Shown: positions 1 to 64,000 of the stretch, one piece after another
Layout: every line of letters starts with the position of its first letter
Position numbering within the stretch: the first letter of the stretch is position 1
Assembly (NCBI GenBank): GCA_937922985.1
Contig: CALAKV010000038.1
Span: 3,857-67,856, forward strand
From: an uncultured bacterium
Lineage (GTDB): Bacteria; Patescibacteriota; Saccharimonadia; Saccharimonadales; Saccharimonadaceae
Length of the DNA: 64,000 nucleotides
Direction of reading: 5' to 3'
Program-made: the position numbers and the translations under genes
Notes under the pieces: model-generated
Database searches by the model: none
The model's input: the letters and a program-made list of their open reading frames with translations, nothing else
Told to the model about the DNA's origin: nothing

Positions 1-1239
1 ATCCGCAAGCTTTCCTGGCAGATTTAAGCCATCCAAAACACCCTTTCGAATCACGTTTTCACGTGCAGCACGTGCAGCTTTTCGTGCTCGAGCTGCAAGG
101 AGAGCTTTATTCACAATTTTTTTAGCTACAGCTGGATTCTCATCAAGATAGTAGCCAAAATACTCATTCATTACTTGCTGAACATACCGGCGAACTTCTG
201 GATTACCAAGCTTGTTTTTAGTTTGCCCTTCAAATTGCGGATCTGGTAATTTTACTAAGATAATCGCAGTTAGGCCCTCACGAATATCATCACCAGAAAG
301 GTTTTCTTCCTTCTCTTTTAAAAGATTATTCTTACGTGCATATTCGTTAATTGTTTGAGTTAAAGAACTTCGAAAACCAACAACATGAGTTCCACCATCT
401 GGGTTAATCACATTGTTTGCAAAAGCACGAACGTTCTCATTATAGCTATCGTTATATTGAATCGCCACTTCAACCATTGAATCTTCAACTTGTTTCTCAA
501 CATAAAATGGTTGCTCAGAAAGAACTTCTTTACCGATATTTAAACTTTTAACGTAGCTCTGAATCCCTCCTTCGAAATAGAAAGCTTGCCGCTCACCAGT
601 TCGTTCATCATCAACTTGAGTATAGATTCCTTTTGTTAGGTATGATTGATGACGGAGATAATTAACAACCCATTTATAATCAAAAGTTACAGTTTCTTTA
701 AAAATTGTTGGGTCTGGGTAAAAAGTTATGCTTGTTCCATCTTCGCGGTCAGTTTTGCCAAGCTTCTTAAGTTCAGTAGTTGGAACACCTCGCTCAAATT
801 CAATCCGATAAAGTTGGCCTTTTTTAACAACTTCAGCAATCATTTTTGTTGAAAGTGCGTTAACCACGCTCGAGCCCACACCATGCAAACCAGATGAAAC
901 TTTATATCCACCGCCGCCGAATTTTCCACCAGCGTGAAGAACAGTTAAAACAGTTTCAAGTGTGCTTTTTCCGGTTTTTGGATGAATATCAACAGGAATA
1001 CCCCGTCCATCATCTGTAATATTAATTCCACCATCATCTAAAATTCGCACAATAACTTTTGTGCCATAGCCAGCAATTGCTTCATCAATAGAGTTATCGG
1101 CAATTTCTTTAATAAGATGATGAACACCATCATAACCGGTTGAGCCGATATACATTCCGGGGCGCTTTCGAACAGGTTCAAGACCCTCAAGAACTTGGAT
1201 CTGAGAACCGTCGTAATTATTTTCTTTTTGTTTAGACAT
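1..1239 (-). CDS. gyrB: DNA gyrase subunit B, N-terminal 413 codons (3' end runs off the left window edge)
   Basis: Not in the ORF track because it is truncated. My reverse-complement translation from ATG 1239..1237 reads MSKQKENNYDGSQIQVLEGLEPVRKRPGMYIGS. In-frame LHAGGKFGGG lies near 910-940 and NLPGKLAD ends at position 1. This is the GHKL ATPase/Toprim signature of GyrB; ParE is not strictly excluded. Confidence 0.85.
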   Translation of the reverse strand, partial: MSKQKENNYDGSQIQVLEGLEPVRKRPGMYIGSTGYDGVHHLIKEIADNSIDEAIAGYGTKVIVRILDDGGINITDDGRGIPVDIHPKTGKSTLETVLTVLHAGGKFGGGGYKVSSGLHGVGSSVVNALSTKMIAEVVKKGQLYRIEFERGVPTTELKKLGKTDREDGTSITFYPDPTIFKETVTFDYKWVVNYLRHQSYLTKGIYTQVDDERTGERQAFYFEGGIQSYVKSLNIGKEVLSEQPFYVEKQVEDSMVEVAIQYNDSYNENVRAFANNVINPDGGTHVVGFRSSLTQTINEYARKNNLLKEKEENLSGDDIREGLTAIILVKLPDPQFEGQTKNKLGNPEVRRYVQQVMNEYFGYYLDENPAVAKKIVNKALLAARARKAARAARENVIRKGVLDGLNLPGKLAD

Positions 1240-1375
1240 TCTTACCTCTCATTCAGAACTTCCATAAATAAAATTTATATCTGTATTATACCTTATTTTA
1301 TAAAAAAATTCAAATAAAGCTTATTTTTTTATAAAAAATATGCTAAAATATAAGCATTAAGTTAAAAGGTGGGAT

Positions 1376-2110
1376 ATGTTTAAAGATATTATTTTAGGTT
1401 ATTACCGCAGCCCCTCTATGGGCAAAAAAATACAAGATTATAAAAGAAAACTAAAAAATGATTTAAAATGGTGGATTTTTAATATTTTTGCTATTGTTTT
1501 TGTATTTTTCACAATATTTTTAACTAATATCTTACCTTCGAAAACTATATCTAATAATATAGTTAAAAAAACATCATTAAACCCTAACCTAACCTATAAT
1601 GTAAAATCAACAGCAAAACACCCACTCCAGCCTAAAGATATCATTTCTTATACACTGACCGTAACTAATAATTCAAAAATAGTTCAGGATTCAAATTTCG
1701 AAGTCAATATATCAGACATACTAGAATATGCAAACCTCCTTGATGGAGGAGATTATAAAATCAAAGATGGCATAATATATTGGAATAATTCTAGTATCGA
1801 GCCCGGAGAATCAAAAAGCAAATTTTTTGCAATAAAAATTAAAGATAGAATCCCAACTTTTAAACAACAGGGAGAATCATTTGATTGCTTTATTAAATTA
1901 AATTTTGGTGAAGTTTCGAAAACCCCAATAAAATGTCCTTTTATAAAAAATATCGATTACTTCTTAAATTCAATCCCAGCTCTTGAGCAATATACAATTT
2001 TACTATTTTTAATTGTTCTATTTTCTATATCAATAATTATGATACTTCGTACAAATTTATTATACAAAGAAATACGATATTTTAGTCAATATTCAGGAGA
2101 AATAAAATAA
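1376..2110 (+). CDS. hypothetical membrane-anchored protein with DUF11/CARDB-like repeat signature
   Basis: 244-aa ORF. RBS aaaaggtggg precedes the ATG. It has an N-terminal TM segment, an LTVTNNSKIV...FEVNISD motif typical of conserved-repeat (DUF11-like) domains, and a C-terminal TM segment. Confidence 0.55.
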   Translation: MFKDIILGYYRSPSMGKKIQDYKRKLKNDLKWWIFNIFAIVFVFFTIFLTNILPSKTISNNIVKKTSLNPNLTYNVKSTAKHPLQPKDIISYTLTVTNNSKIVQDSNFEVNISDILEYANLLDGGDYKIKDGIIYWNNSSIEPGESKSKFFAIKIKDRIPTFKQQGESFDCFIKLNFGEVSKTPIKCPFIKNIDYFLNSIPALEQYTILLFLIVLFSISIIMILRTNLLYKEIRYFSQYSGEIK

Positions 2111-2409
2111 TGAAAAATAATCAAACTTACCAAAAAATATTAGATTTCATACATAAAGATTCAAATTTCAAAAATAATCTTTTTCGAAGTATTTTTCACT
2201 CTAGCGTTTTAGATTTTTTACTAAATTTTGTCGAAAAAATAATACAGCCAAAAGTACTTTTTATATCAATAATATTATCATTAATTATTTATTACTCCGT
2301 TCTTTATATTTCAATACTTAACGGATTCTCTGTAAAATCAGAGATTTTGATATACTTAATATCAGCGTTATTCATCTTTTTATCTCTTATAAGATTAGTC
2401 AAAGAATAA
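2110..2409 (+). CDS. hypothetical small membrane protein
   Basis: 99-aa ORF with an ATGA stop/start overlap to the upstream gene. The C-terminal half is hydrophobic (2 predicted TM segments). Confidence 0.5.
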   Translation: MKNNQTYQKILDFIHKDSNFKNNLFRSIFHSSVLDFLLNFVEKIIQPKVLFISIILSLIIYYSVLYISILNGFSVKSEILIYLISALFIFLSLIRLVKE

Positions 2410-2410
2410 A

Positions 2411-2440
2411 ATCAGGTAGCTTAACAACTACCTGATTTTA
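2411..2440. terminator. bidirectional intrinsic terminator between convergent genes
   Basis: 9-bp stem atcaggtag (2411-2419) / ctacctgat (2428-2436) with loop cttaacaa, flanked by an A-run and a T-run. The TAG stop of the 972-aa gene lies inside the stem. Confidence 0.7.
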
Positions 2441-5346
2441 AATATAACCTCGCCGTCATCAACTTTTTTATAGTTATTCTTAGCGGCATTAGAAGAGTTA
2501 TTGCTTAAGTTATTAGAGGTTCTCGTAGTTCTTATATCCTGAATTACAGAATCATTTTGGATTTGTTGTGGCTTAATATTTTGCTGAACTTGTGTGTTAT
2601 TTAAATTATTTGTGTTATAAGAATTTACACTTTGGTTCTGCATAATATTTTTCTGAAAAGTTATCGCTAAATTACTCTTTGAAGGATCCTCTGGTTGATT
2701 TTGATGAATATTAGAATTTGAATTGCTACTCCTTATTTCATCCCTCTTTTTTAGCCAATCATCCAAAAATGAATCTTTTTTAGAACTATCATTAGAGTTG
2801 TTTATATTAGCGTTATTAGAGCCACCCGAGAACGCCCTTTCCTGCCAACTAACTTGATTCTTTTGTTGTGTCTGAGTTTGGTGTGGCTGCGGCTGAGATG
2901 AATTAGTTCCAGAATTAACGCTCAAACGCCTTCGAATTTCATCTTCAACAATAGCTCGAGGACGACCATATTTTGAAGCTGAATATTTTCGAAGTCCTTC
3001 ACGAATCTCTGGATTAGATTTACCAAAAGGAGGCAAAAGTTTCATTGTGAATGGAGCTGATGGAAATCCATTAACTAAAACAGTCGTAATTGAATTATAA
3101 TTAGGCGTTTTAGTTAAATCTTCAGCGGTAAACGTTGGCGTAAAGGCCTTTTGAAGAACTTCCGCGTCATCAATACCAATCCTACCAACAATCTTGTTAG
3201 GAACGTTACCAAAAATAGCACCCTTAATTGAATCTTTCAACTGAGTTGTAAACTGGTTTGCTAAAATTAAATTCAAGCGATATTTTCGAGCTTCAGACAA
3301 AATAGATTCAAAAGAATCGGTTGCAAAGTTTTGAAACTCATCAACAAATAGACAAAAATCTTTTCGCTGGTCTTCAGGTATATCTGCACGGCCCATTGCC
3401 GCCGCTTGAAACTTCATCACAAAAACCATACCAAGGAGTTTTGCTGCCGCCTCTCCAAGTTTACCTTTCGAAAGATTTACGAGCAAAATCTTATTGTTAT
3501 CCATAACTTCGCGAATACTAAATGCACTCTTTTTTTGGCCAATAATATTATTAACCAAGCCACTTTCGAATGGCGCCCACTTAGAAACAACCCAAGAAAC
3601 AAGTTCTCCTGCATCATTAGATTTTTGCGAAGCTGGCCACTCTTTTGTCCAGAAGTCGATTGCACGCTGATTTCGAAGATACTTAATTTTTTGCTTTGCA
3701 AACTCTGGGTCAACAAGGACTTTTGGAATATCCATAAAAGTTCCTCCATCTGGGTCACTCATTAGTAGCAACGCAGCATTTCGAACAATATTCTCCATTC
3801 GAGGGCCAACAACACCAGTGTTTCCTGGGTCATAGAGAGATTTTAGCATTGAATTAGTCTCAGAAATAACAAAATCCATCTCTTCAGGACTTGAGGCCTC
3901 AAAAATATTAAAACCAAGTGGATTCTCAGTATCGCTCGGATCGAAATAAATCACATCGTCCATTCGGGATTGAGGAATCATCCCGAGCAATTCTTCAACG
4001 GAATCTCCGTGCGGATCAATAAAACAAAAACCTCGTCCATCCATTATATCTTGATAAGCCAAATTCTCAAGGAGCTTAGATTTACCCATACCAGTCTGAC
4101 CAATGATATATGTATGGCGGCGGCGATCATTAACTCCAAGGCGAATTTGCTTTTCAACACCGCGGAATTCATTCACTCCAATCAATAAACCTTCTTTCAT
4201 TGGCTCAGTCGGACCATCAACTTGTCGAATTCTTTGACGCTCAATTTTGCCCGTTGGAATTGAATTTTGATTTGGCAAGTGAAAAATTGTTGAAAGTTCA
4301 ACACTATTCAGGATATTCTGATTCGTACTTTGAGGGAAAAATCGAAAAATATAAGCAGTAACTAATTCGTCAATATTATTAGTCATATTAAATTTGAATC
4401 CATTATATCGCGGTGAATCAAATAAAGAAAATGCTGAAACAATAGATTGTAAAATTGCTTGACTTTTCGAAGCCGTTGAAGAAGAAGTTACCACCCGAGT
4501 TAAAACTTCATAACCTGGATATTTAGTTTTATCTTCAATCGCTTGGATTTCTTCATTTTCTAGAGCCGTAAGCTGTGGATATTCGGTGCTCGAAGTGTTT
4601 AAACCGTATGTAGGCGGCTTCCATAAAGCTTCCATAATATCAAGTATGGCTGTAGTATTATTATTTTTCTTACCTTTACCCTTTCGAATTGACTCAACCT
4701 TTTCATTAGATTTAAGAGTCCAGCTCTCAGGTGCGGGCCTGAACATAATTTGAATTGCCGCTCCGTCTCCACGTTCAACACCGCTCAAAGCATCTAATAA
4801 TGCCCGAGCAGCATCACGACGGCTTTCTTGATATGTCGCAATTGGATAAAAGTAGTCTTTTTTAAGTTCGAATTCACCACCAATCACACCCTGCACCTTT
4901 CCTTGTTGAGAAAAAATATTTTCCATTTCAACTTCTTCAAGACGAGCCGCTGGATATGCAGCAGAGATTGCTTGCTTGATCGTTTCGGTTAAAACCGCAG
5001 GAACGACCGCATAATACCGAACAAGACCATCGCTTGCAACAATTTCGAAAGAAATATGCCTTTGGCCATAAAGTTTAGTTTTAAAGCCTTTCGTTGCGGT
5101 GCTTGCGATAATGTTATACATTGTTTGAGCTTCAGAAAGAACTTCATCTACAACATCCCGCTCATCACGACCGCCAACCTCAAGGTCATCACTTGGCGGC
5201 GGAAGGTGAATTCGAATTGGCACCATTTTTAGGCCACGCTCATAATTTTTCGCCTCTTGAACCATTCTTTTATATTGATCAAAAGCAAAATAAGAAGCCA
5301 CGCAAATAATTACAAAGCTAATAAATAATATTATCCAAATTCCCAT
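2428..5346 (-). CDS. type IV secretion coupling-protein-like P-loop ATPase (VirD4/TraG/TraD family) with N/Q/S-rich C-terminal tail
   Basis: 972 aa with an N-terminal TM segment. Walker A is IGQTGMGKSKLL and Walker B-like is CLFVDEFQNF. Overall it resembles T4SS DNA-binding-domain ATPases. The last ~170 aa are low complexity (N, Q, S). Confidence 0.7.
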   Translation of the reverse strand: MGIWIILFISFVIICVASYFAFDQYKRMVQEAKNYERGLKMVPIRIHLPPPSDDLEVGGRDERDVVDEVLSEAQTMYNIIASTATKGFKTKLYGQRHISFEIVASDGLVRYYAVVPAVLTETIKQAISAAYPAARLEEVEMENIFSQQGKVQGVIGGEFELKKDYFYPIATYQESRRDAARALLDALSGVERGDGAAIQIMFRPAPESWTLKSNEKVESIRKGKGKKNNNTTAILDIMEALWKPPTYGLNTSSTEYPQLTALENEEIQAIEDKTKYPGYEVLTRVVTSSSTASKSQAILQSIVSAFSLFDSPRYNGFKFNMTNNIDELVTAYIFRFFPQSTNQNILNSVELSTIFHLPNQNSIPTGKIERQRIRQVDGPTEPMKEGLLIGVNEFRGVEKQIRLGVNDRRRHTYIIGQTGMGKSKLLENLAYQDIMDGRGFCFIDPHGDSVEELLGMIPQSRMDDVIYFDPSDTENPLGFNIFEASSPEEMDFVISETNSMLKSLYDPGNTGVVGPRMENIVRNAALLLMSDPDGGTFMDIPKVLVDPEFAKQKIKYLRNQRAIDFWTKEWPASQKSNDAGELVSWVVSKWAPFESGLVNNIIGQKKSAFSIREVMDNNKILLVNLSKGKLGEAAAKLLGMVFVMKFQAAAMGRADIPEDQRKDFCLFVDEFQNFATDSFESILSEARKYRLNLILANQFTTQLKDSIKGAIFGNVPNKIVGRIGIDDAEVLQKAFTPTFTAEDLTKTPNYNSITTVLVNGFPSAPFTMKLLPPFGKSNPEIREGLRKYSASKYGRPRAIVEDEIRRRLSVNSGTNSSQPQPHQTQTQQKNQVSWQERAFSGGSNNANINNSNDSSKKDSFLDDWLKKRDEIRSSNSNSNIHQNQPEDPSKSNLAITFQKNIMQNQSVNSYNTNNLNNTQVQQNIKPQQIQNDSVIQDIRTTRTSNNLSNNSSNAAKNNYKKVDDGEVIFKIR

Positions 5347-5756
5347 TACTTCCCACCATTTATAATTCTGTTATATCTTTTTTTCAAATAGTCTATCTGC
5401 ATTTCTTTAAATCGAACCTCGCGAGCATATGGATCGCCCTTAGTTTCAACTATCATTTTCTTCAGATCTTTCACCCATTCATCTTCCATGAGGTCGATAT
5501 CTCTTGCAGTAGCTGGAACTACAGCTACTGGGCTGTTTGCCGATGACTCCTGAACCGCTGGTAAAATAGCTTGTGAAATTGGCTGCTGAGAATCTTGATT
5601 CGAAAAAGCTTGCATAGCTTCGGCTCTAGCCTTATCACTATCAATTCTGTTTATATTTTGCTCAAAGCCAAAATTCCCCACTTCGTGAGGATTATTTATT
5701 GGTTGCGATTGAGCTTCAAAAACTCGTGGAATTTCAAGATTTTTTTGCGGTTCCAT
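5346..5756 (-). CDS. hypothetical protein
   Basis: 136-aa ORF overlapping the downstream ATPase gene start by 1 nt, which suggests an operon. I recognise no domain. Confidence 0.5.
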   Translation of the reverse strand: MEPQKNLEIPRVFEAQSQPINNPHEVGNFGFEQNINRIDSDKARAEAMQAFSNQDSQQPISQAILPAVQESSANSPVAVVPATARDIDLMEDEWVKDLKKMIVETKGDPYAREVRFKEMQIDYLKKRYNRIINGGK

Positions 5757-5779
5757 ATGTAACTATTATATCACAAACG

Positions 5780-6244
5780 TTAGCGTTTTGAAATGTAAAT
5801 TATTGCAATTGTTTCAATAATTATCAATAATAATATTTCGAATATTCCGACTCCGCCGGTGGATTGTTTTGCTATAATTCCAATTGGAGCAAAAGCGAGC
5901 GCAGCAGAATATTTCAAAAAGAAAGCTGGATTTTTTTCTTGCTTTTTTAGTGAAGGCTGGCCCTTTCTAAATAAAGAATATGCAAGCGAAAAAACCCGAT
6001 GTGAAGAATATAAAAATATCGCAATAATACCAAGAAAAACCAAATATATCATTGCAAATAATGCGAGGATCCCAACTGGACCAACTTTATTAGGGGAAGT
6101 TTGAGTGAGCATTAAAAAAATACCAACACCCGATAACCCAGACAGACTAAAAATAATTTTTGAAATCATAATATAATACCATTTTGTTAGATTCAGCCCA
6201 AAGAGTAAGCAAGTATAAATGGTAAGCAAGTAGAATGCCATCAT
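5780..6244 (-). CDS. hypothetical integral membrane protein (start uncertain)
   Basis: The ORF track extends to 6325 using a TTG start. The first ATG pair (VMMAFYLL) is at 6244. There are 4-5 hydrophobic segments. The extension overlaps a structured leader (hairpin GCTTCTC-cttgc-GAGAAGC). Confidence 0.55.
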   Translation of the reverse strand: MMAFYLLTIYTCLLFGLNLTKWYYIMISKIIFSLSGLSGVGIFLMLTQTSPNKVGPVGILALFAMIYLVFLGIIAIFLYSSHRVFSLAYSLFRKGQPSLKKQEKNPAFFLKYSAALAFAPIGIIAKQSTGGVGIFEILLLIIIETIAIIYISKR

Positions 6245-6624
6245 AACAAAATTAATTACTAAAATATGTGGTCTACGGCCTACCTTAATGCTCACTCTTT
6301 TGAGCCAGTTGACCGCTTCTCGCAAGGAGAAGCATAGTTTTTCATTGAGGGTTCCTTAAATATCTTCTTTTGAAGATACAAGTACTTTTAGTGCCTCAGC
6401 GCTCTACGCATCTATACTATTTGCGGAGCTTTTTGGCGTTTCGAAAATAAGTTAAAAATCCAATAACGATTTTATAAACCTTAATTTCAAATCGCCGTTC
6501 AAACTCCGTAAAAAGTCTAACGGACAACTCAAAATTATCAAATTTTAAAATTTCTAATGTACTTGGTGGAATGTGCAATAACTATTTTTTATTTTTGCTT
6601 TTTATTTCTTTCAAAGCTATCTCA

Positions 6625-6653
6625 ATTGTATCATAACAATTTCAAAAAGTCAA
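6625..6653 (-). promoter_or_regulatory. sigma70-type promoter, minus strand (TTGACT-17-TACAAT)
   Basis: Reverse complement of 6648-6653 is TTGACT and of 6625-6630 is TACAAT, with an exact 17-nt spacer. It points toward the 5780..6244 gene through a ~280-370-nt leader. Confidence 0.55.
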
Positions 6654-6754
6654 TACCATAAGCATAATAAAATGAGTTTTGTTGTACTTTTAACACGTTT
6701 AAATCTGTTAATTTTAATGAACAAAAAAATTATACAAAAAAGTCTAAAAAAGTA

Positions 6755-6783
6755 TTGACTTTATGCTTATTTTAGATTATTAT
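6755..6783 (+). promoter_or_regulatory. sigma70-type promoter (TTGACT-17-TATTAT)
   Basis: TTGACT at 6755-6760 and TATTAT at 6778-6783 with a 17-nt spacer. It lies directly upstream of a small ORF that has an RBS. Confidence 0.5.
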
Positions 6784-6794
6784 AGAGGTAGCTT

Positions 6795-6911
6795 ATGAAT
6801 AAAAAGTTTATACATGAGCCAAAAATAAAAATTATTTCAAGTGAATTCCGCAGTTCACATAAAACTCTAAAATTAAAAATCAAAAACTCCACATTACTAT
6901 TTATAAAATGA
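6795..6911 (+). CDS. candidate small basic protein, 38 aa (MNKKFIHEPKIKIISSEFRSSHKTLKLKIKNSTLLFIK)
   Basis: Below the ORF-track length cutoff; translated by hand. It has its own promoter, RBS gaggt 5 nt upstream of the ATG, and an intrinsic terminator overlapping its stop codon. Confidence 0.35.
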   Translation: MNKKFIHEPKIKIISSEFRSSHKTLKLKIKNSTLLFIK

Positions 6912-6940
6912 GCGTTCCTCGCAGTCGCTCATTTTTATTT
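6908..6940 (+). terminator. intrinsic terminator after the small ORF
   Basis: Stem atgagcg (6908-6914) / cgctcat (6926-6932) followed by ttttatttttc. Confidence 0.6.
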
Positions 6941-6950
6941 TTCAAAAAAT

Positions 6951-6975
6951 AAAAAAACATCTTGTATAAAAGATG
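6951..6975 (-). terminator. intrinsic terminator of tmRNA
   Basis: On the minus strand: catctt-ttatac-aagatg hairpin followed by TTTTTTT (plus-strand A-run 6951-6957), just 3' of the tmRNA CCA end. Confidence 0.6.
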
Positions 6976-6991
6976 CTCTTAAGAATATTTT

Positions 6992-7368
6992 TGGTGGAGC
7001 TGCCGAGAACTGCCCTCGGGTCCAAAAGGTAACATTTTAGCCTTCTACAAGTTTAGTTAATTTTGGTTAAAATTTAATACTTAAAAAATCAACAAAAATA
7101 TATTAAAAGTTGCGAAAAAATCTCACTTAAAATTTATCGCGAAAATTTTAAGCCATCAGTGAAAAAATATGACACTTTTCGAAATACGCACTGCCCCATT
7201 TCGAAAAATGGTTGCTAATAAAATTAAGCAGCAACTGGTGCTGAAGCTGGAGCAAAGAATGCTGCAACTTTAGCTGCAAAGTTTTTTGCATTTATTTAAT
7301 ACTTTACGCAGTAAACGACTTGCAAGCCAAACTGTTAAATTCCTCTTGTCTAAAGCTAATTCAGCCCC
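6992..7368 (-). ncRNA. ssrA: tmRNA (SsrA), one-piece, ~377 nt
   Basis: - 5' end is GGGGCTGAATTAGC.
- 3' end is CCGAG-GGCAGTT-CTCGG-CAGCTCC-A-CCA.
- The 7-bp acceptor stem GGGGCTG/CAGCTCC contains the G3:U alanine identity pair.
- The internal tag ORF GCA AAA AAC TTT GCA GCT AAA GTT GCA GCA TTC TTT GCT CCA GCT TCA GCA CCA GTT GCT GCT TAA (7289 down to 7224) encodes AKNFAAKVAAFFAPASAPVAA. Confidence 0.9.
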
Positions 7369-7393
7369 AACATATTTACATTATATCATAAAA

Positions 7394-7422
7394 TTGAGAT
7401 TTTTAAATGCTTATGATAAAAT
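7394..7422 (+). promoter_or_regulatory. promoter of comM (TTGAGA-17-TAAAAT); near-leaderless mRNA
   Basis: TTGAGA at 7394-7399 and TAAAAT at 7417-7422. The ATG at 7432 is only 9 nt after the -10 box and has no Shine-Dalgarno sequence. Confidence 0.5.
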
Positions 7423-7431
7423 TATTACATT

Positions 7432-8937
7432 ATGGTGAGTAAAGTTATATCAGCCGCACCAATTGGCTATGAAGCAGAGATTATTGAGGTGGAAGGAGAT
7501 TCTTCGAAAGGATTGCCGAGCTTACAAATTGTCGGAATGGGAAATAAAGCAATTGACGAAGCAAAAGAGCGAGTTCGAAGTGCAATTAAAAACTCAATGT
7601 TAGATTTCCCTGCTAAGAAAATTATCATCAATTTAGCACCTGCAGAAATCCCAAAAGACGGAACTTTTTTCGACCTACCTATTGCAATTTCAATTTTAAC
7701 GCTCTCAAACCAGCTAAAGCAGCACGAATTAAAATACCGCGCATTTGTTGGCGAGTTATCACTAAACGGAGATCTTAGACCAATTAAAGGTATTATCAAT
7801 ATTGTCGAAAAACTTCGAAGCCACGGAATTAAAGAAATTTTCTTACCTATTGAAAATTTAGAAACAAGCTCAATAATAGATGGCGTAAAATTAATTGGCG
7901 CAAGAAATCTTAAAGAGATTTTTCTTCATCTTAAAAATGAAAAAATAATAAAAAATGAAGAAAATATTAATACTTTTAAAGATAATAACAATGGCATTAT
8001 TCTCGATGATATTATCAGTCAAGAACAAGCAAAAAGAGCTCTAACTATTGCAATAGCTGGAAGGCACAATATACTACTAACTGGCCCTCCAGGAACAGGA
8101 AAAACAATGCTTGCCCAAGCCGCTTTAAATCTACTGCCACCGCTTTCGAAAAGTGAGTTATTAGAAGTTTTAAAAATTCACGGTTTAGTTGATGAAATTA
8201 GCTCAAATATTTCGAGGCCTTTTCGCACGCCACATCATACCGCAAGTAAAGTCTCCATAATTGGAGGTGGCTCGAAAGCTTTACCTGGCGAGATTAGCTT
8301 AGCGCACAATGGTGTTCTATTTTTAGATGAAATGCCAGAATTCCCTAAATCTATACTCGAAAGCTTACGACAACCGTTAGAAGACAGAAAAATAACCATA
8401 ACTCGTACAAATCGAAAAAGCTCTTATCCTGCAAATTTTATGCTTATTGCAACAATGAATCCCTGCCCCTGTGGTTTTTATGGAGACGCAACAAAGGAGT
8501 GTACTTGTTCATCCACCCAAATTCTTAATTACCAAAGAAAGCTTTCTGGACCGTTAATGGATAGAATTGATATGGTCGTTAATGTTGATAGAATACATAA
8601 CAAAAATCTTCTTTCAAATAATAACAACCAAAATTCCGAACATGCTAATGCTAAAAAACAGATAGAGATGTCGTTAGAATTACAGCATAAGCGTTATAAT
8701 TATAGTAATCTATACAACAGTATGGCTAAAACTAATGATGTAAAAAATAAATTTAATATTTCGAAAGAAGCTGAAGATCTATTAAATTTAGCAGCATCAA
8801 AGCTTGACCTATCCGCTCGAGCATTCCTAAAGATACTTAAAGTTTCACGCACAATTGCAGACCTTGACTCATCAAAAGATATTAAAGTAAATCACATTAG
8901 CGAGGCTTTACAATATCGTCATAAAAATGAAAATTAA
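7432..8937 (+). CDS. comM: YifB/ComM family Mg-chelatase-like AAA+ ATPase (competence protein ComM)
   Basis: 501 aa with a Lon-protease-like N-domain, Walker A GPPGTGKTM, Walker B VLFLDEMPEF, and a Cys cluster (NPCPCGFYGD...CTC) typical of ComM. Confidence 0.9.
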   Translation: MVSKVISAAPIGYEAEIIEVEGDSSKGLPSLQIVGMGNKAIDEAKERVRSAIKNSMLDFPAKKIIINLAPAEIPKDGTFFDLPIAISILTLSNQLKQHELKYRAFVGELSLNGDLRPIKGIINIVEKLRSHGIKEIFLPIENLETSSIIDGVKLIGARNLKEIFLHLKNEKIIKNEENINTFKDNNNGIILDDIISQEQAKRALTIAIAGRHNILLTGPPGTGKTMLAQAALNLLPPLSKSELLEVLKIHGLVDEISSNISRPFRTPHHTASKVSIIGGGSKALPGEISLAHNGVLFLDEMPEFPKSILESLRQPLEDRKITITRTNRKSSYPANFMLIATMNPCPCGFYGDATKECTCSSTQILNYQRKLSGPLMDRIDMVVNVDRIHNKNLLSNNNNQNSEHANAKKQIEMSLELQHKRYNYSNLYNSMAKTNDVKNKFNISKEAEDLLNLAASKLDLSARAFLKILKVSRTIADLDSSKDIKVNHISEALQYRHKNEN

Positions 8938-8946
8938 GCAAAATAC

Positions 8947-8975
8947 TTGATTTATTTTAAAAAATTTGATAAAAT
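8947..8975 (+). promoter_or_regulatory. promoter of the infC-rpmI-rplT operon (TTGATT-17-TAAAAT)
   Basis: TTGATT at 8947-8952 and TAAAAT at 8970-8975 with a 17-nt spacer. Confidence 0.5.
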
Positions 8976-8989
8976 AATATGCGAGTAAA
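8970..8989 (+). repeat. 20-nt exact copy of the rpmI-stop/rplT-start junction (TAAAATAATATGCGAGTAAA), copy 1
   Basis: Identical to 9722..9741. It overlaps the -10 box and the first transcribed bases of the infC leader. Confidence 0.9.
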
Positions 8990-9025
8990 TTGCTGAAAAA
9001 TAGCAATTCGAAAGGAAGGAAAATT

Positions 9026-9532
9026 ATTAGCAAAAAAATTCGAATAAACGAAGAAATTCGCGCTCGCGAAGTTCGCGTTATCGGTCAAAGTGGCGAACAA
9101 CTTGGAATTATGAGTTCGAAAGAGGCTTTTAATCTTGCTCAAGAAGCAGGACTAGACCTTGTGGAGATCTCACCAAACGCTGAACCACCTGTTGTTAAAA
9201 TTATTGATTGGGGTAAATTCCAATATCAAAAAATGAAAGAACAGCAGAAGAATAAGCGTAAAGCTAAACAAATTGAACTTAAACAAATGCGCTTTGGGCT
9301 AAAAATTGGTTCTGGAGACCTGGATATAAAGCTTCGAAAAGTTAAAAAATTCTTGTCTGCAGGAAATAAAGTTAAGATTCAAATTGTTTTCAAGGGCCGA
9401 GAAATGGCTCATAAAGAAATTGGATTTGAAATGGCTAATAAAATTGTTTCCCTTCTCGAAGAAGAAGCTATAGTAGAGCAAAAACCTCAGATGGCTGGCC
9501 GCAATCTGAGTTTGGTAGTAAGGAGTAAATAA
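9026..9532 (+). CDS. infC: translation initiation factor IF-3 (probable ATT start; ORF track uses TTG at 8990)
   Basis: The sequence ...IRINEEIRAREVRVIGQSGEQLGIMSSKEAFNLAQEAGLDLVEISPNAEPPVVKIIDWGKFQYQ is canonical IF-3. RBS aaggaagg (9012-9019) is followed by in-frame ATT codons at 9023 and 9026. An AUU start is the known autoregulatory feature of infC. Confidence 0.9.
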   Translation: MSKKIRINEEIRAREVRVIGQSGEQLGIMSSKEAFNLAQEAGLDLVEISPNAEPPVVKIIDWGKFQYQKMKEQQKNKRKAKQIELKQMRFGLKIGSGDLDIKLRKVKKFLSAGNKVKIQIVFKGREMAHKEIGFEMANKIVSLLEEEAIVEQKPQMAGRNLSLVVRSK

Positions 9533-9729
9533 TGCCTAAATTAAAAACACATAAGGGCACAGCAAAGCGAATGAAGCTTACTGGAAGCGGCAAAGTAGTA
9601 CGCCGTCGAGCCTTTAAGAATCACATGCTTTCTAAGAAAAGCAAAAGTCGAAAACGACGAATTAACACCACTGCAACCGTAGAAGGAGCAATGGCTAAAA
9701 ATATTAAACGAGCATTGGGGGTAAAATAA
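9532..9729 (+). CDS. rpmI: 50S ribosomal protein L35
   Basis: 65 aa starting [34 protein letters not shown] aggag; overlaps the infC stop. Confidence 0.95.
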
Positions 9730-9741
9730 TATGCGAGTAAA
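9722..9741 (+). repeat. 20-nt repeat, copy 2 (native rpmI stop / rplT start)
   Basis: TAAAATAATATGCGAGTAAA, identical to 8970..8989. Confidence 0.9.
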
Positions 9742-10072
9742 ACGAGGTGTAACAGCACGAGCAAAGCATAAGAAAATCCTAAAAGCAGCTAAAGGTATGC
9801 AACATGCGCGAACACGTTCATATCGATTAGCTAAACAAGGCGTAATCCGCTCATTGCAATACGCATATCGCGACCGCCGAAACCGCAAACGAGATCTTCG
9901 AGCCCTATGGATTACTCGAATCAATATCGCAGCACGTGAAAACGGAATCACTTACGGAAAACTTATCGCTGGTTTAAAAGCTAAAAATATTGCGCTTGAC
10001 CGAAAAGTTCTTGCAGAATTAGCAGTTAGCGAACCAAAAGCTTTTGCAAAAATTGTTGAATCAGTAAAATAA
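9731..10072 (+). CDS. rplT: 50S ribosomal protein L20
   Basis: 113 aa starting [22 protein letters not shown]...[26 protein letters not shown]. Confidence 0.95.
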
Positions 10073-10092
10073 TTCTTCAATAAAAACTAAAA

Positions 10093-10121
10093 ATCACACT
10101 TTCGAAAGAGGTGTGATTTTT
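10093..10121 (+). terminator. intrinsic terminator after rplT
   Basis: Stem atcacac / gtgtgat with loop tttcgaaagag, followed by a T-run. Confidence 0.7.
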
Positions 10122-10135
10122 AGTTTAAAATTAAA

Positions 10136-10454
10136 AGCTTGTCTGTAAGCCGGGTTCTGTCATGGATAGTCATCTATCTAGTTTAAGAATTACTCCTTAA
10201 ATCAAGCGGTTATCGAATTATGGCGAGCGACCATTTTTATAATTCTCCTTGCAGCGGACAGGGTTTACCTCTTGCTTCGCGTCACCGCGAGCAACTGTGA
10301 GCTCTTACCTCACTCCTTTCACCCTTACCTTTTCAGGCGGTATCGTTTCTGTGGCACTTTCCCTAAGGTTTCCCTCGGTTGTCGTTAACAACTGCCTTGC
10401 TCTATGCTGCCCGGACTTTCCTCTAATTTTAAATTAGCGACCATCTAACAAGCT
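10136..10454 (-). ncRNA. rnpB: RNase P RNA, bacterial type A, compact (~319 nt)
   Basis: - Minus strand reads AGCTTGT...GAGGAAAGTCCGGGC...ACAGAAACGATACCGCC...ACAGAACCCGGCTTACAGACAAGCT.
- This covers the universally conserved P4 halves and a P1 pairing AGCTTGT/ACAAGCT.
- An extended -10 (TGATATAAT) lies just upstream.
- The 62-aa plus-strand ORF at 10249..10437 is therefore spurious. Confidence 0.9.
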
Positions 10455-10485
10455 ATTTTCTATTATATCAAATTTTCACAAATAT

Positions 10486-10628
10486 AAAAAGCCCCACCAA
10501 CTTTGATATTTTCCCCGCATAAAATTATACGGTGGATACCTCCTCAACCTACTACCACGATAGTAGATCATCATTTGGAGTTCCTCTATCAATGATTATT
10601 CAGGAAAAATCATTCGCCAGCAGGGCTT
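10486..10628 (-). ncRNA. candidate structured small RNA of unknown class (~140 nt)
   Basis: - A minus-strand TATAAT (10635-10640) lies ~7 nt upstream of GCCCUGCUGG.
- The 3' end is UUGGUGGGGC followed by UUUUU.
- The 5'/3' ends form a 10-bp helix with 5 G-U pairs, so it works on this strand only.
- Internal hairpins are AAUGAUU/AAUCAUU, CUACUA/UAGUAG and UUGAUA/UAUCAA. Confidence 0.35.
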
Positions 10629-10675
10629 ACTTTAATTATACCAATTTTTAAAATAAAAATCCAGTGTTTTAAATT

Positions 10676-11326
10676 CTACAAACCAAAAATCCGCAAAAAA
10701 GCTGAAAATCCTTCAAGAATAAAACTCATTGAGAAATTGATATAATTAGAAATTACGGTAGAAAACAAAAACATTAAAGCTAAAATAAAAATCGAACCGT
10801 AAGATTCAAGCCTGTCAAAAAAATCTTGAATAAACTCCGGCGCAAATGGTTGAAGAATTTTTGAACCATCTAGCGGAGGAATTGGAATTAAGTTAAAAAT
10901 CGCCAAACTCAAATTAATTAGTGTAAATCTACCAAAAATAGCCGCGATATCACCATGTGATAAGTTTAAAGCATGCATTATCGTAAAGGATATGAGCGCC
11001 ATTATAAAATTAGATAAAGGACCAGCAAGAGCAACGAGAGCCATACCCCATTTGTTCCATTTAAGCTCTCTAGAATCAACTAGGACAGGTTTTGCACCAC
11101 CAATTACAGGAAGATTCGAAAATACGCACAATATCGGTAAAATAATACTAATATAAGGGTCTAAATGCGCAATTGGATTTAAAGTTAATCTTCCCTCCCT
11201 TTTCGCCGTTTCATCACCCAATAAATAGGCGACGAATCCGTGAGAAAATTCATGAACAATCATTGCTACTAATATTGAAATTATAGATATAAATATTATA
11301 AAAACCATATATCTATTATACACCAC
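10676..11326 (-). CDS. site-2 protease family (M50) zinc metalloprotease
   Basis: 216 aa, polytopic. It has the HEFSHG (HExxH) motif in TM1 and a later NLIPIPPLDG motif. Confidence 0.8.
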   Translation of the reverse strand: MVYNRYMVFIIFISIISILVAMIVHEFSHGFVAYLLGDETAKREGRLTLNPIAHLDPYISIILPILCVFSNLPVIGGAKPVLVDSRELKWNKWGMALVALAGPLSNFIMALISFTIMHALNLSHGDIAAIFGRFTLINLSLAIFNLIPIPPLDGSKILQPFAPEFIQDFFDRLESYGSIFILALMFLFSTVISNYINFSMSFILEGFSAFLRIFGL

Positions 11327-11392
11327 TTGACCTTTTTTAAAAAATACGTTATAATGGAACAGATTGTAAATATTAAAGTAAAGAGAGTTAAA

Positions 11393-11581
11393 ATGGCAGT
11401 ATGTGATTTAACAGGAAAAGGAAAGCAACACGGAAACAACGTTAGCTTTTCATTGCGACGCACAAAACGAACTTTTAAGCCAAACATCCAAAAGAAAACT
11501 ATTATTATTGATGGCAAAAAAGTTCGACTAAATTTGAGCACCGCAGCTATCCGAACTTTGAAGAAAAAAGGTATTCTATAA
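11393..11581 (+). CDS. rpmB: 50S ribosomal protein L28
   Basis: MAVCDLTGKGKQHGNNVSFSLRRTKRTFKPNIQKK. The ORF-track start at 11327 is an upstream extension; the ATG at 11393 follows agagag. Confidence 0.9.
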   Translation: MAVCDLTGKGKQHGNNVSFSLRRTKRTFKPNIQKKTIIIDGKKVRLNLSTAAIRTLKKKGIL

Positions 11582-11604
11582 TATTTTTATCTCAAAAGAA
11601 AATT

Positions 11605-11626
11605 CCCACAATTTTGTGGGTTTTTT
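11605..11626 (+). terminator. intrinsic terminator after rpmB
   Basis: cccaca-attt-tgtggg followed by tttttt. Confidence 0.7.
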
Positions 11627-11633
11627 CTTATAT

Positions 11634-11665
11634 AAAAAAGAGCCTATCTTCGAAAGATTGGCTCT
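11634..11665 (-). terminator. intrinsic terminator of the 11676..12314 gene
   Basis: Stem agagcc / ggctct with loop tatcttcgaaagatt. On the minus strand it is followed by TTTTTT. Confidence 0.65.
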
Positions 11666-11675
11666 TTAAAAAATA

Positions 11676-12314
11676 TTATTTTGTCCGTTCAATTTTAACT
11701 ATTGTCATTTTCTCAGGTAAACTTGTAGCCGATTTCACTTTATACTTTGTAGTTTTTTCAACATCAACACCTAGTTCTTTTTCGAAAAGTGCAAAATCAG
11801 ATTGGAGAACTTCGTAGTTAATCCCATCATCAGCATAATGAACAGGAATAATTATTTTTGCATCAGATCTTCTAGCAATATTTGCCGCAGCTGTTGCATC
11901 TAGAGTATATCCGCCACCACCAATCGGTAAAACTAAAATATCCAAAACGCCAAGGTTCTCAAGCTGGTCATCAGATAAATTTGGGTCAATATTTCCCAAA
12001 ATACCAATCCTAACACCGCAAACTTCAACACTATAAATTACAGATTTTTTGTCATCCTTGTCTTCATCAATATGCCGTTTTTCTTGATAGCCATTTATAG
12101 TAAAATCTGACACTTCATAACTTCCAGGATAGGATATTGAAAGCTTAAAATCTTCACTACCAGTCTTAAACCTCTCCTCAGTGGCAAGCTCAACCCCTTC
12201 TTTAATAACTAAATCTTTGTCACCAAAAATAGAATGTTTAGGATCGGTTATTAATGAAATCTTTTTTGTAGAAATTACAATACTGTTTGCGCCCTTATAT
12301 TCAATATCAAACAT
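11676..12314 (-). CDS. MBL-fold metallo-hydrolase (UPF0173-like)
   Basis: 212 aa: ...ILVLPIGGGGYTLDATAAANIARRSDAKIIIPVHYAD, typical of small beta-lactamase-fold hydrolases. Confidence 0.6.
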   Translation of the reverse strand: MFDIEYKGANSIVISTKKISLITDPKHSIFGDKDLVIKEGVELATEERFKTGSEDFKLSISYPGSYEVSDFTINGYQEKRHIDEDKDDKKSVIYSVEVCGVRIGILGNIDPNLSDDQLENLGVLDILVLPIGGGGYTLDATAAANIARRSDAKIIIPVHYADDGINYEVLQSDFALFEKELGVDVEKTTKYKVKSATSLPEKMTIVKIERTK

Positions 12315-12326
12315 TATTTACTCCCA

Positions 12327-12941
12327 TTATAATTTTTCAAGTATATTTTCTTTATCAAAGACTATTTTGTAATTATTTTCAAATAACCCTTTTATAAAGG
12401 TATCTTGCGTGGTGTATCGATAGTAAAAATCTTCCATAGATAAAATCATATAGTTTAACTCACGGCCTTCTTTTTTCTCAATATCTGAAGCCCAATTCGA
12501 AAGCTTTTTATCCTGGTTATTTCCAACTATTAACATATCAATATACGAATCCACATCATCAACAAAAACTCCAAATAATACAAGAATATCTATTTGTTTT
12601 CGAATGTTCTCAACTTCAGATTGCCATCTATCTATAGAAGATATTTTTTTATCAACAGAAGCACTCTCATTCATTTTAACTCCAGCAAACATCTCCCTTA
12701 ACGGAAGGTAGTATTTAAACCTCTGGTTCGCTTGATAAAAAATCTTCCTATCTTCTGTTGAGTTTTTCACAACACCGACACTTTCAAGATTGGTTAGCTC
12801 TCTTCGAACAGAGTTAACTTGTTCATCAATAATTCGTGATATTTCACGAACGTAAAACTTCTCTTCTGGACTATTGAAAAATAGGTTTAAAAGTTTAACC
12901 CTCGTTTTTGAGCCAAATAGTGCATTTATACTCTGTTCCAT
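12327..12941 (-). CDS. winged-helix transcriptional regulator-like protein
   Basis: 204 aa. The N-terminal segment KTRVKLLNLFFNSPEEKFYVREISRIIDEQVNSVRRELTNLESVGVV resembles an ArsR/MarR-type wHTH. Confidence 0.55.
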   Translation of the reverse strand: MEQSINALFGSKTRVKLLNLFFNSPEEKFYVREISRIIDEQVNSVRRELTNLESVGVVKNSTEDRKIFYQANQRFKYYLPLREMFAGVKMNESASVDKKISSIDRWQSEVENIRKQIDILVLFGVFVDDVDSYIDMLIVGNNQDKKLSNWASDIEKKEGRELNYMILSMEDFYYRYTTQDTFIKGLFENNYKIVFDKENILEKL

Positions 12942-12982
12942 AAATCTATTTTACCATATTTTTCAAAAATCAACCAGACCTT

Positions 12983-13867
12983 TTACAACTTTTTTATACA
13001 TTTTTTAATTTTCGAAATAATAAATTGTTCAGCATCTTTTAAATCGAGCCATACTATATCTTCGTTTCTCTTCATAAAAGTCATCTGTCTTTTAGCTAAT
13101 CTCCAATCCTGCACAGACATCTTATCAATAAGTTCCTTCTTATCTAATTCTCCATTCAAAAATTTTCGAATTAATGGATAAGCATTTGCTGTCATTGCTT
13201 CAGAATTTGAGCCATATTTCTGTTCAACTTTTTTGTATTCTTCAATTATTCCAGAGTTAAAAAAAATTCCATTCCTTTTAAAGATTTTTTCTCGGAGCTC
13301 TTCGCGATTAGTTGTTATTCCTACAACAATATTATTATAATTATTGTGTTTTTTACAACTTTTACCCTTTTTACTTATGCTTTTTTCTATTGATCGAATT
13401 AAATATCGCTTATTCTTATTATTTTCTGGAATTTCAATTTCATTTTCAAAAATATAATTTTGTAAATCTTCGACGGTTCTCTGGTTCAAGTCTTTTCGAA
13501 AATTATCATCAACTTCACCGCCAAAGTCATAATCATATAAAACCGCATCAATATATAATCCAGTTCCACCAACTAAAAATGGAATTTTACCACGATCCAA
13601 AATATCATCAATTTTAGCATAGGCATATTCCTTAAAATCTGCCGCGGTAAAGCGCTCCCCAGGCTCAACCAAATCAAAGCCCCAATGAATAACACCTTCT
13701 CGCTCCTTAATTGTTGGTTTCGCAGAAGCAATATTAATATCTTTATAAATAGCTCGCGAATCAGCAGAAATAATCTCACCGCCAAAAAGCTTGGCTAATT
13801 TTATAGCCAAGCTCGTCTTCCCGCTCGCGGTAGGGCCAGTGATTATAACTAAAGTGTTATTTCTCAT
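12983..13867 (-). CDS. miaA: tRNA dimethylallyltransferase
   Basis: P-loop ITGPTASGKTSLAIKLA, followed by EIISADSRAIYKDINIASAKPT. Confidence 0.9.
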   Translation of the reverse strand: MRNNTLVIITGPTASGKTSLAIKLAKLFGGEIISADSRAIYKDINIASAKPTIKEREGVIHWGFDLVEPGERFTAADFKEYAYAKIDDILDRGKIPFLVGGTGLYIDAVLYDYDFGGEVDDNFRKDLNQRTVEDLQNYIFENEIEIPENNKNKRYLIRSIEKSISKKGKSCKKHNNYNNIVVGITTNREELREKIFKRNGIFFNSGIIEEYKKVEQKYGSNSEAMTANAYPLIRKFLNGELDKKELIDKMSVQDWRLAKRQMTFMKRNEDIVWLDLKDAEQFIISKIKKCIKKL

Positions 13868-13870
13868 ACT

Positions 13871-15688
13871 TTATATTTTTCGAATAAATTCCGCTAAATC
13901 TTGAAGAGTAACTTTTTCTTCAACGAATTCACTATTTTTTCGAAAACGAACACTCACTTCATTATTCTCTTTATCTTTAGGCCCAACGATTAACTGAACT
14001 GGAATTTTCATTGCAGTTGCTTCACGAATTTTCTTACCTAAAGACTCATTTCGATTATCAACAGAATAACGAATTTCATTGAATTTAACTGGCAAGTTAA
14101 GCACAGTCCCAGAAAGAATTTTCGAAACTTCTTCAACGTAATCATTTAAAGTATCGTTAATTGTTAAAATTCGAACTTGTTCTGGAGCTGCCCAAAAATC
14201 GAACCAACCAGCCTTATGCTCAATATAAACACTCATAAATCGCTCAATCGAACCAAGCAAAGCGCAGTGAATCATTACAGGTCGTTCATCTTGACCTTCA
14301 GAGTTTTTATATGAAAGTTCGAATCGCTCAGGCTGAACAAAATCAAGCTGAACCGTTGCCACTTGATGCTCACGACCAATTGCATCTGTTGCCATAAAGT
14401 CGATTTTTGGACCATAAAACGCAGCCTCACCTTCTTCTTCGAAATAATCCAAATTATTCGAAATTACTGCTTTTTTAAGCTGATTTTGCGCACTTTCCCA
14501 AACTGCCAAATCACCAAGATAACTATCAGAATCATCACGATAGCTAAGGCGCACTCGAAGTTTCATTCCAATTCCAGAATAAAGCTCATGAGCAGCAGCT
14601 AGCAGATTTTGAATTTCACCTTCAATCTGATCAGTTCGGCAAAAAATATGTGAATCATCTTGCGTTAAAGAACGAACACGATTCAAGCCACCAAGCTCGC
14701 CAGTTTGCTCGTCACGATAGTCTGTTGTTGTTTCAAGATAACGGATTGGTAAATCTTTATAGCTTCTTGGATTCGAAGCAAAAATTTGCGTATGGTGTGG
14801 ACAGTTCATTGGCTTTAATGCAAATTGCCCACCAGTAACCTGTGATTTCACCAAGAAAAGCTCTTCGCCAAATTTAGCCCAGTGCCCAGATTTTTCGTAC
14901 AAATCTTTTTTAGTAATGTGCGGAGTCCAAACTTTTTCGAAACCGTATTTTTGGCGTAATTGATTTGAATAGTTCGCCAAAACATCACGTAAAATTGTTC
15001 CACGTGGCGTGAAGAGTGGCAAACCAATTCCGACAAGTGGAGAAACGGTATATAAATCAAGCTCTTTACCAAGTTTGCGGTGATCGCGTTTTTTTGCTTC
15101 CTCCATTCGTTCAAGGTATTCATCAAGCTCCTCTTGAGTTTCGAAAGCCACACCATAAAGACGCTGCATCTGTGGATTTTTTTCATCACCACGCCAATAA
15201 GCACCCGCCACACGCATCAATTTAAAAGCGCCAACTTCGCTAGTATTCGAAAGGTGTGGACCTCGGCATAAATCCTTATAGTTTCCATTAGTATAAAAAC
15301 TAACAGTTTCAGCGCCGTTACCAAGTTCAAAATCGCCCTCAGCAAGAATTTTCGCATTTGTTGTGCCGGCATTTTTCAAATCGTTCAAAAGCTCCAATTT
15401 ATAGGGCTGATTATTTTCTTTCGCCCACTCGATTGCTTCTTCAATCGAAACTTCGCTTCGCACAAAATCTTGCTTTTCAGCAATAATTCGCCGCATAGCT
15501 TTTTCAATTTTAACAAAGTTTTTTTCTGAAATTTTATTTTCACTTAAATCAATATCATAATAAAAACCATCATTAATTGCTGGGCCAACGCCAAATTTTG
15601 CATCTTTATAAATTCGTTGAACAGCTGCCGCCATGATATGAGCAAGGCTGTGGCGCATTTTGAAAAGTTTTTCTTCTTTATTCTCCAC
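13871..15688 (-). CDS. thrS: threonine--tRNA ligase (short form without TGS domain)
   Basis: 605 aa. It has the RHSLAHIMAAAV editing/second-additional-domain motif, class II core motifs (FRDEQTGELGGLNRVRSLTQDD, GPKIDF), and a C-terminal anticodon-binding domain. Confidence 0.9.
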   Translation of the reverse strand: MENKEEKLFKMRHSLAHIMAAAVQRIYKDAKFGVGPAINDGFYYDIDLSENKISEKNFVKIEKAMRRIIAEKQDFVRSEVSIEEAIEWAKENNQPYKLELLNDLKNAGTTNAKILAEGDFELGNGAETVSFYTNGNYKDLCRGPHLSNTSEVGAFKLMRVAGAYWRGDEKNPQMQRLYGVAFETQEELDEYLERMEEAKKRDHRKLGKELDLYTVSPLVGIGLPLFTPRGTILRDVLANYSNQLRQKYGFEKVWTPHITKKDLYEKSGHWAKFGEELFLVKSQVTGGQFALKPMNCPHHTQIFASNPRSYKDLPIRYLETTTDYRDEQTGELGGLNRVRSLTQDDSHIFCRTDQIEGEIQNLLAAAHELYSGIGMKLRVRLSYRDDSDSYLGDLAVWESAQNQLKKAVISNNLDYFEEEGEAAFYGPKIDFMATDAIGREHQVATVQLDFVQPERFELSYKNSEGQDERPVMIHCALLGSIERFMSVYIEHKAGWFDFWAAPEQVRILTINDTLNDYVEEVSKILSGTVLNLPVKFNEIRYSVDNRNESLGKKIREATAMKIPVQLIVGPKDKENNEVSVRFRKNSEFVEEKVTLQDLAEFIRKI

Positions 15689-15738
15689 TTAAAATCCTTT
15701 CGAAAATAATATTTTAACTCTTTTTATTTTATCACCAC

Positions 15739-15767
15739 TTGAATTTTCTTGCAAGCTTTGCTAAAAT
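15739..15767 (+). promoter_or_regulatory. promoter of tRNA-Val (TTGAAT-17-TAAAAT)
   Basis: TTGAAT at 15739-15744 and TAAAAT at 15762-15767. The tRNA 5' end lies 9 nt downstream. Confidence 0.5.
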
Positions 15768-15775
15768 AAAACCAC

Positions 15776-15852
15776 GGGCGATTAGCTCAGTTGGCTAGAG
15801 CGTCACATTGACGTTGTGAAAGTCAGAGGTTCGAGTCCTCTATCGCCCACCA
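15776..15852 (+). tRNA. tRNA-Val (GAC), CCA encoded
   Basis: Hand-folded cloverleaf: GGGCGAT/ATCGCCC acceptor, GCTC/GAGC D-stem, TCACA-TTGACGT-TGTGA anticodon arm, AGAGG-TTCGAGT-CCTCT T-arm, then A-CCA. Confidence 0.9.
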
Positions 15853-15910
15853 ACTTATAATATAGTAATTCCTTTAATTATATTGTTAGTTTTTTATAAT
15901 CAATCTTCTA

Positions 15911-15940
15911 AAATACCGCACTTATTATGCGGTATTTTAG
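15911..15940. terminator. bidirectional intrinsic terminator
   Basis: aaataccgca-cttatta-tgcggtattt, a 10-bp stem flanked by A and T runs, between tRNA-Val (+) and the DUF262/HNH gene (-). Confidence 0.7.
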
Positions 15941-15951
15941 TTTTATGAAAA

Positions 15952-17040
15952 TTACTTATCACTCTTCTCGCGGTTATCTTTTCTGCAAAGCATTTGGCAG
16001 TTTTCGGCCACAGTTTTTCCACCTTTACTCCATGGGTTGATATGATCAGCTTCCATTTCTTCAATTAAATAGTGTTCATGACAAATTGGGCAAATTCCCA
16101 TTTGTCGCTCATAAACTTGACTTTTAATATCATCATCAAAAGCTCGCAAGCTCAAATATTTCTCGTTATCCGTTAAAATATATTGATAAATCCCACTTTT
16201 CTTGGTAACTTCATTATCTTTATAAAGTTCCGAAACTCTCCGTTCGTTTTCTTCACCATTCTTTTCAAAACCTTGATCTTTGAATTCATTATAAAATTCA
16301 CCCCACGGCAATCCTTTCATTTCTTTGCGATATTTAGGGAAAACTCTCTGCACCCATTCCATAACATCTTCGAAATATCGCCAAAGTTCTTTCGCATTTG
16401 CGTCGTGCTGGTGGATTCCCATATAATTCTCGACATTTCCGTCAGAAATCCACTTCAAAACTGTTTCTAAAACCTCTTGGCGAAGATAACTCTTATTTAA
16501 ATAATCATTATAACCATTTTGTGCAGGGCAACCACTTTTACTAAAATATCGTTTAGCGTCCACCAGCCAGCTACCAGTATAAACTGAATTTCTCAACTCT
16601 TGTGGCGTTAGTTCTTCGCCTGCAATATTCACAATTTTAAACCAATCCAGCTTTTCACGCGTTTCGCCTTCGCAAAAATAGATCATCAGCTCATATTCTT
16701 CAATTTGCTCTTGTTCTTCAGGAGTCAAATTATTAAAATAAGCACCATCAACACTAAAATCTCCGCTCAAATATTTACAAATTGACATCGTGCGCTGTTG
16801 CCCATCTAAAAGCTCAAAAGTGCCGTCACTATTCTTTGACCAATACATAATATTGAGCGGAAAACCTTTTCGAATTGTACGAATCACCTCTCGCTGTTGC
16901 TCATCTTTATAAACAAACTCTCGCTGATACGGCGGGCGAATGTTTAACTTGTCATCAAAACCCACCACACCAGCTTCTTCATCATTTTCGAAACCAGCAA
17001 ATAAATCTTTTACTTTAATTTTATGTAGCTCAATTTTCAT
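15952..17040 (-). CDS. DUF262 (ParB/Srx-like NTPase) plus C-terminal HNH nuclease, GmrSD-like compact enzyme
   Basis: 362 aa. The N-terminus has PPYQREFVY...LLDGQQRT (DUF262 signature). The C-terminus has CPICHE...ADHINPWSKGGKTVAENCQMLCRKDNREK (HNH with a Cys4-type zinc motif). Confidence 0.75.
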   Translation of the reverse strand: MKIELHKIKVKDLFAGFENDEEAGVVGFDDKLNIRPPYQREFVYKDEQQREVIRTIRKGFPLNIMYWSKNSDGTFELLDGQQRTMSICKYLSGDFSVDGAYFNNLTPEEQEQIEEYELMIYFCEGETREKLDWFKIVNIAGEELTPQELRNSVYTGSWLVDAKRYFSKSGCPAQNGYNDYLNKSYLRQEVLETVLKWISDGNVENYMGIHQHDANAKELWRYFEDVMEWVQRVFPKYRKEMKGLPWGEFYNEFKDQGFEKNGEENERRVSELYKDNEVTKKSGIYQYILTDNEKYLSLRAFDDDIKSQVYERQMGICPICHEHYLIEEMEADHINPWSKGGKTVAENCQMLCRKDNREKSDK

Positions 17041-17044
17041 TGCT

Positions 17045-18124
17045 TTACCTTTCTACTTTCTTATTTTTAATAAATAATCTCTTATATGCTTTTTTGCCAT
17101 TAACTAACGGCTGAGCAACTTTACTTTCTTCATTCCATAAACCACTCGAAAAACCTTTACCCTCACTCTCTGTTGCTCCAAATAGATCAAACTGCTCAGG
17201 ATTAAACTTATCAAGAAAAGTTATCGGTACACCCATTGCGCCGTCATAATCTTTGGGGATATCTTTAACTTTCGAAACTTCAATCGCGTCGTAGTTGTCA
17301 TATTTTGGGTAATCAAGCGGATTATATTTCTTCACTAAAACCATCTCTTCGTGGCGTTTTTTGATGTCTAAATTTGTATACCAATTTATTGCAGGAACTT
17401 TAATATAGTTATCCCCAAAATAACCTTTACTCTCACAAAATTTTCGGTTAGACTCTAAATCGTTTTCGTAAGGAGAAGTAAAAACCATACTTTGGTTAAA
17501 TCCATAACCAGTCCAAATTTTATTATTTTTTATTAATGGAAAAATTTCTTTATAAGTTATTGCGTTCATATTTCCCAAAATAATAAACTTTTTATCAAAT
17601 TTAATCAGTTGAGCCACATATTCACGAAACAACGAAAATGGCGGGTTGGTTACCACAATATCAGCTTGTTTGAGTAACTCTTTGCTCTCACTACTCCTAA
17701 AATCACCATCACCAATGAGTTTAGTCATTTTACCACCCTTTTCAGCTTTTTCTAAAATCTCTTTCACATCTTGCAAGTTAATTGCACCGTCGCCATTTTT
17801 GTCATAGACTTCATCGATTTCGATTTTATAAGGCTTGAGTAAATCTTCGAAAGATGAATTTCCCTTTTTGGCTGGCAATTCTTTGAAAGCTACAGGTGAA
17901 GCAATATAGCTGGTGGCAATCAATTTTTTAAGTTTTAGAGTGCTAAAATTTAGTACAAAATACTTGAAAAAGTTGCTCTCATAAGGGTCATCACAGTTGC
18001 AAAAAATTACCTTACCCTCAAAATGATGGCGATAGTGTGAAAGCTCTTTTTCGATATCCCTAAGCTGTGTGTAAAATTCATCATTTTTTGATTCTTTGGC
18101 GTTATGTAAATTTTTATTCGCCAC
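17045..18124 (-). CDS. N6-adenine DNA methyltransferase, EcoRI-methylase-like family
   Basis: 359 aa. It has NDEFYTQ and CNCDDP N-terminal motifs plus catalytic motif IV VVTNPPFS (NPPF, m6A class). Only 4 nt separate it from the downstream nuclease gene. Confidence 0.75.
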   Translation of the reverse strand: MANKNLHNAKESKNDEFYTQLRDIEKELSHYRHHFEGKVIFCNCDDPYESNFFKYFVLNFSTLKLKKLIATSYIASPVAFKELPAKKGNSSFEDLLKPYKIEIDEVYDKNGDGAINLQDVKEILEKAEKGGKMTKLIGDGDFRSSESKELLKQADIVVTNPPFSLFREYVAQLIKFDKKFIILGNMNAITYKEIFPLIKNNKIWTGYGFNQSMVFTSPYENDLESNRKFCESKGYFGDNYIKVPAINWYTNLDIKKRHEEMVLVKKYNPLDYPKYDNYDAIEVSKVKDIPKDYDGAMGVPITFLDKFNPEQFDLFGATESEGKGFSSGLWNEESKVAQPLVNGKKAYKRLFIKNKKVER

Positions 18125-18158
18125 GAAAAATCCTTTCCTTATGATGGAAAGCGATAAA

Positions 18159-18261
18159 GATACATTAAATAAAATAGAACACCCAACTTAGGGTGTCTAC
18201 AAAATTTAATGTATCTTCGAAAAACGAATCTCATGAAATTTTCCCTAAATTGGGTGTTCTA
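18159..18261. repeat. nested inverted repeats in the methyltransferase leader
   Basis: - GATACATTAAAT (18159-18170) pairs with ATTTAATGTATC (18204-18215).
- Inner pair: ACACCC (18179-18184) with GGGTGT (18191-18196).
- TAGAACACCCAA (18175-18186) alternatively pairs with TTGGGTGTTCTA (18250-18261). Confidence 0.7.
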
Positions 18262-18514
18262 TCCACGAGATTCAGAAAATCGAAAAAAGCTTTCCGAAAA
18301 TACATTACTTTAAATTTTATAGACATCTTAATTATATCAAAAAATAATTTTTTTGCAAAAAACTCAAGAGATTTTACAGCTTTTGTTCTTTTCTTCTTCC
18401 CTACATATAGCGTTATTGTATTTTTTAGTTTTACACATTCTACTATAGCTTTTCCACAAGCTGGTTTTTGGCTTTTGAAAATTTTTATTCATTTGGTGAG
18501 ATATTTATTTTAGG

Positions 18515-18591
18515 TTGTTCGCTTTTTTAAGTTTGACTTTCATGTGAAATGTTTTATTTTCAAAGACTCAATTTTAGTAAAAAGCGAACAA
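18515..18591. repeat. 13-bp inverted repeat flanking 51 bp
   Basis: TTGTTCGCTTTTT (18515-18527) and AAAAAGCGAACAA (18579-18591). Confidence 0.7.
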
Positions 18592-18672
18592 AATTTTTAA
18601 CTTTCGAAAAAGACACCCAACATCATAATTATGCTTGCTTTTTTAAATGAAACGCAGTAAAATAAAAAACGA

Positions 18673-18698
18673 GATTAAACTTCGGAAAAAGTTTAATC
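18673..18698. repeat. 10-bp perfect hairpin
   Basis: GATTAAACTT-cggaaa-AAGTTTAATC. Confidence 0.7.
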
Positions 18699-18845
18699 AG
18701 GTTTGGGCAAAAATTAGAAAAATAAGAAAGTTTTTCTAGCAACCTGTTACATTCATGCTTTTACATATTATTTTTTTCGTCACCCAAACGACGACGCACT
18801 TTTTGGCAAGGTTTAGAGAAATCTTGCAAAATATCCCTACATTAG

Positions 18846-18866
18846 GCGGTCAAAGTGGCCGCTTTT
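18846..18866 (+). terminator. plus-strand intrinsic terminator with no annotated upstream gene
   Basis: gcggtc-aaagt-ggccgc followed by tttt. The T-run is on the plus strand only. Confidence 0.45.
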
Positions 18867-18914
18867 AAATTTCATGAATATTAAGCCAAAAATAAAGCAC
18901 CCTTTTCAGAGTAC

Positions 18915-20603
18915 TTATTTTTTTTGCTTCTTTAAAGCTCGTTTTTTAGCTCTTTCAGCCTTCGCACGTTCAACATCTTCAATTCGCCCCTTTTCAGTAA
19001 CATCAAATTTATCAAGATATTTACCGAATGCTAAGCGAGTTTGCGAATATGCTGCTGCTGCTGCGTTATAACATATTGAAGTTACAGGCATATAAACCCA
19101 CTGCGCAACCATCCATAAAGAACGGCGTTTTCTATAGCGTTCTGGGCGTGGCGGTAGCATTTTTAAGCTAATCAAGATTGTGATAAAAATCCCCACAGTT
19201 GCAACTTGCTGAAGTGTACTAATCACATTTGGTAATTGATGCACAATCACGCTACGAGAAGAAGCAGCATAAACAATCAGTGGTACCCAACCGCCAAAGG
19301 CAGCCATTGGTGATTGAAAAACAGCTGTTACATGACCATCGATCAAGCGAATAAGTTTCATTAAGCCATCAACAATTGGCACATTGCGAGTTTTCGAAAA
19401 GTATAAATTAGCAACATATGGTATATCGCTTGCTCCGTACATCCAGCGACGAAGCTGAATAAACTGTGCCTTGAGTGTTTTTGGCAAAGTTTCACTTAGA
19501 ACCGCATCTTGGTAAATTGGCACACGAATCGGCACTACATAATAGTCGCCACCAAAATGAAAATAACTTCTCCAAAATTGATGACCATCTTCAACAATTG
19601 TGCGAGTTGACCAAAAATCCATTTCAACTAAAGCATCAAGAGGTTGTGAGTGTGAAGCAAAATTTCGTAAAAGATGCGGCCGCATTGTTGAAACGATATT
19701 CCAGAATGAGTTGCCAGTTGCAACCACACGCATTGGAGCTGGGACATCCCAAATATTATTCAAAAATAACGAAACTGGCTGATACGAAAGTCTTTTACGG
19801 TCTTCATGAACAATAAAACTATAAGTTGCGCAAGCAAAATATTCCTTATGCGGCTTATTATCGCTATCAAGCGTTGTAACGAGTACGTTTTCGAAAGGAA
19901 TTTTATTGTTTTCACAATATTTTTGAAGCGCTCGCCCAGCAAAAGTGATATTTCCGCCTTTTCCAACAACTTCATTTGGTAGATTTTTTGGGTGTTTCAC
20001 AATTTCAAAAGCACCAAAGCTTTTCGAAAATTCTTTTTTAAGCCTAATTGCAGTTTTTTCAATTTCTTCACCACCCCGCTCTTCATATGCCAAGAAAATA
20101 AGTAAGTTTTTTGCATCATAATTTGAAGCCAAAACAGATTGAACAGTTGGCTGAATCACTTCATAAGGCTCATTATAAGCTGCAATAATTACCGCATTTT
20201 TCACCTTTGACGGCTTTGGAAAGCTAGCTGGATTTTCTATAATATCATTCAAATTTCGAAGGTGGCTTTTAAACTCGTATTCATTATTTCTCTGATTTTT
20301 GAGAATATCTAAAGATTTTTCGGCATTCTCAAGCTCATTTAGACGTTTATTCCAGTCAACTTTTTGAGCTTTTTCAATCTGAAGATGACCCGTTATCATT
20401 CGATAGGCAATTCCAATCGCCTTGACAAGAAGAGTTGTGATAATCGTTAAAAGATAAAGAGAGGCTAAAAAAGGAGAAAAAGCCGAAAGTATAAACATTA
20501 AAATAATTGCGCCAAAACTCAAAAAAGCTGGCATAATTTCGAAAAAGCGATATTTAAAAGTTCGCTTTCCGAGTGGAATTTCAATATCAACTTTCTTGCT
20601 CAT
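18915..20603 (-). CDS. processive family-2 glycosyltransferase (cellulose/chitin-synthase-like) with TM domains
   Basis: 562 aa with VIIAAYNEPYEV, TLDSDNKP (DxD) and QLRRW (QxxRW) motifs, flanked by N- and C-terminal TM helices. Confidence 0.8.
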   Translation of the reverse strand: MSKKVDIEIPLGKRTFKYRFFEIMPAFLSFGAIILMFILSAFSPFLASLYLLTIITTLLVKAIGIAYRMITGHLQIEKAQKVDWNKRLNELENAEKSLDILKNQRNNEYEFKSHLRNLNDIIENPASFPKPSKVKNAVIIAAYNEPYEVIQPTVQSVLASNYDAKNLLIFLAYEERGGEEIEKTAIRLKKEFSKSFGAFEIVKHPKNLPNEVVGKGGNITFAGRALQKYCENNKIPFENVLVTTLDSDNKPHKEYFACATYSFIVHEDRKRLSYQPVSLFLNNIWDVPAPMRVVATGNSFWNIVSTMRPHLLRNFASHSQPLDALVEMDFWSTRTIVEDGHQFWRSYFHFGGDYYVVPIRVPIYQDAVLSETLPKTLKAQFIQLRRWMYGASDIPYVANLYFSKTRNVPIVDGLMKLIRLIDGHVTAVFQSPMAAFGGWVPLIVYAASSRSVIVHQLPNVISTLQQVATVGIFITILISLKMLPPRPERYRKRRSLWMVAQWVYMPVTSICYNAAAAAYSQTRLAFGKYLDKFDVTEKGRIEDVERAKAERAKKRALKKQKK

Positions 20604-20974
20604 TAGTTTGGAATCTCACGAATTGAAGTGCCTATAATTATCATGCCAACCAGAACAAGAATAATACTAAAAATTGCAAAAACCGCAGCCACACGCCTAC
20701 CAGAAATGTTATAAATTTTTGCGATAATAATATTATGAATAAATGAAATAATTAGACCAAAAATAGCCAAAACAACACGATAAGTCCAGGAATCTTTATA
20801 AAACTCACTAGCTCCAAAAACTGTATAACGCACGTTCAAAAGATAGTCATATGATTTTGTGTTTAAAATCATAAAAATAAAGAAAATAATTCCAGATAGA
20901 AATACAGAAGCCATCAAAATTAACATTTTGCGGTCTTTTAAAATTGGTTTAAATAAATTAGCTATTGTTTTCAT
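20603..20974 (-). CDS. hypothetical membrane protein
   Basis: 123 aa with 4 hydrophobic segments and a 1-nt overlap with the GT2 gene start. Confidence 0.5.
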   Translation of the reverse strand: MKTIANLFKPILKDRKMLILMASVFLSGIIFFIFMILNTKSYDYLLNVRYTVFGASEFYKDSWTYRVVLAIFGLIISFIHNIIIAKIYNISGRRVAAVFAIFSIILVLVGMIIIGTSIREIPN

Positions 20975-20985
20975 AAAAAATAAAT

Positions 20986-21061
20986 TGGAGCCGATGAGCA
21001 GGATTGAACTGCTGACCTACGCGTTACGAGTGCGTTGCTCTACCAACTGAGCTACATCGGC
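20986..21061 (-). tRNA. tRNA-Thr (CGT), CCA encoded
   Basis: Reverse complement: GCCGATG TA GCTC AGTTGGTA GAGC A ACGCA CTCGTAA CGCGT AGGTC AGCAG TTCAATC CTGCT CATCGGC T CCA. There is an A31-C39 mismatch. Confidence 0.85.
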
Positions 21062-21158
21062 ATATACTTAAATTATACCACAAACTTTTTGAAAAATAAA
21101 CCAAAAAAGTGCTTGATTTTTTGCTGGGAGTCTGATAAAATTGTATTAGTCTAATGAT

Positions 21159-21236
21159 GCGCTCGTGGTATAGTTGGCCTAGTACGCCTCCCTGTCACGG
21201 AGGAGATCGCCGGTTCGAATCCGGTCGGGCGCGCCA
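21159..21236 (+). tRNA. tRNA-Asp (GTC), CCA encoded
   Basis: GCGCTCG/CGGGCGC acceptor, CCTCC-CTGTCAC-GGAGG anticodon arm, GCCGG-TTCGAAT-CCGGT T-arm, then G-CCA. A TTGATT-17-TAAAAT promoter lies upstream. Confidence 0.9.
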
Positions 21237-21252
21237 AATCTAGACTTTAAAG

Positions 21253-21275
21253 AATCGCTTTCGGGCGATTTTTTA
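21253..21275 (+). terminator. intrinsic terminator after tRNA-Asp
   Basis: aatcgc-tttcgg-gcgatt followed by ttttt. Confidence 0.65.
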
Positions 21276-21332
21276 TTTTATTTAATCTATTAAGACAAAA
21301 ATAAAAAGCACAACTTTTGCTGTGCAATTTAT

Positions 21333-22382
21333 TTAGTCAACTTTAATATATTTTTGAATTTTACCGTCTTTTTCAAGCTGTTCAAGTTGTTTATTAAACT
21401 CGGTAAATTTAATTTTTATTGATTCATAACTAACTTCATTATCGGTTTTTTCAATCAATTTAACAATATAATAGCCATCACCCGAGTTTGAAATAAACGG
21501 TTTCGAAACTTCACCAACTTTCAATCCTGCCGCAATTTTAGAACGACCACCATCAATGTTAGTTTTTCGAACTTTTCCGGGTTTTGCATATTCAATTTTA
21601 TCGCCAAAATGTTCAACAGCTTTCGAAAAATTATTCGCATTTTCACTTAAATATTTTGAAACCTCATTTTTAAGATTTTCAGCCGTTTTATCAATTTGTG
21701 CAGTCACTTTTCGGCGAAGTAGCGGCAATTCGATAAACATTCGACGATATTCATTTGGCGAAAGACCGTAATTATAGGCCGCAATTTTATATAGGGCGCT
21801 TTCAGTCAGCTCGGTATTTGGTATTTTTCGCTGTGCATCAAAAGCTTCACTAATTTCTTTATCCGAAACTGAAATTCCAAGTTCACGAGCCTTTTTTTGA
21901 GCATAAGCATTAGCAATCGCATTTTTCATTGCTTTTGTTTTGTTCAAAGTAGAAAGAGCACTCGTGTTATTAGCCCCCTCTATTTCATCCTTATTAGCGT
22001 TTGCAATTTGCATATTTGCCCGATATTCCATTAAATAATCACTATAAAGTGCTTCCTCACCATCAACTTTTGCAATCGGAAACGGCAATATGGTTGTAAA
22101 ACGATAAACAAACTCACTAGTATTTTGAGCTTGATAAAGCTGATACCAAAGCAAGCTTGCACCCGTAATTAGAATTACACCAGCAATAATTAAGGCGTTA
22201 ATCACTAAACGATTTTTGCTATACTGCACAGGATATTTAAATTTTTTACCCTTATTCAAAATCTCACGACGTTGTTCTTCAAGTGTTGTATTTGTAATTT
22301 TTGCAATCTGGCTTTCGTGGGATTCAGGTTTTTTTGAAACCTTATCTCTAATTTTTTTGGCTTTTTCTCTAATATTCTTCAT
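21333..22382 (-). CDS. SurA/PrsA-like peptidyl-prolyl isomerase (PpiC-type), membrane anchored
   Basis: The likely start is MKNIREKAKK at 22382 (the ORF track extends to 22454). It has one TM segment, a SurA-N-like region, and a C-terminal parvulin-like segment GEVSKPFISNSGDGYYIVKL. Confidence 0.65.
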   Translation of the reverse strand: MKNIREKAKKIRDKVSKKPESHESQIAKITNTTLEEQRREILNKGKKFKYPVQYSKNRLVINALIIAGVILITGASLLWYQLYQAQNTSEFVYRFTTILPFPIAKVDGEEALYSDYLMEYRANMQIANANKDEIEGANNTSALSTLNKTKAMKNAIANAYAQKKARELGISVSDKEISEAFDAQRKIPNTELTESALYKIAAYNYGLSPNEYRRMFIELPLLRRKVTAQIDKTAENLKNEVSKYLSENANNFSKAVEHFGDKIEYAKPGKVRKTNIDGGRSKIAAGLKVGEVSKPFISNSGDGYYIVKLIEKTDNEVSYESIKIKFTEFNKQLEQLEKDGKIQKYIKVD

Positions 22383-22884
22383 TTTCTCCCTCCATTTCAA
22401 TTTTCGAAATCGCATCTTGAATTTTATTATAAATCTCTTCTGGATGTTCAACATTTTTAATTTCTAAATCACCCACAATCGTAAAAATATTGATTGTTCC
22501 AAAATGGAAAATTTCACCAAAAAAACCTGGTATTTCAAAATTAACACTTTGAATTTTCGAAAGCGGTAAGTCCATCATTTTTCGCCCAAAAAAGCCTTTT
22601 TGTGTAATCTGGCGAATCCGCTCGTTCGAAACAATATAAAGAGAATAATACCAAAGCATGAATTGATAAAAAAATAAAATCAAACCAACAATAAATCCAC
22701 CCAAAGCAATCCAAAGTGCATCCATTAGATTATCTGATGTTAGCATAAAAAATGTTGGCAAACAAGAAATCGCAAAAACGCCCAAAAAAAGGTAAAAACC
22801 CTTTCGCATTGCAATAATATGTTTTCGAAACATAAAGAGAAATTCTTCGTCTTCTCTTTGACCTTTAAAAATTTGTTCTTTCAT
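22369..22884 (-). CDS. PH-domain (bPH_2/YdbT-like) membrane protein
   Basis: 171 aa with two TM helices followed by ...IRQITQKGFFGRKMMDLPLSKIQSVNF, typical of bacterial PH domains. It ends with TAG. Confidence 0.6.
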   Translation of the reverse strand: MKEQIFKGQREDEEFLFMFRKHIIAMRKGFYLFLGVFAISCLPTFFMLTSDNLMDALWIALGGFIVGLILFFYQFMLWYYSLYIVSNERIRQITQKGFFGRKMMDLPLSKIQSVNFEIPGFFGEIFHFGTINIFTIVGDLEIKNVEHPEEIYNKIQDAISKIEMEGENEEY

Positions 22885-22896
22885 AAATAAATTTAG

Positions 22897-22973
22897 TGGT
22901 ACCCCGGATAGGAATCGAACCTATAACCTTTTCCTTAGGACGGAACTGCTCTATCCAATTGAGCTACCGAGGC
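22897..22973 (-). tRNA. tRNA-Arg (CCT), CCA encoded
   Basis: Reverse complement: GCCTCGG TA GCTC AATTGGATA GAGC A GTTCC GTCCTAA GGAAA AGGTT ATAGG TTCGATT CCTAT CCGGGGT A CCA. It has G1-U72 and G27-A43 non-Watson-Crick pairs and G32. Confidence 0.8.
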
Positions 22974-23016
22974 TCACTACTCTATTTTACCAGATTTTTA
23001 AAAAAATAGCGAGATT

Positions 23017-23526
23017 TTAACGCGTAAATTTTTCGTGAGGTGAAGTGTAGTCGTAAATTTCAAAATCCGAAAACCAGTGTGAAATTTCTTGCTTTGCTTC
23101 TTCAATGCTACCTGAAGCATGAATTAGATTCGGAATCCCAACATTATGCTCATCTGCATAGCCAAAACTCATGTGCGAATAATCACCGCGAATCGTACCA
23201 GGAAGCGCCGTTTTCGGTTCAGTTCCACCAACAAGTTTTCGCACCAATTCAACCGCCTCCACGCCTTCAAAAACCATTGCAATTACAGGCCCTTGAGTCA
23301 TAAATTCCAACGCCATATCAAAAGCTTTTTCACCGCGCCGTGTGACCATTTTGCCAATTCCTTCATAGTGCTTGTGATAATGCTCTTTGCTTGGGAAAAT
23401 CATTTTTGTGCCGATTATTTTCAAACCAACCCTTTCGAAACGCGTTAAAATTTCTCCCACAATTCCACGCTGAACAGCATCTGGCTTAAATAAAATTAAC
23501 GTTCGCTGAATTAATTCTTTCGACAT
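23017..23526 (-). CDS. ndk: nucleoside-diphosphate kinase
   Basis: RTLILFKPDAVQRGIVGEILTRFERVGLKIIG...NLIHASGS, including the active-site His context. Confidence 0.9.
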   Translation of the reverse strand: MSKELIQRTLILFKPDAVQRGIVGEILTRFERVGLKIIGTKMIFPSKEHYHKHYEGIGKMVTRRGEKAFDMALEFMTQGPVIAMVFEGVEAVELVRKLVGGTEPKTALPGTIRGDYSHMSFGYADEHNVGIPNLIHASGSIEEAKQEISHWFSDFEIYDYTSPHEKFTR

Positions 23527-23592
23527 AAAACTCCTTCTTAGACTTCTTCATAAATTATACTATTTTTTATAAAAAAATGCTATAATAAGATT

Positions 23593-24510
23593 ATGTATAT
23601 TTCTGAAGGAATTGAAGATTTTATTGAATCACTCGAAGTTGAAGGTGGCCGTTCGAAAAAGACGGCCGAGAATTATCGGCTTTATTTGGAGCGATTTGTT
23701 GAATTTGCGGGCGATATTCCAGCAAAAGAAATTACCTCAGAATTAGTTCGAAAGTATCGTTTATGGCTTAATCGTTACGAAAATGAATTTGGTAAAGATT
23801 TAGGGCGAGCTACACAAGCTTATCATTTGATTGCCCTTCGAAGATTTTTAACTTATCTTGCTCGGCGTGATATTAAAAGCTTAGAACCTTCAAAAATTGA
23901 GCTACCAAAAATTGTAAAGCCACAAGTGAATTTTTTGCATTACGAAGAAATTGAGCGCTTGATTGCTGAAATTCCAAATGAAACTGAAAGTGATTTACGA
24001 GACCGCGCAATTGTGGAATTACTATTTTCAAGCGGTTTGCGTGTTTCTGAGCTTGTAAATTTAAACCGTGGAAGCATCAATACGAAGCGGCGTGAATTTA
24101 CCGTTCGCGGAAAAGGAAACAAAGACCGACCAATTTTTATTTCGAAAAAAGCTGCAGAACATATCGAAAATTATTTAGACGCTCGAAATGACAACTTGCA
24201 ACCATTATTTTTAAATTATTCGCGGCGATACAAAAAACCTTCAACTGATGGAAATTATCGGCGAATTACACCGCGTTCGGTGCAAAGAATGGTTGAAAAA
24301 TACGCAAAACTTGCCGGAATTACAAAACATGTTTCGCCCCACACAATGCGACATTCTTTTGCAACAGATTTACTCGTGAATGGCGCGGATTTGCGCTCAG
24401 TGCAAGGAATGCTTGGCCACGCCAGCATTGCAACAACACAAATCTATACGCATATCACTGACCAGCATTTAAAAGAAATTCACGAGAAATTTCACAGCGA
24501 AACAGAATAA
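23593..24510 (+). CDS. tyrosine site-specific recombinase, XerC/XerD family
   Basis: 305 aa with an N-terminal SAM-like core-binding domain. The C-terminus has ...GLRVSEL...GKGNKDR...HTMRHSFATDLL...LGHASIATTQIYTH (R-H-R-Y catalytic set). Confidence 0.85.
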   Translation: MYISEGIEDFIESLEVEGGRSKKTAENYRLYLERFVEFAGDIPAKEITSELVRKYRLWLNRYENEFGKDLGRATQAYHLIALRRFLTYLARRDIKSLEPSKIELPKIVKPQVNFLHYEEIERLIAEIPNETESDLRDRAIVELLFSSGLRVSELVNLNRGSINTKRREFTVRGKGNKDRPIFISKKAAEHIENYLDARNDNLQPLFLNYSRRYKKPSTDGNYRRITPRSVQRMVEKYAKLAGITKHVSPHTMRHSFATDLLVNGADLRSVQGMLGHASIATTQIYTHITDQHLKEIHEKFHSETE

Positions 24511-24534
24511 AAGTGGCTATTTGAAAGCCACTTT

Positions 24535-25209
24535 TTATTTACCAAGAGTTCGAACAGTTAAATCGAATCTATTAACTGCACAATAATTACTTTTAATATT
24601 CCCCTCACAATTATATGTGCTTACATCTATATCCCCATTGTTTGGCGTTCCTAGGATATAAGAAATATTAACGATCATTTGGTTTGATGCACTATTTTTT
24701 AAATTAGGCGAGGTTGAAAAATTAATTCCATGTAATCGAAGATCGATTTCACTGCTAGTTAGGATCTCTGTAACACTGTTGTCACGAGGCACCCTTCGCC
24801 AAATTGTATTTTCGGCACCATCAGCACAATAAGATCTAGCAGTATCGCGAACTTTTACTAATTTAACGGCACTAATATCGCTAAAAACTATCTGTCTCCC
24901 ATCTCCTATATTCCACAAGTAGCTCACGGTTCCAGTGCAAAATGCGCCGGCTGCACCAGTAGATTTATAAATTTTACCATCAACACCGCCATTCCAATCA
25001 TCAAGCATTGGTGAAGAATTGAAAGTCTTAGTAAAATCTGCATTAATTGTGCGAGCAGCAGTGTTTAAATCTTTATAAGTTGTACCACGAGTAATTGTGT
25101 TCGTCATTTGAATAATTAAGCCAGCAACGCCAACGAGCAGAAATGCAATCACGCCCATTGCTAGCATTAATTCCATAATCGTAAAACCTTTTTTAGCTCC
25201 TTGGGTCAT
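24535..25209 (-). CDS. prepilin-type N-terminal cleavage/methylation domain protein (minor pilin/pseudopilin)
   Basis: N-terminus is KKG|FTIMELMLAMGVIAFLL (G-F-T-x-x-E motif). Confidence 0.75.
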   Translation of the reverse strand: MTQGAKKGFTIMELMLAMGVIAFLLVGVAGLIIQMTNTITRGTTYKDLNTAARTINADFTKTFNSSPMLDDWNGGVDGKIYKSTGAAGAFCTGTVSYLWNIGDGRQIVFSDISAVKLVKVRDTARSYCADGAENTIWRRVPRDNSVTEILTSSEIDLRLHGINFSTSPNLKNSASNQMIVNISYILGTPNNGDIDVSTYNCEGNIKSNYCAVNRFDLTVRTLGK

Positions 25210-25804
25210 ATAACCTCACAATCGTTCCAAGAGTTGTTTTTACGTTAGTTCCTGGCGCAGACCAACATGCACGAATATGAAAATCATAATATTTCGTATT
25301 TGGAGCATGAACTTTCTCAACCCAAATACCTTGTGCACTTCTATAAGGAAGATCATCGCGTAGCCAGTTCGCATTATTATCTTTATCATCACCGTAAGCA
25401 ATTCGTGGATAAGTTATAGCATTAACTATTTTTTCAGTGTGATAACCACGATTCGTCACCATATCTCTTGTTGAGATAACAAAAGCACTTGAGCCTCGAC
25501 TACATTCCCCAAGTGGGGTTGCTGAGCCTTGAGCATCTTTCGTTAAGCTATTTTTCCATAATTCTGCCGCAGGACTTGAAACTTCTGAACTATCTGCACG
25601 ATATTCAGAAATAAACGCCGCATTAGCAAAACGCAAAGCTTCCGCTTGAGTATCCATAGCATTTCGCGCCATAGTAAGCTGCAAACTTGCTAGTGCACGC
25701 GACATTCCATTATTCATTGCCGTCAACCCAATCATCATTACAGTTGCAAAAACAGCAATAGCAAGAAGCACTTCAATTAATGTATCACCTTTTCGAAATT
25801 TCAT
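25193..25804 (-). CDS. prepilin-type pseudopilin
   Basis: N-terminus is MKFRKG|DTLIEVLLAIAVFATV. It overlaps the downstream pilin gene by 17 nt. Confidence 0.7.
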   Translation of the reverse strand: MKFRKGDTLIEVLLAIAVFATVMMIGLTAMNNGMSRALASLQLTMARNAMDTQAEALRFANAAFISEYRADSSEVSSPAAELWKNSLTKDAQGSATPLGECSRGSSAFVISTRDMVTNRGYHTEKIVNAITYPRIAYGDDKDNNANWLRDDLPYRSAQGIWVEKVHAPNTKYYDFHIRACWSAPGTNVKTTLGTIVRLYDPRS

Positions 25805-26871
25805 TATAAATTCTTTCCATCAATTATTACATCACCAAATCTTGCATCACCCTTTCTATCGCCTCCACAAGAAGAGCCTTTAGGACCGTCAAGAGGTGCA
25901 ATTTCAACGGCAGAAGCCGAAGGTCCAATTTTTACAACTTTATTTCTATCGCCGAAGAAATTGAAGCCACCAGCATACCATTGCACTCCGTCGTTGGAAG
26001 GTCGAACGCAGACATTAACTGTTTTTCCATTTTTAATAACAAAATTACTATTCACATTTATATCTCTAAAAGCGGCTATAAGGCCATCATTATCAAGAGA
26101 ACCATGTTCTATCATTGCTGAAGTACCGAAAGAAATTATTGAATTATCAATAGGAGATCTTAATATTAAAACGCCCGTGATTGTATCCAAACCATGCCAC
26201 TTATTATCCCCACTTGTTACTGAAGTGACCGTACTTTTGTCACTGAATGCGCGCCTTCCGCTAGCACCAATCAACCTATTATCTGTTACATTCTTGTATG
26301 TTCCGCGCCATTGCAGCTCTATATCTTTTGGACCTTTTACACTATTCTTACCACCATCAAGAACAAATTTTGTTGCACGTAAAGCCTCTATGCTATTTCT
26401 ACACTCTCTTAAATCACCGTGTAATTTACCATTCTCATCTATAACCCGACAATCCTTTGATGTATCTATATCTTTTCCTATAACATCAAAAACCCTGAAT
26501 CGATCTTGTCCAAGAGTTGCATTTTCATTCCCAGGAATAACATTTCCATTATATAGAGAAATATACTTTCCAAGTATCACACAATTGCTTGAACCCGTTA
26601 ATTTGCCGCTATTATCTTTTAAAATACTTATATTTGCACCAGACGTGTCACATTTAATTTTTGTAGAACCCTTATCATTGGTTTGATTTTCTACATCCGA
26701 AAACACACCCTGAATATCTGATTTAAAAGTATTTACTGAATCATTATAGCGCTGTTTTTCAATACTAGCATTCCAGCCAACAAGCATAGTTGCCAACATT
26801 AAGCCAGAGATACCCAAAACAAGTATCACTTCAATAATTGTAAAAGCTTTTTTCATTGTAAAGTTTTCCAT
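25804..26871 (-). CDS. large prepilin-type protein (possible tip/adhesin pilin)
   Basis: N-terminus is MKKA|FTIIEVILVLGISGLML, followed by a 330-aa globular part. Confidence 0.7.
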   Translation of the reverse strand: MENFTMKKAFTIIEVILVLGISGLMLATMLVGWNASIEKQRYNDSVNTFKSDIQGVFSDVENQTNDKGSTKIKCDTSGANISILKDNSGKLTGSSNCVILGKYISLYNGNVIPGNENATLGQDRFRVFDVIGKDIDTSKDCRVIDENGKLHGDLRECRNSIEALRATKFVLDGGKNSVKGPKDIELQWRGTYKNVTDNRLIGASGRRAFSDKSTVTSVTSGDNKWHGLDTITGVLILRSPIDNSIISFGTSAMIEHGSLDNDGLIAAFRDINVNSNFVIKNGKTVNVCVRPSNDGVQWYAGGFNFFGDRNKVVKIGPSASAVEIAPLDGPKGSSCGGDRKGDARFGDVIIDGKNL

Positions 26872-26904
26872 ATTTACTCCTATTATACCATAAGCTTTTT
26901 ATTT

Positions 26905-27807
26905 TTACATTATCAAATTGATAAAAAATACCAAAATTTGCTGTTGAAGGGCTAATAAAATTAAAGCCGCTAAAATCATTGCCGGGCCAAATGGAATTTG
27001 TGTTCCACGTTTAACTTTTCGAAAATGCAAGATAGATTGAAAAACTGCAAAAACCAAGCCCACAACATTCGAAAGGAAAAGTAGAAAAATTGCAAAAACT
27101 GGGTGGTTTGGTAAAAGAAAAATCAAGCCAACTGCCAAAATCCAGTCGCCACCACCAACCCATTGCTCTTTCGAAATTTTTGCAAGCACAAAATAGATCA
27201 ACGGGAAGAACATCATTGAAATTACTAAGTAAAAAACGGATCTCAAATTAAATCCACCAGAAACTGTCAAAAATCCAGTTGCCCAATAAATAAATGCTAA
27301 AATATTGAAAATATGTAGAAGTTTGGTTGGCAAAAGCGACCACTTAGTATCATAAATAAACATAATTGCAAGCGGAACCAGAGAAATTAATAAAATGAAA
27401 AGTCTAATTGCTGGCAAAACTAAAATTGTGCCATTCGAAATCGGGTTAAAAATTAAGAAAATAATCGCAAAAAGCGCAAACATTAAAATTTCAGAAAAAA
27501 ATTCAAGTGAGCCAATTTTCGAACGACATTTACGACATTTTCCACCAAGTGAAAGCCAAGAAATAATCGGAATTAGATCAAACCACTTTAGTTTATAGTT
27601 GCAGTTCAAGCAATGTGAGCGGTCATTTTTTGTTTTAACCGAAACTAAAGAGCGGAGTTTTTTCCATTCAGTAGAATCAACTTTTTTGCCAGATTCTCTC
27701 TCTTCTTGAAGTTGTTTTGCACGCAATCGCCAAACTTGGGCAACTGAAAAACTACCCAAAACGGCACCAATTACGCCAAAAATTAAACTTAATAGAAAAT
27801 TCTCCAC
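26905..27807 (-). CDS. pilD: prepilin peptidase (A24 family)
   Basis: 300 aa, polytopic. It has an N-terminal zinc motif CLNCNYKL...CRKCRSKI and a conserved GGGDW and FGP context. Confidence 0.85.
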   Translation of the reverse strand: MENFLLSLIFGVIGAVLGSFSVAQVWRLRAKQLQEERESGKKVDSTEWKKLRSLVSVKTKNDRSHCLNCNYKLKWFDLIPIISWLSLGGKCRKCRSKIGSLEFFSEILMFALFAIIFLIFNPISNGTILVLPAIRLFILLISLVPLAIMFIYDTKWSLLPTKLLHIFNILAFIYWATGFLTVSGGFNLRSVFYLVISMMFFPLIYFVLAKISKEQWVGGGDWILAVGLIFLLPNHPVFAIFLLFLSNVVGLVFAVFQSILHFRKVKRGTQIPFGPAMILAALILLALQQQILVFFINLIM

Positions 27808-27825
27808 TCTCTTCCTTTCGAAAAA

Positions 27826-29031
27826 TTAAACTTTTGTAACCAGCGAGTAAATTGGGAACAAAATTGCACCAATCAAACCACCCGCCATCAATGCCATTAC
27901 AACCATCAAGATTGGCTCGATCAAGGTTGAAATAGCTTTAATTTGCTCATCAAGCTCATCCTCATAAACCTGCGCGGTTTTGCCAAGCATTTCATCAATT
28001 TTACCAGATTGCTCACCAATGTTAATCATTTGTGGCACCATATCCAAAATATAATCTTTACCCTTTAAAGATTCTGAAAGACTTTTACCACCTTGAACGA
28101 GTTTTCCGGCTTCATCAATACTCTTTTTCACAATAACATTATTCATTGCATCACCACAAATGTTGAGCATATCAAACATTGCCACACCAGTTGAAAGCAA
28201 AAGCTGACCGGTTCTTGCAAATCGTGCCATATAGAGCTTTCGAAATAGCGGGCTAAACAATGGAACATTTAGTTTGAAATTTGCCGCAAATTTAATTCCT
28301 GACTCAGTTTTAAGATATTGGCGGAAGAAATAACCAGCAACACCTATTCCAACCAAAACAAGCCACCAGAAGTTAATCATAAAGTCTGATATTCCAATAA
28401 GAATTTGTGTTGCAAATGGCAATTCTTGGTGCATATCTTTATAGAGCTGCTTAACTTGAGGAACAACCTGCACCATCATAAACGCCATCACAAGACCAAT
28501 AACCACAAGAACAATTACTGGGTAAGTTAAAGCCCCACGAATCTTACTCATCATTGCCGCGTCTTTTTCTTGCTGAGTTGCAACACGGCGGAGCGATTCA
28601 TCAAGTGTTCCTGACATTTCACCAGCAGCAATCAAAGCAAGATAAACTTTATCGAAAACATCTGGAAATTTCGAAAAAGCATCTTTCAAGCTTGAGCCAC
28701 TTTCAACCGAAGCCAAAATATCATCAACAACTGAGCGCATCTTTTTATTTTCAGTTTGCTCAGAAACTGTTCGAAGGGCCTGCGCAAGAGGTAAACCTGC
28801 ACCAATCAAAGTAGCAAATTGACGAGTGAAGACAATTTTATCCTTAGTTGTAATTCGGTTCATAAACCTCGCCAAAGCGTTTTCTTGGCCAACTTCATAA
28901 ATATCGTCTTGCAAAATATAGCCTTGATCAATAAGAGCTTTTCCAGCCGCACGCTGACTATCTGCTGAAATTTCACCTTTAACGATTTTACCAGTAACAC
29001 GATCTTTTACTTTATAAGAAAATTTTTTCAT
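27826..29031 (-). CDS. pilC: type IV pilus platform protein (GspF/PilC family)
   Basis: 401 aa with two GspF repeats (FTRQFATLIGAGLPLAQAL and FARTGQLLLSTGVAMFDML). Confidence 0.9.
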   Translation of the reverse strand: MKKFSYKVKDRVTGKIVKGEISADSQRAAGKALIDQGYILQDDIYEVGQENALARFMNRITTKDKIVFTRQFATLIGAGLPLAQALRTVSEQTENKKMRSVVDDILASVESGSSLKDAFSKFPDVFDKVYLALIAAGEMSGTLDESLRRVATQQEKDAAMMSKIRGALTYPVIVLVVIGLVMAFMMVQVVPQVKQLYKDMHQELPFATQILIGISDFMINFWWLVLVGIGVAGYFFRQYLKTESGIKFAANFKLNVPLFSPLFRKLYMARFARTGQLLLSTGVAMFDMLNICGDAMNNVIVKKSIDEAGKLVQGGKSLSESLKGKDYILDMVPQMINIGEQSGKIDEMLGKTAQVYEDELDEQIKAISTLIEPILMVVMALMAGGLIGAILFPIYSLVTKV

Positions 29032-29032
29032 A

Positions 29033-30100
29033 TTAGCCTCTCATCAACCTTTCAAATTCAACTAAATCAACCGCAAATTCGCGTGCATCATCATAAGTTA
29101 CCACGCCAGATTGCACCAATTTAACAAGTGTTCTGTCCATTGTCTGCATTCCTTGGTCGGAACCAGTTTGAATAACAGTATCAAGCTGATGAGTTTTTCC
29201 TTCACGAATAATATTTCGAATTGCAGGGTTGGCAACCATAACTTCGGCCGCAACAACTCGCCCACCGCCAATTGCAGGAACAAGTCGTTGAGCACAAATT
29301 CCTTGTAGAATATTAGCAAGCTGCGAACGAACTTGAGGCTGTTGGTGCGGTGGAAAAACATCAATCATACGGTCGATTGATTGCGCTGCAGAGTTTGTGT
29401 GAAGTGTTGCAAACACTAAGTGCCCAGTTTCAGCAATTGTAATTGCAGCCGAGATTGTTTCAAGATCACGCATCTCACCAATCAAAACAACATCTGGATC
29501 TTGACGAAGCGAACTTCGAAGAGCCGCAGAAAATGAGTAAGTGTCATAATGAACCTCTCGCTGAACAATCGCTGAACGTTTCGATTTATGTGTAAACTCA
29601 ATCGGATCTTCAATTGTAATGATATGCTGAGCTTTTTCACTGTTAATTTTATCAATTAAAGCAGCAAGAGTTGTAGATTTTCCTGAACCAGTTGGTCCGG
29701 TAACTAAAACTAAACCACGCGGAAAATCGGCAAAAGACTGAATCACTGGTGGCATTCCAAGCTCAGTAATAGTTTTGATTTGATTTGGAATTAAACGAAG
29801 CGAAGCTGCCAAATTACCACGTTCATGAAAAGCATTAACACGAAAACGACCCAAATCGCCAAAGGCAAATGAGAAGTCGAATTCCTTATCTTTAATCAGA
29901 ATTTTTTGCTGATCATCATCAAGAATTACAAAAACAAGATACTCAACTTCTTCAGCATTCAATGGGTTATATCCTGGGAATGGCGCCAAAACACCATCAA
30001 GCCGCATCATTGGTGGTAAACCAACTTGCAGGTGAAGATCGCTTGCGTTTTTTCGAACGATTTCTTCAAGTAAAATTTCTATTCTTAGACTTTGATTCAT
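29033..30100 (-). CDS. pilT: type IV pilus retraction ATPase
   Basis: 355 aa with ASDLHL, Walker A GPTGSGKSTTLAALID, GEMRDLETI and ATLHTNSA motifs. Confidence 0.9.
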   Translation of the reverse strand: MNQSLRIEILLEEIVRKNASDLHLQVGLPPMMRLDGVLAPFPGYNPLNAEEVEYLVFVILDDDQQKILIKDKEFDFSFAFGDLGRFRVNAFHERGNLAASLRLIPNQIKTITELGMPPVIQSFADFPRGLVLVTGPTGSGKSTTLAALIDKINSEKAQHIITIEDPIEFTHKSKRSAIVQREVHYDTYSFSAALRSSLRQDPDVVLIGEMRDLETISAAITIAETGHLVFATLHTNSAAQSIDRMIDVFPPHQQPQVRSQLANILQGICAQRLVPAIGGGRVVAAEVMVANPAIRNIIREGKTHQLDTVIQTGSDQGMQTMDRTLVKLVQSGVVTYDDAREFAVDLVEFERLMRG

Positions 30101-30112
30101 ATTCCTCCCGTT

Positions 30113-31882
30113 TTATGCGCTATCAGACGCAACCCTATTGACTTCTTCTAATGTTGTAATTCCTGTTAAAGCTTTAAGATATCCATCTTGGCGCATTGTA
30201 ATCATCCCTTGCGCCATTGCTACTTTTTGAACCTCGTGTGAAGTTGCATGTTTAATGATAAGCTGTTGAATTTCTTCGGTCACCTCCATAACTTCATATA
30301 AACCTGCACGCCCTTGATATCCACCCGGTGTCTGGGGTGTGTCACGGCCCTTCACAAGAGTATAAGACTTTTGGTTTGCAAGAGGTAGATTTTTATATCC
30401 CAAATCAGCTGAAACTCTTTCTACTTCATCTGGTGTTTTTGGCAGTAAATGACCTACAGTCTCGATAATGCTTTGCGTTTCAAGCGGTGAAGATTGATAA
30501 GTATTTCGCTTGGCCGCAACCCTTCGAACGAGCCGCTGACCAATAATCGTATTCACCGTTGAAGCGATCAAGAAAGGTTCAATCCCCATATCAATCAAGC
30601 GAGGCAAAATTCCGGCAGCAGAGTTGGTGTGAAGTGTTGAAAATACTAAGTGTCCAGTTAATGCGGCCTGAACGGCAAGGTTGGCTGTTTCACCATCACG
30701 AATTTCTCCAACCATCACAATATCAGGGTCAAGACGCAAAATAGAGCGCAATCCCGCTGCAAAAGTTAATCCAACTTCAGCATTAACTTGAATCTGATTT
30801 ACACCGTCCATCTTATATTCAACAGGGTCTTCAAGCGTAATAATGTTTACCGAATCATCTTTAATCTCTTTAATCAATGCATAAAGCGATGTTGATTTAC
30901 CAGAACCAGTTGGACCAGATGTTAAAACCATTCCATTTGGAGCAGCGATTCCCTTTCGAATTGTTCGAAGAGCTCGCCCAGCGTATCCCATTTCTTCAAG
31001 ATTAAAAGAATTACCCGTTTTATCAAGCAAACGAATCACGACTTGCTCGCCCCAAACAACTGGCGAGATAGCGATACGAAGGTCGACTTCTTTATCTCCA
31101 ACAGCAACGGCAAACTGACCATCTTGCGGCACGCGGTGCTCATCGATCTTTAAGCTTGAGAGAATCTTAATACGTGAAATTAAAGCCGGCTCAATACTCT
31201 TTGGCAAATTCATAATTTCTCGAAGAACACCGTCTATTCGACAGCGAATTTTCAAAGATTTTTCAAGCGGTTCAATATGAATATCGGATGCTTTTGCACG
31301 AACAGCATATTCCAAAATTGTATTCAAAGCTTTCGAAATCGGTGAGTCCTGCACAATTGTTTGAACCTGCCGTTTCGATTCTGCTTCCGCCTGAGTTTGC
31401 GCATCAACATTTTCAGCCAGAGCATCAACACCGGAAAGATCAGTTTTATATTGGTCTAAAATATGCCTAATTGATTTTTGGCTCGCCATAAATACTTTTA
31501 GAGGGCGCTGAATTAGACTAGAAAGATAGTCAACGGCTTGAATGTTAGTGGCATCAAGCATTGCAACAGCAATTCGCCCCTGAACTTCAGCAATTGGAAC
31601 CGCCATATTTCGTTCAGCAATATCAACTGAAATTAAATCAAGAGTCTCTTGCGGAATGGTAGTATTTTCAAGATTGACATAGGGAATCCCCGAAACATGA
31701 GCTGTAGCGTGAATAATAATTTCATTATCAAGAAACTTATGCTCAATCATATACGACATTAGAGACTGATTATTCAAACCAGCCTCTTTTATAGCCAACT
31801 CAATTTTTGATTCTTGAATAAGACCCTCTTCAACAAGGATTTTCGCAAGTCTATCCTGAATATCATTGGTTAATAATGTCAT
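30113..31882 (-). CDS. pilB: type IV pilus assembly ATPase (GspE/PilB family)
   Basis: 589 aa with N-terminal GSPII_E N-domains, Walker A GPTGSGKSTSLYALI, GEIRDGETA and STLHTNSAAG. Confidence 0.9.
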   Translation of the reverse strand: MTLLTNDIQDRLAKILVEEGLIQESKIELAIKEAGLNNQSLMSYMIEHKFLDNEIIIHATAHVSGIPYVNLENTTIPQETLDLISVDIAERNMAVPIAEVQGRIAVAMLDATNIQAVDYLSSLIQRPLKVFMASQKSIRHILDQYKTDLSGVDALAENVDAQTQAEAESKRQVQTIVQDSPISKALNTILEYAVRAKASDIHIEPLEKSLKIRCRIDGVLREIMNLPKSIEPALISRIKILSSLKIDEHRVPQDGQFAVAVGDKEVDLRIAISPVVWGEQVVIRLLDKTGNSFNLEEMGYAGRALRTIRKGIAAPNGMVLTSGPTGSGKSTSLYALIKEIKDDSVNIITLEDPVEYKMDGVNQIQVNAEVGLTFAAGLRSILRLDPDIVMVGEIRDGETANLAVQAALTGHLVFSTLHTNSAAGILPRLIDMGIEPFLIASTVNTIIGQRLVRRVAAKRNTYQSSPLETQSIIETVGHLLPKTPDEVERVSADLGYKNLPLANQKSYTLVKGRDTPQTPGGYQGRAGLYEVMEVTEEIQQLIIKHATSHEVQKVAMAQGMITMRQDGYLKALTGITTLEEVNRVASDSA

Positions 31883-31909
31883 TACATTCCTTTTTGAGTT
31901 ATTTAGTAT

Positions 31910-32128
31910 TTATTGTCCAATATTAACTTGAACTGTTGGATTGATAGCATCCTTATTAAAAATTTCACTACTTGGTTTTACATATTCGTTCGAAATTGGT
32001 TCAGTAGTCTTAACCTCATAAGTTTGCTCAGAAAATCCACCCTGAGCCAAAGAGTTAATAACTAGATATGAAATCAAAACGCTAAAGCCCGCAATCAAAA
32101 CAATCATCGCAATATCAGTTTTTTTCAT
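31910..32128 (-). CDS. hypothetical small membrane-anchored protein in the pilus operon
   Basis: 72 aa with one N-terminal TM segment and a 1-nt overlap with the upstream gene. Confidence 0.45.
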   Translation of the reverse strand: MKKTDIAMIVLIAGFSVLISYLVINSLAQGGFSEQTYEVKTTEPISNEYVKPSSEIFNKDAINPTVQVNIGQ

Positions 32129-32994
32129 TATTTCGATCCTCCTGTAGTGCTTGAGTTTTGAGTCTTACCAGTTCCAGTTGTAGAAGTTGCTGGTTTTGCA
32201 GTTTCGTCTGCTTTAACTTTCTTGCTTTCAAGCTTCATTGTATATTTAGGATAATAGTAGGCTTTTGCAGAAAAGTTAAGACTAAATCGGTTAAGTGAAC
32301 GCTCGAATTTAAAACTCGTAATATTTATTGCTCGAATTGATCTTTCCGTCTTTCGAACAGTGTTAATTAGGTTATTAAGTGCTTCATCTTGAGTTTTAGC
32401 GGCTTGTGCTGAATTTGAGCCTTCACCCTGAAAACCTGCAGAAATTGTTGCTGAGAATTGAATATCTTTCACACCCTCTGGGATTTTATTTGGATCTTCA
32501 GTACCACTAGTTGCTGATGAGCTAGAGGAATTTGATGCCGAGCTTGAGCCTGAAAGACTTTTGTTTGCAGAATCAGAAGAATCAATACTAAATGAATCAA
32601 GAGTTACACCTTCAGAAAAAATATTCTTTTCAAGGCTAGCTGCAAGAGCGGCAGCGTTCTCACTATCAGGTAAGGCATCAGCAATAACGCGCAAACCGCC
32701 GTCTTCGGCATTAGATTTCAATTTTCGCTCATTAAGATTCGGATCGGTCTCTAATGAGCTTAATTTACTCTTTAAATCTTCAATATTTTGGATATTTTTT
32801 TGAATTGTTGAAATACTTTTATCTTGTTCGCCAAGAACTTTAGCATTAAATGTAAAAATCCTAAAAAGATAAATCATCCCAACAACAGATGCGCCAGCAA
32901 TCAAGGCAGCGCCAGCAACTGCTAAAAACATCGTTTGATTAGCCTTATTGATGGCGTTTCTCTTCAAAAAAGCTACTTCTTTATTTTCACCCAT
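32128..32994 (-). CDS. PilO-like pilus assembly protein with Ser-rich linker
   Basis: 288 aa with a TM segment, a coiled-coil, and a low-complexity S-rich region. The assignment rests on position downstream of the pilN-like gene, not on sequence motifs. Confidence 0.5.
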   Translation of the reverse strand: MGENKEVAFLKRNAINKANQTMFLAVAGAALIAGASVVGMIYLFRIFTFNAKVLGEQDKSISTIQKNIQNIEDLKSKLSSLETDPNLNERKLKSNAEDGGLRVIADALPDSENAAALAASLEKNIFSEGVTLDSFSIDSSDSANKSLSGSSSASNSSSSSATSGTEDPNKIPEGVKDIQFSATISAGFQGEGSNSAQAAKTQDEALNNLINTVRKTERSIRAINITSFKFERSLNRFSLNFSAKAYYYPKYTMKLESKKVKADETAKPATSTTGTGKTQNSSTTGGSK

Positions 32995-33761
32995 TATTTA
33001 TTCTCCTTTTCAGAATCTTTTTTTGAATTTTGAGTAAAAATTCCAGCAGGAACCTGAATAGTTGAGTCTGTTACATTCTTTCGACCAAGAGCTTTTACAG
33101 CAAAGTTTTTCGAAGAAAATTTCAAAGCTGCTTCATTTAATTTAAAGTTAACAGCAAAACGCAAAACATTTTGACCTTGTTCATTAGCTCCAAGCGAGCT
33201 TTCGTTTCGAACAACTGATCCTTCATCAGCAAGCATACAGATATTAGCGTCTTTCTCAACTTCACTAGCCTTACATTGAGAGCCTTCACCGTCATAAATA
33301 ATTTGTGAATATTTAATTGTTTTAATAAAAGCTTCAAGGGCTGGGAAACCATTGCCTGCTTGACCTTCAATTGAAACGATTCGAGTTTCAGGGTCATAAT
33401 TCACTGCAGAAAACTGAACAGCGTTTTCACCAGTAGTCTGAATTGCTGGTAAAATTGTCCCAATCAATCGTGAAGTATCTGGTGAAGCATTTCTAATTTT
33501 TTGAATTGCATTAAGCTGATTTCGAAGAGTAGCCGCTGTTTCCCCATCTTTAATTTTTTGCATATCAGCAAATTTGTCTGAAATCTCATTAGTTTTTAAA
33601 CCCATAACAAATTGCTGACCTTGAGTTGTCAAGAATAATAAAACTACTCCCGCAAGCATCGCACCACCAATAATTATAGATACAAAAGTAACTATATTTC
33701 GAAGTTGCTGAGCTTTAATAAGATCGCGTTTAACATCTGGCAAAAGGTTAATTTCAATCAT
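32994..33761 (-). CDS. pilN: PilN-like fimbrial assembly protein
   Basis: The MIEINLLPDVKRD N-terminus (the PilM-binding motif of PilN) is followed by one TM segment. Confidence 0.7.
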   Translation of the reverse strand: MIEINLLPDVKRDLIKAQQLRNIVTFVSIIIGGAMLAGVVLLFLTTQGQQFVMGLKTNEISDKFADMQKIKDGETAATLRNQLNAIQKIRNASPDTSRLIGTILPAIQTTGENAVQFSAVNYDPETRIVSIEGQAGNGFPALEAFIKTIKYSQIIYDGEGSQCKASEVEKDANICMLADEGSVVRNESSLGANEQGQNVLRFAVNFKLNEAALKFSSKNFAVKALGRKNVTDSTIQVPAGIFTQNSKKDSEKENK

Positions 33762-34810
33762 TATTTGTTACTCCTTTCGGCCAAACCTACAGCAACCGCA
33801 AATTCATTTCCAACGCTTGCAACCTGCTGTTGATATTTCGCAGGAACATTAACATTTTGGAAAGGATTTGCAGAATAAGACTGAATTCCAGTTTTCGAAG
33901 AAACATATTCTGGCATTTGTGGAATAATTCCAGAAAATCCTGAAAGTGAAATTACCCCAACTTGAGCATTTTGGTATTTTGTTCCTAAAAATTTTATTGA
34001 TTTAGCGATTTCTTGAACGAAATTTTCAAGAGTCATTTCGATGGCTCTAAAAACTTGGCCCTCTAGTTTATCTTGGGCTAAGCCGAATTTCATAATAAAT
34101 TGTCGAGCTTGATCTTCTTTAATGTTCAAATTTTGAGTAGCAGATTTAACCAAGCTTGATACTCCAGTAGGAATTGTACGAACAAGCCTTGGAGCACCTT
34201 GATACACAATAGATAAGTCAGTAGAAAGCTCACCCATATCAATAATTAGCTGAGCCTGGTCGGACTGGTTAGGCATAAACAAAGCACGAGTCATTGCTAA
34301 AGAATCAGGTTCGCTCGCAACTACATTTAAGCCTAGACCTTCAATAAATTCCATCTTCTCTTCACTATAAGTTTTAGCTGTACTTGCAAGTAAGATCTCC
34401 AATGAATCAGGGTTGGAAGGAGATTCTCCAAGAAGAGCCCAGTCGACTTGAGCGTCATCAACCGCCATTGGAATATACTGGTCAACTTGATATTTTATAT
34501 TTTTTTGTAATTCTCGCATATCCTGCTTTGGTACTTCGAAAATTGTCGTGAATGTCTTCTGGGACGTAAGACTAATCGCTACATTTTTTGTTTTAATATC
34601 GCTCTGCCCGATCATTGTTGAGATAATTTCTCCCAAACGACGACGGCTTTCATCGGAATTACTCAAAACCAATTGAGGGTCAACCGATGTATAACCGAGA
34701 CCAACCAAATTCCAAGAATTCTCTCCAGCTTTCTAAAGTTGGACAGCACGAATCGCATTTGTTCCAATATCTAACGAGAAGAAATCGCCCACACCTTTAA
34801 TATTAATCAT
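33761..34810 (-). pseudogene. pilM: pilM (actin-like ATPase) interrupted by an in-frame TAG at codon 26 (34733..34735)
   Basis: Hand translation from ATG 34810 gives MINIKGVGDFFSLDIGTNAIRAVQL*KAGENSWNLVGLGYTSVDP..., in frame with the 315-aa ORF-track product. The DIGT phosphate-1 motif lies upstream of the stop. Confidence 0.75.
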
Positions 34811-34909
34811 GCCTCTATTTTAACATAAACGTAATTAAAAAATCAAGCTTTTTTATTTTTATTTTACAAACTTTTATGTTAAAATAAAAAGACATTAAAA
34901 GGAGATTTT

Positions 34910-35986
34910 ATGAGTTTATCAATTGGAATTGTTGGACTACCAAATGTTGGTAAATCAACACTATTTAACGCACTAACTAATAATGATATTTTAGCAGCAA
35001 ATTACCCTTTTGCGACAATTGAGCCAAATACTGGAATTGTGCCAGTGCCAGATTTGCGCTTAAATAAATTAGCTGAAATTTATGGATCGCAAAAAATTAT
35101 TCCAGCAACAGTAACTTTTGTTGATATTGCTGGGCTAGTTGCGGGAGCTTCGAAAGGTGAAGGTTTAGGTAATAAATTTCTTGCAAATATTCGCCAATGT
35201 GACGCAATTGTTCATATTGTTCGAGCTTTCGTGAACAATGATATTGTTCATGTTTCGAATGAAGTTAACCCAAAAAATGATATTGAAGTTATTAATACTG
35301 AGTTGATTTTAGCAGATATTCAAACTATCGAAAACCGCTTGCCCAAACTCCAAAAAGAAGCAAAGGCAAAACCAGCTCTTCGAAAACAAGCTGAATACTT
35401 GAATAAATTAGTTGAACAACTTCAAGCTGGAGTTCTTCTCTCTTCAATAGAAGATTTAGATTACGAAGCAATTCAAGATTTACATTTACTAACCGCAAAA
35501 CCTGTAATTTATGCGTTCAATGTTGATGAAAATACTTTAACCGATGAGACTAAAAAAGAAGAACTTTCAAAAATGGTTCTTCCTGCAAAGTCAATATTTG
35601 TATGCGCTAAGTTAGAGGAAGAGCTAAAGGGTTTAAGTGAGGAAGATTCAAAAGATTTACTCGAAAGCTACGGAGTTCAAGAAACTGGCTTAAATCAGAT
35701 GATTCATGCTGCCTATGACACGCTTGGGTTACAAAGTTATATGACAGCAGGACCAAAAGAAGTCCATGCCTGGACAATCAAAAAAGGATGGACAGCCCCA
35801 CAAGCTGCAGGAGTAATTCATACAGATTTCGAAAGAGGTTTTATTGCTGCACAAGTTATCGACTTTAACGATTTAATTGAAGCTGGAAGTGAGCTTGAAG
35901 CAAAGAATCGTGGAAAAATTCGAACTGAAGGCAAAGAATATATTATGTCACCAAATGATGTTGTTGAATTTAGGTTTAACGTTTAA
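34910..35986 (+). CDS. ychF: redox-regulated ATPase YchF
   Basis: [18 protein letters not shown]...[10 protein letters not shown]...DIAGLV, plus a C-terminal TGS-like domain. Confidence 0.95.
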
Positions 35987-36034
35987 GATAATAAAAACCG
36001 CATATAATGTTTTGCGGTTTTTATTTTGTATAAA

Positions 36035-36757
36035 TTATTTATTCAATACTTTCAGAACATAGAATCTCTCTTGATTACCCTTAGAGCCTTTTACTCCACT
36101 ATCTCTTTTATTTTTTATGTATAAATTATTTATACGACACCAATTTTCGAATTCTTGAAGTATTCTTCTTCGATATGAATTATTTTTAACGATACCGTTA
36201 GTAGTTCCATTTTTACCTGCTTCGAATTGCGGCTTAACCATTGCAATTATTAGTGTGTCTTTATTAGATAATTTCGTAACGCTCGGTAAAATTTCTTTTA
36301 TAGATATAAAACTAACATCAATAACAACTAAATCAATTTTTTGACTCGTGTTAAAATCTCTTATATCTGTTTTTTCATGAAGTTCAACTTTTTTGTTCAC
36401 TCTTAACTTTGGATGAAGTTGGTTTGTACCAACATCGACAGCAATAACTTTTTTTGCACTATTCCTCAATGAATAATCTGTAAATCCACCAGTGCTTGAA
36501 CCAACATCTAAAACAACTTTATCTTTAAAATTAATTTTCATTATTTTTGCAACACTTTCAAGCTTAAGACCTGCCCTTGAAACATATTGAATATCTTGAA
36601 GGAGCTTTATATCTGAATCAATATTAGTAAAAAATCCAGGCTTAGTCCTTTTTATACCATCAACAAAAACTTTACCCAGTTTAATATAGCTCTCAGCCTG
36701 AGAACGGCTATCAACTATCTTTCTTTGAGTTAATAAAATGTCTAGTCTAGTTTTCAC
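36035..36757 (-). CDS. tlyA: TlyA family rRNA 2'-O-methyltransferase (start uncertain)
   Basis: It has an S4 domain (KTRLDILLTQRKIVDSRSQAESYIKLGKVFVDG) and SAM motif VLDVGSSTGGFTD. The GTG at 36757 lies 7 nt after a TATAAT, so the mRNA may be leaderless. The ORF track extends to 36811. Confidence 0.8.
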   Translation of the reverse strand: MKTRLDILLTQRKIVDSRSQAESYIKLGKVFVDGIKRTKPGFFTNIDSDIKLLQDIQYVSRAGLKLESVAKIMKINFKDKVVLDVGSSTGGFTDYSLRNSAKKVIAVDVGTNQLHPKLRVNKKVELHEKTDIRDFNTSQKIDLVVIDVSFISIKEILPSVTKLSNKDTLIIAMVKPQFEAGKNGTTNGIVKNNSYRRRILQEFENWCRINNLYIKNKRDSGVKGSKGNQERFYVLKVLNK

Positions 36758-36877
36758 ATTGTATATTATACCACATTTTATCTTAAAAATATATACAGGC
36801 TTATTGTTCAATTTTTTTATACAATAAAAATAAGCTGGTTCTTAAAATTCCAGCCTATTTCTTAATAATAACCTTAA

Positions 36878-37438
36878 TTATTTTTGGCGTTCTCGATACT
36901 CACCAGTTGAAGTGTCAACAGAGATGATGTCATTCTCCTTAATAAAGGCAGGTACTTTAACTGTAATTCCAGTTTCAAGTTCAGCATCTTTCAAAACGCT
37001 TGAAGTTGTATCACCTTTTACCACATTTTCAGTATAGACAACTTTTAACCAAACATTTTTTGGTAACTCAATGTTAATAACCTTCCCATCAAAAAATTGC
37101 AAATTTAATTCTTCTGCTTCTTTCAAATATCCAGCAGCTTCATCAATAATTTCCTTTGAAAGTTGAAATTGCTCAAAAGTCTCTGGGTCCATAAAATGAA
37201 AATCTTCACCGTCATTATAGAGATATTGAACTTTTTTATTCGAAACCTCTGCTGGTTCAACTTTATCTTGACCCTTAAAAGTTTTTGGCAATAAAGCCCC
37301 CGTAATAAGGTTCTTAATTTTTAAACTTACGATGCTTCCACCACGACCAACAACTTTTTGGTTATATTCAACCACTCTATATGGCTGACCATCAAGCTGA
37401 AAAACTACACCTTTTTTTAGATCAGTTGGCTGATACAT
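36878..37438 (-). CDS. efp: elongation factor P
   Basis: MYQPTDLKKGVVFQLDGQPYRVVEYNQKVVGRGGSIVSLKIKNLITG. Confidence 0.95.
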   Translation of the reverse strand: MYQPTDLKKGVVFQLDGQPYRVVEYNQKVVGRGGSIVSLKIKNLITGALLPKTFKGQDKVEPAEVSNKKVQYLYNDGEDFHFMDPETFEQFQLSKEIIDEAAGYLKEAEELNLQFFDGKVINIELPKNVWLKVVYTENVVKGDTTSSVLKDAELETGITVKVPAFIKENDIISVDTSTGEYRERQK

Positions 37439-37509
37439 TTTCCTCCTTAAATTATTTTAAAAATAAATCTTCCCTACCCAGTTTTGAGCAAGGAAGATTC
37501 GAAAATCAA

Positions 37510-37710
37510 TTAAGCATTTGTTACGAATGCTAGCAACGCCAAATGACGAGCTCGTTTGATAGCAACTGTCAATTGTCGTTGTTGTTTAGCGCTCAAACCA
37601 GTTTTTGTAGCTGGCTCAATTTGACCATAAATGTTAACAAATTTTTGCAAAGTTTTAACATCTCGGTAATCAAAATACGCTGGGATTTCTCGTTTAAATC
37701 GTTTAGCCAT
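37510..37710 (-). CDS. rpsR: 30S ribosomal protein S18
   Basis: 66 aa: ...[49 protein letters not shown]. Confidence 0.95.
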
Positions 37711-37727
37711 TTTACTCCTTAATTAAA

Positions 37728-38159
37728 TTAGAATGGAATATCGGATAGGTCGATTGGTTCATCTGAAAAGTCATCGCCGATAGTTGGCTCTTCATTTTTT
37801 TGTACTGAAGATGCGCTTCCACTGCGATTTCCATCACTCACAAAGCTAAATTCTTCAACTACAACATCAATCGCACTTCGATTTTTGCCAGTATCTTTAT
37901 CTTGCCAAGTTCGTTGTTGCAAACGACCGCTCACAAGTAGTTGGCGACCTTTCGAAACATATTTTGAAATTGTTTCGCCAGTTTTACCCCAAGCAGTACA
38001 GTTAATGAAGCTGGTTTCTTCTTGGCGTTCACCGTTGGTACTATTCCAAGTTCGGTTGATAGCAAGAGTGAAACTTGCAAGATTTTGGCCGTTTGGAGTT
38101 GTTCGAAGTTCTGGGTCTGCAGTTAAGTTTCCCATCAAAATTACTTTGTTAAAAGCCAT
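37728..38159 (-). CDS. ssb: single-stranded DNA-binding protein
   Basis: MAFNKVILMGNLTADPELRTTPNGQNLASFTLAINR..., with an acidic C-terminal DLSDIPF tip. Confidence 0.95.
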   Translation of the reverse strand: MAFNKVILMGNLTADPELRTTPNGQNLASFTLAINRTWNSTNGERQEETSFINCTAWGKTGETISKYVSKGRQLLVSGRLQQRTWQDKDTGKNRSAIDVVVEEFSFVSDGNRSGSASSVQKNEEPTIGDDFSDEPIDLSDIPF

Positions 38160-38184
38160 AACTATCTTCTATCCTATTCTTAAA

Positions 38185-38496
38185 TTATTTTTCTTCTGAT
38201 TCTACAACTGGTCGTGCTTCTGCTTTAACAAGCAAATATCGCAAAACTTCGTCGGTAATGTTCAAAGTGTTACTGATTTTTAGAGGTGCAGCAGCTGGAA
38301 GTTTAACATCCATTGCAACATAAATTGCAAAATCCTGAACTTTAATAGTGTAAGCAAGTTTTTTCTTGCCCCAGTTGTCTTCTTTTGCAATTTCACCGCC
38401 GTTAGCAGTAATCAAACTTCGAACCTTATCAAGCACTTTTTCAAGATCGCTTTCGAAGTCTGGATGAACAAGAACTGTAAGTTCGTAATCCTTCAT
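38185..38496 (-). CDS. rpsF: 30S ribosomal protein S6
   Basis: MKDYELTVLVHPDFESD...WGKKKLAYTIK. It sits in the conserved rpsF-ssb-rpsR order. Confidence 0.9.
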   Translation of the reverse strand: MKDYELTVLVHPDFESDLEKVLDKVRSLITANGGEIAKEDNWGKKKLAYTIKVQDFAIYVAMDVKLPAAAPLKISNTLNITDEVLRYLLVKAEARPVVESEEK

Positions 38497-38671
38497 TTTT
38501 ACTCCTTTGGTTAAAGCCTATTCTTTCAAATAAGCTGAGCTAATATTCTTTTAAATTATATCATTTTTGGAGAAAAAAATCAATAAAACTCTAATATTTC
38601 TTTAATTTTAAGAATCTATTAAAATATTAATAATAGATATTTAGATTTTCGAAAATAAAAAAATCGGCAAA

Positions 38672-40942
38672 TTATTCACCGATCTCTTCATAGCTCGAAA
38701 CTAAAACCTCGCGAGGTTTTGAACCATTTGGCGGACCAACAATTCCTTTATCTTCCATATCATCGATCAATTTTGCGGCACGACTATAACCAATTCCGAG
38801 CCTACGTTGCAAATAGCTAGTTGAAGCTTTTCGTGCTTCAATTACAATTTTTACAGCCGTTTCGAAAGTTTCATCAACCGAAGAGCTACCGCCGTTAATC
38901 ATAACACCGCCAATTGAGCTTGGTGTTTGAACTGGTTGCGAAATAACTTCGTCATTATATTGTGGCGGTCCTTGCGAACGAATAAAATTGGTTACTCGTA
39001 GAACTTCCTCATCAGTCACCCAAGCTCCCTGAACACGCTTCAAATTAGAAGCTCCATTCATATAGAAAAGCATATCACCATAACCAAGGAGTTTTTCAGC
39101 ACCACCACGATCAAGAATTGTTCGAGAATCACCATTTGCCGCGACCTTAAAAGCAATTCGACTCGGAACATTACCTTTAATCAAGCCCGTCACAACGCTA
39201 ACAACTGGTTTTTGAGTTGCAAGAACAAGATGAATTCCAACTGCGCGCGCTTTTTGGGCAATTCGCACAATCATAGCTTCAACATCTTTTGATGCTGCCA
39301 TCATCAAGTCAGCGAGCTCATCAACCACAATTACGATATATGGCAAAGGCTCAAGAAGTTTTGGCTCTTCCCCTTCTGGTGTGCTCTTCTTGATTTTCTC
39401 GTTTTTCGAAATTACATGCTTATTATAGCTCTTGATTTCTTTAATTTTTTCTTCAGCTAAAACACGATAGCGCCGCTCCATTTCATTCACTGCCCAGCGA
39501 AGAGCTGAGAGTGCTTTTTCAGAATCATTAATAATTGGTGTCAAAAGGTGTGGAATATCTTCATAAGCGGTCATTTCTACAACTTTTGGATCAACCATAA
39601 TTAACTTCAATTCGCTTGGTGAATGGCGATAAAGCAAACTCGTTAAAAGTGCATTCATCATTACAGATTTTCCTGAACCAGTTTGACCAGCAATCAAAAG
39701 ATGTGGCATTTTTGCCAAATTTCCAACAACCGGATGGCCAGAAATATCTTTACCTATTGCGAAAGTTAGTGGGTCGTGTGAGTTTTTCCACTCCTTCGAA
39801 TCTAAAACACTATAAAGCCGCACATCGGCCGACTTCAAATTTGGAATTTCAATACCAACTGCACGCTTTCCTGGAATTGGAGCTTCAACGCGAATCGCTT
39901 CAGCCGCCAAATTTAGAGCGATGTTATCACTAAGATTTTCAATTCTGCTTAATTTAACGCCACTTTGCGGAACTAAAGTATATTGAGTTACTCTTGGGCC
40001 AATATTTGCAGCTTCCATTTCAACTTCAATATTAAATTCACTCAAAGTATTCTTAATTGTGCGTGCATTTTGCTCAACATCACCAGCATCAGCAGGAGCC
40101 TGCGATTGCTCAAGTAAACTAAAATCTGGCGCTTTCCATTTTGAATCATCAAAAATATGCCCAGTATTTTCTGGCTTTTGAATTTCTTCTTTCGAAACCT
40201 TCTCCAGCTTCTTTGAAATTCGCATCAAGCCTTTTTTCTCTTTTGGCTCATCTTTTTCTTGTGATTTTTTATCTAATATTGCAACGCCAGCATTTAGTTT
40301 AATTTCTGGTTTTTCTTCAGCAGAATCGTTAACTTTTTTCAATAGCATTGATTCTTTAGCTTTTTCGAAAACCTTGGCATTTTTAGATTCATTTGCGAAA
40401 TCGCTAGTTTTAAGCATTTTGCCAATCTTTTTAATCACCACGATTGGTGAAACTCGTAAAATCGAAAGAAGCGTAATTGAAATTAACAAAAGATAAATAA
40501 TTGCTGCCACCATTGAATTAACCATTGCTAGCATAATTTTATTCGAAACTTCTCCGCTCCAACCTCCATAATGAGCACCGGCTGAAGTTTTAAATAGACC
40601 AAAAAATCCGCTTAGCCAAATTAAAATTAGAATTAGCCCAAAAGTGTTTAAAATTGGAAATCGATTTTGCTCGTCACGAAAGATTTCAACAGCAATAAAA
40701 ATTAGAACTGCCGGCAAAAAGAAAGTTGCCCAGCCCATAAGCCCAAGAAGTGCTTTATGAATTGCAACCAATGCTGAACCGCCAGCGCCAAACCAGCTTA
40801 AAACAAGAAAAAGCGAAAAAGCAATCAAAATAACTGCGCCAACCTGTGCCCAAAAACCAGCTGGCAAAACACTTTGTTTTGGAGCTGAAGCTTTTTTAGA
40901 TTTACCTTTTGTTGATTTTACTTGTTTTTTAGCCATAATCAA
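38672..40942 (-). CDS. ftsK: DNA translocase FtsK
   Basis: 756 aa with N-terminal TM helices, Walker A AGQTGSGKSVMMNAL, Walker B VIVVDELADLM, and a C-terminal gamma wHTH (ASTSYLQRRLGIGYSRAAKLIDDME). Confidence 0.9.
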   Translation of the reverse strand: MIMAKKQVKSTKGKSKKASAPKQSVLPAGFWAQVGAVILIAFSLFLVLSWFGAGGSALVAIHKALLGLMGWATFFLPAVLIFIAVEIFRDEQNRFPILNTFGLILILIWLSGFFGLFKTSAGAHYGGWSGEVSNKIMLAMVNSMVAAIIYLLLISITLLSILRVSPIVVIKKIGKMLKTSDFANESKNAKVFEKAKESMLLKKVNDSAEEKPEIKLNAGVAILDKKSQEKDEPKEKKGLMRISKKLEKVSKEEIQKPENTGHIFDDSKWKAPDFSLLEQSQAPADAGDVEQNARTIKNTLSEFNIEVEMEAANIGPRVTQYTLVPQSGVKLSRIENLSDNIALNLAAEAIRVEAPIPGKRAVGIEIPNLKSADVRLYSVLDSKEWKNSHDPLTFAIGKDISGHPVVGNLAKMPHLLIAGQTGSGKSVMMNALLTSLLYRHSPSELKLIMVDPKVVEMTAYEDIPHLLTPIINDSEKALSALRWAVNEMERRYRVLAEEKIKEIKSYNKHVISKNEKIKKSTPEGEEPKLLEPLPYIVIVVDELADLMMAASKDVEAMIVRIAQKARAVGIHLVLATQKPVVSVVTGLIKGNVPSRIAFKVAANGDSRTILDRGGAEKLLGYGDMLFYMNGASNLKRVQGAWVTDEEVLRVTNFIRSQGPPQYNDEVISQPVQTPSSIGGVMINGGSSSVDETFETAVKIVIEARKASTSYLQRRLGIGYSRAAKLIDDMEDKGIVGPPNGSKPREVLVSSYEEIGE

Positions 40943-40982
40943 TTTATATTATATCACAAAAACGTTTTTTCGAAAACTATTT

Positions 40983-41939
40983 TTAACTCTTTAATTTGCT
41001 AGCAATTTCAAGAATTGTTGACTCAACTAAATTCCAAGGATCAACACTTTCAGTTTTAATAATTTCATCTACCTGCGTGAATTTCGAAACAATCTCAGCA
41101 AGTTGGCTTTCGCTCAGATTTTGCACAAAATTCTCCATTTTTCCTAAAGCCCAAGTATTCGCACCGATTTCTTTAGCAATTTCTGCCGTAGTTTTCCCAA
41201 TATTTTTACCGATTTTTAAAGCTACTAAATTAAAAATTTGTGTTGAAATCATTCCTAAAAAGCGAAAAGCTCCGTCTTCGCCATCTGTAATTTTTAATTT
41301 CGAAAACTCCTCTTGTAATTTCAAAATATCGCCCAAAAATATCAGTTCGATAATTGAAAATGCATTGCTCTCAATATTCTGCGGAACAAATTCACGAATA
41401 TTTTGTTCATTAGCCTCGCCAATTAACGCTATTTTTTCGATTGCATCACGTATTCGCCATTCATCAACACCAACCCAAGAAATCAAAAAACTCGCCGTTT
41501 TATTATCAAGCGACAAACCTTGTTTTTTTGCAAAAAGTCGTGCAAACTCTGACAAATTTTTCGAATCTCTTGCGGTTAAATTCTTAAATTCATATAGTTC
41601 AACAATTTTCGAAATCGCCTTATAAACAACCGATCGCTTATCAATTTTATATTCAACCAAGCAAAGATGAACATCAGTTGAAATTCTTGGTAAAATTTCA
41701 GCTAAATCCTGCCAAATTTCTGAATTTTCACTCAAATTTCGGATATAAACAAAACGTTTTTCAGATAACAAGCTAACGCCACAAATTAAACTCACGAAAT
41801 CACTCTTCGAAAGCTCGTCAGAGTTACTTTTTTGAATTTCAAAACCAGATTTTTCAGCATCAATCTTCATTTTAGCGAGTTGAGCAGTGCGTTCATAAGA
41901 GTTATCGCCATAAAGAATCGTTATTTTTCCACCAATCAT
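40983..41939 (-). CDS. holA: DNA polymerase III delta subunit
   Basis: 318 aa with length and N-terminal pattern (ILYGDNSYERTAQL..., FVYIRN) consistent with HolA. Sequence evidence is weak. Confidence 0.55.
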   Translation of the reverse strand: MIGGKITILYGDNSYERTAQLAKMKIDAEKSGFEIQKSNSDELSKSDFVSLICGVSLLSEKRFVYIRNLSENSEIWQDLAEILPRISTDVHLCLVEYKIDKRSVVYKAISKIVELYEFKNLTARDSKNLSEFARLFAKKQGLSLDNKTASFLISWVGVDEWRIRDAIEKIALIGEANEQNIREFVPQNIESNAFSIIELIFLGDILKLQEEFSKLKITDGEDGAFRFLGMISTQIFNLVALKIGKNIGKTTAEIAKEIGANTWALGKMENFVQNLSESQLAEIVSKFTQVDEIIKTESVDPWNLVESTILEIASKLKS

Positions 41940-42820
41940 CAGTCTTCACTACCTTTAATTTTTTGGCAATTTGCGCAAAAATGTGTTCCTCTACCACCAA
42001 CACGAATTTTTGAGATTTCTGTTCCACAACGTTTACAAGGCTCGCCATCTTTATGATAAACGGCGGCATAATTTAAATAATTTCCGCGTGAGCCGTCTGC
42101 ATTAACATAATTTCGGTCGGTTGAGCCACCTCTTTTAATCGATTCATTCATCACAAAACGAATTGCCTCATGCAGATTCACAAAATCTTCGTTCGAAAAA
42201 TCTTTAACTCTAGTTTCAGGGTGAATTTTTGCTCGCCACAAAGCCTCATCAGCATAAATATTTCCAACACCGGCAATAACACTCTGCTCCAAAATCGCAG
42301 GCTTTATCATACTATTTTGTTTTTTCGAAAGACGATTTTTTAAAATTTCAACCGTAAAATTATCTTCAAGAGGTTCAGGACCAAGCTTTTGAAAAAATGG
42401 CAAATTTTCAATTTCTGGTATTGGTAGTAGTTTCATATAACCAAATTTTCGCTGGTCATTAAAAAATAATTTAGTTTCATCTTCAAAATCAATCTCAACT
42501 CTCGTTGATTTATTTGGAAGATCATTCAAAAAATCCTCATTCGGATGACCTGCACCCCAGTTTTCTTCACCACGATAAACCATCTGCCCCGTCATTCGAA
42601 GGTGCGTTACAAGCGACCAACCATTCTCTAGCTCAATAATTATAGCTTTTCCGCGGCGGCGAACATTCGAAATTTTAGCACCAATCATAAAATCCTGAAC
42701 ATCTCTTTCAGCATTCGGAAAACTTTTAGGCCAATCATGTTTAACTTTCGCAATTTTCTTTTTTAAAATTAGTCGATTCAAGCCTCTTACAACTGTTTCA
42801 ACTTCTGGCAATTCTGGCAT
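41939..42820 (-). CDS. mutM: formamidopyrimidine-DNA glycosylase
   Basis: It has the MPELPEVETV N-terminus, an H2TH region, and a C-terminal zinc finger CKRCGTEISKIRVGGRGTHFCANCQ. Confidence 0.95.
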   Translation of the reverse strand: MPELPEVETVVRGLNRLILKKKIAKVKHDWPKSFPNAERDVQDFMIGAKISNVRRRGKAIIIELENGWSLVTHLRMTGQMVYRGEENWGAGHPNEDFLNDLPNKSTRVEIDFEDETKLFFNDQRKFGYMKLLPIPEIENLPFFQKLGPEPLEDNFTVEILKNRLSKKQNSMIKPAILEQSVIAGVGNIYADEALWRAKIHPETRVKDFSNEDFVNLHEAIRFVMNESIKRGGSTDRNYVNADGSRGNYLNYAAVYHKDGEPCKRCGTEISKIRVGGRGTHFCANCQKIKGSED

Positions 42821-43254
42821 TATTCCTCCTTAAATTCTTTCAAAAATTCATTCCAATTTTGATATAAAAATGCATTTATTCCAAGTTTCTTAGCGGCTTC
42901 AACATTCTGCAAAGAATCATCAAAAAAGTAAATTTCATTTAAACAAGCCTCACTTTTATCAATTGCAATTTTAAAAATCTCTTTTGAAGGTTTCGAAAAA
43001 CCAACCTCACCCGAAAGTACCAAGAAATCAAAGAGTTCCTCCTGTTCCTCTTTTGAGAAAAGCTGATTAAACTGATATTGTGCGACATTAGATAAAACGC
43101 CGATTTTCGAACCTTTAGCTTTATTTTTTCGAATAAAATTCAACAAATTTTGATCCTTTTGCCAAGTATACTCAAAAAGATGCTCCGAAGAAGGCTGGCG
43201 AGAAACCAGCACTCCGAAGCAGTCAAAAATCAAAACTTTAGCGTTTAATTTCAT
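42820..43254 (-). CDS. HAD-superfamily hydrolase-like protein
   Basis: 144 aa with VLIFDCFGVL (motif I-like), VLSN (motif II) and FFDD (motif IV). Confidence 0.5.
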   Translation of the reverse strand: MKLNAKVLIFDCFGVLVSRQPSSEHLFEYTWQKDQNLLNFIRKNKAKGSKIGVLSNVAQYQFNQLFSKEEQEELFDFLVLSGEVGFSKPSKEIFKIAIDKSEACLNEIYFFDDSLQNVEAAKKLGINAFLYQNWNEFLKEFKEE

Positions 43255-43903
43255 TTATTCCAAGATCGCGAACGATTTGTTCATGTCCAGGAACTTGCGC
43301 AATGAACAAATTTTGCAATTGTTTTGTATTTGCAATAAGTGAGCCTTTTGAACCCGAGCAAGTTGAAGTCCAGAGGTGTTTTTCAGTTTTGTCATCTTTT
43401 AGCATTGAAAAATCATAAAGATGGCCAGTAGCACAAACACCAGCTAAATCATCTGCCTCGCCACTAAAAGGAGTTCCTTTCATCATATTTGCTTTATTTA
43501 AAGCATTCACAAATTGTGTGTAAGATTCGGCATTGTTATCAAGCTTAACTTCTTTAATTACTTCACCAAGATAACCCTTGTAAGTTGTGAGTTTTCGAAA
43601 TTTTGGTGAAACCTCAACTGTGTAAGAACGAAAATTCTCTTGTGCAACAATCGGCCCACGAACCACCATTTTAACACTGCGGTTTTGATCAGCGCTTAAC
43701 AATTCTTTACTTGAAGGCGAATTATCTTCTTTCGAAGTTTCATTGTTCGCCTGTTGAGCTTGGTCTGAACTATTTCCACCATTCATAAATGCGTTAACAA
43801 TTGTTACAACTGTAATAATTGAAAGAATTGCAATCGCAATAATCAATAAAATTGGTGCAATTCGTATAATTTTTTCTTTCATCTTAACCTTTCCCCACCA
43901 CAT
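43238..43903 (-). CDS. hypothetical membrane-anchored exported protein
   Basis: 221 aa with one N-terminal TM segment. I recognise no domain. Confidence 0.5.
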   Translation of the reverse strand: MWWGKVKMKEKIIRIAPILLIIAIAILSIITVVTIVNAFMNGGNSSDQAQQANNETSKEDNSPSSKELLSADQNRSVKMVVRGPIVAQENFRSYTVEVSPKFRKLTTYKGYLGEVIKEVKLDNNAESYTQFVNALNKANMMKGTPFSGEADDLAGVCATGHLYDFSMLKDDKTEKHLWTSTCSGSKGSLIANTKQLQNLFIAQVPGHEQIVRDLGINEIKR

Positions 43904-44917
43904 TTAGTCTAAATATTCATGAAGCTTTTTCGAATCTTTGTGCTTTTTGAGTTTCATTAAAGCTTTAGCTTCAATCTGGCGAATCCGCTCGCGAGTTACC
44001 GCAAATTCAAGACCAACTTCTTCAAGCGTATGACTTTTTGTGCCATTTAAACCAAAACGCATTTCAAGAATTTTCCGCTCACGATCAGAAAGTGTTGAAA
44101 GAATTTCACGAACTTGTTCTTTCAAAAGCTGAACCGTTGCGGATTCTTCTGGGCTAGCAGTGTCTTCATCTTCGATAAAATCACCAAGTGTTGATTCTTC
44201 GCCCTCCTCGCCATCACGACCAATTCCAGCGTCCAAAGAAGTAATATCTTGCTTAATTTTTTGGATATATTCAATTTTTTCAACATCCATATCCATTTCT
44301 TTAGCGAGTTCCTGGTTGGTTGGCTCACGGTTTAACTCTTGCGTTAATCGGCGAGAAGTTCGCATAAGTTTATTAATCGTTTCAACCATATGAACAGGAA
44401 TTCGAATGGTCCGAGCTTGGTCGGCAATTGCGCGTGTAATTGCCTGCCGAATCCACCAAGTTGCATAAGTTGAGAATTTAAAACCTTTACTTGGGTCGAA
44501 TTTATCGACCGCACGAAGAAGCCCCGTGTTCCCTTCTTGAATTAAGTCAAGTAGCTCTAAACCACGGCCAGAATATCTTTTCGCAATTGAAACAACCAAA
44601 CGCATGTTTGCTTCAGCCATTTTATCTTTTGCACGTTGATCACCCTGCATTGCCTTTTCAGCAAGCTTGGTCTCTTTTTCGAGCGAAAGGAGTGGAATCT
44701 TACCAATTTCACGAAGATACATTCGAACGCTATCATCTGTTATATCATCGTTATAAGCACCATTCAATAAATCTTCTTCAGTAATATCTTCTTCATCTTC
44801 AACCGCAAGGTCGTCAAAATCCGGTTCGAAATCATCAAGCGAAAGAGTTGCATCCACAATGCCGTCTTCATTTAGAATTTCTTCTGGTAGTTCTTTTTTA
44901 CTCTTACCTTTTACCAC
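43904..44917 (-). CDS. rpoD: RNA polymerase primary sigma factor
   Basis: It has regions 1.2 to 4.2: [62 protein letters not shown]. Confidence 0.95.
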
Positions 44918-46640
44918 TATTCAGCTCCTTATTTAATTGCATAATTTCCATCAAAATCTTCATTTTCAAATTTTCATCACCTTGAATTTCAGCATCTTCG
45001 AGTTGCTCTTGAAGATTTACTTTTTGTTCTTGTAAATTTTGGGTTTTAATTTTATGAATCAAACGCTTCATTTCGTCGGTGGCACTGCCTTTTATATTCC
45101 CGAGTCGTTCGTCAGCCTTTAATAGAAGTATTTTAACATAATCATCGAAGTTTTTCAAGAGATCAAGATCATTTGATTTAAAAATTTGCAGAATTTGATT
45201 TCGCTGCTTATCGTGCAAAATATCATCTTGCAACTCACTCAACATTTCAGCAAACTTCTGTTCTTTAATCGCAAGAGCTAGCAAATCATCTTCATAAATA
45301 TATTCATCAACAAATTTCTCGTCAGTTTTTTCAATTTTTATTCGCCTTTTCGGCTTAACTGGCCTAGGCTTTTCGTCAAATTTTCCGAGTAATGTTGTTT
45401 TCGAAACACCAATCCTTTTCGAAATTTGTTCAATATAAAAATCTTTTTCCACAGGGTCATTTAAGTTTTCCACAAGTTTTAGTGCTATTGTGGAAAACTC
45501 TTTTTTTCCCACAGCGGTTGTAATATTTAGTCGTTTTTCATATTGGTCAAAAATCCATTCTATCGCCGGTTGTGGTTTTGAAATTGAATCCTTCCAAAGT
45601 TCCAAATCTTTTTGAATTAATTCATCTGGGTCTTTAGCTTCACCCGCCGATTGGTTTAAGGTAATAATCGAAAGTTCCACGCCAGCTTGCTGGCCCAATG
45701 AAATCGCTCGCTCGGTAGCGCTAATTCCAGCCTGATCACTATCGAAGCAAAGGCGAACATCATTCGAAAACCTACCAAGAGCCTTCAAATGATGAACTGT
45801 CATTGCCGTACCAGCTGTTGCAACCACATTTTTCACACCAGCTTGATGGCTCGAAATTACATCCATATTTCCTTCAACCACAACCACAAAACCAGCTTTT
45901 CGAATTTCATTTTTTGCTTGAGAAAGTCCAAAAATGTTTGAAGATTTATCATAAAGCAAAGTTTGAGGCGTGTTTAAATATTTTGGTGCGTTTGGCTCAT
46001 CTTTAATAATTCGACCAGTAAAACCAACTGGCGACCCGCCTGAATCCTGCAAAGCAATCACCATTCGATTTCGAAAAATATCGCCGCCAAAGCGGTTTAG
46101 CAGCCCAGCATCACGAATATCACTCATTGCAAAACCCTTTTTTAGTAAAAAATTCGTGAGTATTTTTTGACTATTTGGAGCAAAACCGATTTTGAATTCC
46201 TGTACAATTTCTTTCGAAAGTTTACGATTTTTAAAAACATAATTCAAAGCTTCTTTATTACGAACCAACATATGCTGATAAAAATTTGCACTAATTTGCA
46301 AAATTTTTCGAAGTCGTTCTTTTTTTTCAGAAATTTCTCTTGAACGCTTCGAATCAAAAGTTTCAATTTCAACGCCAGCTTTTCGCGCCAGAAATTCTAA
46401 GGCCTCGCGGAAATTCATTCCTTCAACTTCCATAATAAAACCAAAGATATCGCCGCCTTTTCCAGATGAAAAATCGTGCCAGATTTGTTTATCGGGGCTA
46501 ATTATAAAGCTCGGAGTTCGCTCATTTGTCCAAGGGCTAAGTGCTTTAAAATTACGCCCAGTTCGCTTGAGCTCAAGATATTCGCCAGCCAAATCTTCAA
46601 TGCTTATTCTTGCTTTAATTTCATCTCTGGCATCATTCAT
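44904..46640 (-). CDS. dnaG: DNA primase
   Basis: It has a zinc-ribbon-region remnant ([30 protein letters not shown]) and Toprim motifs ([19 protein letters not shown]). A 14-nt overlap with rpoD matches the conserved dnaG-rpoD operon. Confidence 0.9.
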
Positions 46641-46703
46641 ATCTATATTTTAACATAAAAAGCAGCCCTCATCAATCAAAAAATGGGCTGCAATTTCAGA
46701 AAA

Positions 46704-47711
46704 TTATTTTGCTTTGTGGTAGTTTTCAAGCTGTTTTGAAGATTCTGTAAGATTTTTTTCAATTTTTTCATACACTGATTTTTGCGAAGAAGGCGAAGCT
46801 TTTTTGCGTCGTACAATTAAATCTTTTACACGAATCAACTGATACGCCATTTCACGGGAATAAACTTCATCAATCGTAGCGTTCAAGAAAGCATCATCAA
46901 GCATTGCACTAAGTTTATCAAAAATCGCATCAGTTTGTTTTATTGCTTGCGAATTCTTTTTCGAATCTCCACGAGGAACTTCAATCTTTCGGCTCTTCAT
47001 AAATTCCTTCAAATCTTGCTCATTTGAACTAAGTGAAGTGTTAATTCCTGCATTCACGGCCGCTAAATCTGAACTTTTAATCTTATTTTGAAAAGATTTT
47101 GTAGTTTCCTTTAATTTCGAAATATTATAATAAGCACGAACTACTGCCTGAGCATTGTCATCACCCTTATTGCTAGTTACAATAATAAAAATCGAGAAAA
47201 ATAGCGAGATTAATAACGCTGAAGCACCTAAAATTTTGCCTTTAGTCCAAAACGGAGCGGCTTTTTTGGGCGCAATCTTGTTGAGATATTCAACTGTGTA
47301 AGGGTTTTCAGTTGTAGCATCTTGCGAATAATTTTGATCTGGCATTAAATTTGGAGCAACTTGCGGATTTTGAACAGGTTGATTCGGCTGAACTGGAAAT
47401 TGTTGTTGATTTTGGTAATTATCTGGATATTGCGGAAAATTCTGTTGTGCACCAAAATTTTGATTTTGGCCGCCAAATTGTTGCTGTGGATTTTGGCCAT
47501 TCGAAAATTGTCCATTCGGAAATTGATTACTTGGGAATTGACCATTTTGAGCAAAATTATTCGAAAAACCACCGTAATTTTGTTGTGGTGGATAAGGATT
47601 TTGAGGATAATTATTTGGTGCACCAAAATTTTGATTTTGGCCGCCCTGATTCCAATCTTCATTCGGTTTCATATTACTTATGATTATATCACAAAAAAGT
47701 TTTTTTCGCAA
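46704..47711 (-). CDS. hypothetical Q/N-rich (prion-like composition) membrane protein
   Basis: 335 aa. About 130 aa of the N-terminus are Q/N/P/F/G-rich, followed by one TM segment and a helical C-terminal domain. Confidence 0.55.
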   Translation of the reverse strand: MRKKLFCDIIISNMKPNEDWNQGGQNQNFGAPNNYPQNPYPPQQNYGGFSNNFAQNGQFPSNQFPNGQFSNGQNPQQQFGGQNQNFGAQQNFPQYPDNYQNQQQFPVQPNQPVQNPQVAPNLMPDQNYSQDATTENPYTVEYLNKIAPKKAAPFWTKGKILGASALLISLFFSIFIIVTSNKGDDNAQAVVRAYYNISKLKETTKSFQNKIKSSDLAAVNAGINTSLSSNEQDLKEFMKSRKIEVPRGDSKKNSQAIKQTDAIFDKLSAMLDDAFLNATIDEVYSREMAYQLIRVKDLIVRRKKASPSSQKSVYEKIEKNLTESSKQLENYHKAK

Positions 47712-47770
47712 AGAAAAACCCCGCTTTTGTAAGGTTATTTCTATCTAAAAGAGAAACTACAAAATATATT

Positions 47771-48196
47771 TTACTCGCAAACCAAGCGATAGCTCAAGCG
47801 AAACAAATCTCGCAATTCTTCAGCCGAAACTTGTCCTTGGCCAATAATCAAATTCCACTCACGCTCGCTCATCAACTTTGAAGGCACCACACTTTCTTTT
47901 CCACGCAAAATTCGAGCAAGCTGCGCGCCCGTTTTCATTTCAACTTTTAAAGGTTTTGAACCATCGTGAATAATCGCGAAAATCGCTTTCGGCTCTTCAC
48001 CTTCTGCAATTTTCGAAAGAATCTTTTCACCAGTTTCACGTTCAAAATCACCAAGCTCACCAGCCATTTTTTCTTGCCAAATTTTCTTCAAATTTTCAAA
48101 ATTAACTTCAAAAATTTCAAGCTTATTTTCTTCATCTTTTCGAACTTCTGCCGCATCAAAATTTAGCAAAAAATCTTTAATTTCACTCTGATCCAT
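47771..48196 (-). CDS. MmcQ/YjbR-family-like protein
   Basis: 141 aa. The C-terminal pattern REWNLIIGQGQVSAEELRDLFRLSYRLV resembles the YjbR signature (HWNTV.LDG...L..LI..SY.LV). Confidence 0.45.
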   Translation of the reverse strand: MDQSEIKDFLLNFDAAEVRKDEENKLEIFEVNFENLKKIWQEKMAGELGDFERETGEKILSKIAEGEEPKAIFAIIHDGSKPLKVEMKTGAQLARILRGKESVVPSKLMSEREWNLIIGQGQVSAEELRDLFRLSYRLVCE

Positions 48197-48744
48197 TATT
48201 TTTTCACCTTTTTTAAATAAAATTTTAGTTCCTCAATCGAGCCACGAATATCATCTAACGCACGGTGATTTTCAGGCTTAGCAAAAACACGTTTAAATTT
48301 GGAGCTCATCACAACTTTCCACGCCGAAACATCTAACATTCGATAATGCAAGATTTTTTCAAGTTTTTTCCATTCTTCACGAATAAATCGGCGGTCTTGA
48401 TGAATTGAATTTCCACCCAAAAGAATTTTCTCGCCTTTCGAAAGTTCTTCAGCAAAGTTTTCTTCTACAAATTTAATTAAGTCCGCTTCAACTTCTTGTG
48501 AATTTTTCGTAGCACGAGAGTTTTGTAATTTTAAAGCATCGCGCGTTTCGCTAAAAGTATCCCAAAAATCACCAACCATTCGGTTTTCGAGAATTTCATT
48601 TTCAACTTTTACGGCACTTTCGAAAGTGGCAATTTCATTAAAATCCCAATCTGTCGCAATTGCGGCAACTTCTAAAATTTGGTCTTTTTCAGGTTCAAGA
48701 CCTGTCATTTCTAAATCAATCCAAAGAATTTTTGCGTTTTTCAT
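48196..48744 (-). CDS. orn: oligoribonuclease
   Basis: ILWIDLEMTGLEPEKDQILEVAAIATD...GNSIHQDRRFI...HYRMLDVS...HRALDDIRGSIEEL, the DEDDh motifs. Confidence 0.9.
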   Translation of the reverse strand: MKNAKILWIDLEMTGLEPEKDQILEVAAIATDWDFNEIATFESAVKVENEILENRMVGDFWDTFSETRDALKLQNSRATKNSQEVEADLIKFVEENFAEELSKGEKILLGGNSIHQDRRFIREEWKKLEKILHYRMLDVSAWKVVMSSKFKRVFAKPENHRALDDIRGSIEELKFYLKKVKK

Positions 48745-48783
48745 TATTTAAATTATATCATTTTTTGGCAGGATAAGCAAAAA

Positions 48784-49464
48784 CTAATCTAAAATTCCAA
48801 AATCTTCAAGCTTTTTAGCTTTCGAAATATCAAAATCGGCAATTTTTGTGCGCCGAAGTTGCGAGCAAAACGCACCACAACCCAAATTTTTGCCCAAATC
48901 TTCTGCCAGCGAACGAATATAAGTCCCGCTTGAAACATGCGTGCGAATTTTTAATTTTGGAAAATCATAACTTAAAATTTCGAAATCAAAAATTTCAACC
49001 GTACGTTTAGGAATTTCAAAATCCTCACCTTTTCGCGCCAAATCATAAGCGCGCCTACCATCAATTTTTATTGCACTAAAAGCTGGCGGAGTTTGTTCAA
49101 TTTTACCTAAAAAGTTAGTTTTAATTTCTTTTTCAATCTGTTCAAAAGTTGGGATTTCAAAATTCTCGCATTTCGAAATCTCGCCTTCAGGATCGCCCGT
49201 ACTTGAAATTTGCCCAAGTGTAAATTCCGCCTCATAAACTTTATCAAGCTTGGTAAGGTTCATTGCATTTTTAGTTTCCTTACCATAAAGCAAAACCAAA
49301 AGCCCCGTCGCAAAAGGGTCAAGCGTTCCTGTGTGGCCAACTTTAACTTTTTTACCAAATTCATCTTTAAGAACACGGCGGATTCTAGCGACCACGCCAA
49401 AGCTGGTAATTCCAGCGGGCTTGTCAATTAAGATTCGCCCACTTTCATTTTCGAAAAATGCCAT
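48784..49464 (-). CDS. truB: tRNA pseudouridine(55) synthase
   Basis: KPAGITSFGVV...VGHTGTLDPFATGLLVLL (catalytic Asp) and TYIRSLAEDLG. Confidence 0.9.
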   Translation of the reverse strand: MAFFENESGRILIDKPAGITSFGVVARIRRVLKDEFGKKVKVGHTGTLDPFATGLLVLLYGKETKNAMNLTKLDKVYEAEFTLGQISSTGDPEGEISKCENFEIPTFEQIEKEIKTNFLGKIEQTPPAFSAIKIDGRRAYDLARKGEDFEIPKRTVEIFDFEILSYDFPKLKIRTHVSSGTYIRSLAEDLGKNLGCGAFCSQLRRTKIADFDISKAKKLEDFGILD

Positions 49465-49465
49465 T

Positions 49466-51679
49466 TTACATTCCTGGAATTCTGAATTGTGAAGGATCGT
49501 TAGGATAAATTTGGTCGGTCATCACTTTATTTTTGCTACTTTCAGTACCCATTGCAGGTCGCTCCGCTGGATTTGGAATAAAATCAAAAGCTGGAATTTC
49601 TGGCGGCATTGGCATCGAGCTAAAATCTGGCATAGCTGGTGGCATTGGCATTGCAAAATCATTCGAATTTTGTGCAGGATTTTCAGTCGAGTAAGTTTGC
49701 TGACTTTCAAAATTATTTTGTGGCAAAGTCTGCGCATATTGTTCATTCGAAATCGGATTACTTGATTCAAAATTTGAAAGCGGCTGGATTGGTGTAGCTT
49801 GAGCATAAGGCTGAGTTTCAGGAATAAAATTCTCATTCGCCTGTGGCTCTTCATAAACCGCATTTTGAACTTTACCATGGCTTAAAACATAATCATTATT
49901 TTGTGGATTTGAAGTTGCTGCAGAATTTTCTCCACGAGAAATTCCACTTGGCTCATAAGGCTGAGCACCCATCAAACCACTTACAATTTGAGCATTTTCG
50001 GTTGGGTGATAATATTCATCGCCCTGATTTTGCGCTGACTGAACATTTTGAGCTTGAATCTCTTGAGCGGCAGGAGTTTCAGCTGGATTTTGTTGTTCGA
50101 AAACTGGCGCAACTTCTGGTTGAGCAGTTCGAGGTTCAATAGTTTTGAAAGTTTGTGGTTGAGTGTTTTCAGGAGTTGGGATTGAAATATCAACTTGGCG
50201 AGCTGGCTCAAAAACTTGCTCCTGAACTGGAGTTTCCGCAATAAATGCATTTGGATTTTGGAAAGGCACGCTTGGCACTGGAATTTCTGGCGCATAATTT
50301 TGAACTGGCGCTTCAACCAAGCCTTGCGTATTTTCAGTCTGATTAAATTCTGAAGGAGTAGGAGTTTCAGCTGGATTTTGTTGTTCGAAAGCTGGCGCAA
50401 CTTCTGGTTGAGCAGTTTGAGGTTCAATAGTTTCGAAAGTTTGTGGCTGAGTGTTTTCGGGAGTTGGGATTGAAATATTTTGTTCAGCCAAAGTTTCTTG
50501 GTTTTCTGATATATTTTTTGCCGAATTTTCTTCAACTAAATTTTCATTTTGAACTTGCGTATTTTCAAGATTTTCGCTTGGATTTTCGAAAATATCTTCG
50601 TTCGAATTTTCTTGCGCAAGTTCTTGGTTTTGCTCAGGAGCTTCAACTTCTTCAAGTTCAGCAAAAGCATTTTCTGGTTTATTAATATTTTTTAGTTCAT
50701 TTAAAGATTCTTCAAGTTCGTCTTCGGCTTGATTTTGTGAATTTTCAAGATTAGTTTTTTCTGCTTCATTTTTGGCTTCTTCATGCGCAATCACAAATGC
50801 ACCGTTACGCTTTTGCTCTTTCTTTGAAGAAGATTTTTCGCTCGATTTTTCTTTTTCATTCGAAATTTCTTCTAAAGCTTCTTCCATTTTAGCATTTTTT
50901 TGCACAGCAAATTCGCCCGCTTTTTCTTCAGCCTCACGGATTTTTGAAACCACAAGTTGCTGGTCGGCGCCAGATGAAATAAGTTTTGCCGCAAGGCTCA
51001 TAACTTCAGCCGTAGCTTTTGCATTCGAAAAGCGATCAGTTTCAGCAACAATTCCAGTCAAAAGAGCAGTCGCAACTGGTTGAGTAAGATTTTTCTTTCC
51101 AAGGGATTCAATAATTTGAACAGAAATTTCGCTCAAAGAACTGGCATTTTCGGCGTGCCAGTGAGTTCCGTTAAGATTCGTTTGGTTTTCACCAACAGTT
51201 AAAATTCCAACTGAAGCATCATGAAAAATTCGCCCGTGCGCCGCCAAAGCGCCATCAAGTCGATCTTGGCTTTCAACATTTAAAGCTAGCACAAAATCAA
51301 TGTTAAAATCACCCTGTTCAAATTCGAGATCTTTTTCAGAAATAATTGAGCGATATGGCGTAATAAAAATTTTGACATGATCGCCAACAAGCTTATAACG
51401 AAGATGATCAGCTTTTTCTTTATTTAAAGCAATAATAAAATCGCGCAAAGAATCTACCGAATTTTCGAAAGTTTTTTCTGGGCGCAAAAAAGCTAGCGCA
51501 TCGGGCATTTTTCCACTTGAAACCGCCGTTGCATGCTTGCCAGAATTATTAATTGCGAGCGTTAAAGCCAATGCTGAAGAAAGTTCATCAACGCTTGGGC
51601 CATCATTTACCGCAATCAAAATACTTTCTGATTCTTTCAATTTTGCGATAATCTGCTCTTGAGCATTATTTTTTGACAT
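49466..51679 (-). CDS. DHH-family-like N-terminal domain (degenerate catalytic motifs) fused to a ~450-aa P/Q/E/N-rich repetitive tail
   Basis: 737 aa. The N-terminal ILIAVNDGPSVDELSSALAL aligns with NrnA motif I-II, but the DxD/GD residues are replaced. The tail contains a 39-aa duplicated unit. Confidence 0.5.
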   Translation of the reverse strand: MSKNNAQEQIIAKLKESESILIAVNDGPSVDELSSALALTLAINNSGKHATAVSSGKMPDALAFLRPEKTFENSVDSLRDFIIALNKEKADHLRYKLVGDHVKIFITPYRSIISEKDLEFEQGDFNIDFVLALNVESQDRLDGALAAHGRIFHDASVGILTVGENQTNLNGTHWHAENASSLSEISVQIIESLGKKNLTQPVATALLTGIVAETDRFSNAKATAEVMSLAAKLISSGADQQLVVSKIREAEEKAGEFAVQKNAKMEEALEEISNEKEKSSEKSSSKKEQKRNGAFVIAHEEAKNEAEKTNLENSQNQAEDELEESLNELKNINKPENAFAELEEVEAPEQNQELAQENSNEDIFENPSENLENTQVQNENLVEENSAKNISENQETLAEQNISIPTPENTQPQTFETIEPQTAQPEVAPAFEQQNPAETPTPSEFNQTENTQGLVEAPVQNYAPEIPVPSVPFQNPNAFIAETPVQEQVFEPARQVDISIPTPENTQPQTFKTIEPRTAQPEVAPVFEQQNPAETPAAQEIQAQNVQSAQNQGDEYYHPTENAQIVSGLMGAQPYEPSGISRGENSAATSNPQNNDYVLSHGKVQNAVYEEPQANENFIPETQPYAQATPIQPLSNFESSNPISNEQYAQTLPQNNFESQQTYSTENPAQNSNDFAMPMPPAMPDFSSMPMPPEIPAFDFIPNPAERPAMGTESSKNKVMTDQIYPNDPSQFRIPGM
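50072..50190. repeat. 119-bp direct repeat, copy A (inside the DHH-like gene)
   Basis: About 96% identical (5 mismatches by eye) to 50350..50468, offset 278 bp. It encodes ISIPTPENTQPQTF(K/E)TIEP(R/Q)TAQPEVAP(V/A)FEQQNPAETP. Confidence 0.85.
50350..50468. repeat. 119-bp direct repeat, copy B
   Basis: See copy A. Confidence 0.85.
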
Positions 51680-51835
51680 TTATTGAATCCTATTGTTTAT
51701 TTTTATAATTTATAGCTCTATATTAGCATAATCGTAATAAAATGTCAACAGTTTATTTGAAATACTTGCTTTTTATTTCGAAATAATATATAATTGATGT
51801 TGAATTGTAAATAACAACCTAAAAGAAGGAATTAA

Positions 51836-52090
51836 ATGCCAATTATTAAATCTGCTGTAAAGCGAATGCGACAAACCACAAAACGACGCGAACGCAACGT
51901 TGGAATTAAAAAAGATATCAAAGGTGCTGTAAAAGCTTTTGTTGCTGAACCAAGCGCAAAAAGCCTTTCGAAAGCACAAAGTGAACTTGACAAAGCCGTT
52001 AAAAAAGGTCTTATCAAGAAAAATACAGCTGCTCGCCGAAAAGCTTCTCTTGCCGCTGCTGCAAAAAAAGCTGGCGTAAAACTTGCTTAA
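51836..52090 (+). CDS. rpsT: 30S ribosomal protein S20
   Basis: MPIIKSAVKRMRQTTKRRERN...KKGLIKKNTAARRKA. A TTGCTT-17-TATAAT promoter and RBS aaggaa lie upstream. Confidence 0.95.
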   Translation: MPIIKSAVKRMRQTTKRRERNVGIKKDIKGAVKAFVAEPSAKSLSKAQSELDKAVKKGLIKKNTAARRKASLAAAAKKAGVKLA

Positions 52091-52108
52091 TTTGATACTT
52101 TTTCGAAA

Positions 52109-52134
52109 ATCGCTCAAAATTGGGCGGTTTTTTA
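52109..52134 (+). terminator. intrinsic terminator after rpsT
   Basis: atcgctca-aaat-tgggcggt followed by ttttttattttt. Confidence 0.6.
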
Positions 52135-52153
52135 TTTTTCTTTTTTCAAAAAC

Positions 52154-52182
52154 TTGACAATTCTACTTAAAAATGCTATAAT
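52154..52182 (+). promoter_or_regulatory. perfect consensus sigma70 promoter (TTGACA-17-TATAAT)
   Basis: TTGACA at 52154-52159 and TATAAT at 52177-52182 with an exact 17-nt spacer. Confidence 0.7.
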
Positions 52183-52231
52183 TTAGAAGATTTGCCGTTT
52201 TGGCAAAAATAGAACATTTGGAGGAACGGTT

Positions 52232-52573
52232 ATGACATCTTTAAAAGAAAGATTGGCGGCAGAAAAAGAAGCTGCTTTAACCTATGAAAATATTGCCAAG
52301 CAAGTTGAAGGCATCCTTGTCGAGGCCGCCAAGGATGGTAGATCAAGCGTGCTCATCTACCTTGACAATGAGAATGATTGCAAAACCCAATTTGTGCGTT
52401 ATTTTCTAACCCAGGAAGGAATCAATTTCGAAAAGGCTTATGACACATATACGGCAACTGAATTTCCCTATATCGATACCCACATGGGTACGGGTTGTTA
52501 TGAGGGTGTCGACCCTAATAAACCAGTCGCTGTAGCTAGACGTCGGTTTAAGGGAATTCGTGTATTTTTGTAG
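52232..52573 (+). CDS. hypothetical 113-aa protein, paralog 1 of a tandem pair
   Basis: RBS ggagga. It shares AAK.G.SSV, FL..E.I.F.K.YD and a C-terminal FKGIRVFL with the next ORF. It is visibly GC-richer than the surrounding DNA. Confidence 0.65.
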   Translation: MTSLKERLAAEKEAALTYENIAKQVEGILVEAAKDGRSSVLIYLDNENDCKTQFVRYFLTQEGINFEKAYDTYTATEFPYIDTHMGTGCYEGVDPNKPVAVARRRFKGIRVFL

Positions 52574-52588
52574 TAAGGGGAATGCATT

Positions 52589-52930
52589 ATGTCATTTAAA
52601 GACCAGTTAGATGCAACTGCGCAAGAAGGTCGCGATTGCGACACTATCACAGCAAAAGTCAAAGAAACTTTGTTAGCCGCTGCAAAAAGTGGCGAATCTA
52701 GTGTTTTCCTACCACTGACAGATGAGTACGGTTACAAGGTACACGTCATTGAACATTTCCTTGAAAATGAGGATATCAAGTTCAAAAAGATTTATGATTC
52801 ACGTCAGGTTGAGAAGCCACATTACCTAGACCCGCATTATCAAGAAACTGTCGCCAGAAATGGTGGTAAAACCATTTATACCTGGATGGATACGGAGTAT
52901 ACCTTTAAAGGTATCCGCGTGTTTCTTTAG
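52589..52930 (+). CDS. hypothetical 113-aa protein, paralog 2 of a tandem pair
   Basis: RBS aagggga. It has the same length and the same C-terminal FKGIRVFL as paralog 1. Confidence 0.65.
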   Translation: MSFKDQLDATAQEGRDCDTITAKVKETLLAAAKSGESSVFLPLTDEYGYKVHVIEHFLENEDIKFKKIYDSRQVEKPHYLDPHYQETVARNGGKTIYTWMDTEYTFKGIRVFL

Positions 52931-52950
52931 AAAGGTCATCAAAAAAACAA

Positions 52951-52980
52951 AACCCGCAGAAATTTGCGGGTTATTTTATT
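52951..52980. terminator. bidirectional intrinsic terminator
   Basis: aacccgca-gaaatt-tgcgggtt, flanked by an A-run and a T-run, between the paralog pair (+) and tsaD (-). Confidence 0.7.
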
Positions 52981-53003
52981 TCTAACATTTTTTGAAAATT
53001 ATT

Positions 53004-54092
53004 TTACCATTTTAAATCGCTCATCGAAAGCGATGGTTTTACTTCAAGCTTGAGCGGATTTTGCGATTCGCTCAGCACAGCTTGAAAAGCGCCCAAAGTC
53101 GCCACCATTGCGGCGTTATCGGTGCAAAGTTCTGGTGGAGTGAAAATTACAGGGTTTGGCAGTTTCTTCGAAACTCTCTTAATCAATTCCTCTCTTAAAG
53201 CTGAATTCGCCGCTACACCGCCCGCAATCACAACTGTTGTTGGCGAAAAATCTTCAACCGCAAGCTCAAGCTTATCAACTAAAGTTTCAACAGCTATTTT
53301 TTGAAAACTTGCAGCGAAATCATTTTTCTGTTGTTCATTTAATTTTGCAGCTAATTCGAAAGACGGAAAATTAAAATCAACACCAACTTCTTTTTGAACT
53401 GCACGCAAAACTGCTGTTTTTAATCCTGAAAAACTAAAATCATACTTCCCTTTTAAGCGAGCTTTTGGCAATTCATATTTTGAAGAATTGCCACTTAACG
53501 CTGCTTTTGAAATTGCAGGTCCGCCAGGATACGGTAAGCCAAGGATTTTTGCAACTTTATCAAAAGCTTCACCAACTGCGTCATCTTGAGTTTCTCCCAA
53601 AATTTGGTAACTTCCGTGTGATTTAAATAATACAATTTGTGAATGCCCACCTGAAACCACTAATGCTAAAAATGGAAATTTTGGTGGCTCCTCGTTTAGA
53701 AAATTTGCATAAACATGAGCTTCAACATGATGAATTGGATAAAAAGGCTTATTGAAAATTCGAGCATAAGTTCGTGCCGTAAGCGTACCAACCAACAACG
53801 AGCCCACCAAACCAGGTGCATAAGAAACAGCGATTCCATCCAATTCTTTAAAGGAAATTCCCGCTTTCGAAAGTGATTCTCGCACAACAGGGTTAGCATA
53901 TTCAATATGCGAACGCGCCGCTACCTCTGGAATTACCCCACCAAATTGCGCATGAATATCAATTTGCGAATGAACTACGCTTGAAAGCAGTTTTAGCTTC
54001 GGTGAGCTTTCACGCGAAATTTTACTCGCATCAAACTCCACTACAGCCGCCGCAGTTTCATCACAAGTGCTTTCAATTCCTAAGATTTTCAT
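53004..54092 (-). CDS. tsaD: tRNA N6-adenosine threonylcarbamoyltransferase
   Basis: MKILGIESTCDETAAAVV...HIEAHVYAN...VSGGHS...GGVAAN. The ORF track extends to 54128. Confidence 0.9.
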   Translation of the reverse strand: MKILGIESTCDETAAAVVEFDASKISRESSPKLKLLSSVVHSQIDIHAQFGGVIPEVAARSHIEYANPVVRESLSKAGISFKELDGIAVSYAPGLVGSLLVGTLTARTYARIFNKPFYPIHHVEAHVYANFLNEEPPKFPFLALVVSGGHSQIVLFKSHGSYQILGETQDDAVGEAFDKVAKILGLPYPGGPAISKAALSGNSSKYELPKARLKGKYDFSFSGLKTAVLRAVQKEVGVDFNFPSFELAAKLNEQQKNDFAASFQKIAVETLVDKLELAVEDFSPTTVVIAGGVAANSALREELIKRVSKKLPNPVIFTPPELCTDNAAMVATLGAFQAVLSESQNPLKLEVKPSLSMSDLKW

Positions 54093-54211
54093 AACTACTA
54101 TTTTACTACTTTTTATAAGTTTGGTCAATTTTCGAAAATCTCTATTGACTTTTTCATTTTCAAAAAAATAAAATTCGCCCGATTTGAGCGAATTTTTATA
54201 TTCTCACTTCC

Positions 54212-55312
54212 CTATTTTTTGAATTTTCGAACAATTTTTTTAGCAGTTGGTAAAAATGAATTCCAGACGAAATATGTTTTCGAAATCGGAAAATCTAGTG
54301 TGCCAACCAATAAATCTTCGTGATTTGCAAAACCAGCTTTAAATTTTGAAATTCCGTCATTCAAAAGACCGTTAAAATCATATCGCTTAACTCCGCGATT
54401 TTTCATTTCAATAATCGCAATCCATTTTAAAACATAATTTGCGCGTGATTTTTGCCCCGCCTCAGTTACTCCGCCATAAAGTTCGAACGCCACGTTATCA
54501 CTTTGAGCAAACCATAAAAATGCCACCATTTCTTGATTTTTAAGTTTTTCTGCTATATAATCTTCAGTATTTTTATTTTTTTCTATAGACTTGCCCTGCT
54601 CTTTTTCAATAAAAGCTCCAAAAATTGGTGAATTTTCACCCATTTTTTTATAAAGTTCGTGATAATAATCTTTCGAATGAATCGCAAACCCTGCCCTTTT
54701 AGCAGTTTCTGTGTAAATTTCTAACGCACGATCAATTTCTTCTTTCGAAAACAATTGCCGAACTCGCACTTCTCCACCACTTTTTCGAATATACTGTCGC
54801 GTTTTTTTGCTCATTTTGGCGAGTAACTCATCTTCATTTTGCGTTAAATCAAGGATCAAAGTTCGTGGAATTAAAATTGTATTTTTTGAGCTTCTCCAGC
54901 CATCACGCAAGTCAAATTCACCGCTGTTCCAATCTGGTTCCATAGTTAAACAAACTGGCTTCGGCTTGATATTCTTCGAAACCCAAAAAGCAATTTCACG
55001 CGAAATGCAGGCTCGCTCGATTGGCTTTTTCGAAATCACCAAAGCACCGCGCGGAATATACGCAAAATTACGAAGTGGAAAAGGGAGCTTTCGAACCAGA
55101 ATTTGAACCGCTGCTACAATATCTGAGTGGTCATTTTTTTTGCGATCAATATATTTTTCTTCACCATTTTTCAAAAAAACTCGCACAACTTGCCAATTTG
55201 CTGATTGCGATTTTAACTCACCCCAACCCCAAAGTTGCAAAGGGTGACCGCCGTGCTCGTTAATAAAATCATTCCATTCTTTTTTATCAGTAATTTCGAT
55301 AATCTTTAGCAT
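54212..55312 (-). CDS. FemAB-family peptidoglycan bridge aminoacyltransferase-like protein
   Basis: About 366 aa. HPLQLWGWGELK, GGHP and YDFNG patterns are typical of the FemAB/lipid II aminoacyltransferase family. The likely start is MLKIIEI at 55312. Confidence 0.65.
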   Translation of the reverse strand: MLKIIEITDKKEWNDFINEHGGHPLQLWGWGELKSQSANWQVVRVFLKNGEEKYIDRKKNDHSDIVAAVQILVRKLPFPLRNFAYIPRGALVISKKPIERACISREIAFWVSKNIKPKPVCLTMEPDWNSGEFDLRDGWRSSKNTILIPRTLILDLTQNEDELLAKMSKKTRQYIRKSGGEVRVRQLFSKEEIDRALEIYTETAKRAGFAIHSKDYYHELYKKMGENSPIFGAFIEKEQGKSIEKNKNTEDYIAEKLKNQEMVAFLWFAQSDNVAFELYGGVTEAGQKSRANYVLKWIAIIEMKNRGVKRYDFNGLLNDGISKFKAGFANHEDLLVGTLDFPISKTYFVWNSFLPTAKKIVRKFKK

Positions 55313-55416
55313 ATTTATATTATACACCGAATGTGGTATAATTGTAAATGTAGAATTTCGCACAGCTTAACTTTCGTGTGAAATGTTGTTGAATAAATGC
55401 GATTTTAAAGGGAAAT

Positions 55417-57975
55417 ATGAAAATTACAAAGACTTACGAACCGAACAATTACGAACCTGAAATTTATAATTTATGGGAGCTATCTGGCGCTTTCGAAAGT
55501 AGTGGAGTTGGCCCAAAATATTCAATCGTAATGCCACCACCAAATGCAAATGGAAATCTTCATATCGGCCACGGACTAATGGCTGCGGTTGAAGATATTT
55601 TAGTGCGTTATCATAAAATGAAGGGTTATGACGCAATTTATTTGCCTGGCGCCGACCATGCAGGCTTCGAAACTTGGGTTGTTTATGAGCGCCTTTTAAA
55701 TGCTGAAGGGAAGAGTCGTTTAGATTATTCTCGTGATGAACTTTATAAAAATGTTTGGGATTTCGTAGCAAGTCAACGCGGAAATATGGAACTTCAATTG
55801 CGTGCTTTGGGAGCTGGTGCTGACTGGAAAAATCTCACTTTCACTTTAGATGAAAAAGTAGTAAATCGTGTTTATAAAACTTTCGAAAAAATGTGGAACG
55901 ATGGCTTAATTTACAGAGGTGAGCGCATTGTTAATTATTCAACAAAATATCAAACTTCTTATGCCGATATTGAGGTAGATTACAAAGAAGAGAAGGGGAA
56001 GCTCTGGACGATTGCGTATCCAGTTCTTGATGAATTTGGTGGAGCAAGCGAATATATGCTTGTTTCAACAACTCGCCCTGAAACAATGCTCGGCGACACA
56101 GCTCTTGCGGTTAATCCAGAAGATGAAAGATATGAAAATCTGATTGGCAGAAAAGTTCGAATACCTTTAATAAATCGTGAAATTAAAATTATCGCTGATG
56201 AATATGCCGACCCACAATTTGGAACTGGCGTTGTTAAAATTACACCATTCCACGATCCAAATGATTTTGAAGTTGGTAATCGCCACAACTTGCCAAAAAT
56301 CCAAGTAATTGGATTTGACGGAAAAATGACCAAAAATGCAGGTAAATATGCTGGCTTAGAAGTATTAGAGGCGCGTAAAAAAATTCTTGAGGATCTTCGA
56401 AAAATCAATGCATTGTTTAAAGAAGAAAATATTACTCATGTTGTTGGATATGATTATAAATCTGGAGAACCAATTCAGCCGCTTGTAAAAGAGCAGTGGT
56501 TTATTTCAACTAAGCCTTTAGCTAAAAAAGCCCTTGAAGCTCTTGAGAATAATGAAATTAAATTTACGCCAGAAAATAAGAAAAATGTTTTAGCGGAATA
56601 CTTGAAAAATATTCGCGACTGGAACATTTCACGTCAAATCCCTTGGGGAATTCCAATTCCGGCTTTTCAAAATATTGAAGATCCAACTGATTGGATTTTT
56701 GATGAGCGCGTGCATGAATTACAAATTGAAATTAACGGCAAAACATACAAACGCGATGAAGATACGCTTGATACTTGGTTCTCAAGCGGTCAATGGCCGT
56801 TCATTACAACCGATTTTTTGGAAGGCGGTGAGCTTTCAAAATTCTATCCAAACAGTGTAATGGAAACTGGTCATGATTTGATTTTTCCTTGGATTTCTCG
56901 AATGATTATGCTAGGAATTTACTGCACAGGGCAAATTCCATTCCGCGAGGTTTATTTGCATGGAATGGTTCTTGATGAACATGGCCAAAAAATGAGTAAA
57001 TCAAAGGGGAATGTAATTAACCCAATGGATGTAATTGCCGAGTTTGGTTCCGACGCTTTTCGCCTTGGAATTATCGCTTCACGTTCAGCAGGGCAGAATC
57101 AGGCATTTTCGAAAAATAAAGTTATCGCTGGCCGAAATTTCTGCAATAAATTATGGAATATTTCACGGTTCATTTCTGAAAAAGTTGGCGAAATTAAGAG
57201 CACGAAACAGCCTGAAGCTTTCACGCCAGCAGATCACTGGATTGTGCGAGAACTTGATAAAGCAATTGCTGAAATTGAAAACCATATGCAAAATTACCGT
57301 TTTGCGGAGGCCTCAGAAACGGTTTATCACACGATTTGGAGCACCGTTGCTGATTGGTATATTGAAGCTTCAAAAACGCAAGACAATCCTGAACTTCTTG
57401 CTTGGGTTCTTGAAAATTGTCTTAAAATTACGCATCCTTTTGCACCATTTGTGACTGAAACCATCTGGCAAACTCTGCCTTGGACTGAGGGAATTTTAGC
57501 AAACGAAAAACTAGCCGAATCTCTAAAATTTAACGAATTCGAAGCACTTCAATTTGAACGAATCCAAGATTTAGTTGGTGAAATTCGCCTGATTACAGCT
57601 GAACTACCCGGCAAAAAACGCTATAATTTGGTTTTTGAAAAAGATGAACTAATTGCAAAAAATATTGAAACTATTCGCCACCTTTCACGCGTACCGGAAA
57701 TCGTTCAAACAGATGCGCCACACGGATTTAGCCTTGCCGCTAGCGGTTTGGGTGCTTATCTCGATGTGCCAACCAATATTTTGGCTGAATATAAAACCGA
57801 GCTTGCCGAACGAATCAATAAAATTTCGAACGAAATTAATTTGCTTGAAAAACGCCTTTCGAACGAAAATTATGTTTCAAAAGCACCAGCACATTTAGTT
57901 GAAGAAACTCGTGAAGAATTTTCAAACAAAAAAGCCGAGCTTGAAAAAGTTAAAAAAGCTTTCGAAATTTTATAA
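55417..57975 (+). CDS. valS: valine--tRNA ligase
   Basis: 852 aa with PPPNANGNLHIGH (HIGH), KMSKSKGN (KMSKS), an editing domain, and a C-terminal coiled coil. Confidence 0.95.
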   Translation: MKITKTYEPNNYEPEIYNLWELSGAFESSGVGPKYSIVMPPPNANGNLHIGHGLMAAVEDILVRYHKMKGYDAIYLPGADHAGFETWVVYERLLNAEGKSRLDYSRDELYKNVWDFVASQRGNMELQLRALGAGADWKNLTFTLDEKVVNRVYKTFEKMWNDGLIYRGERIVNYSTKYQTSYADIEVDYKEEKGKLWTIAYPVLDEFGGASEYMLVSTTRPETMLGDTALAVNPEDERYENLIGRKVRIPLINREIKIIADEYADPQFGTGVVKITPFHDPNDFEVGNRHNLPKIQVIGFDGKMTKNAGKYAGLEVLEARKKILEDLRKINALFKEENITHVVGYDYKSGEPIQPLVKEQWFISTKPLAKKALEALENNEIKFTPENKKNVLAEYLKNIRDWNISRQIPWGIPIPAFQNIEDPTDWIFDERVHELQIEINGKTYKRDEDTLDTWFSSGQWPFITTDFLEGGELSKFYPNSVMETGHDLIFPWISRMIMLGIYCTGQIPFREVYLHGMVLDEHGQKMSKSKGNVINPMDVIAEFGSDAFRLGIIASRSAGQNQAFSKNKVIAGRNFCNKLWNISRFISEKVGEIKSTKQPEAFTPADHWIVRELDKAIAEIENHMQNYRFAEASETVYHTIWSTVADWYIEASKTQDNPELLAWVLENCLKITHPFAPFVTETIWQTLPWTEGILANEKLAESLKFNEFEALQFERIQDLVGEIRLITAELPGKKRYNLVFEKDELIAKNIETIRHLSRVPEIVQTDAPHGFSLAASGLGAYLDVPTNILAEYKTELAERINKISNEINLLEKRLSNENYVSKAPAHLVEETREEFSNKKAELEKVKKAFEIL

Positions 57976-57982
57976 AAGCACC

Positions 57983-58005
57983 ACCGCCAGGGAATGGCGG
58001 TTTTT
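57983..58005 (+). terminator. intrinsic terminator after valS
   Basis: accgcc-agggaat-ggcggt followed by ttttt. Confidence 0.7.
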
Positions 58006-58100
58006 GCTTGACTTTTTATTGACAAAATAATTATAAATATGATATTATAATTATGGTTATTTATATATAACTAGTATTTTTATATTAAGAAGGATTTCTC

Positions 58101-58472
58101 ATGATGAAGAAATTCAAGGGTTTATTATTTGCTGGCATAACAGTTGCATCTTTGGCATTTTCAGCACAAAAAGCAGAAGCTTCTAGTGGCCAAATAGTTG
58201 ACGGTAACGGAAGACCGGTCGTTGGCGTATGGGTAGAAGTCAAAGGTGGCGGCTCAGGTTGGGCTCACTTAAATAGAACAAGAGAACCTCATATTGCCGG
58301 CTGGAGATACGACACCAAAGGTAGAGATTATAGACTGCATGTTGGTGTTGGTGGGACTAGTCAAAACTGGGGAAACAACATTAAATCTGGATGGATTAAT
58401 GGTGGCCAGACAATAGCAAATGTAAGCACCAACTGGGATTGGATATGGGGGAATAAAATCTGGATATCCTAA
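58101..58472 (+). CDS. small secreted Trp/Gly-rich protein of unknown function
   Basis: 123 aa with signal peptide MMKKFKGLLFAGITVASLAFSAQKAEA|SS. The mature 96 aa has 9 Trp and many Gly/Asn residues. RBS aaggat. Confidence 0.6.
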   Translation: MMKKFKGLLFAGITVASLAFSAQKAEASSGQIVDGNGRPVVGVWVEVKGGGSGWAHLNRTREPHIAGWRYDTKGRDYRLHVGVGGTSQNWGNNIKSGWINGGQTIANVSTNWDWIWGNKIWIS

Positions 58473-58542
58473 TCTTGACTCCTTTTATCATGAGCAAGTC
58501 ACCAAACTTGCTCTTTTTAAATATATCACGAGAAAGGTTTTT

Positions 58543-58812
58543 ATGTCTAAAAAAATTAATAAAATTAAATGGCAACCAATTTTTAATATTTTGATTATTA
58601 TCAACTTAATTATAAGTATAATAACTATTTTGTTTCTTTTTAGAGTGAATGAGGGCGTTAATTTTGTAACTTGGAAAGATACGCATAATAACAATCTCAC
58701 TCAGGCTCAAATAGAATGCATTAAAAATCCTTCGGATAGATGTGAAGAAAAAGTCAAACAATATCAAGAAAATCGAGATAATTTTATTCGAAAAACTTTT
58801 AATAAAAAATAA
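58543..58812 (+). CDS. small single-pass membrane protein
   Basis: 89 aa with one TM segment (IFNILIIINLIISIITILFLF) and a Cys pair in the exported tail. Confidence 0.45.
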   Translation: MSKKINKIKWQPIFNILIIINLIISIITILFLFRVNEGVNFVTWKDTHNNNLTQAQIECIKNPSDRCEEKVKQYQENRDNFIRKTFNKK

Positions 58813-58873
58813 GTAATTAAAAATTTTTATACAACGCTTGACTTCTTTAAAAAAATTTGTTAAAATATTCAGG

Positions 58874-59140
58874 ATGATTACTAAAGAGAATAAAGAGAAG
58901 GCAATCGCTTTGACTCAGGTTTCAAAGAATGACGTTGGTTCGCCACAGGCACAAGTGTCAATCTTGACGGCTCGTATCAAAGAAGTGACGGAACACCTTA
59001 AATCAAACAAGCACGACTTCATGGCTCGACGCGGTTTGATGCAAATGGTTGGTCGCCGTAAAAAACTTCTAAAATATCTTGAACGAAAAGATTTTGAAGC
59101 CTACAAAGCTGTTGTTTCTAAATTAGGTTTGCGAAAATAA
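58874..59140 (+). CDS. rpsO: 30S ribosomal protein S15
   Basis: MITKENKEKAIALTQVSKNDVGSPQAQVSILTARIKEVTEHLKSNKHDFMARRGLMQMVGRRKKLLKYL. The ORF track starts upstream at 58838. Confidence 0.95.
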   Translation: MITKENKEKAIALTQVSKNDVGSPQAQVSILTARIKEVTEHLKSNKHDFMARRGLMQMVGRRKKLLKYLERKDFEAYKAVVSKLGLRK

Positions 59141-59156
59141 TTTCAAAACCGTAAAA

Positions 59157-59190
59157 TCGCCACGCTTAAATGCTTGGCGGTTTTATTTTT
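59157..59190 (+). terminator. intrinsic terminator/attenuator between rpsO and pnp
   Basis: tcgccacgc-ttaaat-gcttggcgg (one mismatch) followed by ttttattttt. Confidence 0.6.
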
Positions 59191-59313
59191 GCTAAATTCA
59201 CTCAAAAATGTTATAATGAAATAGTAAAATTAACGCTGAATGTGTGGTAGAAATTATTTTCGAAAACCTTTTCGAAGAAGATTCCTGCAACTCATTTGGC
59301 AGAAGGAGAAAAT

Positions 59314-61440
59314 ATGATTATAAACCCAACAGGGAAAAGTGTAATTTCGGTTAGCACTGATTTTTTGGGGCGAAAATTAACGCTAGAAGTTGGCAAAGTT
59401 GGCTTTCGTTCAACTGCAAGCGTGATCGCGAAATATGGCGAAACTGTGGTTTTAGGAACAGTTCAGCTGGGCTCAAAACCAGTAGCTTTAGATTATTTTC
59501 CACTATCAATTGATTACGAAGAAAAGTGGTATGCTAGCGGACGGATTTCTGGCTCACGATTCATTAAACGCGAAGGGCGACCTTCAGACGATGCAATTTT
59601 AATTGGGCGATTGATTGACCGACCAATTCGACCTCTCTTTCCAAAAGGATATCGTGAAGAAGTGCAGGTTGTCGCAACTGTTCTTTCTGCCGACCCAGAA
59701 TTTCGTCCAGATATGATTGCAATGATTGCAGCCTCAAGCGCACTTCATCTAGCTGGCGTGCCGTTTGACGGCCCAGTTGCTGGGCTTCGAATCGGTAAAG
59801 TGAATGGCGAGTTTAAAGCCTTTCTAAATCCTGAGGAACGCGAAAATTCCTCGCTTGATTTAGTTGTAGCCGGAATCGAAAGTGGAATTACCATGGTTGA
59901 AGCGGGTGCAAATGAAGTTCCTGAAGAAGAAATTATCGCAGGTCTCGCTTGGGCTTTTGAGAATTTCAAACCAGCAATCAAACTACAAAACGAACTTCGC
60001 GCCAAATATATCGAGGCAGGTTATTTTGAAGAGAGAAAATTTGAACTTATTTTGCCAGATGAAGAAATTTCGAAAGAAGTTGAAGCTTGGACAGAAGGAA
60101 AATTCGGCTCCGAGATTCGTGAAACCTACCCAAAATATAACCAAAATATTGCCGAAATTCGTGAGAAATTTCACTCAGAAATGCTCGAAAAATTTGGTGA
60201 AGAAGCTTATGAAGAAATCCGAAAAGATTACGATGAAGCTTTCACTTTGGCGGTTCATAAAGCTGTCCGAAAGGGAATCGTGGAAGATGGTGAGCGACCA
60301 GATGGGCGAGCTCTAGATGAAATCCGCCCGCTTTCAAGCGAAATCGACTTTTTGCCACGCGCGCACGGTTCGAGTTTATTTACTCGTGGTGTAACTCAAG
60401 CAATGAATATCGTAACGCTTGCACCACTTTCATACTCGCAACTGGTTGATACAATGGAATTTAATGAAATTGAACGCCGTTATATGCATCATTATAATGC
60501 TCCTGGTTACACCGTCGGCGAACCGCGTCGATTAGGTAGCCCTGGTAGGCGCGAAATCGGCCACGGATATTTAGCTCAGCGCGCGCTAGAAGCGGTTTTG
60601 CCAAGTGAAGAAAATTTCCCTTATGCTATTCGTAGCGTAACTGAAATTATGAGTCAGAACGGTTCAACATCAATGGCCGCAACCTGCTCAAGTTGTATGG
60701 CGCTAATGAGTGCTGGTGTGCCACTAAAAAATGCTGTTTCTGGAATTGCAATGGGCTTAATGATGGACGGCGAAACACCTTATATTTTGAGTGATATTGC
60801 AGATGCAGAAGATTTTGCTGGCGATATGGATTTCAAATGTACAGGCTCAAAAAAGGGAATTACTGCACTACAAATGGATATGAAAGTTCATGGTCTACCA
60901 GTTTCAGTTCTTGAAAAAGCAATTCTAACTTCGAAAAAAGGTCGTGAACATATTTTGCGCCATATGTTGAGCGTAATTTCTGAACCAAAAGCTGAGCTTT
61001 CGCCATATGCGCCTCGAATCGAAAAACTTAAAATTAACCCTGAAAAAATCGGTGCAATTATTGGCAAAGGTGGTGAAACAATCAATAAAATTACTTCTAA
61101 AACTGGAGCCGAAGTTGATATCAAGGAAGACGGATTGATCACGATCGCCAGCCCTAATGCCGAGCAAATCGAAAAAGCCCTCAACTGGATTAAATCTTTG
61201 GTTGAAGAGCCAGAAATTGGCAAAATCTATCGCGGAAAAGTGGTTTCGATCAAGGATTTTGGCGCTTTCGTAAATATCCTACCAGGAATTGACGGAATGC
61301 TACACATCTCGCAAATATCCGAAAAACGAACCGAGAAAGTGACTGATGTTTTGAAACAAGATCAAGAAATTTGGGTTAAACTCGATAAAATCGATGAAAA
61401 GGGAAGATTAAACCTTACAATGAAAGGCGTGAAGCAATAA
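59314..61440 (+). CDS. pnp: polyribonucleotide nucleotidyltransferase (PNPase)
   Basis: It has two RNase PH domains, then KH (GKGGETINKI) and S1 (GKIYRGKVVSIKDFGAFVNI) domains. The ATG at 59314 follows aaggag. The ORF track starts at TTG 59296. Confidence 0.95.
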   Translation: MIINPTGKSVISVSTDFLGRKLTLEVGKVGFRSTASVIAKYGETVVLGTVQLGSKPVALDYFPLSIDYEEKWYASGRISGSRFIKREGRPSDDAILIGRLIDRPIRPLFPKGYREEVQVVATVLSADPEFRPDMIAMIAASSALHLAGVPFDGPVAGLRIGKVNGEFKAFLNPEERENSSLDLVVAGIESGITMVEAGANEVPEEEIIAGLAWAFENFKPAIKLQNELRAKYIEAGYFEERKFELILPDEEISKEVEAWTEGKFGSEIRETYPKYNQNIAEIREKFHSEMLEKFGEEAYEEIRKDYDEAFTLAVHKAVRKGIVEDGERPDGRALDEIRPLSSEIDFLPRAHGSSLFTRGVTQAMNIVTLAPLSYSQLVDTMEFNEIERRYMHHYNAPGYTVGEPRRLGSPGRREIGHGYLAQRALEAVLPSEENFPYAIRSVTEIMSQNGSTSMAATCSSCMALMSAGVPLKNAVSGIAMGLMMDGETPYILSDIADAEDFAGDMDFKCTGSKKGITALQMDMKVHGLPVSVLEKAILTSKKGREHILRHMLSVISEPKAELSPYAPRIEKLKINPEKIGAIIGKGGETINKITSKTGAEVDIKEDGLITIASPNAEQIEKALNWIKSLVEEPEIGKIYRGKVVSIKDFGAFVNILPGIDGMLHISQISEKRTEKVTDVLKQDQEIWVKLDKIDEKGRLNLTMKGVKQ

Positions 61441-61446
61441 AATTTT

Positions 61447-61482
61447 AAAAGAGCTTTCGAAAATGAGAGCTCTTTTGGTTTT
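61447..61482 (+). terminator. intrinsic terminator after pnp
   Basis: aaaagagct-ttcgaaaatgag-agctctttt followed by ggtttt. Confidence 0.7.
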
Positions 61483-61516
61483 GGAGTATATTCTTATAAA
61501 AACCATAACAATAATA

Positions 61517-61545
61517 TTGACTTTTTAACAATTATATAGTATAAT
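61517..61545 (+). promoter_or_regulatory. near-consensus promoter (TTGACT-17-TATAAT)
   Basis: TTGACT at 61517-61522 and TATAAT at 61540-61545. Confidence 0.6.
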
Positions 61546-61583
61546 AAATTTATCATTAAATAGTTAAAACAAAAAATATTAAA

Positions 61584-62006
61584 ATGAAAAATTTCAATAA
61601 TCTAAACTCAACTTCTCAGTCAGCAGAAAACAATCCAAAAAATAATTCTCAAGAAAATGATAAATCTATTGAGGTTAGCAACTTTGGTGGTAAGCCAGGT
61701 ATTGAACTATTCCATAATGGCGTAAGATATGTATTTTTAAACAGGAGTAATTTCAACCCACAGGTCACTCCTGGCGATCGTTCCGATACGGTAATAATAG
61801 AGGCTCACAAGGAAGCTTATAAAAATTCACCCGCAAATACAATCTTATCAGGGAAAATGAAAAACTATTCTGAAGATAGGATTGAAAAAGTCAATAGCAG
61901 TTCCTCAGAAACATATCAAAACTCAATTTCTAGAGATTCTGTTTTAGAAGTTGCCAATTTTTCAGCAAAATTATGCGCTTCAGACAAAAACCTTATGGAT
62001 TTATAA
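61584..62006 (+). CDS. hypothetical protein (N-terminal part of a possibly split gene)
   Basis: 140-aa ORF ending in TAA at 62004-62006. The next ORF is in the same frame. Confidence 0.5.
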   Translation: MKNFNNLNSTSQSAENNPKNNSQENDKSIEVSNFGGKPGIELFHNGVRYVFLNRSNFNPQVTPGDRSDTVIIEAHKEAYKNSPANTILSGKMKNYSEDRIEKVNSSSSETYQNSISRDSVLEVANFSAKLCASDKNLMDL

Positions 62007-62054
62007 GAAATTAAAGATATTAAGGATCTGAAAGAGCTATCACCTCGACAAGCC

Positions 62055-62819
62055 ATGCTTTTGAGTACGAATATAGTTATGAAATTAAAGAATTATGATA
62101 ACTCCGAAGTATATGACAGTCATAGAAAAGCCGACAGAATGTCAACTTTAGAAATAATGAAGCACCTATCAAAAGAGGGGGATTCGCCACTTGGTGTTTG
62201 TAGGAATTATGCCGATATGACTAAAATCATTTTTACGGCACTCAAAAAAGTTCAAAATCCAGAAACAACTCGCCTTGCCAACACCTATTGTCGAGAAATT
62301 GTTGGTGAATCCCCGTGGGATGCCGTAAACCCCTTCAAGTCTAAATCTGCTGTGGGTCATAAATATAACCAATTCATAACCTTTACTCATGATGGAACCG
62401 CCATCACTAATGTAGACCCAACTTGGGGTCAATTAGATGGCAATTTATCAAAATACGCATCGCTATCAATGAATATCGTTGAGCGAGAACCGCTTGTAAG
62501 TGATTTTATTAAGGATATCCGAGACAAAGGATATTTCAAGTCGCCAGAAGACAGAAAAAATACTGAAAACTTACGAGAATATTATATGGATATCGCTAAA
62601 AAAATCGATAAAGTCATATCAAGACTATCTCAAAAAGGACATAATCGAGAAAATAATACATGTTTTGAAAAAATACAAAATATGCAATATTATTCGCTAT
62701 TAAAATCAGCCGAACTCTCATCTTTCTTGCATGCGCACGGCCTAATTAGTGACCAAGAAATGGATAAATATCAAAAAGTTAAATCAGATATTGAGAATGA
62801 GATTAATAATACTCAATAA
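62055..62819 (+). CDS. transglutaminase-like cysteine-protease-fold protein (possible C-terminal part of a split gene)
   Basis: The Cys-His-Asp pattern GVCRNYADMTKIIF ... VGHKYNQFITFTHDGTAITNVDPTWG resembles the transglutaminase core (G.C..FA ... HAW ... DPT). Confidence 0.5.
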   Translation: MLLSTNIVMKLKNYDNSEVYDSHRKADRMSTLEIMKHLSKEGDSPLGVCRNYADMTKIIFTALKKVQNPETTRLANTYCREIVGESPWDAVNPFKSKSAVGHKYNQFITFTHDGTAITNVDPTWGQLDGNLSKYASLSMNIVEREPLVSDFIKDIRDKGYFKSPEDRKNTENLREYYMDIAKKIDKVISRLSQKGHNRENNTCFEKIQNMQYYSLLKSAELSSFLHAHGLISDQEMDKYQKVKSDIENEINNTQ

Positions 62820-62875
62820 CATCAAATTTACATTTTTTTGAAAGAAAAAAGTCCGCTATTGCGAACTGTTTTCTC

Positions 62876-62968
62876 TGGCGGAGGATGGGAGATTCGAACT
62901 CCCGCTCCAGGTTTCCCCAGACTAACGATTTAGCAAACCGTCCCCTTCAGCCACTTGGGTAATCCTCC
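62876..62968 (-). tRNA. tRNA-Ser (GCT), long variable arm, CCA encoded
   Basis: Reverse complement: GGAGGAT...ACGGT-TTGCTAA-ATCGT...variable arm TAGTCTGGGGAAACCTGGAGC...GGGAG-TTCGAAT-CTCCC-ATCCTCC-G-CCA. Confidence 0.85.
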
Positions 62969-63049
62969 AATGTTTCTATTTTATCAAATTTTGCCAAAAA
63001 ACACAAGAGCATTGACAAAAATTACTTTTTTTGCTATAATATAGCCATT

Positions 63050-63517
63050 ATGAAGAATTTTAAACAAGTTTCGAAAATCTCAATCAGCGGTTTTGTAGCT
63101 TCTACATTTTCTGCAACCTTCTTGGCATTAAATACTTTTGCAACCGGTGGAATATTTAGTGGTGGCGTTCAAGGTGGAGCCGATAAAGGTCGTGGTGAAG
63201 GTGTTCCAACTCAACTTTTTGGCGAAGGTAACACTGGAATTTTTACCCAGATGGTAAATATGATGCTTTTTGCAGTTGGAATTTTAAGCGTTATAATGTT
63301 AATTTATGGCGGTTTACGCTATATACTATCAAACGGTGATTCGAAAAAGGTTGATGCTGCAAAAAATACAATTCTTTATGCGATCATTGGCTTAATTATC
63401 GCAATGCTTTCTTATGCGATCATCAACTTCATTATTAGCTTATTCTTAGGAGGAGCCGGAACTGGTTTCGGCAGTGGTTCAAACGGAGCGAACGGTATTC
63501 CTCCAACGAATGTTTAA
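63050..63517 (+). CDS. TrbC/VirB2-like type IV secretion pilin family membrane protein
   Basis: 155 aa with a signal/TM segment, then MLFAVGILSVIMLIYGGLRYILSNGDSKKVDAAKNTILYAIIGLIIAMLSYAIINFI. This is the two-helix pattern with a conserved G..Y....G[DN] loop, followed by a Gly-rich tail. Confidence 0.55.
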   Translation: MKNFKQVSKISISGFVASTFSATFLALNTFATGGIFSGGVQGGADKGRGEGVPTQLFGEGNTGIFTQMVNMMLFAVGILSVIMLIYGGLRYILSNGDSKKVDAAKNTILYAIIGLIIAMLSYAIINFIISLFLGGAGTGFGSGSNGANGIPPTNV

Positions 63518-63528
63518 TTTTCGAAACT

Positions 63529-63560
63529 AAAAAGTCGCCTTCTAAGCGACTTTTTCTTTT
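63529..63560. terminator. bidirectional intrinsic terminator
   Basis: aaaagtcgc-cttctaa-gcgactttt between convergent genes. Confidence 0.7.
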
Positions 63561-63569
63561 TGTCTATTC

Positions 63570-64000
63570 TTATAAATATTGGCGTAAACTGATGATAGGG
63601 TCTTTTCGAGCTGCACGGAAGGCAGGGTAAAGGCCAAAAATTACACCAACCAACACCGAAATTCCACAAACCAAAACAGCAATTTGCCAAGAAATAACTG
63701 GACTAAACGGTAGAAATACACTCACTCCAAAAGAAAATGCATAGCCAATGAGATAACCAAAAAATCCGCCGCTTAATGAAATTATCATCGATTCTGTTAA
63801 AAATTGAAACAAAATATGCCGATTATTCGCACCAAGTGCCTTTCGAATACCAATTTCTCTCGTTCGCTCACTTACATTCACGAGCATAATATTCATAATG
63901 CCAATTCCACCAACAACTAGCGAAATGCTTGCCACAATTGCCAAAATAAATGTTGAAAGCTCAATAAATTTATCTGATGGATGCGAAATATTTTTACCAG
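63570..64000 (-). CDS. ABC transporter permease, FtsX/MacB-like, C-terminal part (5' end beyond the window)
   Basis: ...GGIGIMNIMLVNVSERTREIGIRKALGANNRHILFQFLTESMIISLSGG... is the FtsX-domain signature. The reading frame stays open to position 64000. Confidence 0.8.
   Translation of the reverse strand, partial: GKNISHPSDKFIELSTFILAIVASISLVVGGIGIMNIMLVNVSERTREIGIRKALGANNRHILFQFLTESMIISLSGGFFGYLIGYAFSFGVSVFLPFSPVISWQIAVLVCGISVLVGVIFGLYPAFRAARKDPIISLRQYL

Follow-up and report, generated by a model that had tools for sequence, protein, structure and literature searches.

A TTCGAA palindrome actively maintained in some Saccharibacteria resembles cyanobacterial HIP1 and DNA-uptake sequences

Why should a 6-bp palindrome be the commonest word in a stretch of bacterial DNA? 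The window (the whole stretch of DNA that was analysed, 64 kb) holds TTCGAA 214 times by exact count (3.34 per kb), which ranks it first among all 4096 hexamers. A preliminary description had arrived at about 214 by hand, with 21 sites in 1..6000 and 7 in 27781..30120, and all three counts are correct; its estimate of a ten-fold excess over 20-25 expected sites agrees with the 21.5 sites (9.9-fold enrichment) that follow from the base composition of the window (A 0.320, T 0.319, C 0.197, G 0.163). Dinucleotide-preserving shuffles (n=100) gave 43.5±6.2 sites, with a maximum of 60. The excess also stands against the shuffling of synonymous codons within each gene, a null proposed in the preliminary description: 186 coding sites are observed vs 56.0±6.3 expected (z = 20.6), and each of the three frames is enriched (40 vs 14.9, 59 vs 18.0 and 87 vs 22.5). 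The density is 3.38 per kb in coding and 3.11 per kb in non-coding DNA, the 9.3 kb of which carry 29 sites vs 3.2 (mononucleotide) or 5.7 (order-1) expected.

TTCGAA is the core of a longer, soft motif, the octamer TTTCGAAA, present 85 times in the window vs 2.2 expected, and 70 times in coding sequence vs 14.4 under codon shuffling. T occupies position -1 in 62% and A position +1 in 63% of the TTCGAA sites, whereas T precedes only 39% of other TTC words. The outer positions are soft, as the six single-outer-base variants total 96. Neither this extension nor the precedent of HIP1 figured in the preliminary description. Within the core, the substitutions named there (CTCGAA 18, ATCGAA 25, GTCGAA 7, TTCGAG 17 and TTCGAC 10) are 9-30 times rarer than TTCGAA, in keeping with the order of magnitude given, but the rarity does not extend to the CpG-transition neighbours TTTGAA (84) and TTCAAA (91), which are only ~2.4 times rarer. 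Of the synonymous opportunities for TTCGAA, 43-54% are realised; across the window 40 of the 79 Phe-Glu dipeptides are encoded by it, even though just 21% of Phe codons are TTC. An artefact of base composition, codon usage, amino-acid content or dispersed-repeat remnants could draw on the AT-rich genome, with its abundant T-runs and A-runs, and on the order-4 Markov expectation of 185 (a comparison also proposed earlier). This last value is circular and hence uninformative, because the sub-words TTCGA and TCGAA themselves come from the motif. The dinucleotide and codon shuffles never reach one third of the observed number, and relatives of the same G+C (37%) are unenriched (L004, 1.1x; L083, 1.7x). 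The flanks return to background composition beyond positions -2 and +2, which leaves no repeat element, and the top 7- to 10-mers are all extensions of the core. We give an artefact practically no weight; a codon artefact or a mobile repeat is already refuted by the shuffles, the same-G+C relatives and the flank composition.

The individual sites and the genes discussed here are collected in Table 1. Sites in three frames of a single minus-strand gene, in the tmRNA gene and in terminator loops had all been described before and are real; the intergenic sites also exist, with several of their coordinates slightly displaced (the actual positions are 6440, 15699, 18603 and 59259/59271). The T-loop sites at 21214 and 62893 are ordinary tRNA sequence and lie outside the phenomenon. 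Stretches free of the motif are few; one is the large pilin-like gene of Table 1 and another lies at 61584..62819.

Table 1. Motif sites and genes of the window, with coordinates and basis of assignment.
Feature	Position	Strand	Basis or remark
214 TTCGAA sites, 85 as full octamer TTTCGAAA	1..64000	.	Counts and nulls; spread across whole window
TTCGAA, frame xTT-CGA-Axx, in gene 2428..5346 (TrwB/TraG/HerA-like ATPase)	2931..2936	-	Frame from gene end 5346
TTCGAA, frame xxT-TCG-AAx, in gene 2428..5346	3467..3472	-	
TTCGAA, frame TTC-GAA (Phe-Glu), in gene 2428..5346	3565..3570	-	
Two TTCGAA (7178, 7200) in tmRNA gene 6992..7368	7178..7205	-	Rfam RF00023, 95.8 bits
ComM-like Mg-chelatase-family ATPase (competence-associated helicase family)	7432..8937	+	
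TTCGAA at apex of 19-bp-stem hairpin 10084..10126, terminator-like	10101..10106	.	-22.1 kcal/mol, z = -8.2
TTCGAA at apex of hairpin 11637..11667	11649..11654	.	-15.0 kcal/mol, z = -5.3
DUF262 (GmrSD_N)-HNH nuclease	15952..17040	-	PADLOC REase_II, full length, E = 9e-136
EcoRI-family N6-adenine DNA methyltransferase, NPPF at residue 160	17045..18124	-	PF13651, E = 4e-141; PADLOC MTase_II
TTCGAA in T-loop (GGTTCGAATCC) of tRNA-Asp	21214..21219	+	
Type IV pilus gene cluster	24535..34708	-	A24_N_bact, T2SSF, T2SSE twice; pilin-like N-terminal leader sequences
Large pilin-like gene, TTCGAA-free over 1068 bp	25804..26871	-	Poisson P = 0.03
12-bp perfect palindrome ATTTTCGAAAAT	38645..38656	.	Recurs at 50582..50593 and 54128..54139
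Two intergenic TTCGAA 12 bp apart, upstream of polynucleotide phosphorylase gene	59259..59276	.	
TTCGAA at 5' edge of hairpin loop, downstream of polynucleotide phosphorylase gene	61456..61461	.	-17.8 kcal/mol, z = -4.6
TTCGAA in T-loop of tRNA-Ser	62893		

Along the window the sites are spread more evenly at short range than random placement would give (3-13 per 2 kb, variance 5.0 vs mean 6.7), with a deficit of spacings below 100 bp. Only 7 spacings, the 59259/59271 pair among them, are shorter than 30 bp, vs 17.1 under a null that samples only synonymous opportunities (P = 0.0002). Synonymous opportunities are realised in 34% of cases within 60 bp of another site and in 52% farther off (p = 0.002). 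The motif is locally saturated: a site within ~60-100 bp lowers the chance of another.

Comparison with two relatives about 95% identical to the window indicates that the sites are being kept. Third-codon positions differ at 4.2% inside vs 11.9% outside sites in one relative (L002, p = 0.008) and at 1.8% vs 13.9% in the other (L003, p = 0.005), so that conservation at synonymous positions is 3-7 times higher within sites than elsewhere. Of whole sites 91% are conserved, vs 75% of all hexamers, and the three genomes together record six gains and six losses. Maintenance is thus ongoing in the lineage of the window, with sites conserved and gains balancing losses; in the L088 lineage the excess conservation is weaker and not significant. 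Relative to motif-poor relatives, the encoded amino acid differs in 40% of codons within sites and in 24% elsewhere (p = 3e-10), and relative to motif-rich relatives codons within sites and elsewhere do not differ in this respect. The force suffices to drive amino-acid changes to fixation. It acts on DNA and is no peptide or codon-pair effect, as had been proposed, because all frames and non-coding DNA are enriched, the sites are synonymously conserved, and amino-acid replacements are in excess.

A neutral, functionless bias of mutation or repair, for example very-short-patch-like T:G correction towards TTCGAA once cytosine has been methylated, would likewise give the sites an appearance of conservation, and 14 of the 18 one-step site differences between the ~95% identical genomes are TTCGAA<->TTTGAA/TTCAAA. 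This dominance of CpG transitions is, however, expected from the neighbour pools (175 vs 56) and AT-biased mutation. Very-short-patch repair in E. coli lowers the abundance of the T-containing product; TTTGAA and TTCAAA are undepleted here, with observed/expected ratios of 2.1-2.3 in rich lineages vs 1.5 in poor ones. Correction acting site by site does not predict the interference between neighbouring sites, and the window has neither a cytosine methyltransferase nor a Vsr gene (dcm, vsr). A repair hotspot had been among the earlier suggestions; its very-short-patch-like form is disfavoured, and we judge a neutral bias to be very improbable.

The related genomes, whose comparison had also been proposed, are rich in TTCGAA in some lineages and poor in others. 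Rich loci are the window, L002, L003 and L075 (10-12x), L088-90 (7-8x), L091 (6x), L082 (6x) and L175 (12x); poor ones are L083 (1.7x), L176 (0.6x), L177 (0.3x) and L084 (0.7x). The 77 other Saccharibacteria species reach at most 3.6x and present no octamer excess. The trait is therefore patchy: within one Saccharimonas-like genus some lineages have it and the sister lineages interleaved with them do not. Homologous recombination moves DNA between rich and poor lineages: the poor lineage contains a tract of 4.2 kb that matches rich lineages at 84-97% identity, vs 70-75% in its flanks, and this tract carries the TTCGAA sites of that locus. It is the only such tract seen, its transfer was into the poor lineage, and there is no clear coincidence between its borders and sites.

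A structural DNA-binding role with no link to transformation would also agree with conservation and local saturation: an abundant nucleoid-associated or segregation protein would bind the palindrome and ordinary natural selection would keep it, as Xu, Lawrence and Durand proposed for HIP1 (PMC5861425). A protein footprint could produce the short-range repulsion, and the density along the window is even. Such selection would nonetheless have to be effective, site by site, at thousands of positions in an epibiont with a small genome, the model lacks a candidate protein, and an essential structural role sits badly with nested sister lineages that have lost the trait with no visible consequence. 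We therefore regard a chromosome-structuring site as improbable.

The preliminary description also proposed that the NPPF adenine methyltransferase encoded in the window targets TTCGAA. Two regions of this enzyme, at about residues 206-248 and 312-350, are hypervariable and presumably serve target recognition. The DUF262-HNH nuclease, which presents no variable region, adjoins it in 73 of 87 loci. Together they are a type II restriction-modification (R-M)-like pair. In the model of Elhai, TTCGAA would be the target of a resident DNA methyltransferase (17045..18124 or another elsewhere in the genome), with sites created and maintained by methylation-dependent mismatch repair or an epigenetic function. 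Alternate HIPs of cyanobacteria each co-occur with a specific methyltransferase, and departures from them by one base fall mostly at the outer positions (PMC4390886), which is the softness seen in the window; among bacteria, methylation of TTCGAA on the last adenine is an established motif (PMC5930826). All rich loci sampled at this position have the pair intact, a co-occurrence biased by sampling since it was the methyltransferase that led to these loci. In the poor lineage the pair is confined to the imported tract, with the first variable region shortened and, in one member, two in-frame stop codons in the nuclease gene; a patchy distribution suits a mobile gene. But four combinations of the two variable regions occur among rich lineages, these regions differ between lineages that are equally rich, and the poor lineage has kept the pair over 2-7% nucleotide divergence with no enrichment outside the tract. 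The 80 loci with distant homologues are likewise unenriched (143 observed vs 203 expected), and a reading of TTCGAA specificity from site avoidance there changes with the null model and follows no particular variable-region type. There is no second DNA methyltransferase within the 64 kb. The encoded enzyme is thus unsupported as the reader of the motif, and the wider Elhai-type model is, in our estimate, rather unlikely; should methylation be the tag that transformation reads, it overlaps with the reading we prefer.

That reading, which extends an uptake-type signal suggested in the preliminary description and still viable, is that (T)TTCGAA(A) is a HIP1- or uptake-sequence-like self tag held by a per-site fixation bias that probably works through natural transformation or recombination; we give it a probability of roughly 0.4. 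The window encodes three pilin-like genes, a prepilin peptidase and PilC-, PilT- and PilB-like genes in its type IV pilus cluster, three downstream genes of which lack a family match and may be PilM/N/O; the cluster is a possible uptake machinery, and the ComM-like ATPase adds to this competence context. Saccharibacteria are naturally transformable in a comEC-dependent manner (PMC10633639). Motif-poor sister lineages retain the same pilus genes, and having the pilus machinery therefore does not by itself determine the trait. We infer that a lineage-specific factor would recognize the motif as double-stranded DNA, most probably a protein of dimeric or methyltransferase type whose gene would lie outside the window and be gained or lost between lineages. 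Incoming kin DNA carrying the motif, possibly methylated, would be preferentially taken up or recombined, and molecular drive could thereby spread the sites until they are held at about 3 per kb, one site per roughly 100 bp segment presumably being sufficient.

Known systems provide partial counterparts. TTCGAA is the site of AsuII, BstBI and NspV, a 6-bp palindrome like other type II R-M targets; methylation of its last adenine is documented in other bacteria, and the window encodes a type II-like pair. Restriction targets are normally avoided, as had fairly been remarked, whereas TTCGAA is ~10-fold enriched here; in Microcystis it occurs once per 209 kb (PMC2779907). The CCWGG excess of E. 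coli is also that of a methyltransferase target, over-represented through biased mismatch correction by Dcm/Vsr, but the effect in the window is far larger, depletion of the deamination products is absent and no dcm or vsr gene is seen. The uptake sequences of Neisseriaceae (DUS) and Pasteurellaceae (USS) are, like TTCGAA, hyper-abundant in naturally competent hosts with type IV pili, occur in genes, between genes and at terminator hairpins, and are explicable by molecular drive. The Haemophilus USS is reportedly spaced more evenly than random (Karlin et al. 1996), likewise TTCGAA. DUS and USS are, however, asymmetric, 9-12 bp long and family-wide with dialects, whereas a 6-8-bp palindrome has low discriminating power per site; the DUS receptor of Neisseria is the ComP pilin, and an uptake role for TTCGAA is our inference.

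The closest precedent, and the known exception to palindrome avoidance, is HIP1 of cyanobacteria (GCGATCGC). HIP1 and the alternate HIPs are, like the motif of the window, 8-bp palindromes with a hard 6-bp core and soft outer positions, occurring about once per kb or more often in every frame of coding DNA as well as in non-coding DNA, more conserved than the synonymous background (PMC5861425), lost in some lineages of the clade and found in naturally transformable hosts. HIP1 raises natural transformation in a way that depends on methylation (bioRxiv 10.1101/2024.09.10.611283) and is now proposed as an uptake signal (bioRxiv 10.64898/2026.06.24.733823). The two differ in sequence and phylum, the motif described here having AT-rich flanks and a CG centre and belonging to Patescibacteria. 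The excess over a codon-aware null is 3-5x in the window vs 15-300x reported for HIP1; HIP1 is phylum-wide, whereas the TTCGAA trait is patchy within one genus; and cyanobacterial HIPs have a cognate methyltransferase, whereas that of the window is unsupported as TTCGAA-specific. Some lineages of this genus thus actively maintain a palindrome that is a counterpart of the unexplained HIP1 of cyanobacteria and of DNA-uptake sequences.

The window holds 214 TTCGAA sites, exactly the figure that the preliminary description had given as an approximate hand count, and TTCGAA ranks first among all 4096 hexamers. From the base composition (A 0.320, T 0.319, C 0.197, G 0.163) a mononucleotide null predicts 21.5 sites, a 9.9-fold excess, and dinucleotide-preserving shuffles of the window give 43.5 ± 6.2 sites with a maximum of 60. 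We also permuted synonymous codons inside each of 58 chosen ORFs, which preserves the proteins and the per-gene codon usage. This null predicts 56.0 ± 6.3 sites, compared with 186 observed in coding sequence (z = 20.6), and it is conservative, since the motif itself inflates the use of TCG and CGA codons (87 of the 208 TCG codons and 59 of the 241 CGA codons in the window lie inside sites). The order-4 Markov expectation of 185 is circular, because TTCGA and TCGAA are abundant only through the motif. The excess is not tied to one codon pair, as had been claimed from the bare sequence: the three frames hold 40, 59 and 87 sites, compared with 14.9, 18.0 and 22.5 under codon shuffling, about 3-4 times the null in each. 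The claim that sites extend outside genes also holds, with 29 in 9.3 kb of non-coding DNA (3.2 expected from mononucleotides, 5.7 at order 1), a density of 3.1 per kb compared with 3.4 per kb in coding sequence.

The hexamer is the core of a soft octamer. T precedes TTCGAA in 62% of sites (only 39% of other TTC words in the window) and A follows it in 63%. The full octamer TTTCGAAA is observed 85 times against 2.2 expected from mononucleotides, and 70 times in coding sequence against 14.4 ± 3.4 under codon shuffling. Beside the 85 perfect octamers stand 96 sites with a single outer-base change, and hexamers that deviate from TTCGAA at one inner base are mostly near expectation in the window. 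No longer context emerges, as all top 7- to 10-mers of the window are extensions of the core; 214 of the 369 TCGA words lie inside the motif and other NNCGNN hexamers are unremarkable. Past positions -2 and +2 the flanks have background composition, and the motif is therefore not a repeat element: a dispersed repeat of the REP or MITE kind is expected to carry conserved flanks of tens of bases. An oriented motif of the Chi or KOPS type requires strand asymmetry, but TTCGAA is its own reverse complement. Three sites lie at or beside the apex of strong hairpins, two are inside the tmRNA gene, and two are ordinary tRNA T-loops.

Two genomes with about 95% identity to the window (L002 and L003) served for comparison, and the sites are conserved in them beyond background. 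In L002, 63 of 69 TTCGAA sites are intact (91%, compared with 75% of all hexamers), and in L003 32 of 36, compared with 71% of hexamers in general; other NNCGNN words are intact in 68% and 60% of cases, respectively. Third-codon positions differ less inside sites than outside, both in L002 (4.2% vs 11.9%, p = 0.008) and in L003 (1.8% vs 13.9%, p = 0.005). Parsimony over the three genomes counts six gains and six losses of TTCGAA, and this equality indicates a steady state. The motif-rich L088 lineage shows a trend in the same direction that is weaker and not significant, and the motif-poor lineage shows no extra conservation (15 of 19 sites, compared with 0.78 for any hexamer).

About half of the synonymous positions in the window at which the protein permits TTCGAA do carry it: 40 of 79 for Phe-Glu, 59 of 110 for [FLIV]-Arg-[A-initial codon] and 87 of 202 for x-Ser-[Lys/Asn]. 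The proteins themselves are affected. Relative to motif-poor relatives, amino acids differ at 40.2% of in-site codons and 24.2% of other codons (p = 3e-10), typically by Ser for Ala or by Lys/Arg swaps, whereas relative to motif-rich relatives in-site codons are no different (15.8% vs 16.9%). As the excess of in-site replacements appears only against the poor relatives, the force has therefore fixed non-synonymous changes. The TTCGAA motif is real, strongly non-random and actively maintained at the level of DNA.

The spacing of sites in the window's lineage is more even than random. The window has 7 spacings below 30 bp, 20 below 60 bp and 39 below 100 bp, compared with 19.6, 38 and 60 under random placement and with 17.1, 34 and 53 under a null restricted to the 390 synonymous opportunities (P = 0.0002, 0.0004 and 0.002). 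An opportunity is filled in 34% of cases when it lies no more than 60 bp from another site, and in 52% when it lies farther off (p = 0.002). Among the other rich loci, L088 and L175 follow the same trend and L082 the opposite one. A mutational or repair bias that acts independently on each site does not predict this local saturation, whereas a benefit or drive whose unit is the DNA segment does. Repair was weighed also through the changes seen at sites between close genomes, which are mostly exchanges of TTCGAA with TTTGAA or TTCAAA; the size of the neighbour pool together with AT-biased mutation predicts the same pattern. Correction of the very-short-patch type is disfavoured, as the TTTGAA/TTCAAA pattern in rich lineages is opposite to the remainder expected of it: these words are not depleted there (observed/expected 2.1-2.3, compared with 1.5 in poor lineages).

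Extension of the count to relatives, which the preliminary description had proposed, recovered the excess in part only. A scan anchored on ValRS, with one genome per GTDB species, compared 80 species loci. The excess (10.7-11.7x) is present in three of them, all from the window's own lineage, and the remaining 77 Saccharibacteria species loci range from 0 to 3.6x with no excess of the octamer. The scan places the window among metagenome-assembled genomes named 'Candidatus Saccharimonas sp.', with 98% identity in ValRS. The excesses locus by locus (see the table, which also collects the features of the window) therefore limit the trait to one genus-level group, inside which it is patchy. One locus of 56% G+C that holds the methyltransferase-nuclease pair discussed below (L113) seemed 6.7-fold enriched; with 26 sites observed against an order-2 expectation of 17.6, this excess is a null-model artefact, because the composition is rich in A/T runs, whose excess is extreme (GAAAAA, 57 vs 4.3 expected). 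Rich lineages have 30-52% of site positions in common, compared with 21-37% for any hexamer; with half of the opportunities in use, such sharing does not tell descent from a common ancestor apart from gain in parallel.

Features of the window and of related loci, with TTCGAA excess and methyltransferase variable-region types
Feature or locus	Position	Description	TTCGAA excess	Variable-region types
ThrRS gene	window 13871..15688			
Nuclease of the pair	window 15952..17040 (-)	DUF262-HNH protein		
Methyltransferase of the pair	window 17045..18124 (-)	EcoRI-family N6-adenine methyltransferase		(a,alpha)
Pilin-like genes	window 24535..26871	three genes		
Gene with ~50-bp direct repeats	window 46704..47711; repeats 47425..47474 and 47596..47645	335 aa, no Pfam match		
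Gene with ~120-bp direct repeats	window 49466..51679; repeats 50066..50190 and 50329..50478	737 aa, no Pfam match		
Adjacent paralogous genes	window 52232..52573 and 52589..52930	113-aa proteins, function unassigned		
ValRS gene	window 55417..57975			
Imported tract	L086 9783..14012	also in L173, L174 and L087		
Nuclease gene of L086	L086 11019..12107	interrupted by in-frame stops at codons 110 and 229		
L083		ValRS-anchored, 86% identity	1.7x	
L176		ValRS-anchored, 83% identity	0.6x	
L082		ValRS-anchored, 77% identity	6.3x	
L177		ValRS-anchored, 75% identity	0.3x	
L084		ValRS-anchored, 73% identity	0.7x	
L091		methyltransferase-locus-anchored	6.1x	(a,beta)
L088-90		methyltransferase-locus-anchored	7.4-8.1x	(b,gamma) in L088
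L175		methyltransferase-locus-anchored, ~75% nucleotide identity to window	11.6x	(a,delta)
Poor lineage				(c,delta)

The window encodes one methyltransferase, adjacent to a nuclease; both genes are intact and match, over their full length, PADLOC's type II methyltransferase and restriction-enzyme models, respectively. The two are neighbours in 73 of 87 loci, a set that includes many gut and rumen bacteria, and within the genus their place is constant, with a glycosyltransferase on one side and ThrRS on the other. Two regions of the methyltransferase are hypervariable (approximately residues 206-248 and 312-350); their types are shuffled among lineages, and distant homologues add dozens more. 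No region of the nuclease is variable (92-94% identity within the genus, 57-59% in other phyla). Judged from these sequences, the pair looks like a restriction-modification system with specificity in the methyltransferase alone and a generic nuclease. If specificity resides in the variable regions, it differs between lineages that are equally rich. The earlier suggestion that TTCGAA is the target of the encoded methyltransferase is not supported by this comparison. The trait tracks neither the presence nor the type of the pair, as rich lineages show four combinations and the pair is present in the poor lineage as well; TTCGAA is not enriched in loci with distant homologues. The data cannot support this EcoRI-family enzyme as the reader of the motif, a role that it may nevertheless have.

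A TTCGAA specificity was also sought in avoidance. Across homologue-bearing genomes TTCGAA is the most significantly depleted palindrome under order-1 and order-2 Markov nulls (0.30x), but it stands at 0.55x and rank 32 of 64 under a mononucleotide null, so that this depletion, which lacks a taxon-matched control, depends on the null. It comes from loci of unrelated variable-region types and is tied to none. Avoidance of GAATTC, as the EcoRI-family name predicts, is absent from the window (22 vs 21.5 expected); an order-2 depletion of GAATTC is only apparent, being inflated by the GAA and TTC words of the motif. Searches of solved structures and NCBIfam gave no information on methyltransferase specificity, and a metagenome scan that used the methyltransferase alignment yielded no close relatives, as none of the homologues exceeded 59% identity. 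Separately, CTTAAG is the most depleted palindromic hexamer of the window (4 observed vs about 20 expected), and GATC, CATG, ACGT, GTAC and CTAG each reach 0.2-0.5 of their expected counts; all six words are possible restriction targets. CTTAAG also shows the strongest depletion of any palindrome in gut contigs whose nuclease is less than 50% identical to that of the window (L108, L109, L116, L119, L120, L129 and others), with 9 observed vs 63 expected under an order-2 null, several of these contigs being near-duplicates of one organism.

A tract of about 4.2 kb in the poor lineage (L086, L173, L174 and L087), spanning the methyltransferase, nuclease and ThrRS genes, is 84-97% identical to rich lineages, with flanks of 70-75% identity. 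It contains 12 of the 19 sites of L086 and all five of its octamers. These identities mark it as a recombination import from a rich into a poor lineage. It brings its sites along, so that motif density can tell from which lineage a stretch of DNA derives; it was in this way that the import was exposed. The tract borders were considered as recombination hotspot sites: the right border is near 14072 and the left has no site, and a single tract proves nothing. The nuclease gene interrupted in L086 is intact in L173 and L087, genomes 93-99% identical to L086. For the ThrRS of the window, each of the best 120 matches listed has 95% identity or more, whereas ValRS falls to 86-73% identity within the genus; homologous exchange seems to have carried the ThrRS segment across the genus. 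Lineages of this genus do recombine with one another. The pilin-like genes diverge much more rapidly than the genes around them: identity between rich lineages is about 73%, compared with 82-86% in the flanks, and their DNA does not align with that of the poor lineage. The largest of the three lacks a TTCGAA site.

As a mechanism we propose, with a probability of about 0.4, a fixation bias per segment through transformation or recombination of kin DNA. Kin segments that carry the motif would be favoured in either process, and the motif would possibly be read through its methylation. A more specific version, which we regard as improbable, makes TTCGAA a methylated barcode for kin recognition: a methyltransferase of the restriction-modification type marks the DNA, and the competence or recombination machinery prefers what is marked. 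The marker could be the EcoRI-family enzyme, with its shuffled recognition regions and generic DUF262-HNH partner, or another enzyme of the genome. Were the barcode true, a restriction-type target would have become about 10-fold more frequent rather than rare, and sister lineages would gain or lose the trait as transformation moved the module among them.

HIP1, the highly iterated palindrome of cyanobacteria, was described in 1995, and the purpose and origin of hyper-abundant short palindromes have been in question since. Comparative genomics has little contrast to work with there, because HIP1 is nearly universal in cyanobacteria. The contrast is available here, in one genus where several lineages show a 6-12-fold excess and interleaved sisters, about 75-86% identical in housekeeping proteins, show none. 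Since long contigs of both rich and poor lineages are already public, a whole-genome scan of presence and absence could name the responsible gene. To our knowledge, Saccharibacteria alone among the clades of Patescibacteria can be cultivated, transform naturally and now have workable genetics, which makes tests of uptake and methylation realistic. HIP1 improves the genetics of Synechococcus, and this motif, if it promotes transformation, could do the same for these organisms. We know of no iterated-palindrome or uptake-signal motif in this phylum before, and the literature searched yielded no paper that ties TTCGAA to Saccharibacteria.

HIP1, with the alternate HIPs, is the nearest precedent. 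A palindromic octamer, TTTCGAAA, stands far above its codon-aware expectation; all reading frames and non-coding DNA hold sites; these are conserved between related genomes above background, as HIP1 sites are (PMC5861425); and one-base deviations gather at the outer positions, HIP1 and the alternate HIPs being octameric palindromes with soft outer bases (PMC4390886). In cyanobacteria each of these palindromes co-occurs with a methyltransferase that fits its inner hexamer (PMC4390886), whereas the one methyltransferase of the window has variable regions that differ between rich lineages. The fold-excess of TTTCGAAA is below the 15-300x reported for HIP1 (PMC5861425). Sequence and host differ too, TTTCGAAA in Saccharibacteria against GCGATCGC in cyanobacteria, and the motif is thus HIP-like, not HIP1. 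Methylated HIP1 enhances natural transformation (bioRxiv 10.1101/2024.09.10.611283), and HIP1 has been proposed as an uptake signal (bioRxiv 10.64898/2026.06.24.733823). Natural transformation through ComEC has been shown in other Saccharibacteria (PMC10633639), and the window encodes a type IV pilus cluster and ComM. The uptake sequences of Neisseriaceae and Pasteurellaceae (DUS and USS) share with TTCGAA its abundance, competence context and even spacing, but are asymmetric and 9-12 bp long, whereas the present motif is a palindrome of 6-8 bp with no longer conserved context. It is a new, AT-flanked and lineage-patchy form of the iterated-palindrome and uptake-signal phenomenon.
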